In this document: in pieces, positions 1-64,000 of the stretch
How positions within the stretch are numbered: the stretch's first letter is position 1
Layout: each line of letters begins with the position of its first letter
DNA from: Candidatus Latescibacterota bacterium
GTDB lineage: Bacteria > Latescibacterota > UBA2968
DNA length: 64,000 nt
NCBI GenBank assembly: GCA_965204375.1
Contig: OZ241986.1
Coordinates: 4,256,001-4,320,000 of the forward strand
Direction: 5' to 3'
Position numbers and translations under genes: made by a program
The notes under the pieces: model-generated
Told to the model about the DNA's origin: nothing
What the model saw: only the letters and a program-made list of their open reading frames with translations
The model's database searches: none

Positions 1-23
1 CTTCAGAGACTGCTGCAAAGCAA

Positions 24-55
24 TGGTGCGTTCTCTCAATTGAGAGAACGCACCA
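24..55. repeat. Perfect 32-bp palindrome just downstream of the Cache gene (terminator/REP-like)
   Basis: TGGTGCGTTCTCTCAA|TTGAGAGAACGCACCA, no loop. Confidence 0.75.
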
Positions 56-81
56 AACACAGCCATCGCGGTTTTAGCCGA

Positions 82-1689
82 CTACCTGGCCGATAAGTAC
101 ACCGACGAGAAGATGAGACCGTCGTGTAAGATCGCCCATATATGCATCAGATCTGTCTCAGCAGTGAGCGGATTGGAGAATGCGTGTTGGGACCATTGCC
201 CTTCCTCGGTGGTGGCACTTATCCTCTCACTAACCTGGCCGATAAGGTCCGGCCTGATGGGATTCGCGAGGATCACGCTGTTCGCGTCGGTCAGGATCAG
301 AAACCACTTCCCGTCAAAGCTCTCCGAGCTGTTATAATACGCCACCGTCGCGTCCCGACCATTCTCTTTGTAGTACTCTATCGCCTTGGCGACATAAGCC
401 TGTGTGTAGGCCCTCGGATCTTCCTCCTCTGCGTAGTAGCCCGAAGCGAAGATCATCCCATCGTGGCGCACCGCATAAGCGACCTTCGGCACCTCTAACA
501 AGGAGGTGGGATGCGGCCACAGGTACTCCACCCAGTGTCCTTCCTCTGTCGCCTTGGCAATCTCCTTTCCCAATTCGTACCCATCCGAACCCACCACACC
601 CTTGATATCCGTACCAATGAGGTTCCGGAACAGAGGATGGACGATGTAGAGATCGTTGGCATCCATCACAAACAGATACCACTGCCCCTCAAAACTCGCC
701 ACACTATTATAGTAGTGCTTCAGCGCCTCCAGGCCATCGCTATCATAACGCGCGATGGCACTCTTGACATACGCGACCGTGTACTCACGCGGGTCGGCGT
801 CCTTCCATGCCGGCGGTTCAGCATTCGGATCGGGCGTGTAATAACCCGACGCAAAGATGAGACCATCGTGCCGAATCACCCACGCGCTCTTCGGCTCTTC
901 AATGCCGGTAACGGGGTTCGGCCACAGGTAATTGACCCAGTGCCCCTCCTCTGTCGCCTCCGCTATCTCCTTACCCAACTCCTGACCGTCCGATCCCACC
1001 ACATCCTTGATGTCCGTGCCCTTCAGGTGCGGAAAAATCGGATGTGCCAGATAGATGTCGTTCTCGTCAATCAGGAACAGGTAGAAATGACCATCCACAC
1101 TCTCCCGGCTATCGTAATAGGCCACCGTCGCCTCTCGTCCCTCGCGGTCGTACATGGCGATGGCCTTCCCCACGTAGTCCTGCGTAAAGTCGGCGAGATT
1201 CTCGCGGATGATAAAATGGCCGGAGAGAAAGATCAGATCACCGTGCAGGATCGCAAAGTTCAACCTCGGCTCCTGCTGTTGGGTGGCGGGGTTGAACGCA
1301 AGACTTTCGGCCCAGAGACCCTCTACGTTCACCTTCGCGATACGACTCCCCAAAGGGGTATCGGGCGCGGTATGGGTGTTGGACCCCTTCAAATTAGGCA
1401 ACAAAGCATTGGCCAAGACGACCTGATCACCCGCTCGCAATATCATCATGGCCCGCTCGCCTTCAATGCTCTCCCTGCTGTTGTAATACGCCACCGTCGC
1501 CTCCAGACCTTCGCGCTTATAGCGTTCAATACCCGCTTCCACATAAGCCCGTGTCAACGCACGCGGATCGGTTGACATATCCCCGGTCATAGCCTCTTTA
1601 CGCTCCTGCGGCACCTCATCACCGCCACAACCAAACATCACACCTGCAACGAGTGCCATCACGACCATACTGCATAGACTTCGCAACAT
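82..1689 (-). CDS. Lipoprotein made of four tandem Cache (sCache_2-like) domains
   Basis: SD GAGGAGG before ATG 1689; lipobox-like MFGC; four repeats of YV..AI..Y...G.EA...YYN...Y.F..D....AHP...G.W..Y.WP.P...K....HDG.IF.SGY; no output domain. Confidence 0.8.
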   Translation of the reverse strand: MLRSLCSMVVMALVAGVMFGCGGDEVPQERKEAMTGDMSTDPRALTRAYVEAGIERYKREGLEATVAYYNSRESIEGERAMMILRAGDQVVLANALLPNLKGSNTHTAPDTPLGSRIAKVNVEGLWAESLAFNPATQQQEPRLNFAILHGDLIFLSGHFIIRENLADFTQDYVGKAIAMYDREGREATVAYYDSRESVDGHFYLFLIDENDIYLAHPIFPHLKGTDIKDVVGSDGQELGKEIAEATEEGHWVNYLWPNPVTGIEEPKSAWVIRHDGLIFASGYYTPDPNAEPPAWKDADPREYTVAYVKSAIARYDSDGLEALKHYYNSVASFEGQWYLFVMDANDLYIVHPLFRNLIGTDIKGVVGSDGYELGKEIAKATEEGHWVEYLWPHPTSLLEVPKVAYAVRHDGMIFASGYYAEEEDPRAYTQAYVAKAIEYYKENGRDATVAYYNSSESFDGKWFLILTDANSVILANPIRPDLIGQVSERISATTEEGQWSQHAFSNPLTAETDLMHIWAILHDGLIFSSVYLSAR

Positions 1690-1786
1690 AACAACCCTCC
1701 TCAAGAGATGGTTTCTCAACACCTATTAATTAAAGCCAAAATAATTTTATTGCAAACAAAAATCCACGACCTTTATCAGCCACTTC

Positions 1787-2707
1787 TCACGCTCTCGGAT
1801 GAAACGTCCGGTGCACCTCCTTCAAATACTCCCGATCGACATGGGTATAAATCTGCGTCGTCGAAATATCCGCGTGCCCCAGCATCTCTTGCACCGCTCG
1901 CAAATCCGCACCCCCCTCCAGCAAATGCGTCGCAAAAGAATGCCGCAGCGTATGCGGACTCACCTTCTTCTCCAATCCCGCCAGCACCACATATTGTCTC
2001 AACACCTTCCACACGCCCATCCGCGACAACGGACCACCGCGAAAATTCAAAAACACCTCAGACCCGGTATGCGGCTTGACCAACTCTGGACGCACCGCCT
2101 GCAAATACGCCGTCACCCACGCAATCCCCTCTGACCCTATCGGCACCACGCGCTCGCGCCCGCCCTTGCCCAGCACCCGAACCACCTCCACATCAAACAG
2201 CAAATCCACCTGCGACAACCCGATCAACTCCGACACCCGCAACCCCGCCCCGTAAAGCATCTCTATAAGCGCGCGATCCCGCAGCCCCAGGGGCGTCTCC
2301 ACATCTGGCGCCAGCATCAACCGCTCAACCTCGTAAATATTCAGCACCGAAGGCAACTTTCGCCCCAACCTCGGCGGCTTCACATGCTCTGTCGGATCCC
2401 GATGTACAAGCCCCTCCCCTATCAAAAACCTGTGAAACATCCGCACCGCCGTCAAATTCCGCGCTACACTCGACGCCTCCAGCCCCATCTCCGAAAGCAA
2501 ATCCAACAATGCGGACACCTCCGCCTGAGAAATTGCATCCGGCGCATCGATCCCCAAATCCGTCAACAGTGTCAAATACCTGCTCAAATCGCGTTCATAA
2601 GCACGCGCCGTATTATCCGACAACCCGCGCTCCAGCGTCACAGAATCGAGAAACCGCTGCAATGCGCGCGCCAGTTCCGGGGCAATTTGTATCTGGTCTA
2701 TAGACAT
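1787..2707 (-). CDS. xerD: Tyrosine recombinase XerD
   Basis: ERGLS.NT..AY.RDL, RDRAL.E.LYG.GLRVSEL, GKG..ER.VP, SPHTLRHSFATHLLEGGADLR.VQEMLGHADISTTQIYTHV, HPRA C-end. Confidence 0.95.
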   Translation of the reverse strand: MSIDQIQIAPELARALQRFLDSVTLERGLSDNTARAYERDLSRYLTLLTDLGIDAPDAISQAEVSALLDLLSEMGLEASSVARNLTAVRMFHRFLIGEGLVHRDPTEHVKPPRLGRKLPSVLNIYEVERLMLAPDVETPLGLRDRALIEMLYGAGLRVSELIGLSQVDLLFDVEVVRVLGKGGRERVVPIGSEGIAWVTAYLQAVRPELVKPHTGSEVFLNFRGGPLSRMGVWKVLRQYVVLAGLEKKVSPHTLRHSFATHLLEGGADLRAVQEMLGHADISTTQIYTHVDREYLKEVHRTFHPRA

Positions 2708-2761
2708 GGCGTATCACCATCATTTTTTAAAAAAAAGTGACCAAAAATTAGTCTTGTCGAA

Positions 2762-2799
2762 AGACAAAAAGCACTTGGCAGAACAAGTGCTTTTTGTCT
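2762..2799. terminator. Bidirectional intrinsic terminator-like hairpin
   Basis: AGACAAAAAGCACTTG-N6-CAAGTGCTTTTTGTCT. Confidence 0.7.
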
Positions 2800-2884
2800 C
2801 AATAAACTATGAATATACTTAACTGATGCGCTTCAATATCTCTTTGAGTGTCTCATCTATACCGTCCAAAGGTGGTCGGGTATA

Positions 2885-3187
2885 TTATTGCTCACCGCAT
2901 GGTGGATCGTATTGATCTCTAATCTTGGCCTCGATACTCTTTCTTTGGCTTGTTGGACAATAGTAAGCAGCATAGTGGCTATACTGATTTTGTATCCAAC
3001 AGATTTTTCTATTATGATTAGATATTCTGTCCAGAATGTGTGCCGACTGACCCACGTCAATAATGTTGTAAGAAGAGATATTTGAGAACGATCTTTTAAG
3101 AACACAATAAACACCTGATGTATTATTCAAATTATATATAGATGTATAGGGTCCTTCAAACCTATATCCGCCTATAATAATTGACAT
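2885..3187 (-). CDS. Small GIY-YIG-like nuclease-superfamily protein
   Basis: SGVY...IDVGQS..I.DR...H...E..IR....P.C motif order; AT-rich. Confidence 0.6.
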   Translation of the reverse strand: MSIIIGGYRFEGPYTSIYNLNNTSGVYCVLKRSFSNISSYNIIDVGQSAHILDRISNHNRKICWIQNQYSHYAAYYCPTSQRKSIEAKIRDQYDPPCGEQ

Positions 3188-3200
3188 TTTATCGCCTCTA

Positions 3201-3524
3201 TTATTTAGGTGTAGTCACAGGTGCATTGGATGTAATTACAGGCGGATCGGAAAAGAAAGCTAATTTTACCAGACTTACAGCAACCGTCACAACAAGAATA
3301 CCAATCATAGCCAAAAGAAGTCTATTATTATGTTTTATCCACCTCTCAGCAGAGTCATTGCTATGCTTCATCCACCTCTCAGCAGAGTCATGATAATTCC
3401 TAAACCAATTTTCAGAGGCTGCCAAGTGGTATCGTATCCACTCCTCATTAGATTTAATCGGTTGTTCATAAACCTCTTTAGACTCGTTCGAATACCTCTC
3501 CTGGTCTTCTTTGCTTTGCGACAT
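3201..3524 (-). CDS. Small membrane-anchored protein with 11-aa repeats
   Basis: SAERW(M/I)KH.N repeats (33-bp period), C-terminal hydrophobic helix, SD AAGGAAG. Confidence 0.6.
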   Translation of the reverse strand: MSQSKEDQERYSNESKEVYEQPIKSNEEWIRYHLAASENWFRNYHDSAERWMKHSNDSAERWIKHNNRLLLAMIGILVVTVAVSLVKLAFFSDPPVITSNAPVTTPK

Positions 3525-3583
3525 TAAGATCACTTCCTTTGTTTAATTTTTTTTTATCGAGATATGACAACCAAACAATACGC

Positions 3584-4060
3584 TTAAGGAGATGGCGGCA
3601 CGATAAACTTTAGCACAAATGTCAAAATAGCAACCGCAATCCCCGCAGTCCAATAGAGTCGCGTCGCAATGGTGTCAAATTTCCCATCAATATGTTGCCT
3701 TAATTCTTTTTGTTCATCTTGAATATGTTGCCTTAATTCTTTTTGTTCATCTTGAATATGTTGCCTTAATTCTTTTTGTTCATCTTGAATATGTTGCCTT
3801 AATTCTTTTTGTTCATCTTGAATACTCGTCAACGTGTTATCGACACGCTCGACAATTATTTCCAGCTTAACAAGTCGATTATCGAGTTTATTGATCACTT
3901 TCTCATTTTGTTCTATACGCTTATCGTTCTGATCAATACGGACTTCTAATCTTTTCAATGTCTCAACCTGATTCGTATTGTGTGTCTCCAACTTTTGAAA
4001 ATATTTATCAAAAGCCTGAAACACCTCCTGGGATTCTGCTGAAGATGGTGTATCTGCCAT
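3584..4060 (-). CDS. Coiled-coil protein with 11-aa tandem repeats and C-terminal TM (Bdr/DUF1640-like architecture)
   Basis: IQDEQKELRQH x4 (33-bp tandem 3690-3822); SD AGGAGG; TM LYWTAGIAVAILTFVL. Confidence 0.75.
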   Translation of the reverse strand: MADTPSSAESQEVFQAFDKYFQKLETHNTNQVETLKRLEVRIDQNDKRIEQNEKVINKLDNRLVKLEIIVERVDNTLTSIQDEQKELRQHIQDEQKELRQHIQDEQKELRQHIQDEQKELRQHIDGKFDTIATRLYWTAGIAVAILTFVLKFIVPPSP

Positions 4061-4223
4061 GATCTGTCCTCCTATAACAAACAACCAGTCTCATAAAATA
4101 ACCTGATGTTGTCAACCAAAAAACTCATACCTATCCACAGGTAAATATGATAAGTTAGCGCCCCAAAGTCAACCGTCTGGAACCTGACCCCCTACAATTG
4201 CAAATACTGGATTGCGGCCATAA

Positions 4224-4357
4224 AAGTAAGAAGGGAGAAGTTAGAAGTTAGAAATCCGCCTAACACCACCCTAAACAGGTATCTTTTCACCCTTCACACT
4301 TCACACTTCACACTTCACACTTCTCACTTCACCCTTCTCACTTCACACTTCTCACTT
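4224..4357. repeat. Heptamer tandem repeats in inverted arrangement: (GAAGTTA)n ... (TTCACAC)n
   Basis: Visible directly; same family recurs at 40577-40766. Confidence 0.85.
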
Positions 4358-6163
4358 CCTCAACCCCTCACAAATCACCTCAGCCAGCCTCAACCCCACC
4401 CCCTCGACCTCTGCCACCTCTTCAACCTCTGCTTCTCGGATCCGCTTCACCGAACCGAAATGCTTCAACAGTGCGATGCGACGCGACGGACCCACCCCTG
4501 GAATCTCGTCCAACTCCGACGTCAGCGTCCGCTTCTGGCGCAACTTGCGGTGGTATTCAATCGCAAACCGATGCGACTCATCGCGCAACATCTGCAACAA
4601 CTTCAACGACGACGACGACTTCGGAATATTCTGCGGATCGGACAGCCCCGGCAAAAACACCTCCTCCAACCGCTTCGCCAGCCCGATCACCGGCTGATCT
4701 TCAATCCCCAACGCCCGCAGCGCTTCAACCGCGCTCGAAAGCTGACCCTTACCCCCATCGACCAACAGCAAATCCGGAAAAGGCTTCCCCTCCTCCATCA
4801 GCCGCTTAAACCGCCGCGTCACCACCTGCTGCATCATCGCAAAATCATTGGGACCCTCCAACCCCGTAATTTTAAAATGCCGGTACTCGCGCTTTCGCGC
4901 CCTGCCATCCACAAAACACACCAGCGACGCCACCGGATCCGACCCCTGAATATTTGAAATATCCACCGCCTCGATCCACCGCGGCGGCTTCTCCAGATGC
5001 AAATCCCGCTGAAGCGCCTGCACCGCTGCCGGCACTTGCGACCTGCGATTCTCGCGCTTCAACCGCCGCTCCGACAACAACAGCCGCGCATTATTCTCCG
5101 CCATCTTAATCAGCCGAAACTTATCCCCCCGCTGGGGCACGCGCATCTCAACCCCGCCCTCTGAACGCTCTGTAAGCCAATCGAGCACCGTCTCCCGATC
5201 CTCGATATCACCCGGCAGGCACACCTCTCGCGGCACAAACGTAGCCGTCGCGTAAAACAACTGCACAAATTTTGAAACCACCTCCTCTTCAGACGCATCG
5301 AGCACCCCGCCGAGAAAATAATTCTGCCGCCCGATCAACCGCCCATCGCGCACCTCCATCACCACTCCGCAAGCCTCGTCATCCTCCCGCGCAATCGCAA
5401 TCGCATCCCAATCCGTCAACTCATTAGACACCACCTTTTGCCGACTCGCGGCTTGTTCCAGCGCCTGAATGCGATCCCGATAAATCGCCGCCTCCTCGTA
5501 CCTCAGCGCCTCTGCCGCCCGCTTCATCCGCTCGACAAGCGTCACTTTCACCTGCGTGTGCCGCCCCGTCAAAAACAACACCGCCTCATCCACAATTTTT
5601 TGATACGCCTCTGCCACAATCAACCCCTCGCACGGCCCGTCGCACCGCTTGATCTCGTAATCCAGACACAACCGCACATTGGCCTTTGGCAAATCGTAAT
5701 CACAACTCCGAATCCGAAACAACCGGTGCATCGTCTCCACCATGCGCCGCATCGCCCGCACATCCGTATAAGGCCCCAAATAGCGCGACCCATCCTTCAC
5801 CACATCGCGCGTCACCACAACGCGGGGAAACGCCTCCTTTGTAATGCGGATATACGGATACTTCTTATCGTCCTTCAAACTGATATTGTAGCGCGGCTTG
5901 TGTGCCTTGATCAAATTCGCCTCTAAAATCAACGCCTCCAACTCCGTATCCGTAACAATATATTCCAAATCGCGCACATTGCGAACGATTGCCCGAAACT
6001 GCCGCCGCCCGTCATGGGCATTCGGACGAAAATACTGCTGCACCCGGCTGCGCAACACCTTTGCCTTGCCGATATAGATAATCTGCCCTTCATCGCCCTT
6101 CATCATGTACACACCAGGCTCTCTGGGCATCAGTGCAACAACACCGTCGATATGCGCGCTCAT
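4352..6163 (-). CDS. uvrC: Excinuclease ABC subunit C
   Basis: N-terminal GIY-YIG (PGVY..YIGKAK.LR.RV), UVR, RNase H-like (DISN, DGGKGQ, RDESHRFA), HhH. Confidence 0.97.
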   Translation of the reverse strand: MSAHIDGVVALMPREPGVYMMKGDEGQIIYIGKAKVLRSRVQQYFRPNAHDGRRQFRAIVRNVRDLEYIVTDTELEALILEANLIKAHKPRYNISLKDDKKYPYIRITKEAFPRVVVTRDVVKDGSRYLGPYTDVRAMRRMVETMHRLFRIRSCDYDLPKANVRLCLDYEIKRCDGPCEGLIVAEAYQKIVDEAVLFLTGRHTQVKVTLVERMKRAAEALRYEEAAIYRDRIQALEQAASRQKVVSNELTDWDAIAIAREDDEACGVVMEVRDGRLIGRQNYFLGGVLDASEEEVVSKFVQLFYATATFVPREVCLPGDIEDRETVLDWLTERSEGGVEMRVPQRGDKFRLIKMAENNARLLLSERRLKRENRRSQVPAAVQALQRDLHLEKPPRWIEAVDISNIQGSDPVASLVCFVDGRARKREYRHFKITGLEGPNDFAMMQQVVTRRFKRLMEEGKPFPDLLLVDGGKGQLSSAVEALRALGIEDQPVIGLAKRLEEVFLPGLSDPQNIPKSSSSLKLLQMLRDESHRFAIEYHRKLRQKRTLTSELDEIPGVGPSRRIALLKHFGSVKRIREAEVEEVAEVEGVGLRLAEVICEGLRK

Positions 6164-6175
6164 ATTGCACCTCCC

Positions 6176-6670
6176 CTACAAATCCACAATCTCCACATCC
6201 ATCGCATTCAGATCCAGAATCCCCACCGTCTCTCTCCCCGTCGTCCACCCGCACGCCTCCCCCGGATTGATCACCAGCGTATCGCCTCTTCGCACATCGA
6301 TCTCGTGCGTATGCCCGTAAAAAATCACATCATAAGCACCGCTCTGTGATAGGGCATCCACCTCATCTGGCTCGTGCAACATCAAAATGCGCTTGCCCTC
6401 CCATTCGTGTACATAAGGCGGGCGGTGAATCGGACCCAGATCTTCAAAAAGCGCCCGCAAACCGAACTTCTCCCCATCATTATTCCCAAAAACCCCGACA
6501 AAAGGCACCGTCAAACCGCCCATCCAGCGCGCATTAAACGGCGCGATATAATCCCCCCCGTGCAGCACCAGCCCCACATCGCGCGCATTAAAAAGTGCCA
6601 CAGCCTTCTCAACCGCGTGTTTATTATCGTGTGTATCCGTAATCAAACCGACAAGATGTGCTTTTCCCAT
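6176..6670 (-). CDS. YfcE/MJ0936-type metallophosphoesterase
   Basis: DTHDN, H.GD, GNND, GHTH, INPG motifs. Confidence 0.9.
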   Translation of the reverse strand: MGKAHLVGLITDTHDNKHAVEKAVALFNARDVGLVLHGGDYIAPFNARWMGGLTVPFVGVFGNNDGEKFGLRALFEDLGPIHRPPYVHEWEGKRILMLHEPDEVDALSQSGAYDVIFYGHTHEIDVRRGDTLVINPGEACGWTTGRETVGILDLNAMDVEIVDL

Positions 6671-6815
6671 GATTAGACTCCTGTTATCAGGTTAATTCTT
6701 CTGAAATAATTCACTTCACATTATATATATGCATTAAATTTCCCAAAAAAAACAAAAAATCGTATCTTTACCCCTGATAGACCTCAACAGCTAAGTTTAC
6801 AGGAGCAAATCCCCC

Positions 6816-7694
6816 ATGCCCATATTAAAAATCGGCCTTCCCTCTGGAAGCCTTCAGGAATCCACGCTCACCCTGTTTGCCAAAGCCGGGTATCGCATCC
6901 GCACCAGCCACCGGTCCTACACGCCCGTCATTGACGACCCCGAACTCGAGGGCTTATTTCTGCGCGCCCAGGAAATCGCGCACTACGTCGAACGCGGCGT
7001 CCTCGACATTGGACTCACCGGCATTGACTGGATCCTGGAAAACGAAGCCGACATCATCGAAATCGCCGAATTTGCCTACAGCAAAACCACATCGCAACCC
7101 GCGCGCTGGATCATCGCAGTACCCGAAGACTCGGACATCCAGACCGTCCAGGACCTGCAGGGCAAGCGCATCGCCACCGAACTCGTCACAGCCACGCGCA
7201 ACCACCTCAAAAACCACGGCATAACCGCCGAAGTCGAATACTCCTGGGGATCTACCGAAGCCAAAGTCCGCGTACCCGGCCTCGTCGATGCCATCGCCGA
7301 ACTCACCGAAACCGGATCCTCTCTGCGCGCCAACAACCTGCGCGTCATAGACACCATGTTTGAAACCACGCCCAGACTCATCGCCAACAAAAATGCCTAT
7401 AACGATGCGTGGAAACGCGAAAAAGCGCAACACATCGCCACCTTGCTCATCGGCGCATTCAACGCCGAAGACAAAGTCGGCCTCAAAATGAACGTACGCC
7501 GCGCCGACCTCGCGCAAATCGTCAAAAACTTACCCGCGCTCAACAACCCCACCATCGCCAACTTACTCGACGAAAACTGGGTCGCCATCGAAGTCATCGT
7601 CGATGAACGCATCGTGCGCGACCTCATACCAAAACTCAAAAAATCGGGCGCCGAAGGCATCATCGAATATCCCTTAAACAAAGTGATTTACTGA
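6816..7694 (+). CDS. hisG: ATP phosphoribosyltransferase (long form)
   Basis: LP.GSL, RAQEI..YV..G.LD.G.TG.DW, WG.TE, ETGSSL..N.L, C-terminal ACT-like domain. Confidence 0.95.
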   Translation: MPILKIGLPSGSLQESTLTLFAKAGYRIRTSHRSYTPVIDDPELEGLFLRAQEIAHYVERGVLDIGLTGIDWILENEADIIEIAEFAYSKTTSQPARWIIAVPEDSDIQTVQDLQGKRIATELVTATRNHLKNHGITAEVEYSWGSTEAKVRVPGLVDAIAELTETGSSLRANNLRVIDTMFETTPRLIANKNAYNDAWKREKAQHIATLLIGAFNAEDKVGLKMNVRRADLAQIVKNLPALNNPTIANLLDENWVAIEVIVDERIVRDLIPKLKKSGAEGIIEYPLNKVIY

Positions 7695-7700
7695 AAACCC

Positions 7701-7836
7701 CTGTCTGGATCAGGATTCTCAGGATGAAAGGATGAACAGGATAAAAGCAAAAGCAAAACCTCTGGATCGCGGCTCAACATCATGCCGCAATGACAACCAC
7801 CGTTCGTCACGCCTGAGAAAGCAGGCGTCCAGTGGA
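7701..7836. repeat. Composite intergenic repeat (AGGATG-type + GGATCGCGG..CCGCAATGAC palindrome + GTCACGCCTG..CAGGCGTCCA)
   Basis: Modules shared with 11573-12035, 13160-13346, 21069-21168, 27254-27452. Confidence 0.85.
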
Positions 7837-7880
7837 TTAAAACAATAAACTTATTTGACAAGTATTCAGGAACCTAACCC

Positions 7881-10298
7881 ATGCGTGGGATCAGGGAGCA
7901 GATCAAAATTTCGCACTGTGTAATATTATGCATCATACTGGGCTGTTCGCTGCGCTTTGTGGGATTGACCAGAGGAGACAGTTCGTTTGTAATAGACGGG
8001 GCAAGCCAATATGAGAGAGCATTTTACCATTTCCATCCCGACGAAACGGCCCTCATCCAGGCCGCTTTAGATCCCATTGATCCCCTCGCCCCCAAAATCA
8101 CCAGCTATGGTATGCTGCCCATCTATCTTTTGCGAGGCGTACTGGAATTTAACAACACTATTCTCGGTCAGGACTTTACAAACCAGAAATCACCTGATAG
8201 GGTCCGATACGTATATTTCACCGCTCGTATCCTGGCGGTACTGGTTTCTTGTCTGACCCTGTATTTGGTCTGGTTATTGGGTGCCCGGTGGTTCAATGAT
8301 CTGACAGGTCTGCTCGCTGTTTGCGTCGTAGCCGCAGCCCCAATGGCAATCCAACTGGCCCATTTCTATACCGTAGATGGATTGTTCACACTGCTGATCC
8401 TGGCCACCATGTATGCCCTTTTAAGGGCATTGGAACGACCTGATTGGCGGTGGTTTGTATTGACGGGCATATTGATCGGACTCAGCGGTGCCGTTCGCCT
8501 GATAGGCTTATCAGCGGGGTTTATATTGCTGGTCGGCCATGTCATCCACCAGCGGCAATTAAAGGCAGTTCTGACGCCCTCTATCTGGCTGGCGGGTCTA
8601 TCAGCGGTATTGTGTCTGCTCGCTCTCCAGCCTTTTCTGGTATTGAACTATGATATGATTTTTCAAGACATGAACCCTTACGGTCTGGGTTTTGCGATGA
8701 ACTGGGCGCGAGGAGAATTCCTCACCATCTGGAGCCTGGTAGATATCCACACCATCCCCTATCTGCATCACTGGAGCCATCTGTGGCCTCTGGGGGTGGG
8801 TTGGCCTCTCACCATCCTCTTCATCTTTGGATTATCGTATAGCCTCTGGAAAATAGATCATCAAAAAGGACTGATTCTGCTCTGGATCGGGATCTATTTT
8901 TACGTAATCGGCGGTTTGCAGGCCAAGCCCATAAGGTATCTCCTGCCTATGCTGCCCTTTCTGGCTCTTCTATCGGCGGATTTTTGCATCTGGTTCATCC
9001 GATCCCCTCAATTTGTCAGAGTGCGAAAATTGGCCATAGGGATTTGCGCCGCGGTATTTGTGTACAGCACCATCTACGGCGTTGCTTTTGCCAGCCTCTA
9101 TACCCGGGAAGACAGCCGCATCCAGGCCGCACGCTGGATAGACCAACACATCCCCGCCAACAGCCGAATCGGTGTCGAAAGAGGTGGGTTCTCCATGCGC
9201 GGAATGATCAACTCGGAGAAATATTCCGTTCGTCCGATCAGGATGGGAGCGCTGTTTTTTTTACGTGGATTCGCGACCTGTAAAGTAGAGTTCATCTTTG
9301 TACAGGATCAGCTACGACACCTGGATTACATAGCCATAACAGATATCAACCGCTACCAACAATTCACGGCCGCCCCCGAACTCGTACCGGGCGGTGCGGC
9401 TTTCTACCAGGCACTGGTAGATGGTGAGTTGGGTTTTGATTTGGTCCAGCGCTTCAGGCACCATCCCTCTCTGGGCAGCATCGCGTTCAAAGACGAAGGC
9501 AGTGAACCGACATTTGTCGGATTTGATCACCCGACTGTCATGATTTTCAAAAAAAACACCGCCTATCAACAGGGCATAGCACACCTGCAGAAACAGTCCT
9601 CGACAAATCCCCATTGTGTCGATCCCCTGTTGGAGACAGCCTGTTCCGCCCTTCAGGCAGGAAATCTCGACCAGAGTCTGCTGGCAGCCAGACGAGCGAT
9701 GGAGCAATTTCCCCAATCGAAAATTGCCCATCTCATTGCATCAGAAATACACAGGCAACGGGGAGAAGAAGCCAGAGAACTACATCGGGCATACTGGGCA
9801 GAGGTTGCACAAAATCTGAGTTCGCATTGGCTGCTCTGGGGAAGCGGACAGAGTTTATTGGAATTGGGCCTGACCGATTTGGCTTTGTCCGTGCTCGAGG
9901 AAGGGACTCGGCAAGTCGCCCAGGGTAAGGAAATCGAGGCAGCCAATCTGTATATCGTTCTCGCCTACCGTCTATACAACCGCCAGGAAAAGGAAGAGGC
10001 CGCGAAAGTCTTCTTGTTTTCAACCCAAATTCACCCACTACCTATGACTTATAATTTCCTGGCAAATATCGCTATCGAGGGAGAAGACTACAAACAGGCG
10101 GTAGAATACTTCGAACAATCGCTACAGATAGACGATAAACAAGCTGGTGTACACGTCGCTGTAGGGAAAATCACGGCCCGATTTCTGAACGATCAGCCCA
10201 GAGCACTGTACCACTTTCAAAAGGCACTGGAACTGGATCCCAAATTAGAGGCCGATCTATCCGGATGGGTAGAAATTAAACGAGAATCAATCAAATGA
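7881..10298 (+). CDS. GT-C (GT39/ArnT-like) membrane glycosyltransferase with C-terminal TPRs
   Basis: HFHPDE loop, many TM helices, AHFYTVD, RYLLP, TPR-like C-terminus. Confidence 0.8.
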   Translation: MRGIREQIKISHCVILCIILGCSLRFVGLTRGDSSFVIDGASQYERAFYHFHPDETALIQAALDPIDPLAPKITSYGMLPIYLLRGVLEFNNTILGQDFTNQKSPDRVRYVYFTARILAVLVSCLTLYLVWLLGARWFNDLTGLLAVCVVAAAPMAIQLAHFYTVDGLFTLLILATMYALLRALERPDWRWFVLTGILIGLSGAVRLIGLSAGFILLVGHVIHQRQLKAVLTPSIWLAGLSAVLCLLALQPFLVLNYDMIFQDMNPYGLGFAMNWARGEFLTIWSLVDIHTIPYLHHWSHLWPLGVGWPLTILFIFGLSYSLWKIDHQKGLILLWIGIYFYVIGGLQAKPIRYLLPMLPFLALLSADFCIWFIRSPQFVRVRKLAIGICAAVFVYSTIYGVAFASLYTREDSRIQAARWIDQHIPANSRIGVERGGFSMRGMINSEKYSVRPIRMGALFFLRGFATCKVEFIFVQDQLRHLDYIAITDINRYQQFTAAPELVPGGAAFYQALVDGELGFDLVQRFRHHPSLGSIAFKDEGSEPTFVGFDHPTVMIFKKNTAYQQGIAHLQKQSSTNPHCVDPLLETACSALQAGNLDQSLLAARRAMEQFPQSKIAHLIASEIHRQRGEEARELHRAYWAEVAQNLSSHWLLWGSGQSLLELGLTDLALSVLEEGTRQVAQGKEIEAANLYIVLAYRLYNRQEKEEAAKVFLFSTQIHPLPMTYNFLANIAIEGEDYKQAVEYFEQSLQIDDKQAGVHVAVGKITARFLNDQPRALYHFQKALELDPKLEADLSGWVEIKRESIK

Positions 10299-21089: not shown

Positions 21090-21168
21090 AAGGATGGACA
21101 GGATAACATCAAAATCAAAGGCAAAAGCAAAACCACTGGGTCGCGGCTTACATCCTGCCGCGATGACG
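21069..21168. repeat. Composite intergenic repeat
   Basis: GAATCAGGATTTGCAGGATGAAAGGATGGACAGGAT ... GGGTCGCGGC..GCCGCGATGAC. Confidence 0.85.
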
Positions 21169-21312
21169 GCACAATTATATTGTACGGCACTTGACGCAGC
21201 GACTGATTTACTATATAGATACAATCAATTGGAATCGGCGCGGTGGCGACAAAGTTACCGCGCCAGATACCGCACAATATCGGGCTAACCCCAAAACGAA
21301 GGAGGTGCGATC

Positions 21313-22611
21313 GTGAAACTGAAATCAGTCACAATTGAAAATTATCGCGCCATAGAAAACCTCGAGCTATTTCTTGACCGAAAGCTAACCGTGTTGCACG
21401 GCGCCAATGGACACGGCAAAACAAGTGTTCTGAGCGCGATTGCGGTAGGCCTAGGAGCGGTTGAGATTCTGGGACCTCATCTCCATAAATCGAATATTGA
21501 TTTCAGCGAGGAGGATTGGCGCGAGGGCGCGGGATCTCCGCAGATAGTCGCTGAGTCAGTCGCTGAGTCAAAATATGAGTTCATAGGGAAAAGACACGGT
21601 GATGAGCATTTGGACAATTATAGGATGGATGTCCTGGAGCACTCGCATGCAAAATTAGACAACCACTTCCGCAGTACGCCTGAGGACGATATGCCGATAG
21701 TCGCCTTCTATGGTACCGAGCGCAGGGTCTCCGGTGTACCGGAGTGGGTAATATCGCAACCTGGTTCCCGGTTCAGATCCTCTCGGCTTGACGCACTGGA
21801 AGGTGCCCTTGCCGCTCGCACGGACTTCGAGGGGTTTCTGGCATGGTTTTATTTTAAGAGATACGAAGAACTTCAAGAACGGGATGATCGGGAGAATTCC
21901 GATTATCAACTCAAAGATGTATCAGTGATTCGTGACGTAATCTCGTCCCTGCTCCCGGAAATATCCAATCCACGTATCGAGTTAAATCCACTCCGCTTTG
22001 TAGTATCTCAGAAATCCGAGGAAGGCCGAATAGAGAAACTCTCCCTCAATCAATTGAGCGGTGGCTATCGCATCGTGCTCGCACTCGCGGCGGATCTGGC
22101 ACGGCGCATGGCACAGGGCAACCCGCACATGGACGACCCGCTCCAATCCGAAGCCATCGTCCTCATTGACGAAATCGAACTCCACCTGCATCCGGCGTGG
22201 CAGCAGCGCATCCTCACCGACCTCATGCGGACATTCCCCAACGCGCAATTCATCGTCACCACCCACAGCCCGCAGGTACTGACAACCGTCGAGCCACAAC
22301 GCATTGTAGAACTATACCGAGATGGCGATAACATCGCTGCAGGCGCACCTGCAGGGGCAACTTATGGCGCCGAAGCGGGAGATGTTCTCGCTGCGGTAAT
22401 GCACGTAAGCGAACGGCCTTCTAAGAACGAATTCACAGAAGATTTGGAAAAATACCGACATCTGGTCAGCGAAGGACAAGGCGAAACAACAGAAGCCTTG
22501 AAACTCAGGCGCAAGCTCGAAAAACTCTCGCCCCGCGATTACGCCCTTAACAGGGCCGATCTCGAAATCAAGCGACGCAAGCTATTCAAACAGATGGCCG
22601 AGTCGCAATGA
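21313..22611 (+). CDS. ptuA: PtuA-like ABC/AAA_21 ATPase (Septu / retron-effector type)
   Basis: GANGHGKT, LSGGY, D.ARR....NP, IVLIDEIELHLHP.WQ, FP..QFIVTTHSPQV; SD GAAGGAGG, GTG start. Confidence 0.8.
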   Translation: MKLKSVTIENYRAIENLELFLDRKLTVLHGANGHGKTSVLSAIAVGLGAVEILGPHLHKSNIDFSEEDWREGAGSPQIVAESVAESKYEFIGKRHGDEHLDNYRMDVLEHSHAKLDNHFRSTPEDDMPIVAFYGTERRVSGVPEWVISQPGSRFRSSRLDALEGALAARTDFEGFLAWFYFKRYEELQERDDRENSDYQLKDVSVIRDVISSLLPEISNPRIELNPLRFVVSQKSEEGRIEKLSLNQLSGGYRIVLALAADLARRMAQGNPHMDDPLQSEAIVLIDEIELHLHPAWQQRILTDLMRTFPNAQFIVTTHSPQVLTTVEPQRIVELYRDGDNIAAGAPAGATYGAEAGDVLAAVMHVSERPSKNEFTEDLEKYRHLVSEGQGETTEALKLRRKLEKLSPRDYALNRADLEIKRRKLFKQMAESQ

Positions 22612-23384
22612 AGAAAATTCGAGAATTGAATACAGCTACTTCTGGCCTTGCTGAATATCTCAATTCCGCAGGCACTAATGCGAATTGGAACGTATTCCGC
22701 GACCACAATCAAGGCACATCCTACAAAGAACTCATTGAAAAATTGATAGATGTTCAGCACGGATTGTGTGGCTACTGCGAGATTAATCTCACTGAGACAG
22801 ATCGCCAAATTGAACACGTCATTCCACGAAATGACCCGCAGCAAGGAGCCGCGAGAGAGGTTGATGTCACCAATATGATCGCTTGCTGCAAAGGTGGAAC
22901 ATCGTCCGTGTATGCTCCCTCTGAAAGAAGCAGTGATGAAGACCGATACCGTGAGCCAGTAAAGGACAACATAAGTTGTGGTCAGGCGAAAGGGGATCGC
23001 AATGAGGTGGATTTTTTAGATCCTCGAAAACTATCTGATTTGCCATCGCTTACAAAAGTACTTGTCAATGGTGAGATGGAAGTTGATGAGAAAGCATGCG
23101 CATCAGAAGATATTCCGCCCGCTCGCGTGAGGAAAACCATTGAGATTCTGAACCTCAATGCAAAACGGCTCCGATTGGCGCGAGCGAAACAATGGAACGA
23201 TCTCGAGGAAGAGGCAGAACAACTTGACGGTCTGGACGATCCAGATAAGATGAAAGCCTGGATACGTGACGTGTTGATACCGGATGAGAATGAGCAATTG
23301 ACGCCTTTCTTCACGACGTCCCGATCTTACTTTGGCCCACTCAGCGAATCCATCCTCGCGCAACAACCTCAAACATGGATATAA
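22608..23384 (+). CDS. ptuB: PtuB-like HNH endonuclease (TIGR02646-like)
   Basis: Q.GLCGYCE, IEH..P, N..ACC, SCG..K, L.LN...L...R; ATGA overlap with ATPase. Confidence 0.78.
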   Translation: MKKIRELNTATSGLAEYLNSAGTNANWNVFRDHNQGTSYKELIEKLIDVQHGLCGYCEINLTETDRQIEHVIPRNDPQQGAAREVDVTNMIACCKGGTSSVYAPSERSSDEDRYREPVKDNISCGQAKGDRNEVDFLDPRKLSDLPSLTKVLVNGEMEVDEKACASEDIPPARVRKTIEILNLNAKRLRLARAKQWNDLEEEAEQLDGLDDPDKMKAWIRDVLIPDENEQLTPFFTTSRSYFGPLSESILAQQPQTWI

Positions 23385-23387
23385 ACT

Positions 23388-25757
23388 ATGCCTCCTCGCC
23401 GTTCTTCTCAAAAAAAAACCCCTTCTACACTCACCAACTTCCTATCGCGCCCCTGGGTACCTATTGTATTCTTTGCCCTGCTCACTGCTGGCTATTTCTA
23501 TCACATCCTCATCACGGGCGACGTGATCTACGGCAGCGACACCGGCGCAGAATTTCACAGAGGCAACGAACCCTTTGCAGAAGCCCTGAACAAATTGCCC
23601 CAAAAAAATTGGAGCCGATTCATGGGCGGCACCCCGGAATCAGCCGCGCTGCGTCCGCAATACTATCCCCTCGTCGTCATCGACCTCTTCACCAGTCAAC
23701 ACCGCTATTTTGGCTGGCGTTATATCTTCGCCATGTTCACAGCCGGCTACTTCATGTATCTCTGTACACGCAGCTTTGGCCTCCATCCCCTCGCAGCCCT
23801 TATCGCAGGTGCGGCCTACGCCTCTGCCCCTGCATTCCTCACCTTCTCGCATGCCGGGCACTATGCAAAAATGACCGTCATCGGCCTCTTCCCTCTCATG
23901 TACTGGGCACTCAACCGCGGCATGGACACCCGGCGCATCATCTACTTTTTAATCCTCGGCGGCACCGTCGGCATCGCCATCTACAGCCCGCACCTTCAAA
24001 TGGCCTACTTTGCCCTCTGGGCACTGGGCCTGCTCTTTCTCTACAAACTCTTATGGAACCTGTTCCGTACCCAAAACACAAAAATCGCCCTCTACCAGAC
24101 CCTCCTATCGGCAGGCGCGATCTGCCTGGGCCTCGCCATAGGCGCAGAAGGCGTCATCCCCCAATACTGGAACACAACAACATCGTCAAAACGCGCCGTC
24201 ACCGAACAACAAACCGACGACGGCTATGAATTTGCCTCATCCTGGTCGCTTCACCCCGAAGAAATATTCGCCCTCGTCATCCCCGAATTCGTCGGATTTG
24301 ACACAAACACAACACCCCACAAATACTGGGGACGCAACGCCTTCAAAATCAACTCCGAATACATCGGCATCGTCCCCCTCTTCTTCGCCATTTTCGCCCT
24401 CTCGCGCATACGCAAAAAAACCCACATCGCATTCCTCCTCGCCCTCTTCATACTCGCCGTCGCCTACGCACTCGGACCCCACACCCCCTTGCACAAACTC
24501 CTCTTTCACCTCGTCCCCGGCGTCAACGTACTGCGCGCACCCGGCATGATCGCCTTCCTCTTTGCCTTTGCGCTATGCGCCCTCGGCGCGTATGGCCTCC
24601 ACCGCCTCATAACCGACGACATCACCCCCGAAGTAGGAAAAAAAATCGGCATCGCAGGCGGAATATGCACCGCAATCCTCCTCCTATTTGCCTTTGCCCC
24701 TTCCGCGCTCCTATCCCTCTGGCAAAACATCGTCTGGACGGACATACCCGCCCCCCGCCTCCAAATCGCTCAGAATAATCTCCCCCTCGCGGGACAAGGC
24801 GCATTGCTCGCCGCACTCTTTGTCGGCATACTCACCGTCATCTCGTATCTCCGCGCACAAAACAAACTCAAAATCCACACCTTCTTCCTCATCCTCCTGA
24901 CCATCATCCTCATCGACACCTGGCGCATCGACAAACTATTTCTCAACTACGCCAACCCCAACCGCGTCCTACCAGAAGAGCGCGTCAACGCCGACGCCGT
25001 TGCCTTCCTCAAACGCGACAACAGCCTCTTCCGCGTACTCGCCCTACCCGACCACAACCAGATGCCCCTGCCCGGCATAGACCTCGTAACCGGATTTAAC
25101 GACTTCGCCATCCAGCGTTACGACCACATCCTCAAATCCGATGCACTCTACAACCCCAACCCCGCGATCCGCAACCTCCTCAACACCAGATACATCGTCG
25201 CGCCATCTGAACTGGGTGATCCATATCTCCAAAAAATTGCCGGGCGTCAGGGCCTGCACATCTACCGCAATCCCGGCGCACTACCGTGGTTTTATCTCGC
25301 GCCCCAATACGAAATCATTCCCGATGAAAACCAGATCCTCCAAAAACTGACCGATCCCAACACCAACCCCACACAAACAGCACTACTCGAAGAAAACCCC
25401 GGCATCACCCCCGACCCCAATGCCAGCGAAACAGGCAGCATTGAACGCCTCGAATACAACGAACACCAGGGCCATCTCAAACTCAGCACAACAGCCCCGG
25501 GACCCCGCATCCTCGTCATCTCGCAAAACCACCACCCCAACTGGACTGCCACCGTCAACGGCGAACCCAAACCCCTCATCCGCGCCAACTACCTCTGGAC
25601 CGCAGTCGCACTTGAACCCGGCGAACACATCGTCGAACTCACCTACCGCGACCCCATCGTAGCCACCACGCGATGGATCACACTCGGCGGTATCGCCATC
25701 CTCCTCATCGCAATTCCCCTCTGCATATACAATGAAAAAACCGACAACACCAACTGA
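23388..25757 (+). CDS. YfhO-family GT-C membrane protein
   Basis: Many TMs; FMGGTP; C-terminal LVISQ..HP.W.ATV.G....RANY...AV.L.PGEH.V. Confidence 0.85.
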   Translation: MPPRRSSQKKTPSTLTNFLSRPWVPIVFFALLTAGYFYHILITGDVIYGSDTGAEFHRGNEPFAEALNKLPQKNWSRFMGGTPESAALRPQYYPLVVIDLFTSQHRYFGWRYIFAMFTAGYFMYLCTRSFGLHPLAALIAGAAYASAPAFLTFSHAGHYAKMTVIGLFPLMYWALNRGMDTRRIIYFLILGGTVGIAIYSPHLQMAYFALWALGLLFLYKLLWNLFRTQNTKIALYQTLLSAGAICLGLAIGAEGVIPQYWNTTTSSKRAVTEQQTDDGYEFASSWSLHPEEIFALVIPEFVGFDTNTTPHKYWGRNAFKINSEYIGIVPLFFAIFALSRIRKKTHIAFLLALFILAVAYALGPHTPLHKLLFHLVPGVNVLRAPGMIAFLFAFALCALGAYGLHRLITDDITPEVGKKIGIAGGICTAILLLFAFAPSALLSLWQNIVWTDIPAPRLQIAQNNLPLAGQGALLAALFVGILTVISYLRAQNKLKIHTFFLILLTIILIDTWRIDKLFLNYANPNRVLPEERVNADAVAFLKRDNSLFRVLALPDHNQMPLPGIDLVTGFNDFAIQRYDHILKSDALYNPNPAIRNLLNTRYIVAPSELGDPYLQKIAGRQGLHIYRNPGALPWFYLAPQYEIIPDENQILQKLTDPNTNPTQTALLEENPGITPDPNASETGSIERLEYNEHQGHLKLSTTAPGPRILVISQNHHPNWTATVNGEPKPLIRANYLWTAVALEPGEHIVELTYRDPIVATTRWITLGGIAILLIAIPLCIYNEKTDNTN

Positions 25758-27276
25758 AGCATCCGCCATCCAGCGCATAGCGCACGGCGCAATACAAACC
25801 TTCGGCAGCACCTATCCCGCGCGAATCATCAACTTCGCCGTCCTCCTCCTGCTCTACCAGATCCTCGTCCCCGAAGACTTTGGCGCCATCACAACAGCCT
25901 ATTCCATCCTCGCCCTTGTCATCGCCATCCGCGACCTCGGCTTGCACTACGCTCTCCTGCACGAACACGACAACGTCCATGAACTCGCACCCACGCACTT
26001 TGTACTCAGCATTGGCCTGGGCAGCATCAGCACACTCCTCGCCCTGGGCATCGCCCTCTATTCCGAACACCTGTTTGAACTCACCCGCACATTCAACACC
26101 TACCTCGGCTTTACAGACACCCAAAACTACCCCAAAGTCGCCATAGCCCTGGGCATACTGGGCGCATTCGACCTCTTCCGAACAGCCGCACTCACCGCCG
26201 AAACCCAGCTACAGCGCGACCTCGAATTTGGACGCCTGGCCTTTGCACACGCGGGAGGAACCATCCTCGCAGCCCTCGCCGGCCTCGCCGTTGCCTACCT
26301 CGGATATGGCAAATGGGCACTCATCCTCGGATTCTTCCCATACAGCGTCACCTATATCCTCTTCTATTGCACCGTCGTCTGGCTCCGCCATCCCCCGCCA
26401 ATAAACCAGCTACACACCTTCAACGCGCAAGCCGCGCGGCGTATGATCCGCTACGGTTTATGGTTCTGGATCGGCGGCATACCCAAAATATTCGTTCAAC
26501 ACTACGACAAACTCATCATCAGCCTGTTCTTCACCTTAAACCTGCGCGGCATATACGACGCCGCACACAACTTTGCACAAATACCCACCGGAGCAATCAC
26601 CATGGTCATGGTACGCATCACCGCCACAGTGTACGCGCGCTACCAGAACAACCGCGACCAACTCTCCGCAGCATACCGCCGAACCTCGCGCCTCATCCTC
26701 CGCACCACAGTCCCCATCTCCCTCGTACTCGCGCTTGAAGCCAACCGGTGGATACACATCTTCAAACCCGACTGGGCACCTGCAGCCCCCCTGCTCCAAT
26801 GGCTCATCATCTACTCCCTCTGCCGTCCTATCCTCGACGATGTACACGCCCTATTCTACAGCGCAGGCAGCCCCAAAAGCATTGCAAAATTCTCTGCGGC
26901 GCAAGCCCTCATCCTCCTCATCCTCGCCCCCTATCTCGCCCATCACATGGGAGCCATAGGCATCGCCATAAGCATGAACGCCATCGCCATCGTCGGCCTC
27001 ATCCTCGCACTCATCCTCGTACGCTCTTATGTCGATATCCCCATCGCCAAAACTTACGCCCCCCCACTCATCGCCGCAGCCATTGGCACCGGCATGCACT
27101 TTGCCAGTGCCGAATGGCTCAACACATTGCCAATACTAATCGGCGTCATCGTCGGCAGCACAATCTTCATCACAGGTTACAGCATCGGCTTACTCATCGT
27201 CGAACGCAAAACACTCATCGGCGAAATCAGAACCGTCATCCGCGCGATCAGATCAGGATCAGGATTCTCAGGATGA
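25732..27276 (+). CDS. wzx: Wzx-type oligosaccharide flippase
   Basis: L.PEDFG, ~12-14 TMs, R.L.F..LA, D.LII....G.Y..A. Confidence 0.85.
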   Translation: MKKPTTPTEASAIQRIAHGAIQTFGSTYPARIINFAVLLLLYQILVPEDFGAITTAYSILALVIAIRDLGLHYALLHEHDNVHELAPTHFVLSIGLGSISTLLALGIALYSEHLFELTRTFNTYLGFTDTQNYPKVAIALGILGAFDLFRTAALTAETQLQRDLEFGRLAFAHAGGTILAALAGLAVAYLGYGKWALILGFFPYSVTYILFYCTVVWLRHPPPINQLHTFNAQAARRMIRYGLWFWIGGIPKIFVQHYDKLIISLFFTLNLRGIYDAAHNFAQIPTGAITMVMVRITATVYARYQNNRDQLSAAYRRTSRLILRTTVPISLVLALEANRWIHIFKPDWAPAAPLLQWLIIYSLCRPILDDVHALFYSAGSPKSIAKFSAAQALILLILAPYLAHHMGAIGIAISMNAIAIVGLILALILVRSYVDIPIAKTYAPPLIAAAIGTGMHFASAEWLNTLPILIGVIVGSTIFITGYSIGLLIVERKTLIGEIRTVIRAIRSGSGFSG

Positions 27277-27452
27277 AAAACTGTCTGAATCAGGATTTAC
27301 AGGATTATAGGATGGACAGGATAACATCAAAATCAAAAGAGAACACGGATTAAACGGATGAAAGGATGGACACAGATTAAAGGCAAAACCTCTGGGTCGC
27401 GGCTCAACACCATAGCCTGCCCCTGTATGCTTTAAGCAGGGGCCGCGATGAC
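27254..27452. repeat. Composite intergenic repeat
   Basis: AGGATG modules, GGGTCGCGGCTCAA..CCGCGATGAC with inserted GCCTGCCCCTG..CAGGGG hairpin. Confidence 0.85.
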
Positions 27453-27531
27453 GGCTCTATCCTTAATTGCATTGACATTTACACCTATTTCAATTATTAT
27501 TCTAAAAATAATAATTACTGAAATAATAATA

Positions 27532-28938
27532 ATGGAATTCTACGACCGAGAAACAGAACTCGTACTCCTTCAAGACCTCACCGAAAGATCGGCGCAATAT
27601 TCTCAATTCACCGCGATCTTTGGGCGACGTCGCATAGGAAAAACAGAACTCGTGCGTCAGCATCTCCAGAATCGCGGCATCTATTTCTTTGTCGAAAAAC
27701 GCCCCTCAAATGCCCTCCTCGCCGAATTCTCCGCCACCCTCAAATCGCACATTCCCCACGCGCCCGCATTTACAGACTGGAAAGACTTTCTCATCTTCCT
27801 CTTTGCCGAAACCCAGCACCGACAAATGATCGTCGTCTTCGATGAATTTCAAAACTTTCTCACCATCGAACCCGCCCTCTACTCCATCCTCCAGGGCGTA
27901 TGGGACACCTATCACAAACCATCCAGAATCCATCTCATCGCCATAGGTTCTGTCGTCGGCCTGATGAAAAAAGTCTTCCAGGACGCCAAAGAACCCCTCT
28001 ACGGTCGCCTCACCCGGGAAATAGACCTCAGCCCTTTACCCATCGAAGCCATCTATCAAATCGCCACAGACCTCGGCTTTCAATCGCCCACAGACATCCT
28101 GACCCTCTACGGCATCTTTGGCGGCATGCCCCGGTACTACGAAATCATGGATAGCATGGGCCTGGGCGGCAGCACCATCCCCCACATACTCCATCGTGCG
28201 CTATTCACCCCCTTTGCCCCCTTTCGCAACGAAATGCGCGACATCATCCTCTCTGAATTTGGAAACACGGCACACACCTATCTCGCAATCCTCGAAGCCA
28301 TCGCCACGGGCAAAACCCGCCGATCTGAAATCGCAGGTCCCGTTGGCCTGCCAGCCACGAGCCTGTCCAAATACCTGCGCGAATTATCCGACCTGTTCGA
28401 CCTCATTGAACGCGAAGTACCCATCACCGAGCAATCCTGGAAAACAAAAAAAAGCCGCTATAAAATCCGCGACCCCTTTATCACATTCTGGATGCGATTC
28501 ATCTACCGGCAATTGAGCATCTACGAATCGGGCAATTTCCCGTATTTTCTCAATCGCCTCGACACTTACGTATCGGAATTCATGGGCTTTGCCTTTGAAA
28601 ACATCACGCGAGAACTCTTAATCCAACGCAACCACCACAACCGCACGCCCTTCTACTTTCACAGAATCGGACGCTGGTGGGACAGACAAAGCGAAATAGA
28701 CCTCGTCGCCCTCAACCCCGAAACCCGGCAAACCCTCTTTGTCGAATGCAAATGGACATCCACTCCCGTAGGCACAGACGTCCTGCAAACCCTCAAACAC
28801 CGCGCACAAAAGCTCCCAACCTCAGACGCTTTCTACCTCATCGCCTCAAAATCCGGATTTACCGACACCCTCAAAAATCTCCGCGACCCGCACCTTCACC
28901 TCTGGGACCCGAACGACATCACGACATTTTTGATTTAG
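27532..28938 (+). CDS. Archaeal-type ATPase with DUF234 restriction-fold C-terminus
   Basis: [35 protein letters not shown]....F.ECKW; start at MEFYDRE. Confidence 0.9.
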
Positions 28939-29018
28939 AATTTGACCTTTCCCCATCAAAACCCTATGTTTTTCCCCAATCTTATTTTTTTGCCAAATCA
29001 CGGACTAAAAGCGCATCC

Positions 29019-30068
29019 ATGAAAACCCTTCTCGTCACTGGATCCTCGGGCCTCATAGGCTCGGAAGTCTGCATCTATTTTGCCGAACAGGGATATATCG
29101 TCCACGGCATAGACAACAACCAGCGCGCCGTCTTTTTTGGTCCCCAGGGAGACACGCGCTGGAATCAAAAGCGTCTGGAAAATGTCACAAAACACTTCCA
29201 CCACCACGAAATAGACATCCGCGACCGCACGGGCATCTGCGAACTCCTGTCCCAAATAAAACCCAACACCATCATACACGCAGCCGCCCAACCCTCACAC
29301 GACCTCGCCGCGCGCATCCCCTTCGACGACTTTGACACCAACGCCGTCGGCACGCTCAACCTCCTCGAAGCCGCGCGTCAAACCTGTCCTGAATCCCCCT
29401 TCATCCACATGTCCACCAACAAAGTCTATGGCGATGCCCCCAACCACATTCCCTTAAAAGAACTGGACACCCGCTGGGATTACGACGACCCCGCGTACAA
29501 ACACGGCATCCCTGAAACATTTACCATAGACCAGTCCAAACACTCGCTCTTTGGCGCATCCAAAGTCGCCGCCGATATCATAGTACAGGAATACGGGCGT
29601 TATTTCAACATGCCCACCTGTTGCCTGCGCGGCGGATGCCTCACCGGACCCAATCACAGCGGCGTTGAACTACACGGCTTCTTGAGCTACCTAATCAAAT
29701 GCAACATGGAAGGCCGCACATACACCATCTTCGGTTACAAAGGCAAACAGGTACGCGACAATATTCACGCCCTCGACGTCGCCCGATTCATGTGGGCCTT
29801 TGTCCAATCCCCCCGATGCGGCGAAGTCTATAACCTCGGCGGCGGAAAAAACAACAGTTGTTCCATCCTCGAAGCCTTTGACCTCGTCGCCCGGTATTCC
29901 GGCAAAAAAATGCAATACACCTATACCGACCAGAACCGCGAAGGCGACCATATATGCTATTACAGCGACCTTCGCAAAATGAAATCGCACTACCCCAACT
30001 GGGACATCACAAAAACACTCGAAGACACCTTTGCCGAAATAGTCGCAAGCTGGCAGAAGCGGCTATAG
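29019..30068 (+). CDS. NAD-dependent epimerase (CDP-paratose 2-epimerase/RfbE-like)
   Basis: [38 protein letters not shown]. Confidence 0.85.
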
Positions 30069-30115
30069 TCACCCGCAACACGACTTTATTGATACAAAAA
30101 AACCAATCACGCGCT

Positions 30116-30952
30116 CTATTTCTCACGCCATCGGTTCAGGCAATGCAATAGCTCCGCAGTCCAGCGCGTTGTCCCGTGATGTCCCCAACCATAATGCTTG
30201 CGGGCAAACTGCCGCAAGCCCTGGCGTGTCCGACGCTTGCGATAACGCTGGGGAACGGGCGCCTTGTTGCGATAGTGGATGATCGACGCGCCTGGGAAAT
30301 AACAAACCCGCGACCCAGATGCCCACACGCGATAGCACAGTTCCACGTCTTCGTAATACATAAAAATATCGGGATCAAATCCCGATAACTGCTCAAACAG
30401 ATCGCGGCGAATACACAAATAAGCACCTGTCACCCAACCGACCTCGCGCTGCTTTTCGTAATCATAGTAGTGATGCGATAGGTGTTCTAATCGTCTGCAA
30501 AGTGATGGAAAGCTTACCAGAACCCGGTCTAAAATCAGGCTTAAAAGCGTCGGCCATGTTCCCGCCGAAAGTTCCTCCTGGCCCTCCCCATCGCAAATGC
30601 GCCCACCGGCCGCACCGTACTGAGGATGCCGGTCCATAAAGAGCAGAAGTTCGGCCAATGCGCCGTCTGTCACGCGCGTATCGGGGTTGAGAAAGAGCAA
30701 GGTCGGAGCCGTGCTTTGAGCCGCGCCGAGGTTATTACCGCGTCCAAAACCGAGATTCTCTTTTGAAGCAATAAGCGTACAGCCGGGAAAGTCGCGCTGC
30801 ACCATGTCAATCGAACCATCGGTTGACGCACTGTCAACCACAATGATTTCCACTTCCTCGACCATATCCTGGGCATATAACGAATGCAGGCACTGAGAGA
30901 GCCAGTCCCGGGTATTGTAGTTGACGATGACAATTGCCAGCCGCGCACTCAT
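30116..30952 (-). CDS. Glycosyltransferase family 2 (WbbL-like)
   Basis: IVNYN, VD.AS.DG, N.GF...NN, LNPD, FMY.ED.E.C. Confidence 0.92.
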   Translation of the reverse strand: MSARLAIVIVNYNTRDWLSQCLHSLYAQDMVEEVEIIVVDSASTDGSIDMVQRDFPGCTLIASKENLGFGRGNNLGAAQSTAPTLLFLNPDTRVTDGALAELLLFMDRHPQYGAAGGRICDGEGQEELSAGTWPTLLSLILDRVLVSFPSLCRRLEHLSHHYYDYEKQREVGWVTGAYLCIRRDLFEQLSGFDPDIFMYYEDVELCYRVWASGSRVCYFPGASIIHYRNKAPVPQRYRKRRTRQGLRQFARKHYGWGHHGTTRWTAELLHCLNRWREK

Positions 30953-31100
30953 GTTGCCACTCCCCAGTGACCAATAACAGGCTCCAAAAGGTAGCCATCA
31001 GGTCAAAAAATTTACTGCGAAATTGCGATAGCGTATTTTATTTTTTATTCAGACATCTTTAAAAAAATAACAAAAAACAAATAAAACGGAGAGCTTTATT

Positions 31101-32060
31101 ATGAAAATCCAGGTCTATGCCGCTCACGAAGGCGTACAGGAAAGTTTGTTTCGCGAATGGGTTGCACGCGGTCATGAAGTCTATCTCACCGAAGGCTTTG
31201 GACAATGGGAGGAAAAACAGGCTGCGGTGCCCGAAGGCGTCAAACGCGAATGGCCGAGCAATCCCGATGTCTTATGGGTCGGTTCAACGCAAGATGTGGG
31301 ATCTGCCTTTTTGTACAAATGGAAAAAACTCCGCCCGGGTATTCCCATCGTGCTCACCCACTGGTGGGTACCATCAATTAAGCGATTTGCGGGAACCGTG
31401 TACAAATTCGCACATCAAATCAGCGTGTGCGAATGGGGCCGCGAATATCTCCTGAAACACCATAACATGGACTCCGCAGTCATGTATTGCCCCGTAGATC
31501 CAGACATCTTCACCTTAAGAGAAGAAGACCCCGACCCCAAGCGCGTCCTGTGCGTGGGCAATCGCTTTGCATCGCGCGACATCATGGGCTGGGAATACCT
31601 GGAACCCATCATACACAAAGTCTATGAACAAGATCCCGAAGTACACTTCGAATTCTTAGGCATCAATCCCGAAATCGACCCCAACAACTATCCCAATGTC
31701 TCCAAACGCGCCGTCCTTCAAAACGAAATGCCCGACTACCAGGCCAGAGCGCGGTGCGTTGTAATCAGCACCACCTTCAACCTCATCCCACATTCGCTAC
31801 TGGGCGCAATGGCATTGGGCCGCAATGTTGTCGCATTTGACCTCCCATCCCTGTGCGAAGTCATCGAACACGGCAAAAGTGGATACCTCATCCCCCGCTA
31901 CGATACCGACGCCTTTGCCAAACAAATACTCCAACTCACCAGCACACCCGTCAATCCAGAAATAGGCCGCAGCGCACGCGAAAACGTATTGGCCAAATGC
32001 GACCATCGGCTCGTGGCATCGCAGTATGAAGAATTTTTTCAAACCTGTGCTGGCCAGTAA
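31101..32060 (+). CDS. Glycosyltransferase family 4-like
   Basis: AMA.G..VVA.D....EVIEHG.SGYL C-terminal motif. Confidence 0.8.
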   Translation: MKIQVYAAHEGVQESLFREWVARGHEVYLTEGFGQWEEKQAAVPEGVKREWPSNPDVLWVGSTQDVGSAFLYKWKKLRPGIPIVLTHWWVPSIKRFAGTVYKFAHQISVCEWGREYLLKHHNMDSAVMYCPVDPDIFTLREEDPDPKRVLCVGNRFASRDIMGWEYLEPIIHKVYEQDPEVHFEFLGINPEIDPNNYPNVSKRAVLQNEMPDYQARARCVVISTTFNLIPHSLLGAMALGRNVVAFDLPSLCEVIEHGKSGYLIPRYDTDAFAKQILQLTSTPVNPEIGRSARENVLAKCDHRLVASQYEEFFQTCAGQ

Positions 32061-32094
32061 AGTTGCAAAATAAACGTCCTGAAAGAATTACATT

Positions 32095-33045
32095 ATGACG
32101 TGTAAAATTTGTAACAACGAGCAAGGCAACCAAAATTACGAGATACGAGAGATGATGTTCGGCATCGGCGAAACCTTTCGCTATTTCCAGTGTGCCGAAT
32201 GTAAGTGCCTGCAGATTGTGGAAATTCCCGCTAACATGGCACGCTACTATCCGGAAAATTACTACTCTTTTAATCAGAAAATTCACGCCAACAGAGTCGT
32301 TCGGTTCGCGTTAAAATTGCGGGACCAATACGCTTTTTCGGGCCGTGGACGGATCGGTCAATTCATTCATACGAGATATCCCAAGCCGGCGTTGCATTCC
32401 CTGCGCTTTCTTCAACTCGCGCCGACTGCAAGGATTCTTGACGTGGGGTGTGGTGCAGGCACCCTGTTGTATTCCCTCCGCGAACTCGGGATGCAAAATC
32501 TGCTCGGCATTGACCCGTTCAACGCTGAAGACATGACCTGTGAAAACGGAGTCCGCGTATTAAAGAGAGACATATTTGACATCCATGGAACCTATGACCT
32601 CGTGATGTTCCACCACGCCCTTGAACACATGGCCCAACCTGCCAAAACGCTGGTCAAAACCGCGACACTTTTAAAAAAAAAGGGCTACTGCTTGTTGAGA
32701 ATACCTCTGGTGTCTTCCTTCGCCTGGGAATACTACGGCACCAACTGGGTACAACTCGACGCACCGAGACACTTTTATCTTCATTCTCACAAAAGCATTC
32801 AGATACTCACCGAGCGCGTTGGTTTGGAACTGCGCCATGTAGCCTACGATTCTACGGCTTTCCAATTTTGGGGCAGTGAGCAATACGCCAGAAATATACC
32901 CCTGCGCGATAAACGCTCATATTTGGAAAACCCGGGTGCTTCGATATTTTCCAAAAAGGAAATCGCACAATTCGCCCAACGAGCAGAGGAATGCAACCGC
33001 ACGCATCGGGGCGATTCAGCCATTTTCTATTTTCAAAAACCCTGA
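32095..33045 (+). CDS. Class I SAM-dependent methyltransferase with N-terminal Zn ribbon
   Basis: CxxC..CxxC, ILDVGCG.G, H.LEH, W.QLDAPRH. Confidence 0.9.
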   Translation: MTCKICNNEQGNQNYEIREMMFGIGETFRYFQCAECKCLQIVEIPANMARYYPENYYSFNQKIHANRVVRFALKLRDQYAFSGRGRIGQFIHTRYPKPALHSLRFLQLAPTARILDVGCGAGTLLYSLRELGMQNLLGIDPFNAEDMTCENGVRVLKRDIFDIHGTYDLVMFHHALEHMAQPAKTLVKTATLLKKKGYCLLRIPLVSSFAWEYYGTNWVQLDAPRHFYLHSHKSIQILTERVGLELRHVAYDSTAFQFWGSEQYARNIPLRDKRSYLENPGASIFSKKEIAQFAQRAEECNRTHRGDSAIFYFQKP

Positions 33046-33150
33046 AAAGCGGTCATAAAATCTACTGCCCCACAAGGAAGAAACCATGCGCAACCTGATT
33101 TTGCCAACCCTATCGCCCTGTATTTTCCACCTGACAATGCCAATTAAGAC

Positions 33151-34740
33151 ATGAACAAAAAACGCCAACAAAAAACATCCACCCCCCTCTTTAACCTCGC
33201 GCAACACGAAAGCAAACCCTATTTCTTACCCGCGCTGGGCCTGTGCGGTTTGCTCATGGGCATTCTCCTTTTCGACGCCAACCTCTCCCTCACCGGCGAC
33301 AATGCCCAATTCATCAACCTGGGCCGATCCCTTGCCGATGGGTATGGACTCTCGGAAACCATAGAAGGCGAACCCATCCCACACACCAAATACCCCTTTG
33401 GATTTCCGCTCCTCCTCGCCATCACCGACATCCTCTTCCCGGGCAACCTCATCGCACTCAAAAGCCTTATTGTCCTCCTCTACGCCATCTCAATCCCCCT
33501 CACCTATCTCCTCATCCGCCGCTTTGCCAGTCCCCCCATGGCACTCGGCGTAAGCGCGCTATGTCTCGCCTCCCCTCTCCTGTTGGATTATTCGCACCAG
33601 GTCATGTCCGAAATCCCCTTTCTCCTGTGTTCACTCATCGCACTCCTCCTCCTCCACCGCGCACACAACGGCTCATCCACGAAGGACACCAAGGACACGA
33701 AGGGGAGAGCAACTTTTCTTCTTGGTGTTTCTTCGCGTCCTTCGTGGATCCTTCTCGCAATCATCGCAATCATCGCAGCCTACTACATCCGCAGTGCGGG
33801 CATCATCCTCATCGCCACCGGCATCATCTTTTTTGCCCTGCACAAAAAATGGAAAGAAGCGGGATTCATCGCCATAGGCAGCAGCATCCTCGCCCTCCCA
33901 TGGCAAATCCGCAACGCATCACTCGGCGGCACCCCCTACATCGAACAACTCCTCAGCATAAACCCCTATCGCCCGGAAGAGGGCATGCTCACATTCACCG
34001 CCCTGATCGAACGCATCCTCGCAAATCTCGAACTCTACAGCCAACTCGTCATCCCCTACATCTTGCTACCCTTTTCTATCGACACCAGCGCTTTTGCCGG
34101 CGTCGGACTCTTCTTCTCCGCCCTGATCCTCTACGCCCTGATCGTCGGACTCATAAAACGGCACTTGCTCATCGTGTACCTCACCTGCTATCTGGGCCTC
34201 TACATCCTCTGGCCTGATATGTGGTCCGACACGCGCTTTCTCGTCCCTGCCATCCCCATCCTCTTCTACGCCATCCTCACCAGCATGGACGAACTGCTCC
34301 GACTTCTCGCCCGAGCACTCAAAAAAACCGCCTCGCGCGCGGGCACTGTACTATTTTTTCTCTTTCTCCTCGGCTCAAATATCCTTGAAACCAACTACCT
34401 CGCCGAACGCATCGGGTGGTTACCACCCAACTGGGACACTTACTTTGCCGCGGCAGAATGGATTAAAGACAACACCGACCCAGATGTCAAAATCGCCTGC
34501 CGCAAGCCGTATCTCATGAACGCGATTGCCAACCGCAAAGCCACGAACTACGCATGGAAAACCCCAGATGAGGTGATTGCCGAATTTGAACAAAAAAACA
34601 TCGACATCGTCGTCATCGACCAGATCGGATATCAATCCACATCCGAATTTCTCGTCCCCGCGGTCCAGGCACATGAAAACCGCTTTGAAATCATCCACAT
34701 CGCACGCAATCCCAACACCTACGTCTTAAAATTCAAATAA
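33151..34740 (+). CDS. GT-C (GT39-like) membrane glycosyltransferase
   Basis: GDNA.F..L..SL, KYP.GFP, MSE.PF, RFL.P; contains a 75-bp palindromic insertion. Confidence 0.82.
   Translation: MNKKRQQKTSTPLFNLAQHESKPYFLPALGLCGLLMGILLFDANLSLTGDNAQFINLGRSLADGYGLSETIEGEPIPHTKYPFGFPLLLAITDILFPGNLIALKSLIVLLYAISIPLTYLLIRRFASPPMALGVSALCLASPLLLDYSHQVMSEIPFLLCSLIALLLLHRAHNGSSTKDTKDTKGRATFLLGVSSRPSWILLAIIAIIAAYYIRSAGIILIATGIIFFALHKKWKEAGFIAIGSSILALPWQIRNASLGGTPYIEQLLSINPYRPEEGMLTFTALIERILANLELYSQLVIPYILLPFSIDTSAFAGVGLFFSALILYALIVGLIKRHLLIVYLTCYLGLYILWPDMWSDTRFLVPAIPILFYAILTSMDELLRLLARALKKTASRAGTVLFFLFLLGSNILETNYLAERIGWLPPNWDTYFAAAEWIKDNTDPDVKIACRKPYLMNAIANRKATNYAWKTPDEVIAEFEQKNIDIVVIDQIGYQSTSEFLVPAVQAHENRFEIIHIARNPNTYVLKFK
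33675..33749. repeat. In-frame 75-bp palindromic element inside the CDS
   Basis: ATCCACGAAGGAC...GTCCTTCGTGGAT; related to the intergenic repeat at 43174-43201. Confidence 0.8.
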
Positions 34741-34821
34741 CATTCACATTTGTAAAAAAACGCGCCCTTTGCTATCTTTGTCTTTTAACTCTAATCCTCT
34801 AACCTCAACAACACGCGCCCC

Positions 34822-35751
34822 ATGCCCGACCTCAGCCTCGTCATACCCCTGCTCAACGAAGAAGAAAGCCTGCGCCCGCTCATGGAACAAATCCGCGGCG
34901 TGCTCGCCACCCAGAACCGTACCTACGAAGTCATCTTCATCGACGACGGCAGCACCGACGGGTCAATCACCGTATTGGAAGACCTGCACAACACCCATCC
35001 CGAAGTCAAAGTCATCCAATTTCGGCGCAACTTTGGCAAAGCCGCTGCTTATACCGCCGGATTTCAACGCGCACGCGGCACTTATGTCATCACTATGGAC
35101 GCCGACTTGCAAGACGACCCCGCGGAAATCCCCAACCTCCTATCCAAAATCGAAGAAGGCTATGACCTCGTCTCTGGATGGAAGAAAAAGCGCTTTGACC
35201 CACTGGGCAAAACCCTGCCCTCCAAATTCTTCAACTGGGTCACGGGCTTCGTTTCCGGCATTGACATACACGACTTTAACTGCGGTCTCAAAATCTATCG
35301 CAGCGAAGTCACAAAAGACATACGCGTACTCGGCGAACTCCACCGCTACATCCCCGTACTCGCCCACATGGAAGGATATCGCATCGGTGAAATACCCGTC
35401 CAGCACCACCCGCGACAATACGGCGTAACCAAATACGGCTGGGGGCGCCTGCTCAAAGGATTTTTTGACCTCCTCACCGTCATGTACATCGGCAAATACA
35501 TGGGCCGACCACTCCACCTCTTTGGCACAGTGGGCCTCATCTTTGGCATCACGGGCATGCTCATCAACGCATACATCGCATCCCTCTGGCTCCAAACCGG
35601 CACCATTCAATACCGGTATCCCCTCCTGATGCTCGGGGTTTTTCTCACCGTACTCGGCGTGCAATTCGTCTGCACGGGCCTGCTCGCCGACATGCTGACC
35701 CGGGGACCACAGCCCAACGAAAAATTCAACATTCGAAAAATTTTGGACTAA
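34822..35751 (+). CDS. Polyprenol-phosphate glycosyltransferase (ArnC/GtrB/DPM1-like, GT2)
   Basis: NEEE, DDGS.D, RNFGK, MDADLQDDP, two C-terminal TMs. Confidence 0.92.
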   Translation: MPDLSLVIPLLNEEESLRPLMEQIRGVLATQNRTYEVIFIDDGSTDGSITVLEDLHNTHPEVKVIQFRRNFGKAAAYTAGFQRARGTYVITMDADLQDDPAEIPNLLSKIEEGYDLVSGWKKKRFDPLGKTLPSKFFNWVTGFVSGIDIHDFNCGLKIYRSEVTKDIRVLGELHRYIPVLAHMEGYRIGEIPVQHHPRQYGVTKYGWGRLLKGFFDLLTVMYIGKYMGRPLHLFGTVGLIFGITGMLINAYIASLWLQTGTIQYRYPLLMLGVFLTVLGVQFVCTGLLADMLTRGPQPNEKFNIRKILD

Positions 35752-36876
35752 ATGACACCCAAAAACATTCTCATCACCGGCGGCATGGGATTCGTCGGCT
35801 CCTACCTCGTCGATGAACTCGTACAGCGCGGACACCGCGTACGCATCTTTGACAACCTGGACCCGCAGGTACACCCCAACCGCGAATTGCCGGACTACGC
35901 CAATCCCCATGCCGAATTTATCCAGGCCGACATCCGCGATTACGACGCCTTAAAAAAAGCCCTTCAAGGCATTGAAATCATCTTCCACAAAGCCGCCGCC
36001 GTTGGCGTGGGACAATCTCAATACGAAATCAAAAAATACGTTGACGTCAACACCGGAGGCACGGCGAACCTGCTCGACATCCTCGCCAACAACAAACACA
36101 ACATTGAAAAACTCATCGTCGCAGCCTCGCAAACCAGCTATGGCGAGGGCCTCTACACCTGTGCAGAACACGGCACACAACACCCTAATCTCCGCCCAGA
36201 AAATCAGCTAAAAAGAGCCCACTGGGAACACAAGTGTCCCGTATGCGGTGAGGACATGTCCCCAGCACCTGTACCCGAAGACGCCCAACGCTTATGTCAC
36301 ACCATCTACGCACAAACCAAAACGCATCAAGAAGACATGGTCCTCAACATCTGCCGCACCTACAAAATACCCTCAGTAGCCCTGCGCTACTTCAACATCT
36401 TCGGACCCCGGCAATCGCTCTCCAACCCCTATACGGGTGTAACCGCCATCTTCATGAGCCGCCTCAAAAACAACAAAAGACCCGTCATCTACGAAGACGG
36501 CAAACAATCGCGCGATTTCATCTCCGTCCACGACATCGTCCGGGCCAACATCCTCGCCATGGAAAAATCTGAAGGAGATTACCAGGCATTTAACGTCGGC
36601 AGCGGGATCGGCACATCCATTGAACACATCGCCCTGACCCTGTCCAGTATCCTGGGCATCGAACACCTCGCGCCCGACATCCCCGGAACCTATCGCCAGG
36701 GCGACATCCGTCACAGCATCGCCGACATCTCGCGCATAAAAAAAACACTGGGCTTTAAGCCCAGTGTCAGTTTTCAACACGGCATGGAAGAACTCGTCGA
36801 ATGGGGGCGAGACCGAGAAGCCATAGACGGCTTTGCAAAAGCGCAAGACGCACTACAGCAAAGAGGTCTAATTTAA
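35752..36876 (+). CDS. NAD-dependent epimerase/dehydratase
   Basis: TGG.GFVGS, Y...K, LRYFN.FGPRQSLSNPYTGV. Confidence 0.92.
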   Translation: MTPKNILITGGMGFVGSYLVDELVQRGHRVRIFDNLDPQVHPNRELPDYANPHAEFIQADIRDYDALKKALQGIEIIFHKAAAVGVGQSQYEIKKYVDVNTGGTANLLDILANNKHNIEKLIVAASQTSYGEGLYTCAEHGTQHPNLRPENQLKRAHWEHKCPVCGEDMSPAPVPEDAQRLCHTIYAQTKTHQEDMVLNICRTYKIPSVALRYFNIFGPRQSLSNPYTGVTAIFMSRLKNNKRPVIYEDGKQSRDFISVHDIVRANILAMEKSEGDYQAFNVGSGIGTSIEHIALTLSSILGIEHLAPDIPGTYRQGDIRHSIADISRIKKTLGFKPSVSFQHGMEELVEWGRDREAIDGFAKAQDALQQRGLI

Positions 36877-37034
36877 ACCGGAACAAATTCACGAACGGGA
36901 ACCCGTTCCCGTGTCTCGTGATCTCGGCGCAGCATTGTCCGAATTTTTTCAGACCGGTCAACATCACCGTGAATCGCATAAAACAGCGCGCGATACGCCA
37001 TCTGGTCGCGTTTTTCCAGATCGATGCACATCAT
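36873..37034 (-). CDS. Unannotated 53-aa small protein (below the ORF-track cutoff)
   Basis: MMCIDLEKRDQMAYRALFYAIHGDVDRSEKIRTMLRRDHETRERVPVREFVPV; SD AAGGAG 7 nt upstream; sigma54 promoter upstream. Confidence 0.65.
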   Translation of the reverse strand: MMCIDLEKRDQMAYRALFYAIHGDVDRSEKIRTMLRRDHETRERVPVREFVPV

Positions 37035-37083
37035 GTCATATCTCCTTCTATGGGTGACAGTTTTTCAGTACCTTTATCTATAA

Positions 37084-37099
37084 AGCAAATCCCGTGCCA
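37084..37099 (-). promoter_or_regulatory. sigma54 -24/-12 promoter
   Basis: TGGCAC-GGGAT-TTGCT on the minus strand. Confidence 0.8.
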
Positions 37100-37276
37100 T
37101 TTATGCCATTTTTGTAAAAATTTTATTTAATAACTGATTTTACAGAACTTATCAAAAAACGCTCATATCTAACTGAAAAATTCATGTGGCAAAAATGGAA
37201 CATTATGGTCAAAATGACCACCTATAACCCAACAAATTGGCACATTTTTCCCTATTCTCTTCAGGAGTAATCCTTC

Positions 37277-38560
37277 ATGCTCGACATCAATCTCATTCGC
37301 AAAAACCCCGAATACGTCATCCAGGCATTGAAAAAACGCATGGACGACATCGACTTCACAGACCTGCTCGTCTGGGATGAAAAACGCCGCACGCACATCG
37401 CAGAAGCCGGGCAGCTACGCGCAAAACGCAACAGCGTCTCCGCCCAAATCCCCCAAATAAAAAAAGCGGGCGGAGACATCGCCCAGATACAAACGGAAAT
37501 GCGCGACGTCTCGACCCGCATCAAAACCATTGAAACCGAACTCGCGGAAATCGAACACAATATCCATCAGTTTATCGAAAGCCTCCCCAACATACCCGCA
37601 GACGACGTACCCCCCGGAGACAAAGAAAACAACCGCGTCGTACGCACATGGGGCGAAAAACCCGCACCCGACTTTGATCCCTATGACCACATCGACCTCG
37701 TCACCCATCTTCGCCTGATCGACTACGAACGCGGCGTCAAAATGGGCGGAACGGGATTCTGGCTCTATATCGGCGACGGCGCACGCCTCGAATGGGCCTT
37801 GCTCAACTACTTCATCGACAGCCATATTGACGACGGCTACGAATTTGTACTCCCCCCACACATACTCAACGAAGCCTGTGGCTTCACCGCCGGGCAATTC
37901 CCCAAATTTGCCGACGACGTATTCCACCTCAAAACGGGCGACGACAAAGTGCAATTCCTCTTGCCCACCTCTGAAACCGCATTGATCAACTTCTACCGGG
38001 ACGAAATCATCCCCGAAACCGACCTGCCCAAAAAATTCTTCTCCTACACCCCCTGTTACCGCAAAGAAGCCGGCAGTTATCGGGCACAGGAAAGGGGCAT
38101 GATTCGCGGTCACCAATTCAACAAAATCGAAATGTTCCAATTCACCCGTCCCGAAGACTCCGAAGACGCGCTCGAAGAACTCATCCACAAAGCCGAAAAA
38201 CTCACCCAGAGCCTGGGCCTGCATCACCGCGTATCCATGCTCGCCGCAAAAGACGTCAGCGCTTCCATGGCCAAAACCTATGATATTGAAGTCTGGATCC
38301 CCAGCATGAACGAATACAAAGAAGTCAGCTCTGCATCCAATGCGGGCGACTACCAGGCAAGACGCGGCAGCATCCGATTTAAACGCACAGAAACCGGCAA
38401 AAACGAACTCGTACACACCCTCAACGCCTCGGGCCTGGCGACCAGCCGCATCATCCCCGCAATCGTCGAACAAAATCAAAACAGTGACGGCAGCGTCACC
38501 ATCCCCGAAGTCCTGAGACCCTATCTGGGGGGAAAAGAAATTTTTGAACCCGTGGATTAG
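37277..38560 (+). CDS. serS: Serine--tRNA ligase
   Basis: MLDI..IR, PTSE, R.EAGS, RGHQF.K.E, E.SS.SN, HTLN.SGLA. Confidence 0.97.
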   Translation: MLDINLIRKNPEYVIQALKKRMDDIDFTDLLVWDEKRRTHIAEAGQLRAKRNSVSAQIPQIKKAGGDIAQIQTEMRDVSTRIKTIETELAEIEHNIHQFIESLPNIPADDVPPGDKENNRVVRTWGEKPAPDFDPYDHIDLVTHLRLIDYERGVKMGGTGFWLYIGDGARLEWALLNYFIDSHIDDGYEFVLPPHILNEACGFTAGQFPKFADDVFHLKTGDDKVQFLLPTSETALINFYRDEIIPETDLPKKFFSYTPCYRKEAGSYRAQERGMIRGHQFNKIEMFQFTRPEDSEDALEELIHKAEKLTQSLGLHHRVSMLAAKDVSASMAKTYDIEVWIPSMNEYKEVSSASNAGDYQARRGSIRFKRTETGKNELVHTLNASGLATSRIIPAIVEQNQNSDGSVTIPEVLRPYLGGKEIFEPVD

Positions 38561-38577
38561 TTCCTATTTACCAAAAA

Positions 38578-38629
38578 ACAAACAAAGCCCGCCGGAAAAA
38601 CCGACGGGCTTTCTTATTATTCTGGTAGC
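38578..38629. terminator. Terminator hairpin plus TGGTAGC; degenerate copy of the tRNA-Met 3' end/terminator
   Basis: ACAAACAAAGCCCG..GACGGGCTTT..TGGTAGC, compare 40392-40449. Confidence 0.7.
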
Positions 38630-38751
38630 CCAACTGTTCCACTATGCAAAAAATGCTTAAAGGCTTGCATAAAATTTGATATATGATATTTTATCAAAAC
38701 AAATCGCAATAAATTATAACGACAAATCAAACCATAATCTCGGACAAGACC

Positions 38752-39366
38752 ATGAAGCCTCCTAGTTTTATTGAGAAATCAGTTTCAGAGATGGCTGTTC
38801 CTCGATTCAAAGAGCATAAAACGACTCAAATCGCAGTGTTATTAGTAAAGTATAGTGGTGGCAAAATTGATCTGTATAAGCTAATTAAGCTAATTTATCT
38901 TATTGATAGAGAGTCGTTGAAACGCAGAGGCCATCCCGTGACGTTTGACCGGCCCTATAACCTTCCATTGGGACCTACACCGAGTCATACTTATCATTTG
39001 ATTTGGAATCCTTGGGACGGGGAGTATTGGTCTCGGTCTTTTTCGCTTCCGAACAAAAACATTATCAGGTTACTCAATAATGATATAGGTAATGGAGAAT
39101 TATCCCAATTTGAGATAAATTTAATCAGTGAGATATATGAAGAATTTGGAAATAAATCGTTTAATGAATTAAAAAAGTATGTTCATTCTTTGCCAGAATT
39201 TGATGACCCTGGTCACTCTTCTGCGCCGATGGAGTGGGACAGGCTACTCAAAGCCGTGGGGTGGACTGGTGATGACTTAGTCGCAATAAGAAAAGAGTTT
39301 AATGCCATAGCAACGTTTGAAAACATGATTGATAATGCGACTATGAGTGAAAATACAAGAGAGTAA
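38752..39366 (+). CDS. Panacea (DUF4065/SocA-like) domain protein
   Basis: KL.KL.Y..DR..L...G.P.T.D....LP.GP.PS, L....H..PE; start could be 38791. Confidence 0.82.
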   Translation: MKPPSFIEKSVSEMAVPRFKEHKTTQIAVLLVKYSGGKIDLYKLIKLIYLIDRESLKRRGHPVTFDRPYNLPLGPTPSHTYHLIWNPWDGEYWSRSFSLPNKNIIRLLNNDIGNGELSQFEINLISEIYEEFGNKSFNELKKYVHSLPEFDDPGHSSAPMEWDRLLKAVGWTGDDLVAIRKEFNAIATFENMIDNATMSENTRE

Positions 39367-39547
39367 GGTACGATACTATATGGTATTTGCAGGCAAATGT
39401 GTCTTACTTGACGATTCAGGTAGTTGAAGTGCGCCCCATTAGTTGAACCGATATTAAAGGCTAATTGCCATTGGGTATCAGCGTAGTATTTTCTTATACA
39501 AAGATATGATGGTCAAATATCCACCAAAACGGGGCAAGTCCAGATAT

Positions 39548-39874
39548 TTAGCGAGACGATACTGTTTCCTGCAGAGGATAAAAAGAAATTCGAATCTGTT
39601 TATGTAAAGCGGCGGCGATTCGCCGTAGCATAGCAAGTGAGTGTCCTTCGTAGTCTGCATTTTCAAGTCTGCAGATAACAGATGCCGATGTCCCAACCTT
39701 TTTTGCCAATTCTCGTTGGGACAGTCCAGACTCAATTCTGATCTGGTAAAGTTGGGCAGCAACTTCGGCGTGTATTCTTTCTGTTTTTAACAGGGCTTCC
39801 ATTTCCTGGTCGCCTTCAACATAGCGTTTGTGAAGAATCGCTACGGCATCGGTAGTTTTGTGTGTTTTCATCAA
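39548..39874 (-). CDS. XRE/HTH antitoxin (HigA-like)
   Basis: R...GLSQ.ELA..VGTS.SVI.RLE.ADYEGHSL.ML.RIA.AL. Confidence 0.88.
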   Translation of the reverse strand: MMKTHKTTDAVAILHKRYVEGDQEMEALLKTERIHAEVAAQLYQIRIESGLSQRELAKKVGTSASVICRLENADYEGHSLAMLRRIAAALHKQIRISFYPLQETVSSR

Positions 39875-40245
39875 TCATTCTCCTGCGAATAGGTGTGTCG
39901 CCCGGGGTTCTGTTCAAAATTTCTTTTTCTTTGGATTGCGAGGTTAATTTCTGTGGAAGGTACGCGCTGTTCTTTAACAATACCGTGTGAAATCACAGTG
40001 GCATTACGACCGAAAAAAAAGTAAAGAAGCCGATATTGAATGCCGCGATAAGCGATGCGAAGCTCATAGATGTCGTCTCTCAAGTAATCAGATTCGGGCC
40101 TCCGAAGTTCATAACCTAATTTTTGGAGTCGTTCAATTTTCACGATGCATTTGGCTTTGACTTTAGGAAGGAGTGCATCAAGCCAGGCGAGAACTGGAAT
40201 GTTTCCATTCGTTTCTTGATAGAATATGACCTGGATTTCCGGCAT
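39871..40245 (-). CDS. RelE/ParE-family toxin (HigB/Gp49-like)
   Basis: P...WL..L, L.RP...L...IYELR, YR.LYFF, HG..K; toxin-first order. Confidence 0.88.
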   Translation of the reverse strand: MPEIQVIFYQETNGNIPVLAWLDALLPKVKAKCIVKIERLQKLGYELRRPESDYLRDDIYELRIAYRGIQYRLLYFFFGRNATVISHGIVKEQRVPSTEINLAIQRKRNFEQNPGRHTYSQEND

Positions 40246-40442
40246 TGAGTATCGTTATTTCCTGAGTGAAGCTTTCTATATTTATTTTAATGTTCTCAAA
40301 TTTAAGAACAAAGTCAACAAATTTTATTCTTGAGCAAATGGAGTTACTCCGTTTTAGTGGACAACGTTATACCCCTCTACTCTCCTCAATTACAAACAAA
40401 GCCCGTCGATCACCACCGATTGACGGGCTTTGTTATTTTTTG

Positions 40443-40518
40443 TGGTAGCGGCAGAGGGACTCGAACCCCCGACCCATGGATTATGATTCCACTGCTCTAC
40501 CAGCTGAGCTATGCCGCC
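40443..40518 (-). tRNA. tRNA-Met(CAT), elongator-like
   Basis: GGCGGCATAGCTCAGCTGGTAGAGCAGTGGAATCATAATCCATGGGTCGGGGGTTCGAGTCCCTCTGCCGCTACCA; Ile2 not formally excluded. Confidence 0.95.
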
Positions 40519-40576
40519 ACATAATATCAGGGCGAGAAAAATACAGGAAAACGCTTATAGTGTCAAGCATACAAAA

Positions 40577-40766
40577 GAAGTTAGAAGGAAGAAGGAAGAA
40601 GTGAGAAAACCCCGCTCCACCACACAAAAGCTGGTGTCTCATTCTCCTTCTCACTTCCTACTTCACACTTCACACTTCCTACTTCACACTTCACACTTCA
40701 CCCTTCCTACTTCACACTTCACCCTTCACACTTCACACTTCCTACTTCACACTTCACCCTTCTCAC
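40577..40766. repeat. Heptamer tandem repeats (GAAG..A)n ... (TTCACAC/TTCCTAC)n
   Basis: About 17 heptamers at 40645-40766, with a complementary block upstream. Confidence 0.88.
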
Positions 40767-40822
40767 TTGACAACCACCTCAATATAAGGTATTCATGAAA
40801 ATATACATGGAGGACCTTGTCG

Positions 40823-42157
40823 ATGAAACCTGTACTCACATTCCTCGTACTCCTTCTGGGACTCGGTTTACCCACCCGGGCAGAAGAAGTACACGTCGCC
40901 AAAATCAACGGCACAATTGAAGGCGGCGTTGCCGCTTTTGTCACGCGCGTCATGAACGACGCAGAAGACGCGGGCGTCAAAGCCGTCATCTTTGAAATCG
41001 ACACCCCTGGTGGTGCCCTCGACGCCGCGCTCACCATCCGGGACGCCATACTCTACAGCGAAACCAAAACCATCGCCTTCATCAACCCCCGCGCAATATC
41101 TGCAGGTGCCCTCATCGCGCTATCTACCGACCACATCATCATGGTCGAAGGCGGCACCATTGGCGCGGCCACAGCCGTTGATATGCAGGGCAACAAAGCC
41201 AGTGAAAAAATCATCTCGTACTTCCGCAACGAAATGAAAGCCACAGCCGAAAAAACCGGCCGCTCCTCCAAACTGGCCGAAGCCATGGTCGATGAAGACG
41301 TCGATGTCGAGGGCCTCGCCCCCAAAGGCAAGCTCCTCACCCTCACCACTGAAGAAGCCATTGAAAACGGCATCGCCGACCACAAAATCGCCGAAAAAAA
41401 CGAATCGGAAAAACTCATCGCCGTACTCAAACACTACGACCTCGTGCAGGCCAGCATCATCCACCAATCGACCAACTGGGCCGAACAACTCGTGCGCTAT
41501 CTCACCAACCCCTACCTGGCCTCGCTGCTCATGACCTTGGGATTTCTGGGCCTGATCTTCGAAATCCAAAGCCCGGGCTGGGGCATCGGCGGCACCATCG
41601 GCTTAGTCTGCCTGGGACTCTTTTTCGGCAGCCACCTCCTCGTCAACCTCGCCGACTGGTCTGAAATCCTCATCTTTTTTATCGGCATCGCACTCATCCT
41701 CCTCGACCTGTTCTTTGTCATGGGCTTTGGCCTCCTCGCCATTCCCGGCGCAATCCTGGTCTTAACCAGCCTGTTTTTAAGCCTCATGGGTCGCTATGAC
41801 CTCTGGACCTGGAACGACATCAACGCCGCGCTCACCCCCTTGCTCTTATCCGTGATCCTCACCGGTGTCCTGACCATTCTCATTTTGCGTTCCCTCCCAA
41901 AATCCAGAATGTGGAACCGCCTTGTACTCGACACCGAAGAAAAATCCTCCGAAGGATATGTTGCGGCACCCTACAGCGACCTCCTCGGCATGTCGGGCAC
42001 CGCATTCACAGACCTGCGCCCCGGAGGTACCGGCGTATTTGACGGTCGCCGCATCAGCGTATCGACCGAAGGCGAATACTTAACCAAAGACACACCCGTC
42101 ACAATCATCGAAGTCGAAGGCAGTCGCGTCATCGTGCGAAAAATCGAAGACACATAA
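40823..42157 (+). CDS. nfeD: NfeD/YqeZ-family membrane serine protease
   Basis: IDTPGG, A.SAGALI, KLLTLT, TM bundle, C-terminal OB-fold TDLRP.G. Confidence 0.92.
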   Translation: MKPVLTFLVLLLGLGLPTRAEEVHVAKINGTIEGGVAAFVTRVMNDAEDAGVKAVIFEIDTPGGALDAALTIRDAILYSETKTIAFINPRAISAGALIALSTDHIIMVEGGTIGAATAVDMQGNKASEKIISYFRNEMKATAEKTGRSSKLAEAMVDEDVDVEGLAPKGKLLTLTTEEAIENGIADHKIAEKNESEKLIAVLKHYDLVQASIIHQSTNWAEQLVRYLTNPYLASLLMTLGFLGLIFEIQSPGWGIGGTIGLVCLGLFFGSHLLVNLADWSEILIFFIGIALILLDLFFVMGFGLLAIPGAILVLTSLFLSLMGRYDLWTWNDINAALTPLLLSVILTGVLTILILRSLPKSRMWNRLVLDTEEKSSEGYVAAPYSDLLGMSGTAFTDLRPGGTGVFDGRRISVSTEGEYLTKDTPVTIIEVEGSRVIVRKIEDT

Positions 42158-42178
42158 GTCACTTTTAAGGAGCTTTTC

Positions 42179-43165
42179 ATGGACGCCATTTTTCTCCTCC
42201 TCATTGTTGTAGCCGCTATTCTGGGACTCTCCCTCTTCTTCTACTTCATCCCCGTCGGCCTCTGGATCTCTGCCCTCGCTGCGCGCGTGCGCATCGGCAT
42301 TATCGAACTCATCGGTATGCGCCTGCGCCGCGTGCCCCCGCGCGTCATCCTCGGCTCGCAAATCAACGCAACCAAAGCGGGCCTCGACATCCCCACTGCA
42401 TTTCTCGAAGCCCACTACCTCGCCGGGGGACATGTCGAAAACGTCGTCAACGCACTCATCGCCGCAGACAAAGCCGGCATTGGCCTGACCGGCGAACGCG
42501 CCGCCGCCATCGACCTTGCCGGGCGCGACGTACTCGAAGCCGTACAGGTCAGCGTCAACCCCAAAGTCATCTCCACTCCCATGGTTACTGCCGTAGCCAA
42601 AGACGGCATACAGGTCAAAGCCACCTCGCGCGTCACGGTTCGCGCCAACATAGAGCGCCTGGTCGGTGGCGCGGGTGAAGAAACCATCATGGCCCGCGTG
42701 GGCGAAGGCATCGTCACCACCATCGGCTCCTCGGAAACCCACAAAGACGTACTCGAAAATCCCGACATGATCTCCAAAACCGTACTCGACAAGGGTCTCG
42801 ACTCGGGCACCGCCTACGAAATCCTCTCCATCGACATCGCCGACGTGGATGTGGGCGACAACATCGGTGCAAAACTCCAGACAGATCAGGCCGAAGCCGA
42901 CAAAAACATCGCACAGGCGCGCGCCGAAGAACGCAGAGCAATGGCCGTTGCACAAGAACAAGAAATGTCAGCCCGCGTTGAAGAAATGCGCGCCCGCGTC
43001 GTCGAAGCCGAAGCCGAAGTCCCGCTCGCAATGTCCGACGCATTCCGCAGTGGCAATCTGGGCATTATGGACTACTACCGCATGCGCAACATCGAAGCCG
43101 ACACGCAAATGCGCGAAGGCATCGCTGGTGAAACCGAGGAAGAAGACGATAATGAAAGCAGGTAA
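42179..43165 (+). CDS. floA: Flotillin-like protein FloA (YqfA)
   Basis: [43 protein letters not shown]...NI.ADT.MR. Confidence 0.95.
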
Positions 43166-43173
43166 GACGTAAA

Positions 43174-43237
43174 ATCCACGAAGAACACGAAAAAACACGA
43201 AGGGATAGAACGTAGGGGCGACCCCCTGTGGTCGCCC
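43174..43237. repeat. CACGAA repeat plus GTAG-type REP
   Basis: ATCCACGAAGAACACGAAAAAACACGAA; GTAGGGGCGACCCCCTGTGGTCGCCC. Confidence 0.8.
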
Positions 43238-43269
43238 GCACCATAACCCCTAACAAACGGACCTCCATC

Positions 43270-43842
43270 ATGGAACTGGAAGTAATCATACCGATAATCG
43301 TATTCCTGCTCTTCAGCCTTATCTCGCCGCTCATAAAAAGGCTGCGAGGCACCAGAGAACCCGATGAAACCAAACTTCAGCGCAGGCAAACGTCCCGCGA
43401 CGCAGGCGCCGACGACCCCTTTGAAGAAGAGTTTGACCTCTCTGAATGGGAAGTCCTCTTCGGATCTCCCGAACCAGAACCCAAGCCAGACCCCAAACCC
43501 TCTTCAGAGTTCCAGGAAGTGCAGGGCAAACGCCCCGTCTCTGAAGCGGACACAGGACCAGAATTTCAAGAGGTACATGGCAAGCGCCCCGTCTCCGAAG
43601 AAGACACAGGACCAGAATTCCGGGAAGTCGAGGTCAAACGTCCGGTCTCTGACGAATCGTCTTACATCGAAGGCAAAACCCTATTTACACGCGCATCTGA
43701 AACCGAAATACGCCTGCGCCCCAAACGCAAAAAACGCCGTATAAAACTCGATTTTGAACCCGACACCATCCGCAAAGCCATCATCTACAACGAAATCATT
43801 GGACCGCCCCGCGCTGAAACAGATCACTTCAAAAACCCTTGA
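43270..43842 (+). CDS. YqfB-like protein with three 18-aa repeats
   Basis: N-terminal TM, EF.EV..KRPVS..DTGP x3, C-terminal AII..EI.GPPR; position after floA. Confidence 0.7.
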   Translation: MELEVIIPIIVFLLFSLISPLIKRLRGTREPDETKLQRRQTSRDAGADDPFEEEFDLSEWEVLFGSPEPEPKPDPKPSSEFQEVQGKRPVSEADTGPEFQEVHGKRPVSEEDTGPEFREVEVKRPVSDESSYIEGKTLFTRASETEIRLRPKRKKRRIKLDFEPDTIRKAIIYNEIIGPPRAETDHFKNP

Positions 43843-43886
43843 CACGCAATCCCGCGTTTGGGATATTGTTCACCACGGCTACAAGT

Positions 43887-43973
43887 GCCGAAGTGGTGGA
43901 ATTGGTAGACGCGCTGGACTCAAAATCCAGTGGCCGCAAGGCCGTGTGGGTTCGAGTCCCACCTTCGGCACCA
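43887..43973 (+). tRNA. tRNA-Leu(CAA)
   Basis: GCCGAAGTGGTGGAATTGGTAGAC...CTGGA-CTCAAAA-TCCAG, long variable arm, GGTTCGAGTCC, ACCA end. Confidence 0.97.
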
Positions 43974-43983
43974 TACAAACACA

Positions 43984-44021
43984 AGGGCTTACGTCGGAAT
44001 GGCGTAAGCCCATTTTATTTT
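43984..44021 (+). terminator. Terminator after tRNA-Leu
   Basis: GGGCTTACG..CGTAAGCCC followed by T-rich tail. Confidence 0.7.
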
Positions 44022-44143
44022 TAATGCGAATAAAAGCAACCACCGATGAACACCGATGAACACAGAGTAAACGGCTCACAGGTAGCGGTCAGCTAACTGC
44101 TCGTATCGAGGCAGGGGGGTCTCTCTTACAGGTCTAAATAGCT

Positions 44144-45115
44144 ATGCCAGACAAAAAACAAATCGTCCGTCAACTGGACATCCTCCGCACACTCGACGCC
44201 TGGAGGTTTGGCGCAACACTCCAAGAACTCGCCGACGAGTCAGGCGTCTCAACGCGCACCATACAACGGGATATCAAGGATCTAAAAGAAGCGGGCTTCT
44301 TGATCGATGACGAGGTGCGAGACCGAAGAACATACTTTAAACTCGAAAACAACCTGCCGCCACTGAACTTTCCCATCGACGAAATTATCGCGCTAACCTT
44401 CATCGAAGAAATCGGCAGTCCGCTTGAGGGCACGCCATACAAAGAAGCATTTCAGAAAACCCTGAACAGAATCAGAACAGTGCTTCCAGAAGAAATGCGC
44501 GTATTTTTAGAAAAGGCGGGCGCGGCTTATTATCCCCATCATCGCGGGCAAAAAAAGCTGATATATCCCGAAGTATTCAAAACTGCTCATCGCGCAATCA
44601 AAGAACGCAAAGTGTGCAACGTCACTTATCACGCCATCACAACCGGACAAACCAAAACCTACCCCATTACCCCCTTCAGATTCTTGTATTATCACAACGG
44701 ATATTATCTTATCTGTCGCAATCCAAATTACGACGACTTACTCACACTCGCGGCAGAACGCATTCAGGACCTCGAAATCACATCCCAAACCTTTGACCCA
44801 CCCGATGATCTGGATATCGAAAACCGCATCCAACAGGCTTATGGTATCACACTCGAAGATCCGATGGACGTCAAAATCCGCTTCTCCGCCTGGCAAGCTC
44901 GCTACATCAAACAACGGACCTGGCACCCCTCACAAGAAATTGAAGAACTGGACAATGGCGAAATCATTCTCTCCTTTCAAGCTGGCGGTTTTTACGACAT
45001 AAAATCATGGATCCTGAGCCATGGTGCAGATGCAGAAGTCCTCGAACCAGCCGACCTGCGCGAAGAAATAATCAAAGAACTGAAAAAAAATCTGAATTTT
45101 TATAAAAAAACTTGA
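44144..45115 (+). CDS. WYL-domain transcriptional regulator (wHTH-WYL-WCX)
   Basis: ELA...GVS.RTI.RDI..L, P......G.YL, ERI, WHP.Q, WILS.G...EVLEP..LR. Confidence 0.93.
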   Translation: MPDKKQIVRQLDILRTLDAWRFGATLQELADESGVSTRTIQRDIKDLKEAGFLIDDEVRDRRTYFKLENNLPPLNFPIDEIIALTFIEEIGSPLEGTPYKEAFQKTLNRIRTVLPEEMRVFLEKAGAAYYPHHRGQKKLIYPEVFKTAHRAIKERKVCNVTYHAITTGQTKTYPITPFRFLYYHNGYYLICRNPNYDDLLTLAAERIQDLEITSQTFDPPDDLDIENRIQQAYGITLEDPMDVKIRFSAWQARYIKQRTWHPSQEIEELDNGEIILSFQAGGFYDIKSWILSHGADAEVLEPADLREEIIKELKKNLNFYKKT

Positions 45116-45189
45116 CCACCTGTGACATACCCTGTCATACCTCTTATTTATCTTAGAGACGCATTCCTTACAATGCGTCTCTTTTTTTT
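45112..45189 (+). promoter_or_regulatory. WYL-type operator/promoter copy 1 with overlapping terminator hairpin
   Basis: TGACA-TACCC-TGTCA (45123-45137); TGTCAT-N10-TATCTT; GAGACGCATT-N6-AATGCGTCTC-T8. Confidence 0.8.
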
Positions 45190-45216
45190 GTAAAAAAATC
45201 ATGAAAAACTAAAACC

Positions 45217-45232
45217 TGGCATAGTCTTTGCT
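45217..45232 (+). promoter_or_regulatory. sigma54-like promoter upstream of the triple AAA gene
   Basis: TGGCAT-AGTCT-TTGCT. Confidence 0.6.
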
Positions 45233-45294
45233 CTGATATACACCCAAAAGCAAATCAGATTCCGATACACTACATAAAGGAGATCAAATACGCC

Positions 45295-48141
45295 ATGAGA
45301 AGAGAACACAGACACCGCAGACGTTCAAGGAAATTTCGATCCGTGAATGAATACAGCCTGTACAGAAATCGGATCTACCTGCTAAACACACTCCGCGCTG
45401 CCCAGCAGAACCGCACCGTGCAAAAAGAACTGGTGGAGTGGTTCAAGCGCAATGAGGATGAACTGGAAATCACGGTCCCCTTCCTCATGCAAAAGTACTA
45501 CAAAGCAATACCGGGACGGAGGTCCTATCGATACGAGACCGAATCTTCCTCATCACCAGAGGATCCGGCTCAACGAAAAGCTGCTGAAACCCGATTCATC
45601 AACTCTTCAGTGAAAACCCTGGAGCGGAAAACCCGCGAAGCTCCGCCGCCAGACGCCGCCCAGACAGCGACCCACCTCGTCATCCAGCGATTCTCCCTAA
45701 AACCAATGGCTGGCGCACTGCTCCAACTCGCGTATTACTATCATATCTACCACTCTACAGCCCACAGCCTGTGGGACCAACTCCAGGACGTGGCCCAGGG
45801 GCATATTGAAACGACCGCGATCTTGCTGGACTGCTCTCCCGAGGAGGTGGAGGACGCATTCCGCGAACTCGCCGATGTGGGCATCGCCGACAGGGAAAAC
45901 CTGAGCGATAGAAGAACCGATCCCGGCGACTACACCCATCCCTATTTTGACCGGGTATGGCATCCGCCAGTGCGGAATATGGACGAATTGATGGCGCGTC
46001 TGGTCAGCCAGCCATGCGAGGCCAAGCTGGACCTGAAAGACTTCGCGCACCTCAATAACCGGGACAATGCCGTGCATATTCTCAGTGCAGCGATACAGGA
46101 GCGGCGCGAAGAAAAACCTGCAACAGGCGTAAACATCCTGTTATACGGTCGTGCTGGCACAGGAAAAACCGAATTTGCCAAAACCCTATCCTGCGCCGCT
46201 GGCGCTTGCCTCTATTCCATCGGCGAACCGGGCCGGAATGAAAAGGAAAAGTCCGATACCGAACGCGATTGCCGCGCCCGACGTCGCAACCAGATACGCA
46301 TGGCCCAGGCTCTCCTGCGATCCGTACCCGACGCCGCGATCTTGTGCGACGAAGCCGAGGATGTCCTGGACTCCTCTCACGGCACCCGCCTCATCAACCA
46401 CCGCCTGCTGGAAAACACCCCCGTACCGATCATCTACACGGCCAATCGCCTGGACCACCTGGACGAAAGCATGCTGCGGCGCTTCACGTACATCCTCAAA
46501 TTCACCGCCCACAGCCCCACCCGCCAGACCGCGATCCTACAACGGATGCTCGAGGAAAGCGGTATCGAAGGCATCGATACAACCACATGTGCGCGACGCC
46601 TCGTGGATCAACTCGAATGTCCCCCCGCCATCCTGGCAAAAGCCATCGAAACAACCCGTCTCATAAACGGCAAGGAGAACAACATCTACCACTTCTGCGA
46701 ACAATCAGAACGCACCATCGCCACCCATTGCACCCGCCTGCGCCTGGGACCTCCGGTCAAACCACAACTTCCGTGGGAATCTTATGCACACCTCGGACAA
46801 GACGCCGAAGACATCCGGCATACCCTCGCCGCGGTACTGGGTACAAATAGCAAGGGCGTCAACATCCTCCTGTACGGACCCCCCGGCACCGGCAAAACCG
46901 AATTCGCCCGCACCCTCTGTGGCGAAGTCGGCGCACAGCTATACGCCATAGGAGAAAACGAAATCGGCTCAGACGCACGCCCGAGCGCAGACCGCACAAA
47001 AACACTGGACTACGCCCTTGAAGCCCTATCCGACGAACCAAATACTGTGATCCTCTTTGACGAAATGGAGGACTTTCACCAGCCGAAAAAACTCTATCTG
47101 AACCGCATAGTCGAAGAAAACCCCGTACCCATAATCTGGGCGTGCAACGCCATATCCTATTACCGCATGTTTGAACCCTTCTTCATCGACCGCATGCTAC
47201 ACGCCATCGAGTTCCGCCACATGCCTGCCCAGGCGCGAGAGCATGTGTACTCCAGCATCCTGCGCGAAGTGCGTATTCCAGACATCGAGACCCGGCAACT
47301 CTCCCAAGAACTGGCACACAACAACAAAATAACCCCTCGCCAGGTCGCTCTTGCTGCCAAACAGGCCACTCTCATCAGCGGAAACAGTCAGACCATCAGG
47401 CGCAACATAGCCCAAAAAGAAAAACTGCGCCATGGCACCCGTCCACCCGACATGCGCCCGATCGAACACTACGACCCGGCCCTCGTCCGCGCCGACATCA
47501 ATCTGGAAGTGTTAGCCGAGCAAATGGTCGCCCTCGGCACGCGCCGATTCTCGCTCTGCCTGTGCGGACCTCCGGGAACGGGCAAAACAGCTTTTGTGCG
47601 CTACATCGCCGAACAAATGGGCATAGATATCCTTCCCAAGCGCGCGTCCGACCTCCTGAACAAATACGTCGGAGAAAGCGAGCAGAACATCGCATCGGCC
47701 TTTGCCGAAGCCCTCCAGACCAGCGCATTTCTCGTATTCGACGAAGTGGATTCGCTCCTTATGGACCGGCAATCTGCCCAACGATCATGGGAAGTGAGCA
47801 TGGTCAACGAACTGCTCAGCCAGATGGAGCGGCACCCCCTCCCTTATGCCTGCACCACGAACCAGTGGGACATCATCGACCCGGCAGCCGCACGCCGCTT
47901 CGTATTTCGCGCCGAATTTTACTACCTGGACCAACCGCGCATCAACCGCGCCTTCGCACTGTTCTTCAACAGCAAAGCACCGTCCTCCGTACTCGCACTG
48001 ACCAAACTCACCCCCGCCGACTTTGCCAACGTGCGAGAACGTGCAGAGATACTGGGCTTCCTGAACGACCCCGAGCGCATCGCGTATGCCCTCGCCGAAG
48101 AATGCCGCATAAAACCCGGCGGCGTCTCCGTCGGCTTCTGA
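45295..48141 (+). CDS. AAA+ ATPase with three AAA modules
   Basis: Walker A GRAGTGKT, GPPGTGKT, GPPGTGKT; Walker B CDEAE, FDEME, FDEVD; C-terminal VGF; SD AAGGAG. Confidence 0.9.
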   Translation: MRREHRHRRRSRKFRSVNEYSLYRNRIYLLNTLRAAQQNRTVQKELVEWFKRNEDELEITVPFLMQKYYKAIPGRRSYRYETESSSSPEDPAQRKAAETRFINSSVKTLERKTREAPPPDAAQTATHLVIQRFSLKPMAGALLQLAYYYHIYHSTAHSLWDQLQDVAQGHIETTAILLDCSPEEVEDAFRELADVGIADRENLSDRRTDPGDYTHPYFDRVWHPPVRNMDELMARLVSQPCEAKLDLKDFAHLNNRDNAVHILSAAIQERREEKPATGVNILLYGRAGTGKTEFAKTLSCAAGACLYSIGEPGRNEKEKSDTERDCRARRRNQIRMAQALLRSVPDAAILCDEAEDVLDSSHGTRLINHRLLENTPVPIIYTANRLDHLDESMLRRFTYILKFTAHSPTRQTAILQRMLEESGIEGIDTTTCARRLVDQLECPPAILAKAIETTRLINGKENNIYHFCEQSERTIATHCTRLRLGPPVKPQLPWESYAHLGQDAEDIRHTLAAVLGTNSKGVNILLYGPPGTGKTEFARTLCGEVGAQLYAIGENEIGSDARPSADRTKTLDYALEALSDEPNTVILFDEMEDFHQPKKLYLNRIVEENPVPIIWACNAISYYRMFEPFFIDRMLHAIEFRHMPAQAREHVYSSILREVRIPDIETRQLSQELAHNNKITPRQVALAAKQATLISGNSQTIRRNIAQKEKLRHGTRPPDMRPIEHYDPALVRADINLEVLAEQMVALGTRRFSLCLCGPPGTGKTAFVRYIAEQMGIDILPKRASDLLNKYVGESEQNIASAFAEALQTSAFLVFDEVDSLLMDRQSAQRSWEVSMVNELLSQMERHPLPYACTTNQWDIIDPAAARRFVFRAEFYYLDQPRINRAFALFFNSKAPSSVLALTKLTPADFANVRERAEILGFLNDPERIAYALAEECRIKPGGVSVGF

Positions 48142-48218
48142 CAGCATTTATTGCGAGACAAAATATGAGATAAAACAAAGGTATTGCCTGCAATTGAAAT
48201 AATCGCTAACTTACGGTT

Positions 48219-48461
48219 GTCAACCATTGAGCAGAGTCCCGCATGTCGGGTAGCCTGCTGAATACAACAGCCCATCAACGGCAACGGGTAGCTCCCTGAG
48301 CCAGGGCAAATAAGCAGGACTGTTCCCGCATCTCTCTGCGTGATGGTTGACACTACCCGGCACCCTTCCCGGGCCCGAGGTAAGGTCAACTATCAACTGT
48401 CAACCATCCAACCTCTGACACGCAAAGGAGAGATGCAATGTTCAAGAATACCTTCGCCTGA
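48219..48461 (+). ncRNA. Candidate structured switch-like RNA/leader with sigma70 promoter
   Basis: TTGCCT-N17-TAACTT at 48184-48212; long irregular hairpin 48219-48351; alternative pairing sequesters SD of a 7-codon ORF. Confidence 0.5.
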
Positions 48462-48659
48462 CCGACTTCAGGCAGCCTTCCTTTCTTTTCCTTTTTTAAC
48501 CTGTCTCAAAATCCCTGGAACGTCCCCCGTACGTCTCCGCGCAAATATGACGTACAGGACGCGGATGGAAACGTGTGTGTATGGTTCTTTGCTATCTAAT
48601 AAATATTAGACGTAAAAGGCCCTCAATGCACGACTTTCTAACTATTGGAGGATTGTAGG

Positions 48660-49304
48660 ATGAACAATCTTGTAAAATCTATGGGAATTCTGGTAGTTGT
48701 ATTTTCGCTTTCTGGCTGTAAACTGACAGCAGAAACAGAAGTGAGTCTTAAAGATATCTTAGAGTCTGAAACGAAAAATATTGGTGGTGATCTTTATGTT
48801 GAGGTTCCCAGTTGTAACAGCTATGAAGATTCTCGCAAACCATCGGACTCTGTCATTAAAGCTCAACAAACCATTCCAAGTGTATTTAAGGATGCAGAAT
48901 ATATCGAATGTTTTTCAAAGAAGTTCGATTCATTAGCACATTTCAGGATTCCAGTTATCCTTGACAAGGACCTGGATGGGAAATGGGCATCGGAGTCGCA
49001 TATAAATATTATTTCCAATAATGAAGAACTTCTCATGGTTGGCATTCCACCATCAATAAAAGCAAATATGGAAAACGCAAAACGCAAGAGCTTCCGATCT
49101 TTTGATCTTCAAGTTAATATCAAAATCAATAATGATACCGGAAAGGCATTTCCATTCACGGTGATGGCGGCTTATGTAGAAGGAAAGCCATTTGTTTTTC
49201 GTAATTTGTCCGCCAAAGCCAATAACTCATTTGTCGTAACCTTGTCTGATGTATCAGTTAGCAGAGCCTTAGAAACTGGCATTGCAAAGGTACTTAAGCG
49301 TTGA
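48660..49304 (+). CDS. Hypothetical lipoprotein
   Basis: Lipobox LSGC, SD GGAGG. Confidence 0.75.
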   Translation: MNNLVKSMGILVVVFSLSGCKLTAETEVSLKDILESETKNIGGDLYVEVPSCNSYEDSRKPSDSVIKAQQTIPSVFKDAEYIECFSKKFDSLAHFRIPVILDKDLDGKWASESHINIISNNEELLMVGIPPSIKANMENAKRKSFRSFDLQVNIKINNDTGKAFPFTVMAAYVEGKPFVFRNLSAKANNSFVVTLSDVSVSRALETGIAKVLKR

Positions 49305-49329
49305 AATCGCCTGATAGAAAGGACTGGTA

Positions 49330-49692
49330 ATGATTCATTTACGATTGGTTGTTTTGGCTTTTGTTTTAATCGCTTGCGAAAAAGGTGTTGCACCACATGA
49401 ACCGTGGATTGTTGAAGGAAGTGGAGATAAAATTATTAATGTTCCCAGCGGTGTTATTTTGGTTGATATTTCTGCCACTTCTTTTGTTCAAGGAACTGTT
49501 CAAGTTGAGGTGAAATGTCTATTGGAGTCCGGTATATGGTGGCCCGAAACAACTTTTGTACTTGGGACCGCACAAGGCTTATCTCCTAAAGGGTCAAGCC
49601 GAGAGAATATTTCCGATTGCTTACAATTATCTTTCGAGACAACACCGCAAGATCATGACGATATACGCTGGACTGTTGAAAAAGTGCAATAA
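49330..49692 (+). CDS. Hypothetical lipoprotein
   Basis: Lipobox LIAC. Confidence 0.65.
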   Translation: MIHLRLVVLAFVLIACEKGVAPHEPWIVEGSGDKIINVPSGVILVDISATSFVQGTVQVEVKCLLESGIWWPETTFVLGTAQGLSPKGSSRENISDCLQLSFETTPQDHDDIRWTVEKVQ

Positions 49693-49745
49693 AACAGCCA
49701 ACGATTATCAAATGGCAAAATCCTATTATCAAAATGGAGAGTTAC

Positions 49746-50087
49746 ATGCAAAAAGCTGGAGGAATCATCGCTCTCATTGCAGGGATTCTCGCCGTATTCG
49801 CGGCGGGAGTTACCTTGATCTCTGGCGGACTGGTCAGCGCGTTCGACGCGGAGAAAGGGGACATCGTAGTTTTTCTTGGATGGGGCGGCGTGCTGTTTTC
49901 GTTCACCACCATCATCCTGGGTGCTGTCGCCATATGGGCGAAGGGGCGAGTTCCAGGAATCCTGTTGATCGTATCTGCGGTTTGGGGAGCCATACTGGGA
50001 GGAACCCTGGTCGCCATCTTCATGGGACTCGCGCTAATCGGAGGCATCCTGACCATCCTCGGCACAGGGAAATCCGCAACCGAATAA
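49746..50087 (+). CDS. Small 4-TM membrane protein
   Basis: Gly-rich hydrophobic helices, SD GGAG. Confidence 0.75.
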   Translation: MQKAGGIIALIAGILAVFAAGVTLISGGLVSAFDAEKGDIVVFLGWGGVLFSFTTIILGAVAIWAKGRVPGILLIVSAVWGAILGGTLVAIFMGLALIGGILTILGTGKSATE

Positions 50088-50154
50088 CCGAGTATTACTC
50101 GTTGGACCTGATCTTCTGATTGAATTAAAAACTATCACCATTGGTTATTAAAAA

Positions 50155-50415
50155 GAGGACGAAGAGATCGCACGTATTATAGAGAACAATCCAGACGCAT
50201 CATGTGAAGAAATTGCCACAGCGCTCATCCATGCCGTGGAAAAAACTAGACATCCTTGCCAGGACAATACGACGGTGTTGCTCTACAAGCCAGAAGCCGA
50301 TTTGGGGGAGGGAATGCTTCCCGAGAAGCCCCGAGAAACAGGACCAGAAACAGGCTTATCAAGACTCTGGTCTGGATTTAAGAAAATGCTCACAAAATCT
50401 CCAGGTCAGGCTTGA
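50155..50415 (+). pseudogene. C-terminal remnant of a PP2C-type phosphatase
   Basis: Start-less frame EDEEIARIIE...IATALIHAV......QDNTTVLL. Confidence 0.55.
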
Positions 50416-50530
50416 TCTTCTGAGGGTAGAAATTATATTGTAATTGTAAAGAAAACGTTTTTATCTTGAACTCCTGGCTTGGCAATCCCGATGCTCTCAA
50501 ACTTTATCTCCTATCGAAGAAAGGCATCTC

Positions 50531-51640
50531 ATGACAACTCCTAACTTTTACTGCTTCGCGACGAATGAACGCGCACAGGACGCCACCATCGCCTACATAT
50601 TGGCGTGGGCCGACCCAAAATATCGCGAATCGCATCCACGACTTCATGCTCTCGGCACCGAACTGTTGCGTTCACTTCTTCGGACTCAAAAGGTGGACCT
50701 TCCGCTGATTAAGACTCTTTATATTGGAATCCAAGTTGTAATCAAACCTCATCGTGACCGAATTGACATTCTCGTCCAAATCAATATAGACCAAAATACC
50801 GACAGGATCATCTTGATCATCGAAGACAAGGTACGCACCACAGAGCACTCGAATCAGATCAAACGCTACAAGGAGATTGTAAAAGAGAAGTATAGTGGTC
50901 GTTATGACCATTTGGTTGCAGTGTATCTCAAGACGGGAAACGAATCAAGGGAATATCTTCCGCCAAAAAAGAAATGCGGTAGCTTTATGCGTCGTGATCT
51001 CCTTGATGTTCTGGATGGATTTCAAGATACGCAGAATACCATCGTAGATGACTTTCGCACGCATCTCCAGAGATGGGAGGACAACATGAATAGGTGGATA
51101 TCCGAGCATTATCGCAAGTGGCAAAGGGAACAATGGGAAGGCTTCTATACGGCACTGGAATCTATGTGGAGAGAGAATGGGGACTGGTGCGGTTGGGAGT
51201 ATTACTCAAATCGCTCTGGAGGATTTCTCGCGTGCTGGTTGTGCGACGGGCAGAAAGGTGAATTCAACCGGATCGGAACTTGTAAACGGTACGCGGAACT
51301 CTTTATACAGATTCACGACGCGATGCGTTTGACAGTCCGGCTTGGAGCGGGTAAAGCCATGGACAGAGTTGACAACCCCCTCATGTGGCAAGTTTTCAAT
51401 GCCTTGAAAAAGATTAAGGGGAGGACTTCCAGCGATATCGGGATCAAAAAGGCGGGCATATTCAGGGGAGGTAAAGGTGGTGCTATTGCAGACGTAACAT
51501 TCGGTGATCAGGATCCGTGGTTTGCCGTTGACTCTAACGGTATTGTGGACATGGATGCCACTATCGAGCGCCTTCGTCGCTTACTGGAACTGCTACGGCA
51601 AGTTGTGAAGTATCTCAACGAACAGGAAACAGTCAGTTAG
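50531..51640 (+). CDS. PD-(D/E)XK nuclease-family protein
   Basis: RIDILV...LIIEDKV....SNQI.RY, VYLKTG. Confidence 0.82.
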   Translation: MTTPNFYCFATNERAQDATIAYILAWADPKYRESHPRLHALGTELLRSLLRTQKVDLPLIKTLYIGIQVVIKPHRDRIDILVQINIDQNTDRIILIIEDKVRTTEHSNQIKRYKEIVKEKYSGRYDHLVAVYLKTGNESREYLPPKKKCGSFMRRDLLDVLDGFQDTQNTIVDDFRTHLQRWEDNMNRWISEHYRKWQREQWEGFYTALESMWRENGDWCGWEYYSNRSGGFLACWLCDGQKGEFNRIGTCKRYAELFIQIHDAMRLTVRLGAGKAMDRVDNPLMWQVFNALKKIKGRTSSDIGIKKAGIFRGGKGGAIADVTFGDQDPWFAVDSNGIVDMDATIERLRRLLELLRQVVKYLNEQETVS

Positions 51641-51651
51641 GGCGTGAACTT

Positions 51652-52215
51652 TCGGAAGCATTTAAAACTGCTGTTGTCAAAGCGCAAAAGTAGGGCATTT
51701 TAGAAGAAGAAATTTTTCAATTTTTGGAAGACGTGATTGACAACCGAGCAGCAGATCAAGCGTTAAAAGAAATGGAACGCACAGGGAAGAAGGTCAAATT
51801 ATCCAATAAGATTTTGGAAAAACTCGGCAAACTATGTCAAGCTGGCGGGTACGAAACCGTCGCGCAAGGTTTGGAACATGCTATTGACCATCATCTATTA
51901 GAACTGCGCCGTCAAAGAACAGAAAAATAAGAAAAAAATTACAAGAAAAAAATTTGACTGAGGATGAAATTCTCAAAGACTTTGAAATATTTCGAGAGAA
52001 TTTGAGGCAAGGGAATGCCGCGATCTTATAGACATTGAAGACATTCAAACTATTACGACACAAGATTTACTAACCGTCATAGCCACAAATGAATAGTCAA
52101 AATGTGTTTCCGCTCAGATTTGATAAACGCCCTGCCTTAAAAAACAAAGGCGCAGTTCCAAGATAGAGGAACTGCGCCCATTTTATATACCCGGCATCAC
52201 CTTTACATACGGCGG
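51652..52215 (+). pseudogene. Mosaic of TA remnants (copies of parts of 59852-60115 and 57302-57640)
   Basis: Near-identical DNA blocks with internal stop (AAGTAG) and deletions. Confidence 0.8.
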
Positions 52216-52495
52216 GGCTAACCTCTAAGACGAATTTCACTCGCACACTCATCGCTCAAACCCTGCTGCTCCGGTTGACTTCTGTAACGTCCAAAAGAGG
52301 ATGCGAGGATGCCGAAATCCTCGGAGAAGGCCACGTATACCCCAGTACGTGGCCTTCTATACGTGTGAGTCAGAGCAAAAATAATATTATTTTTGTTTTT
52401 GGGGTTGACAAGTTAGTTTTTTTCCCGAAATTTTGCCAATTAGGTCAGGAGAAATAAGATTTGAACGCCTCCTCGTCTAAGAGAAAGGAAGAAAT

Positions 52496-53089
52496 ATGCT
52501 ACTAAGTATCATTGTATTTGGTGTTATTGCTACAAGCGTAACCTCGCTTGTTTTGGCGATTTTAATCATCTACCAACAATGGCCGTATTTTTCGATGCAT
52601 AAGACGGCAGGATGGAATGATAATGAAGTCGCTACGAATTACTTCACCGAATTATTGGATACAGCCGAACATAAAATAAGTATCTCGGATCACGGCAACG
52701 TGATGGACGGGTCTATATATCAGAATGATGCTGTGATTGAGAAAGTGGAAATGAAGCTAAAGGACTATCCGGACTTTGTGATAGAATGTGGCTTTACTTC
52801 CGAAGATCGTAATAAGTTTAGGGAGAAATTTGAAAACCACCCACGAGTAAATATCAAACAAAGAGAGGAACCAGATTTAGACTTTCCTCATTACAAAATT
52901 ACTGACAACGGCAAAAAAGCCCATTTGTCGTGTCACGATTTGGGATCTAATAATCGAAACGTCCAGTATTATGATTTTTCAGAAGTAAAAATCCGCCGAG
53001 GACAGACTGACGTAATAGATAAACACATCGGTGAATATCTTAAAGATATAAAACTTATATTTTCGCCTCTTGGGAGCCAGAATGCCTGA
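52496..53089 (+). CDS. Membrane-anchored protein with possible PLD-like domain
   Basis: N-terminal TM; F..LL..A...I.I; HYKITD resembles a shortened HxK-D motif. Confidence 0.6.
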   Translation: MLLSIIVFGVIATSVTSLVLAILIIYQQWPYFSMHKTAGWNDNEVATNYFTELLDTAEHKISISDHGNVMDGSIYQNDAVIEKVEMKLKDYPDFVIECGFTSEDRNKFREKFENHPRVNIKQREEPDLDFPHYKITDNGKKAHLSCHDLGSNNRNVQYYDFSEVKIRRGQTDVIDKHIGEYLKDIKLIFSPLGSQNA

Positions 53090-53399
53090 TGTGACAGCAT
53101 GGGATGCAATTCCAATTCATCTAATAATAAGTTTTTTTGGATTCTTCACGCTAACATCATTATTTTCAGCATGGACAGATTCTTTTTATGGCAAAAAAGT
53201 TTTCAAAATAGTAGTAGGGATAAACATCGCTATATCTGTTTTTTTTTGGATTGCCATTATGATCCATAGCATTGGGGAGATACAGCAAATGGATTCGTTC
53301 TACCACATACACAATATCTCTTTTGTTTTATTTTCCTATGCTTGGAGCTTGGCTTTATGTCCAGTAGTTTTGTTTTGGCTTGAACTTCGCAGAATATAG
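53082..53399 (+). CDS. Small 3-TM membrane protein
   Basis: MPDVTAW start overlapping the upstream stop; three hydrophobic helices. Confidence 0.6.
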   Translation: MPDVTAWDAIPIHLIISFFGFFTLTSLFSAWTDSFYGKKVFKIVVGINIAISVFFWIAIMIHSIGEIQQMDSFYHIHNISFVLFSYAWSLALCPVVLFWLELRRI

Positions 53400-53485
53400 T
53401 AACCGTCATAGCTACATAGGTCGCCTGAAGGTGCGCTGTTTCGGCCTTAATCCTGCCAAAAAATAGGGTGCATGCATAAAAAAAT

Positions 53486-53562
53486 TTGATCACCTACGAC
53501 ATACTCTGTCATATCTCTTGTTTATCTTTGAGACGCATTCCTTGCAATGCGTCTCTTTTTTT
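53486..53562 (+). promoter_or_regulatory. WYL-type operator/promoter copy 2
   Basis: CGACA-TACTC-TGTCA; TGTCAT-N10-TATCTT; same hairpin plus T7. Confidence 0.8.
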
Positions 53563-53591
53563 AAAATCCATTTAAACAAAGCAGGTGAACC

Positions 53592-55046
53592 ATGACAAGA
53601 CACTATCTCTCCAAATCGAAAATCATGGCGGGGTGTCAGTGTGAGAAGCGTTTGTGGCTGGAGGTGTATCGGTCCGACCTCATTGAATACGGCTCCGATG
53701 TCGAGCAGCGATTTGCGGTGGGCGAGGATGTCAACGATGTAGCTCGCGCTCAATATCCGGACGGGGTACTTGTCTCCTACGATCCTGGACCGGAGGCTGC
53801 GGTAGAGGAAACCCGGCGTCTGCTTGCAGAACAGCCCGATACACCGATCTTCGAGGCCACCTTCAAAGCGCAGGGTGTTCTGGTCCGTGTGGATATCCTC
53901 AACCCGTGCCGCGAAGGCTATGAACTCATCGAAGTAAAATCCAGCACCTCAGTCAAAGATCATTATTGCGAAGATAGTGCCGTGCAAACCTGGGTCCTGG
54001 AATGCGCGGGCATCCCGGTCAAAGCGATCTATCTTTGTCACATCAACAATCAATTCGTCTATCCCGGCAACGGCGATTACCAGGGACTGTTCCACTATGA
54101 AAACATCACGGAAGAGGTACGGGAACTGAGCAGAGAAGTTCCGCAATGGGTGCATCGCTACAGAGAAATGCTCAGTGGCAACGAACCCGAAATCGAAATC
54201 GGACCCCAATGCACGGATCCCTATCCCTGTCCCTTTATCGAATATTGTCGCGGCGAAGAGACCGAGTATCCGCTACGACACCTGCCTCGTATTTCCCGTC
54301 AGCGCATAGACGCCCTGACCGCTGAAGGCATTGAAGACATCCGCGACATACCTGAAGGCCGATTGAGCAGTGCCACACAAGAATGGGTACGACGTATCAC
54401 GATTGCGGGCGAGTCAGAACTAAAACCGGAGGCTGCTGAGGTCGGCGAATATGGTTATCCGCGCTACTACCTCGACTTTGAGACCATCCAATTCGCGGTA
54501 CCCATCTGGGAAGGCACACGCCCTTACCAGGCATTGCCATTTCAATGGTCCTGCCACATTGAACTTGCCAGCGGAGAGTTTCAGCACGAAGCATATCTTG
54601 ACACCAGCGGCAACTCGCCAATGCGTGCCTGTGCGGAATCCCTTATAGAAGTCATAGGCAAGAAAGGCCCAATTTTCGCTTATGGAAGCTATGAAAAAAC
54701 TGTCTTAAATGCCCTGATAGCCCGCTACCCCGATCTTGCCGAGGAACTGCACAAATTGACGGACCGACTCGTGGACCTTCTCTCCATCGTGCGGAAGACG
54801 TATTATCACCCCGACATGCTCGGCTCGTGGTCAATCAAGAACGTATTGCCCACAGTAGCACCACATCTCAACTATGGATCGCTCGGTGATGTGCAGGACG
54901 GAAGCGCGGCGGGAACGGCCTATTTACAAATCATCAACCCGGAAACTGATCCCTTCGAACGCCAACGGCTGGTAAGCGAGTTATTAGCTTATTGCGAGCA
55001 CGACACCCTGGCACTGGTGGAACTCGTGAAATATCTTTCGAAATGA
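53592..55046 (+). CDS. DUF2779-type protein: Cas4-like PD-(D/E)XK/Fe-S domain plus DEDD/RNase H-like domain (copy 1)
   Basis: LSKS..G.QC.KRLWL, RVDIL..ELIEVKSST, C..PY.CPF..YC, YYLDFET, PFQWS.H, SIK.VLP, YC..DT. Confidence 0.88.
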   Translation: MTRHYLSKSKIMAGCQCEKRLWLEVYRSDLIEYGSDVEQRFAVGEDVNDVARAQYPDGVLVSYDPGPEAAVEETRRLLAEQPDTPIFEATFKAQGVLVRVDILNPCREGYELIEVKSSTSVKDHYCEDSAVQTWVLECAGIPVKAIYLCHINNQFVYPGNGDYQGLFHYENITEEVRELSREVPQWVHRYREMLSGNEPEIEIGPQCTDPYPCPFIEYCRGEETEYPLRHLPRISRQRIDALTAEGIEDIRDIPEGRLSSATQEWVRRITIAGESELKPEAAEVGEYGYPRYYLDFETIQFAVPIWEGTRPYQALPFQWSCHIELASGEFQHEAYLDTSGNSPMRACAESLIEVIGKKGPIFAYGSYEKTVLNALIARYPDLAEELHKLTDRLVDLLSIVRKTYYHPDMLGSWSIKNVLPTVAPHLNYGSLGDVQDGSAAGTAYLQIINPETDPFERQRLVSELLAYCEHDTLALVELVKYLSK

Positions 55047-55218
55047 TCCGGGTGAATTCTCTTGAAGAAATTGTTTGCTTTGGCTACATTTATTTTACTG
55101 TAATTTTAGCTTGTTCATGAGAGTTTTTTGCTTATATTTATTGAGTTTATGCATTATTTTGCTTCAAAATCATCTTGTTTGAGATAGTTTTGCTTTTCAT
55201 TGTAACCGGAGGAGAGTT

Positions 55219-55407
55219 ATGTCCCAAAGTCAGCCCCGGAATGAACCAGCTACACAACAGGATCTGGAAGCCCTGTTTCTCCGTATTCCCAAACCCGAAG
55301 ATTTTGAGTTGTCCCCTCAAGAAAAACGGGCACTTGAGGATCTTTTAGCATGGGAAAAAAGGTCTGCAAAAATGCATTGGATTCTGGGACAACCTACGGA
55401 AAAATGA
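55219..55407 (+). CDS. 62-aa hypothetical protein
   Basis: SD GGAGG, directly upstream of the papain-like gene. Confidence 0.6.
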   Translation: MSQSQPRNEPATQQDLEALFLRIPKPEDFELSPQEKRALEDLLAWEKRSAKMHWILGQPTEK

Positions 55408-55468
55408 GTCATCACTAAATCGCAGCCAAAAATCAAAAAGTCTCGTAAAAAATTACGAGGCTTTTTTG

Positions 55469-57163
55469 ATGTATAAAAATAAGGACCCGCCTGTGAAAGA
55501 CACCTTTGCAAAAGAACAAAAACTATTAAAATCCTGCCAAGCTCCTTTTTCGTTTTATCAACTTGTAGAAGACCTCTGGCACCCGAAAAGCAATAGCGGA
55601 TCAGATCCCATGAGTCGTCTATGTACGCTAATGAGAAAGATGAAGGTCAAATCGTTCATTAAGGAAGAATTAGAATTAAACGAGGAATTATTAGAAGAAC
55701 AGGCTATGGCCACCAAACGATGTAAACAAAAGGTAAGCCTCACTGCGACACGCCTGACATTCTTTCGATCATTGCCTTCTCCTCCTAAATGGAACGATCC
55801 AGATAAGTTACCGGACGATCATCTCTTAGGATACGCTGTGATAGCAACACTTGAACTACCTGACGATGAATACAGAACTTACCTATTGGAATCCGTAGTT
55901 CGACCTCCCTCCATCTGGATACGTGATGCAGAAGATCGCATTTCCATTGAACCCATCACGAATTACTACGTACATAACAGAAAAACTTTTGAGACAAATA
56001 TCGGTACAAAAGAAAATTCGAGAACCTTTACTCTGACCGGCAGTTTTTTCGCCCAACAGAACGATATCACCCACGTCTGTGCCCATGCCGCCTTGAGAAC
56101 GGCAATCAATAGCTCATCTACGCTCAATACTGAAAAACTCACAAACCAAAAGATCAATGAGATTCTGGGAATTGATTTCAGCAGCCCCGAAAAATGCGTA
56201 GGTCATATAGATGGTGATCCGCCAGGAACCAAAGAAGGGTTGGAGATTCAAGAGTTAGAGGAAGTCATTCGCCAATTGGGTGGGAGAACAATATCAGCAG
56301 ATTTTGCAGAAAATACTTCGGTAGAATACGACCAATTTATCTATCCATTTGTCGAGTCTGCCTGTCCTGTAATACTGGGAATAGAAGGTTGGAATTTTAA
56401 TAGGTCCAGACCTTCAAGAATTAGCCATGCTGTTTCCGTTTTGGGACATACACTCAATTCAGATAGATGGGAACCGGAAGCCCGCTCTGGATATGGCAGA
56501 TTTCCAGCGGAATCTTATACACCAATCACTGGCTGGGTTGGACACTATATCATCAATGATGATAACTTTGGTATGTATGTGACTTTGCCGTCTGATATGC
56601 TGAGAAACTACCTTGTTCCGTCAAAAAATCCCAACTTACACGCTACAAGAGCAGTTGCCATAGTCCCTTCTGATGTGCAGCTCTCTGGCCTGTCCGCAGA
56701 ACGCATGGCTGTATGGATTGCTCAATCTCTAATTGAAGGTCTAAAAGAATCATCGCCTGTTATTTGGCTTGAAAGATTAGCCCAACAATCTAACAGCATA
56801 GTGAGTCGAACGCTACTTCAAACCAAAGCATCCTATAGACAATACATTGATGGTCTCGTTCAAAGGGACCAAGTAACATTAACTCCAGAAATTAGACAGA
56901 GATTCGAGAATATGCCAGAACATATCTGGGTATCTGAAATTACCTTACCTCATCTTTACACTGGCAATAAACACAAGCTCGGCGATGTAATCATTGACGC
57001 AAATGCTACTGATGAGGAACATAGCGCGGTTGAAAGTTTTGAATTAGCCTGGTTTCCGGGCTTCATATATTTTGGATCAGATCACCAGATTTTTCCCTGG
57101 GATGTGCATACTCATGTGCCACTTATAAGAGAAGAGGAGACAATTCCTCTACTCGAATGGTAA
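55469..57163 (+). CDS. Hypothetical protein with papain/C39-like catalytic motifs
   Basis: QQN....CAHAAL, HAVSVLGH, IINDDNFG.Y. Confidence 0.65.
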   Translation: MYKNKDPPVKDTFAKEQKLLKSCQAPFSFYQLVEDLWHPKSNSGSDPMSRLCTLMRKMKVKSFIKEELELNEELLEEQAMATKRCKQKVSLTATRLTFFRSLPSPPKWNDPDKLPDDHLLGYAVIATLELPDDEYRTYLLESVVRPPSIWIRDAEDRISIEPITNYYVHNRKTFETNIGTKENSRTFTLTGSFFAQQNDITHVCAHAALRTAINSSSTLNTEKLTNQKINEILGIDFSSPEKCVGHIDGDPPGTKEGLEIQELEEVIRQLGGRTISADFAENTSVEYDQFIYPFVESACPVILGIEGWNFNRSRPSRISHAVSVLGHTLNSDRWEPEARSGYGRFPAESYTPITGWVGHYIINDDNFGMYVTLPSDMLRNYLVPSKNPNLHATRAVAIVPSDVQLSGLSAERMAVWIAQSLIEGLKESSPVIWLERLAQQSNSIVSRTLLQTKASYRQYIDGLVQRDQVTLTPEIRQRFENMPEHIWVSEITLPHLYTGNKHKLGDVIIDANATDEEHSAVESFELAWFPGFIYFGSDHQIFPWDVHTHVPLIREEETIPLLEW

Positions 57164-57301
57164 TATTATCTTTTTGATCTCATTATGATACCCATGCCAA
57201 ACAAAGGAATCTCCAATTTATGAGGATATGCAGGATACTCTTGAGCGCAAAAAATCTGGTCAGTTGAAATTTTATACGCATGAGACAATGAGGAATTATT
57301 A

Positions 57302-57550
57302 ATGGAAACGATCCGATTGTCCAATGAGATTTTGGAAAAACTCGGCAAACTATGTCAAGCTGGCGGGTATGAAACCATCGCGCAAGGTTTGGAACATGCT
57401 ATTGACCATCATCTATTAGAACTACGCCGTCAAAGAGCAGAAAAAAGAGGCAAAAAAATAAGAAAAAAATTACAAGAAAAAAATTTGACTGAGGATGAAA
57501 TTCTCAAAGACTTTGAAATATTTCGAGAAAATTTGACGCACCCGATTTGA
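57302..57550 (+). CDS. Small RHH-like putative antitoxin
   Basis: 82 aa, SD GAGG; L.E..LTEDEIL C-terminus; duplicated as remnant at 51.8 kb. Confidence 0.55.
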   Translation: METIRLSNEILEKLGKLCQAGGYETIAQGLEHAIDHHLLELRRQRAEKRGKKIRKKLQEKNLTEDEILKDFEIFRENLTHPI

Positions 57551-57665
57551 TAAACGCCCTGCCTTAAAAAACAAAGACGCAGTTCCAAGGTAGAGGAACT
57601 GCGCCCATTTTATGCCCGGCATCACCTTTACATACGGCGGTGCCAAAGTCGATACCCTCGTGTGT

Positions 57666-57848
57666 TTACGAGGCTCTTTTCGGATAGACGACACGTAGCT
57701 GAGTCATATCGCAGTCATCAAGCATAAGAGTATCGGGATCGTCTTTTATTGCTTTGTCGATCTCCTCATCTGTCACGCGATCCAAATAATCAAAGTCTGT
57801 CCGCGACTTCTCGCTTTTAGACTTTCGACCAGAAAAGCTCTCGTTCAT
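57666..57848 (-). pseudogene. Truncated BrnA-like antitoxin
   Basis: S.TD...L...TDEEI..AI.DDPD N-terminus; C-terminal RHH missing. Confidence 0.6.
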
Positions 57849-57874
57849 TTTTTTGCCCTCCTCGCAATAGTCAC

Positions 57875-58042
57875 CTATCTTTTGCCAGGTTGTTTCGCCA
57901 GATGCGCCTGAGTCATATCATGCGCCCGGCGCAAGTCCTTTAAGGTCATATAGGTAGCTTGAAGATGCGCTGTTTCGGTCTTAATCCGCGCCTGTCTCTC
58001 AGGAGGCAGAGACGCTATTTTTTTTTGTAGGGAAGTTCCCAT
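57875..58042 (-). pseudogene. Truncated XRE/HigA-like antitoxin
   Basis: L...IA.LP.ER.ARI......L.DLRRA..MTQ..LA, cut within the HTH. Confidence 0.65.
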
Positions 58043-58202
58043 CAGATGTTTCCTTTCCATTATCTCAATATAGTTTCAGAGCGATATAGCTTCAAGACAA
58101 TAATAAAAAGGACATCATTGTCGTATGAGAACGCGAGATAAACTCGATCCAGATAAATTGTAGCGAAATTTGTGCCAAAAATATGGTGAATACGTAAAAA
58201 AT

Positions 58203-58278
58203 CTGACCACCTGCGACATACCCTGTCACCCCTTCTGTTTATCTTTTAGGCGCATTCATTGCAATGCATATCTTTTTT
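58203..58278 (+). promoter_or_regulatory. WYL-type operator/promoter copy 3
   Basis: CGACA-TACCC-TGTCA; TGTCAC-N10-TATCTT; hairpin degenerate. Confidence 0.78.
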
Positions 58279-58309
58279 CTAAAGCCCACTTAAACAAAGC
58301 AGGTGAACC

Positions 58310-59773
58310 ATGACAACACATTACCTCTCCAAATCGAAAATCATGGCGGGTCGCCAGTGTGAGAAACGTCTGTGGCTGGAGGTGTATCGGTCCGACCTCA
58401 TCGAATATGGCTCCGATGTTGAGCAGCACTTTGCTGTGGGCGATGACGTCAACGATATGGCTCGCGCCCAATATCCGGACGGCGTACTCGTCTCCTACGA
58501 TCATGGACCGGAGGCTGCGGTAGAGGAAACCCGGCGTCTGATGGCAGAACATCCTGGTAAGCCAATCTTTGAGGCCACCTTCAAAGCGCATGATGTTCTG
58601 GTCCGTGTAGATATCCTCAGGCCATGCCGCGAAGGCTATGAACTCATCGAAGTAAAATCCAGCACCTCGGTCAAAGATCATCATCGCGCAGATAGTGCAG
58701 TGCAGACCTGGGTGCTAAAATCCGCAGGCATCTCGGTCAAAGCGATCTATCTTTGTCACATCGATAGGCAATTCGTATATCCCGGCAACGGCGATTACCG
58801 GGGTCTGTTCCACTATGAAAACATCACGGAACAAGTGCGAGAACTGAGCCGTGCAGTCCCACAATGGGTGCATCGCTACAGAGAAATGCTCAACCGCGAC
58901 GAACCCGAAATCGAAACCGGATCCCAATGCACGGGTCCCTATCCCTGCCCCTTTATCGAATATTGTCGCGGCGAAAAAACCGGGTATCCACTACGACACC
59001 TGCCTCGGATTTCTCATCAACTCATAGACGCCCTGACTGCTGAAGGCATTGAAGACATCCGCGACATACCTGAAGGCCGCTTGAGCAGTGTCACACAAGA
59101 ATGGGTACGACGTGTCACGATTGCGGGCGAGCCGGAACTAAAGCCGGAGGCTGCGGAGGTCGGCGAATATGGTTATCCGCGCTACTATCTCGACTTTGAG
59201 ACCATCCAATTCGCGGTTCCTATCTGGAAAGGCACACGCCCTTACCAGGCATTGCCATTTCAATGGTCCTGCCACATTGAACTTGCCAGCGGTGAGCTTC
59301 GGCACGAAGAATATCTTGACACCATTGGCAAACCACCGATGCTTACCTGTGCGGAATCGCTGATCGAAATCATAGGAGAGGAAGGGCCGATCTTCACTTA
59401 TGGGCACTTTGAAAAGGGGGGCTTGAATGCCCTTGCAGCCCGCTACCCCCATCTCGCCGACGATCTGCACAAATTGACGGAACGACTCGTAGATCTCCTT
59501 CCCATCATGCGGAGAACTTACTATCACCCCGATATGCTCGGCTCGTGGTCGCTCAAAGACGTGTTGCCCACAATAGCACCGCATCTCGACTATGGATCGC
59601 TCGGTGACGTACAGGACGGAAACGCGGCGGGAACTGCCTATTTACAGATCATCAACCCTGAGACTATTGCCGCCGAGCGCGAACGTTTGACGCACGAGTT
59701 GCTGGCTTATTGCAAGCGCGACACCCTGGCACTGGTAGAACTCGTGACGTATCTTTCGCAAGGATCCGGATGA
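58310..59773 (+). CDS. DUF2779-type nuclease (copy 2)
   Basis: Colinear paralog of 53592-55046 with all motifs retained. Confidence 0.88.
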   Translation: MTTHYLSKSKIMAGRQCEKRLWLEVYRSDLIEYGSDVEQHFAVGDDVNDMARAQYPDGVLVSYDHGPEAAVEETRRLMAEHPGKPIFEATFKAHDVLVRVDILRPCREGYELIEVKSSTSVKDHHRADSAVQTWVLKSAGISVKAIYLCHIDRQFVYPGNGDYRGLFHYENITEQVRELSRAVPQWVHRYREMLNRDEPEIETGSQCTGPYPCPFIEYCRGEKTGYPLRHLPRISHQLIDALTAEGIEDIRDIPEGRLSSVTQEWVRRVTIAGEPELKPEAAEVGEYGYPRYYLDFETIQFAVPIWKGTRPYQALPFQWSCHIELASGELRHEEYLDTIGKPPMLTCAESLIEIIGEEGPIFTYGHFEKGGLNALAARYPHLADDLHKLTERLVDLLPIMRRTYYHPDMLGSWSLKDVLPTIAPHLDYGSLGDVQDGNAAGTAYLQIINPETIAAERERLTHELLAYCKRDTLALVELVTYLSQGSG

Positions 59774-59851
59774 ATTCTCTTGAAGAATCTGTTTGCATTG
59801 GCTACATTTGTTGCAAAGATCATTCCACTATTCTTCTGAAGGAGTATCTCA

Positions 59852-60115
59852 ATGGCCGTTTCGACCCCCATTGATGTGCCAGAATCTTGTCCAACAATAG
59901 CCAAGAAACCCGAAAATATACAAAAAGAACTTTGGGAAGCATTTGAGAGTGCTGTTGTAAAAGCGCAAAAGCAGGGCATTCCAGAAGAAGAAATTTTTCA
60001 ATTTTTGGAAGACGTGATTGACAATCGAGCAGCAGATCAAGCATTAAAAGAAATGGAACGCACAGGGGAAAAACCCATTCCATGGGCAAAAGTCAAAAAG
60101 GAAGCGGGACTATAG
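59852..60115 (+). CDS. Antitoxin of the adjacent RelE
   Basis: LED..D......AL.E....GE.PIPW..VK.E.GL; SD AAGGAG. Confidence 0.8.
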   Translation: MAVSTPIDVPESCPTIAKKPENIQKELWEAFESAVVKAQKQGIPEEEIFQFLEDVIDNRAADQALKEMERTGEKPIPWAKVKKEAGL

Positions 60116-60369
60116 CTTACACAATCGACTTCACACGCCGTTCACGCAGACAATTTTTAAAATTACCTGCCCAGATCCAACATCGGATTCAACCCCATAT
60201 TGATGCCCTGGAAACAGAGCCTCGCCCATCTGGATGTATTAAACTCAAAAGATTCTCTGACCGCTATCGAATCCGTGTTGGTGCATACCGCATCATTTAC
60301 GAAATTCAAGATGAGATTCTTGTTATACTTGTAGTGGAAATAGGCCACCGACGCGATATCTATCGGTAA
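60112..60369 (+). CDS. relE: RelE/ParE-family toxin (apparent ATA start)
   Basis: Y.I.F, PRP.G..KL....YRIRVG.YRIIYEI.D..L.ILVV.IGHRRDIYR. Confidence 0.82.
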   Translation: MAYTIDFTRRSRRQFLKLPAQIQHRIQPHIDALETEPRPSGCIKLKRFSDRYRIRVGAYRIIYEIQDEILVILVVEIGHRRDIYR

Positions 60370-60383
60370 TCCTTCATTCTTTT

Positions 60384-60420
60384 AGGAGGTGACAACACAA
60401 CGTCACCTCCTCTTTTCTTT
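60384..60420 (+). terminator. Intrinsic terminator
   Basis: AGGAGGTGAC-N8-GTCACCTCCT followed by T-rich tail. Confidence 0.75.
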
Positions 60421-60480
60421 GCCTTGACAGCGGGAACAAACTGTATTAGGATGCGTCCTGATATTCACAGGAGAAACAGA

Positions 60481-61827
60481 ATGTCTGACCATTACGACGT
60501 CATAGTAGCGGGCGCGGGCATAGGTGGATTGTGTGCGGCGCTGCGCGCTCGGGAAAAAGGCGCATCCGTAGCCATCATTGAAAAAGCCGAAACAATCGGC
60601 GGATCTGCCGCTGCATCGGGCGGCACCATCTGGTGTGCAAAAAACATCGACGAATGGCTCAAAGTGCAGCCCAATGGCGACACAGCACTCGGCACCGCGC
60701 TCATCGACCGCTTCTACACAGGCATCGAATGGCTCCGCAAACAGGGCGTATCCCTACAAGCGCGCGAAGACAAACCGTACAAATTTCAACGCACCATCTA
60801 CCAATTCACACCCGATGCACGCACCGCACTGGAAATCCTCGGCTACCAGTTCCAACACAGGGGCGGCACCCTCCTCACACACACTGACCTGACCGGCCTC
60901 ATCGGCGGCAACGGCAAACCCATCACTGGCGTCAAAACCACACGATCAGAATTAACAGCCCAATCCGTCATCCTATCAACCGGCGGATATCAGGCCAGCC
61001 CCGAATTGCGCGCGCAGTATTTCGGCGCAGAATCCGATCACATGATCGTCCGCGGCGTACCCCAAAACACCGGCGGAGGCTTTCAAAGCGCACTCGCAGC
61101 AGGCGCGCAACCCACAGGACCCCTCAACCGCTTCTACGGCCACCTCCTACCCGCACCGCCCGCACAAGTCGGCCTGCACAACTTCCTCAAAGTCAAACCC
61201 GACTTCAGCGAATACGCCATCTTAATCAACCTCAAAGGCGAGCGATACGACGACGAATATCTCGGCGACGAAGTCACCTGCCACACCCTCGTCCAGCAAC
61301 CCCGGGCCACAGCCATACTCATCTTTGACCAGCACATCCGCGACAACCAGAACGCACTCTCGCAATGGCCCACCCCGGACAACGACCGCGTCAAAAACAT
61401 CCGCGAAGCAGGCGGCGAAGTCCTCGAAACAGCCTCCCTTGAAGAACTCACCCGCGCACTGAACGATCGCTGGCACATCCCCGCGCATGCCTTCGAAAAA
61501 ACAATGACCGAATACGCCACCGCATGCGCCACCGGCAACGGCCAAACCCTCTCAGTACCAAAAACCGGCGGCCTCATCCCACTCAACACACCGCCTTATT
61601 ACGCCATCCGCACCCTACCCGGCATCACCTTTACCTACGGCGGCGCCAAAGTCAATGCCCAGGCACAAGTCATAGACAACACCGACCAGCCCATCCCGGG
61701 CCTCTACGCAGCCGGCGCCGACTGTGGGGGCATCTACACCCAGGGCTACACAGGCGGATTGTGCATGGGCCTCGCGTATGGCCTCATTGCGGGCGAAAAC
61801 GCGGCTGAATACACCGCACCGGGATAG
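60481..61827 (+). CDS. FAD-dependent oxidoreductase (FAD_binding_2, SdhA/TcuA-like)
   Basis: GAG.GG, GGS...SGG, L.TGG, GITFTYGG, IPGLYAAG. Confidence 0.9.
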   Translation: MSDHYDVIVAGAGIGGLCAALRAREKGASVAIIEKAETIGGSAAASGGTIWCAKNIDEWLKVQPNGDTALGTALIDRFYTGIEWLRKQGVSLQAREDKPYKFQRTIYQFTPDARTALEILGYQFQHRGGTLLTHTDLTGLIGGNGKPITGVKTTRSELTAQSVILSTGGYQASPELRAQYFGAESDHMIVRGVPQNTGGGFQSALAAGAQPTGPLNRFYGHLLPAPPAQVGLHNFLKVKPDFSEYAILINLKGERYDDEYLGDEVTCHTLVQQPRATAILIFDQHIRDNQNALSQWPTPDNDRVKNIREAGGEVLETASLEELTRALNDRWHIPAHAFEKTMTEYATACATGNGQTLSVPKTGGLIPLNTPPYYAIRTLPGITFTYGGAKVNAQAQVIDNTDQPIPGLYAAGADCGGIYTQGYTGGLCMGLAYGLIAGENAAEYTAPG

Positions 61828-61854
61828 TCCACCATACACCAAATGGAGAAATGC

Positions 61855-63399
61855 ATGCAACCCAACATCCTCTTTGCTTTTGCCGACGACTGGGGGCGTT
61901 ACGCCAGTGCTTATCGGCGCATAGAAGGGCCCCAATCGCTCAACCAACTCATCGACACCCCCAACTTTGACCGCATCGCCCGCGAAGGCGCGTTATTCAC
62001 CAACGCCTTTGTACCTGCGCCGAGTTGCACCCCTTGCCGAAGTTCTATCCTATCTGGGCAATACTTCTGGCAAACCGGCCTCGGCGCGATCTTATCAGGC
62101 GCGATATGGGACGAAAGCATCCCCACCTACCCCCTCGAACTCGAAAAAGCCGGATACCACATCGGCTACACCTACAAAGTCTGGTCCCCCGGCAAAGCCG
62201 CCAACGCCCCTTATGGCGCCGAGCGAACCCGCTATGAAACCGCCGGCACCAACTATCGAGGATTCTCGCACTGGGTAACCAGACACGCCGACGAATTAGG
62301 CGTTGAAGGTGCCAAACGAGTACTCCTGGACGAAACCCGCGACAACTTCAACGCATTCCTCGACGCCCGTCCAGAGAACACCCCCTTCTGCTACTGGTGG
62401 GGGCCCACCAACACCCACCGCTCCTGGGAACGCGGCTCGGGCAAAGCCTTGTGGGGTTTAGAACCCGACGACCTCAAAGGCCGCTTACCCGGCTTCCTGC
62501 CCGATGTACACGACATCCGCGAAGACGTAGCCGACTACCTGGGCGAATGTCAGGCCGTTGACGCGGGCCTCGGCGTATTAATCCAGCGCCTCGAAGAAAT
62601 CGGCGAACTCGACAACACCCTCATCGTCGTCAGCGGCGACCACGGCATACCGGGCTTTCCCCGCGGCAAATGCAACCTCTACGACATCGGCTGCGAAGTC
62701 ACCCTCGCCGCGCGCTGGCCCAACAACATCCCCGCGGGACGCACCGTTGAAGACTTTGTCAACCTCATGGACCTCGCCCCCACATTCCTCGAAGCCGCAG
62801 GCGCAGACATCCCCGATACCATGACCGGCAAAAGCCTGCTCCCCGTACTCAAAAGCGACCAGAGCGGCCTAGTTGATCCCGACCGCACCTTTGTCATCAC
62901 CGGCAGAGAACGGCACGTTGGCACCGCAAGAGAAGGCCAACTGCCCTATCCGCAACGCGCCATCCGCACCGGCGACTTTCTCTACATCCACAACTTTGCA
63001 CCCGACCGCTGGCCCATGGGCGATCCTCAAGGACTCGACGACCTCCATGCAGAAGCCCCCTCTGCTGAAGAACTGACAAAAAACACCCGCGTCGCTTATC
63101 CCGACATGGATGCCAGCCCCACAAAAACCTATATGATCCACCACCGCGCAGAACAAGACGTACAGGAACTATTCGAAATCGGCTTTGGCAAACGTCCCCA
63201 GGAGGAACTCTACGACCTGCGCGTGGACCCGCACTACATGAACAACATCGCCGACGACCCCGAATACGAACCCATCCGCAAAGAACTCTCTACCGCACTC
63301 ATGCAGACCCTCCGCGAACAAAGCGACCCGCGCCTCGTCGAATCGCCCTGCCGATTCGAACATGCGCCTTATGCTGGACCTGTTGACGAAAACTGGTAA
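61855..63399 (+). CDS. Sulfatase (formylglycine-dependent)
   Basis: PNILF..ADD, CTPCR, GDHG, K.NLY, ELYDL..DP. Confidence 0.93.
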   Translation: MQPNILFAFADDWGRYASAYRRIEGPQSLNQLIDTPNFDRIAREGALFTNAFVPAPSCTPCRSSILSGQYFWQTGLGAILSGAIWDESIPTYPLELEKAGYHIGYTYKVWSPGKAANAPYGAERTRYETAGTNYRGFSHWVTRHADELGVEGAKRVLLDETRDNFNAFLDARPENTPFCYWWGPTNTHRSWERGSGKALWGLEPDDLKGRLPGFLPDVHDIREDVADYLGECQAVDAGLGVLIQRLEEIGELDNTLIVVSGDHGIPGFPRGKCNLYDIGCEVTLAARWPNNIPAGRTVEDFVNLMDLAPTFLEAAGADIPDTMTGKSLLPVLKSDQSGLVDPDRTFVITGRERHVGTAREGQLPYPQRAIRTGDFLYIHNFAPDRWPMGDPQGLDDLHAEAPSAEELTKNTRVAYPDMDASPTKTYMIHHRAEQDVQELFEIGFGKRPQEELYDLRVDPHYMNNIADDPEYEPIRKELSTALMQTLREQSDPRLVESPCRFEHAPYAGPVDENW

Positions 63400-63432
63400 A
63401 AAAAACGGCTCCTCAATAAAGGAGCCGTTTTT
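63400..63432. terminator. Bidirectional terminator
   Basis: A-tract-CGGCTCCT..AGGAGCCG-T-tract. Confidence 0.8.
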
Positions 63433-63444
63433 TAATATACCTCA

Positions 63445-63573
63445 TCACGATGTAATCTCTTTCATGAGATCATCGGGCGTTGTTGGCAGAGCCTTTCCTT
63501 CTCGAAACTCTCGATTCGCCTCTTTAATATCCCGGGCGAGTTCATCCCGTGAATTTTCCTGAGTTTTAGTTTC
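63445..63573 (-). pseudogene. Start-less C-terminal fragment of a probable antitoxin
   Basis: SRDELARDIKEANREFREGKALPTTPDDLMKEITS. Confidence 0.45.
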
Positions 63574-64000
63574 ACTCTTCTGGATCAATTGGTCTTCCTT
63601 GTGCCAAATATGATTTTAAATGGTTCATGATGAGCCGTTTAACTCGTTTTGCAAGTTGAAAGGTCGTTGCTGCGTGTTGGTGATTAAGATCGAAATCTCC
63701 AGGATATCGAAATTCGACACCATAAGGCGTTAGTGCATCTGCGGGTTCTAATTTTACCGACAAAGACCGATCTATTTTGAGTACCAGATTTCTCAATTTT
63801 GAGATATCGTGTGTTTTGGGAAATTCTACTTGATGACGCACCAATAAGGCTTTGATGAATTTCTCTGCTGACTGTTGTGCGTGAAATGCTATAGTCTCAA
63901 AACTTTTTAGATCACTCTTCAGAAGTATTTCCGTTGCTCTCAGATCATTTTCCGCCTTATCCAGCCACTGCTGCACAAAATCCCATCGAACTTGCTCAGG
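63572..64000 (-). CDS. HEPN-domain protein (5' end probably outside the window)
   Basis: W..KA..DL..., FHAQQ.AEK..KA.L, P.THD...L, RYP; frame open to the window edge. Confidence 0.88.
   Translation of the reverse strand, partial: PEQVRWDFVQQWLDKAENDLRATEILLKSDLKSFETIAFHAQQSAEKFIKALLVRHQVEFPKTHDISKLRNLVLKIDRSLSVKLEPADALTPYGVEFRYPGDFDLNHQHAATTFQLAKRVKRLIMNHLKSYLAQGRPIDPEE

Follow-up and report, generated by a model that had tools for sequence, protein, structure and literature searches.

A WYL factor of the DriD type, encoded on an accessory island, probably activates three promoters, one heading a triple-AAA ATPase operon and two heading DUF2779 genes; we put the probability of this reading at roughly 0.7. 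The host is an uncultured sponge-associated bacterium represented by a Latescibacterota MAG (6.34-Mb genome), and "the window" denotes the whole 64,000-nt stretch of it that was analysed. Within the window, an 87-nt element occurs in three copies (Table 1), each carrying a predicted operator, or box, that takes the place of an absent -35 and keeps a constant spacing to a -10 hexamer. We infer binding, activation, ligand, transcription start site and function, drawing on homology for activation, ligand and role; that the factor would activate rather than repress is suggested by the promoter anatomy and by its nearest relatives. The combination of WYL, AAA and DUF2779 genes, which recurs on plasmids of other bacteria, is so far undescribed.

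Table 1. Features of the island and its left border (positions in the window).
Feature	Position	Strand	Basis and remarks
tRNA-Leu(CAA), left island border	43887-43973	+	ARAGORN
wHTH-WYL-WCX regulator, 323 aa, DriD-like	44144-45115	+	Pfam HTH_11 9-55, WYL 143-212, WCX 240-315
Element copy 1	45102-45188	+	Repeat search, sequence read, terminator scan; in order A-tract, operator 45123-45137 (TGACA-N5-TGTCA), -10 TATCTT 45149-45154, terminator hairpin 45155-45182, T-run
Triple-AAA ATPase, 948 aa	45295-48141	+	Pfam AAA in 3 stretches; Walker A and B in each module
89-aa ORF	48340-48609	+	No family match
DUF7424 protein, lipoprotein-type signal LSGC	48645-49304	+	Pfam DUF7424 E 5e-44; phrog_3832 E 3e-29
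PD-(D/E)XK nuclease (PDDEXK_4)	50531-51640	+	Pfam E 3e-10; PADLOC candidate family PDC-S26 E 8e-14
Element copy 2	53476-53562	+	90% identity to copy 1; operator 53497-53511, -10 53523-53528, hairpin 53530-53555
DUF2779 nuclease a	53592-55046	+	Pfam DUF2779 E 2e-41, RNase_H_2 5e-4; TIGR03491 2e-10
565-aa protein, no known family	55466-57163	+	Island passenger
Element copy 3	58193-58279	+	78% identity to copy 1; operator 58214-58228, -10 58240-58245, hairpin decayed
DUF2779 nuclease b	58310-59773	+	Pfam DUF2779 9e-39, Cas_Cas4 3e-3; PADLOC Cas4 2e-5
Antitoxin-like ORF and ParE-family toxin	59852-60369	+	Pfam ParE_toxin 6e-11

The repeated element and its promoter

A first-pass annotation had reported an element of about 75 bp at 45112, 53486 and 58203, ahead of the triple-AAA gene and of both DUF2779 genes. 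The element is real, the quoted positions lying 10 nt inside the copies, and repeat and pattern searches place it before the same three genes. Sequence reading also upheld the inverted repeat YGACA-N5-TGTCA and the succession, in all three copies, of TGTCAY, exactly 10 nt and TATCTT. The left operator arm, TGACA in copy 1, is CGACA in both other copies, the operator reading TGAC-N7-GTCA in the former and CGAC-N7-GTCA in the latter two; G2, C4, G12 and C14 of the DriD operator class CGxC-N7-GxCG (PMC10853764) are retained and the outermost base deviates. From the -10 to the start codon there are 140 nt for the AAA gene (45295) and 63 and 64 nt for the DUF2779 genes (53592 and 58310). Copy 1 includes the WYL stop codon (45113-45115); copies 2 and 3 retain remnants of WYL C-terminal codons, and copy 2 the terminator as well, the terminator scan giving no hairpin match in copy 3.

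Searched in the window with up to 2 mismatches tolerated, the pattern GACA-N5-TGTCA-N11-TATCTT matched three times on the + strand, at 45124, 53498 and 58215, with 0 mismatches each (chance expectation 0.05; 0 of 100 shuffles reached 3). Over the whole genome (6,340,849 bases) it gave 3 forward, 0 reverse and 0 control matches, and blastn of the genome returned no copy beyond the three. A 55-column PWM scored the three sites at 77-86 bits, the next best site at -0.3 and the best control at -0.6, although the sites behind it were gathered by the pattern itself, which makes invariance at pattern positions circular and leaves the A-tract, the CACC and the spacing as its only independent features. 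A relaxed core scan produced 2, 2, 102 and 1013 matches at 0, 1, 2 and 3 mismatches, and its control, the reversed genome, 0, 4, 88 and 1101. The elements are unique genome-wide, and in this genome the regulon is restricted to the island.

In 3/3 copies a GTC triplet stands 12 nt before the -10, which is the -26 element feature of PafBC-type promoters (GTC 12 nt before TAnnnT); GTC-N12-TATCTT likewise recurs at 25/25 sites in the genus, where the spacing was set by the search pattern. The -35 position reads CATACC, and the adjoining tRNA promoter is TTGACA-17-GATATT. The PafBC motif named in the annotation agrees with the printed tGTCgg(N10)tA(N3)T (PMC8635444), and the GTC-N12-hexamer spacing given for the didA promoter of DriD (PMC13004042), where the box also lies over a missing -35, equals the spacing found here. 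Calling these promoters PafBC/DriD-style was apt: the box belongs to the DriD operator class, and DriD is the best solved relative of the WYL protein. Taking the whole element as promoter was right for the operator and the -10 only; its 3' third is the intrinsic terminator of the WYL gene and lies outside the promoter. A palindrome overlapping a promoter also has the appearance of a repressor site.

The WYL regulator

Compared with the PDB by phmmer, the WYL protein found its best relatives in DriD (9pfq/8tp8; E 7e-15, residues 7-315), which has the same domain order; PafB was a weaker relative, and CapW/BrxR chains were absent among the 13 matches at E<=1. Equivalents of DriD Arg37, Thr38 and Arg41 are retained in 16/16 relatives, Arg37 and Arg41 being the base-reading arginines of DriD, for G2 and the partner of C4 (PMC10853764). 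The recognition-helix sequence is STRTIQR here and RRTI(Q/E)R in relatives from the sister genus g6 and the family f4. As to the seven ssDNA-contact residues of DriD, pairwise alignment shows Tyr168 and Tyr192 identical, Ser172 conservatively replaced by Thr, and Arg178, Lys202, Arg204 and Trp206 without conservation, so the ligand of the WYL protein is uncertain.

No GNC-N7-GNC site occurs within 170 nt upstream of the WYL start; the regulator gene itself has no box. It is the single WYL match in the genome at E<=1e-20, with no second paralogue as in PafB/PafC. Since lexA is found elsewhere in the genome, the LexA-independent response of the first-pass annotation is acceptable as one running parallel to LexA and not as its replacement.

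DriD, the homodimeric activator of an SOS-independent damage response in Caulobacter crescentus, is described in PMC13004042 as driving its adjacent operon without self-regulation, and the WYL gene here is likewise box-less; DriD targets include nucleases and replication genes, a likeness to the island cargo. The two systems differ in that the present one belongs to a distant phylum, with low similarity (E 7e-15 only) and 4/7 ssDNA contacts not conserved; its operator lies where the regulator gene ends, co-directional and sharing space with the terminator; its cargo (triple AAA, DUF2779, PDDEXK_4) bears no relation to the DriD regulon; and it is island-borne and patchy, whereas DriD is core. 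SiwR of Mycobacterium smegmatis is likewise a local WYL activator in the account of PMC10693628, which places an imperfect palindrome in the -35/-10 interval of the co-directional operon that follows, about 60 bp beyond the regulator gene, and finds the -26 region essential; SiwR is actinobacterial, however, with an operator GGA at -26 and DinB/YfiT-like enzymes as reported cargo. Mycobacterial PafBC shares the GTC-N12-TAnnnT spacing and the -35-less promoters, and has an ssDNA ligand (PMC8635444, PMC11804915). It is described as a heterodimer or fusion that uses a single non-palindromic half-site, needs polymerase in order to bind DNA and governs about 150 genes, in contrast to the one 323-aa gene, full palindrome and three targets found here.

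Conservation in relatives and on plasmids

The motif tracks the WYL gene across genomes, being present in 13/14 other WYL-positive congeners and 0/6 WYL-negative ones, with 25 sites against 0 control matches in 41 genomes, which are close kin and no independent samples. For 12/12 intact WYL genes picked up by the genus-wide motif search, 11 nt separate the end of the WYL match from the box. The box lies upstream of the AAA gene in 11/11 same-genus loci. In a comparison of 11 loci there is little or no variation in box, -10 and stem, while the downstream leader decays; the motif is more conserved than the flanking non-coding DNA. Only 4/12 DUF2779 orthologues have a box directly upstream, the remainder depending on assumed co-transcription or on other promoters. 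Action in trans is suggested by G009, G017 and G019, where boxes stand at least 1 Mb away from the WYL gene, ahead of mraZ and of AAA_5 ATPase genes.

Further afield, WYL proteins only 47-64% identical keep the architecture and place of the box with a different sequence; the element both co-occurs and co-varies with the WYL gene. In the sister genus, 6/6 loci retain GAC-N7-GTC in the corresponding position, followed 12 nt later by TAnnnT; five of them, G031 included, were examined closely and show half-sites CGAC...GTCG, two carrying the full published DriD consensus ATACGAC-N7-GTCGTAT. The box of family f4, TGCGAC-N7-GTCGCA, has 57 sites in 27/168 genomes against 1 control match, and the WYL gene is present in 20/24 box-positive genomes of that family. 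The only RNA runs are metatranscriptome contigs of related strains, a kind of data that does not resolve transcript starts.

On plasmids, WYL is annotated beside the AAA homologue in 9/12 loci examined, and an exact CGAC-N7-GTCG box stands in the WYL/AAA intergenic region of 4/9 WYL-bearing loci. DUF2779 is found in two, those of Rhodoferax antarcticus and Sphingobium yanoikuyae; the co-occurrence of WYL, AAA and DUF2779, which the annotation had put forward for testing, is seen in two phyla. Neighbours in the plasmid loci are Sir2, HEPN, macro, BREX-2, AddAB-like, PLD, nuclease and toxin-antitoxin genes.

The island and its cargo

The locus forms an accessory island of 16-17 kb that has inserted next to tRNA-Leu; a terminator-like hairpin (43985-44011) follows the tRNA gene. 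Its right end is a toxin-antitoxin pair, ahead of a FAD oxidoreductase gene at 60424. The gap between FloA and the FAD gene is 17,258 nt here and 834-952 nt in 4/5 WYL-less congeners, which have empty sites, and the island is patchy within the genus. The islands hold ParE- and Gp49-type modules, a DUF2357/PDDEXK_7 pair and PDDEXK_4. The present one is full of duplicated segments (families D1, D3, D4, D6, D7, D12, D14).

Pfam bore out the gene content first reported (WYL, triple AAA, two DUF2779). The triple-AAA protein has an Arg-rich N-terminus without family match and a third module resembling VCP/CDC48, and belongs to a small family (182 proteins at E<=1e-20). The 89-aa ORF matches, in fragments only, the dnaB2/OMP junction of G012 and G020, and related strains omit 272 nt at its position; it is probably a relic at a site where relatives have a dnaB paralogue. 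The DUF7424 protein is a conserved partner downstream of the AAA gene, the 214-220-aa ORF that follows AAA in G004, G038 and G025 having been likened to it by size alone. PDDEXK_4 relatives occur in the islands of G002, G012 and family f4. The 565-aa protein, without match in Pfam, PADLOC, NCBIfam, PHROGs or the PDB, varies in position between species (G002, G016, G017), whereas the position of the antitoxin ORF is conserved (G002, G004, G015, G016).

The DUF2779 proteins, for which one search counted over 6,000 homologues and sequence comparison gave no relative in the PDB, are 84% identical to each other; there are two genes, as the annotation said, and "twin" nucleases means a recent duplication within one island. 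Protein a joins a Cas4-like PD-(D/E)XK half to a putative RNase H-like DEDD half. The former, in which model matches are weak, has a D...ExK motif and four putative cluster cysteines, C17, D101, E114, K116, C207, C213 and C219 being invariant in 28 homologues; in the latter D295, E297, E368, Y467 and D471 are invariant in the same number (RNase_H_2 5e-4, TIGR03491 2e-10). This is the make-up given for DUF2779/TM0106-family nucleases and solo Cas4, a four-Cys Cas4-like N-terminal half and a 3'-5' exonuclease-like RNase H C-terminal half (PMC13621843, PMC3985635); what differs is that here a WYL switch would govern such proteins, which are also linked to an AAA ATPase, on an island with no cas genes.

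Literature searches and PADLOC turned up no named system matching the locus, in line with the first-pass annotation. The PADLOC-DB v2 component models gave no specific system, only generic AAA and WYL, weak Cas4 and PDC-S26 matches. The AAA defence systems among them (IetAS, TRIP13 of CBASS, mad8 of MADS) are generic matches of the third module: IetA matches at E 8e-30 over residues 752-895, one AAA module only, partners like IetS are missing, and the NCBIfam IteA model reaches 101 bits where its cut-off is 510.

Mode of action, role and alternatives

Most likely, the WYL dimer is made constitutively. It would bind a nucleic acid as its ligand, probably ssDNA arising from damage or from replicating foreign DNA, dock on the boxes in its ligand-bound form and help the housekeeping RNA polymerase to start at the -35-less promoters, in the manner of DriD, SiwR and PafBC. 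The hairpin and T-run after the -10 would stop read-through from the WYL gene; the regulated transcripts are predicted to begin inside the 5' arm of the hairpin and should therefore escape the terminator.

We consider it somewhat better than an even bet that the induced AAA+ machine and nucleases act against invading DNA, and likelier than a repair or replication-restart role; as the PADLOC and PHROGs matches are generic only, a defence role rests on the neighbourhood. The strongest competitor, which we regard as unlikely, keeps the regulator as proposed and makes the island a DNA-damage tolerance or replication-restart module, the Latescibacterota analogue of the DriD/PafBC regulon and no anti-phage system. 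It would suit the reported DriD targets, recA, recJ, dnaG, bapE and the division inhibitor didA (PMC10853764, PMC9186387), and several genomes offer parallels: boxes precede a second dnaB in G009 and G016, both times within the WYL island, and in G009 also the division-cluster gene mraZ; dnaB2 follows the AAA gene in G012; and f4 islands include dnaB and an ADP-ribosylglycohydrolase. Against it stand the patchiness of the tRNA-sited island in the genus, with empty sites in congeners; the TA modules, the DUF2357/PDDEXK_7 pair and PDDEXK_4, a PADLOC candidate family, in the islands; the Sir2, HEPN and BREX-2 genes adjoining the plasmid homologues; and the presence of lexA and a normal dnaB elsewhere in the genome. 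A lipoprotein or outer-membrane-protein gene and a dnaB paralogue in the operon fit neither defence nor repair cleanly.

Pursuing the defence reading, one could tentatively envision, at rather less than even odds, a mobile, ssDNA-triggered immune family made of a WYL sensor, a multi-module AAA+ ATPase and a swappable DNA- or NAD-degrading effector, with a portable operator--10 cassette of about 45 nt. The effectors would be DUF2779, PD-(D/E)XK, AddAB-like with ADP-ribosylglycohydrolase, Sir2 and PLD proteins, and the family, horizontally mobile, would be common to Latescibacterota and Alpha-, Beta- and Gammaproteobacteria. Copying of the cassette before the second dnaB, mraZ and MoxR-like ATPases would have drafted these into the response.

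Studies of the start logic shared by DriD, PafBC and SiwR have until now concerned Caulobacter and actinobacteria. The core of this logic, in which a WYL factor at a GTC half-site 12 nt ahead of the -10 substitutes for a -35, appears unchanged in an uncultured candidate phylum and on proteobacterial plasmids, which suggests an old and portable promoter design, and a small regulon could expand through copying of the promoter cassette. The locus also gives a first regulatory context to two orphan families, DUF2779 and the rare multi-module AAA ATPase, and the gene trio on plasmids of cultured Rhodoferax and Sphingobium strains is amenable to bench work.

That the WYL protein is instead a CapW/BrxR-type repressor, which would keep RNA polymerase off the promoters of unstressed cells by occupying the boxes and let go upon binding ssDNA, seems improbable to us. 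CapW and BrxR, WYL repressors reported before CBASS, BREX and other defence islands, share its architecture and respond to an ssDNA signal (PMC11662680, PMC9122601); they bind palindromes of about 20 bp in defence-system promoters, from which ssDNA releases them (PMC11662680), and the WYL gene is like them in heading a variable, defence-like island with a box that overlaps the core promoter. Yet DriD is matched at 7e-15 and no CapW/BrxR chain at E<=1, there is no recognisable -35 to mask, and the box-to--10 spacing is identical to that of activator-dependent promoters; moreover, these repressors have their operator in their own, often bidirectional, promoter, whereas the regulator gene here has no box in front.

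The activator reading is hardly touched by the notion that segmental duplication (WYL 3' end plus terminator) left the three elements behind as inert sequence with no regulatory role, which could appeal to the many duplicated segments of the island and to the WYL codon and terminator remnants in the copies but is close to refuted, given that hairpin-less copies (G004, G002) keep box, spacing and -10 intact, that other species have boxes before unrelated genes at a great distance from the island, and that the box persists, in the same place, beside diverged WYL genes of other lineages and in proteobacterial loci.

A repeated, putative promoter element precedes the triple-AAA and DUF2779 genes

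The first-pass annotation had placed one repeated element ahead of the triple-AAA ATPase gene and of both DUF2779 genes, and a repeat search combined with direct reading of the DNA bears this out. The three 87-nt copies form one repeat family in the window, and each contains, in order, an A-tract, the inverted repeat YGACA-N5-TGTCA, 11 variable nucleotides and the hexamer TATCTT. In copies 1 and 2 the hexamer is followed by a perfect GC-rich hairpin of 10-11 bp and a T-run; in copy 3 the hairpin has decayed. The combined motif has three matches in the window against 0.05 expected. None of three methods found the element elsewhere in the 6.34-Mb genome, and a relaxed scan for its core yielded, beyond the three sites, no excess over a reversed-genome control. 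The last codons of the WYL gene, which specifies a 323-aa HTH_11-WYL-WCX protein, overlap the start of copy 1, and the distance from the -10 to the start codon is 140, 63 and 64 nt for the triple-AAA gene, DUF2779 a and DUF2779 b, respectively.

Positions of features in the window
Feature	Positions	Strand	Remarks
204-aa ORF	43228-43842		between FloA and tRNA
Tandem repeats in 204-aa ORF	43505-43666		three units of 54 nt (18 aa)
tRNA-Leu(CAA)	43887-43973
WYL gene	44144-45115	+
Element copy 1	45102-45188	+	before triple-AAA gene
Triple-AAA gene	45295-48141	+
Probable dnaB relic	48340-48609
Duplicated segments	51646-52221, 57316-57646, 59927-60072		repeat families D3, D4, D6, D7, D12
Bidirectional hairpin	52148-52179, 57575-57606		within duplicated segments
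38-nt flank	53416-53453, 57950-57987		upstream of element copies 2 and 3
Element copy 2	53476-53562	+	before DUF2779 a
DUF2779 a	53592-55046	+
565-aa ORF	55466-57163
61-aa ORF	57875-58060	-	overlaps 38-nt flank
Element copy 3	58193-58279	+	before DUF2779 b
DUF2779 b	58310-59773	+
ParE pair	59852-60369		right end of island
Right flank	60424-63399		FAD-binding oxidoreductase, sulfatase

The box accompanies the WYL gene

Comparison across 168 species genomes of the phylum suggests that the repeated operator and -10 unit (the box) belongs to the WYL protein, whose operator we predict it to be. Of 41 related genomes, 14 contain the motif with at most one mismatch, at 25 sites altogether, and the control has none. 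It is present in 13 of 14 other WYL-positive congeners, the exception (G011) having a truncated AAA gene, and in none of the six WYL-negative ones, although these counts, like those for the lineages below, overstate independence because the genomes are kin. Its position is also constant. The motif search caught 12 loci of the genus with an intact WYL gene, and in each of them 11 nt separate the end of the WYL match from the box; an AAA search made independently of the motif yielded 11 same-genus loci, all with the box upstream. The possibility, raised in the first-pass annotation, that the motif is no better conserved than the DNA around it does not survive. In 11 loci with AAA proteins of 64-91% identity there is no or almost no variation in the A-tract, box, -10 and hairpin stems, and the leader past the T-run decays.

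In a sister genus (g6), where the WYL proteins are 59-65% identical, a GAC-N7-GTC box occupies the same place in six of six loci, with TAnnnT 12 nt on and then a hairpin; the five loci read in detail, among them that of G031, all have CGAC...GTCG half-sites. As a regulon scan, the pattern ACGAC-N7-GTCGT-N10-TAnnnT of this genus was discarded: it recovered the sites next to the WYL gene in G025 and in G031, and its six other matches, four of them one unrelated orthologous site, were at control level. In f4, a family within the phylum with WYL proteins about 47% identical, the palindrome TGCGAC-N7-GTCGCA contains the WYL stop codon. This version has 57 sites in 27 of the 168 genomes, versus one control match, often with two to six per island. 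A WYL gene is found in 20 of 24 box-positive f4 genomes; an exact box is absent from five WYL-positive f4 genomes, and 47 others have neither box nor WYL gene.

The regulator and its promoter resemble those of DriD

Searched against all PDB chains, the WYL protein matches DriD best (9pfq and 8tp8, E = 7e-15, full length), followed by Mycobacterium smegmatis PafB (E = 4e-4). This relationship, together with the retention of DNA-reading arginines and their target bases, the -10 spacing, the absence of a -35 and a SiwR-like layout, leads us to read it as a probable DriD-type activator whose ligand is uncertain. The DriD consensus is given as ATACGAC(X)7GTCGTAT, with Arg37 and Arg41 reading G2, C4, G12 and C14 (PMC10853764). 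The exact consensus occurs in two g6 boxes, the four bases are retained in the boxes of the window, and both recognition-helix arginines are kept in 16 of 16 WYL relatives. For the seven residues with which DriD contacts ssDNA (PMC9186387), a pairwise alignment shows two identities and one conservative change. It is unlikely, in our judgment, that the protein is instead a repressor of the CapW/BrxR type (PMC11662680); no CapW or BrxR chain is among its PDB matches at E<=1.

The promoter geometry is likewise that of DriD. All three window copies have the -10 hexamer 12 nt after GTC, as do the didA promoter oligonucleotide and its "optimised -35" variant (PMC13004042), and the PafBC motif tGTCgg(N10)tA(N3)T has the same spacing as the didA promoter (PMC8635444). 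At the -35 position the window copies read CATACC; the neighbouring tRNA promoter, by contrast, is a textbook TTGACA-17-GATATT. An upstream TTGACC was ruled out as a -35, lying 32 nt from TATCTT with a -10 candidate of its own that matches at only two of six positions. According to PMC13004042, DriD sites cover the place of the missing -35 at a single fixed distance from the -10, the protein contacts the alpha-CTD and beta subunits, and it drives the adjacent operon without self-regulation. The arrangement also recalls that of SiwR, where the regulator gene is followed after about 60 bp by a palindrome placed between -35 and -10, and then by a co-directional operon (PMC10693628).

We read the hairpin as the intrinsic terminator of the WYL gene. 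When 17 WYL-to-AAA spacers from two genera were aligned, they shared a 10-pair stem in which three pairs are changed on both sides, with a loop of varying length and a T-run after it; the G-U intermediates are compatible with the + strand only. We kept only the terminator reading and dropped a small RNA or attenuator, since the hairpin is gone from functional-looking copies, those before DUF2779 in G004 and G002, where box, spacing and -10 are intact. As the hairpin begins 1-2 nt past the -10, transcription initiated about 7 nt downstream of the -10 would begin inside its 5' arm, which would let the regulated transcript evade termination.

The genes predicted to be controlled: an ATPase and twin putative nucleases

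The 948-aa ATPase has three AAA modules with intact Walker A and Walker B motifs in each, the last being VCP/CDC48-like. Its family is small (182 proteins at E<=1e-20, none functionally named), and relatives with two modules, about 690 aa long, occur in f4 and in Proteobacteria. DUF2779 is a large family; of the candidates scored, 6,479 proteins reach E<=1e-10. In published descriptions the protein is read as a Cas4-like half and a 3'-5' exonuclease half (PMC13621843, PMC3985635). The invariant residues (C17, D101, E114, K116, C207, C213, C219, D295, E297 and D471) fit these two putative nuclease halves. Neither the single sequence nor a 28-row profile matched any PDB entry.

All eight DUF2779-positive congeners have the WYL gene; in the seven with both genes on one contig DUF2779 lies inside the WYL island, and in G005 the two are on different contigs. 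The box is directly upstream in four of 12 orthologous copies. In G012 and G031 DUF2779 is the distal gene of a tight co-directional run from the box promoter. In G000, G002 and G004 the box-bearing copy has opposite-strand genes (in G000, what is left of them) directly upstream of it, and a copy of the promoter cassette sits immediately before DUF2779; G015 and G020 have similar interruptions and no second box.

An accessory island beside a tRNA gene

The WYL gene starts 170 nt past tRNA-Leu(CAA), and the ParE-type toxin-antitoxin pair at the other end lies just before the FAD oxidoreductase gene. The gap from FloA to this gene is 834-952 nt in four of five WYL-less congeners (in the fifth the two are on different contigs), versus 17,258 nt here, which argues that the locus is an accessory island at a tRNA site. 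The WYL gene and box stand at the head of every island mapped, with the triple-AAA gene directly next; G016, which lacks it, and the decayed loci of G010 and G011 are the exceptions. The remaining cargo varies: a second dnaB, an outer-membrane beta-barrel or DUF7424 lipoprotein, PDDEXK_4, DUF2779, small toxin-antitoxin modules, and an AAA_22 gene with a DUF2357/PDDEXK_7 gene. Outside the island, this genome has lexA and one ordinary dnaB. A prophage origin was rejected, as no integrase, capsid or terminase family was found among the ORFs scanned; in a phage collection, DUF7424 had no match and the ATPase matched one unannotated uncultured phage record, over its last two modules.

DUF2779 a and b are 84% identical. 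Three metatranscriptome runs, available as contigs and containing 0.07-0.13 of the words, represent related strains at 90-99% identity. The contigs show variant island structures, and do not allow starts, strand or level to be read; among them is a form with a single DUF2779 gene, in which 55031 is joined to 59750. With the duplicated island segments, which include a strong bidirectional hairpin, these contigs indicate that the twin nucleases of this genome are a recent segmental duplication.

The 565-aa ORF is 79-82% conserved in congeners at shifting island positions, is frameshifted in G016, and had no match in Pfam, NCBIfam, PADLOC, PHROGs or PDB. To the left of the island, the 204-aa ORF is conserved beside FloA in congeners, belongs to no Pfam family and contains tandem repeats of 100, 81 and 65% identity. 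The right flank is ordinary chromosome, with an FAD-binding oxidoreductase and a sulfatase typical of this sponge- and coral-associated lineage.

Other genes preceded by the box

A box precedes the second dnaB in G009 and G016 (L038:8854 and L042:9699), where its identity to the housekeeping gene is 88-91%. In G012 the second dnaB directly follows the AAA gene (L120:5458-6816), which widens the range of identity to 88-93%; f4 islands have a dnaB too, and the window has only a probable relic. In one species, G009, a full box and -10 stand before an mraZ-rsmH-ftsL-PBP division and cell-wall cluster (L041:3977), recalling DriD driving the division inhibitor didA. In G017 (L039:10080-12800) and G019 (L040:9632-12083) boxes are clustered, two or three to a 3-kb stretch, and each precedes an AAA_5 (MoxR/dynein-type) ATPase gene or a small ORF; a 400-aa ankyrin-repeat gene lies beside them. 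For the mraZ and the AAA_5 boxes alike, the distance to the WYL gene is of the order of 1 Mb or greater.

The 38-nt flank repeated upstream of element copies 2 and 3 also accompanies the mraZ box of G009, which suggests that toxin-antitoxin remnants are part of the portable cassette. In G002 the place of this flank is taken by two minus-strand ORFs (L045:10846-11540), one Gp49-like, possibly a toxin-antitoxin pair.

Relation to known systems and distribution beyond the genus

The regulator and promoter are of a known kind, belonging with DriD and SiwR; the gene set they control is uncharacterised. That no named system has this composition, as had been proposed, is in keeping with our searches. 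PADLOC models gave generic matches only on the island proteins, NCBIfam and PHROGs added nothing specific, and a literature search for the WYL-AAA-DUF2779 combination found no description, supplement lists (for example that of PMC9122601), which may include one, lying outside its coverage. Binding, induction and phenotype of the WYL switch are putative, as read from sequence.

A tblastn search of plasmids with the ATPase returned 18 records, 12 of which were examined. The co-occurrence of WYL, DUF2779 and AAA genes, which the first-pass annotation had singled out as worth checking, recurs there: a WYL gene is annotated by the AAA gene, in the flank shown, in nine of the 12 loci, and DUF2779 is found in two. 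The Rhodoferax antarcticus plasmid has the order AAA, DUF2779, WYL, and in Sphingobium yanoikuyae the AAA gene is divergent from DUF2779 and a WYL gene. Other plasmid neighbours are ADP-ribosylglycohydrolase with an AddAB-like pair, Sir2, HEPN, macro domain, PLD, SNF2, toxin-antitoxin pairs and BREX-2. An exact CGAC-N7-GTCG palindrome lies in the WYL/AAA intergenic region of four of nine plasmid loci; only the positions of these four carry weight, since the total of 18 in the 12 loci is within that of shuffles (mean 9, maximum 20). On the Rhodobacterales plasmids, from Leisingera and Fuscovulum, the locus lacks an exact box, and Fuscovulum has a one-mismatch version past the WYL stop.

The order AAA-WYL-ADP-ribosylglycohydrolase is common to these two plasmids (L124, L125) and to f4 islands. 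Two of the latter, L082 (G128) and L083 (G146), comprise WYL, two to four boxes, a two-module AAA gene, ADP-ribosylglycohydrolase and PDDEXK_4, and in G128 two of these modules stand in tandem, with six boxes over 15 kb.
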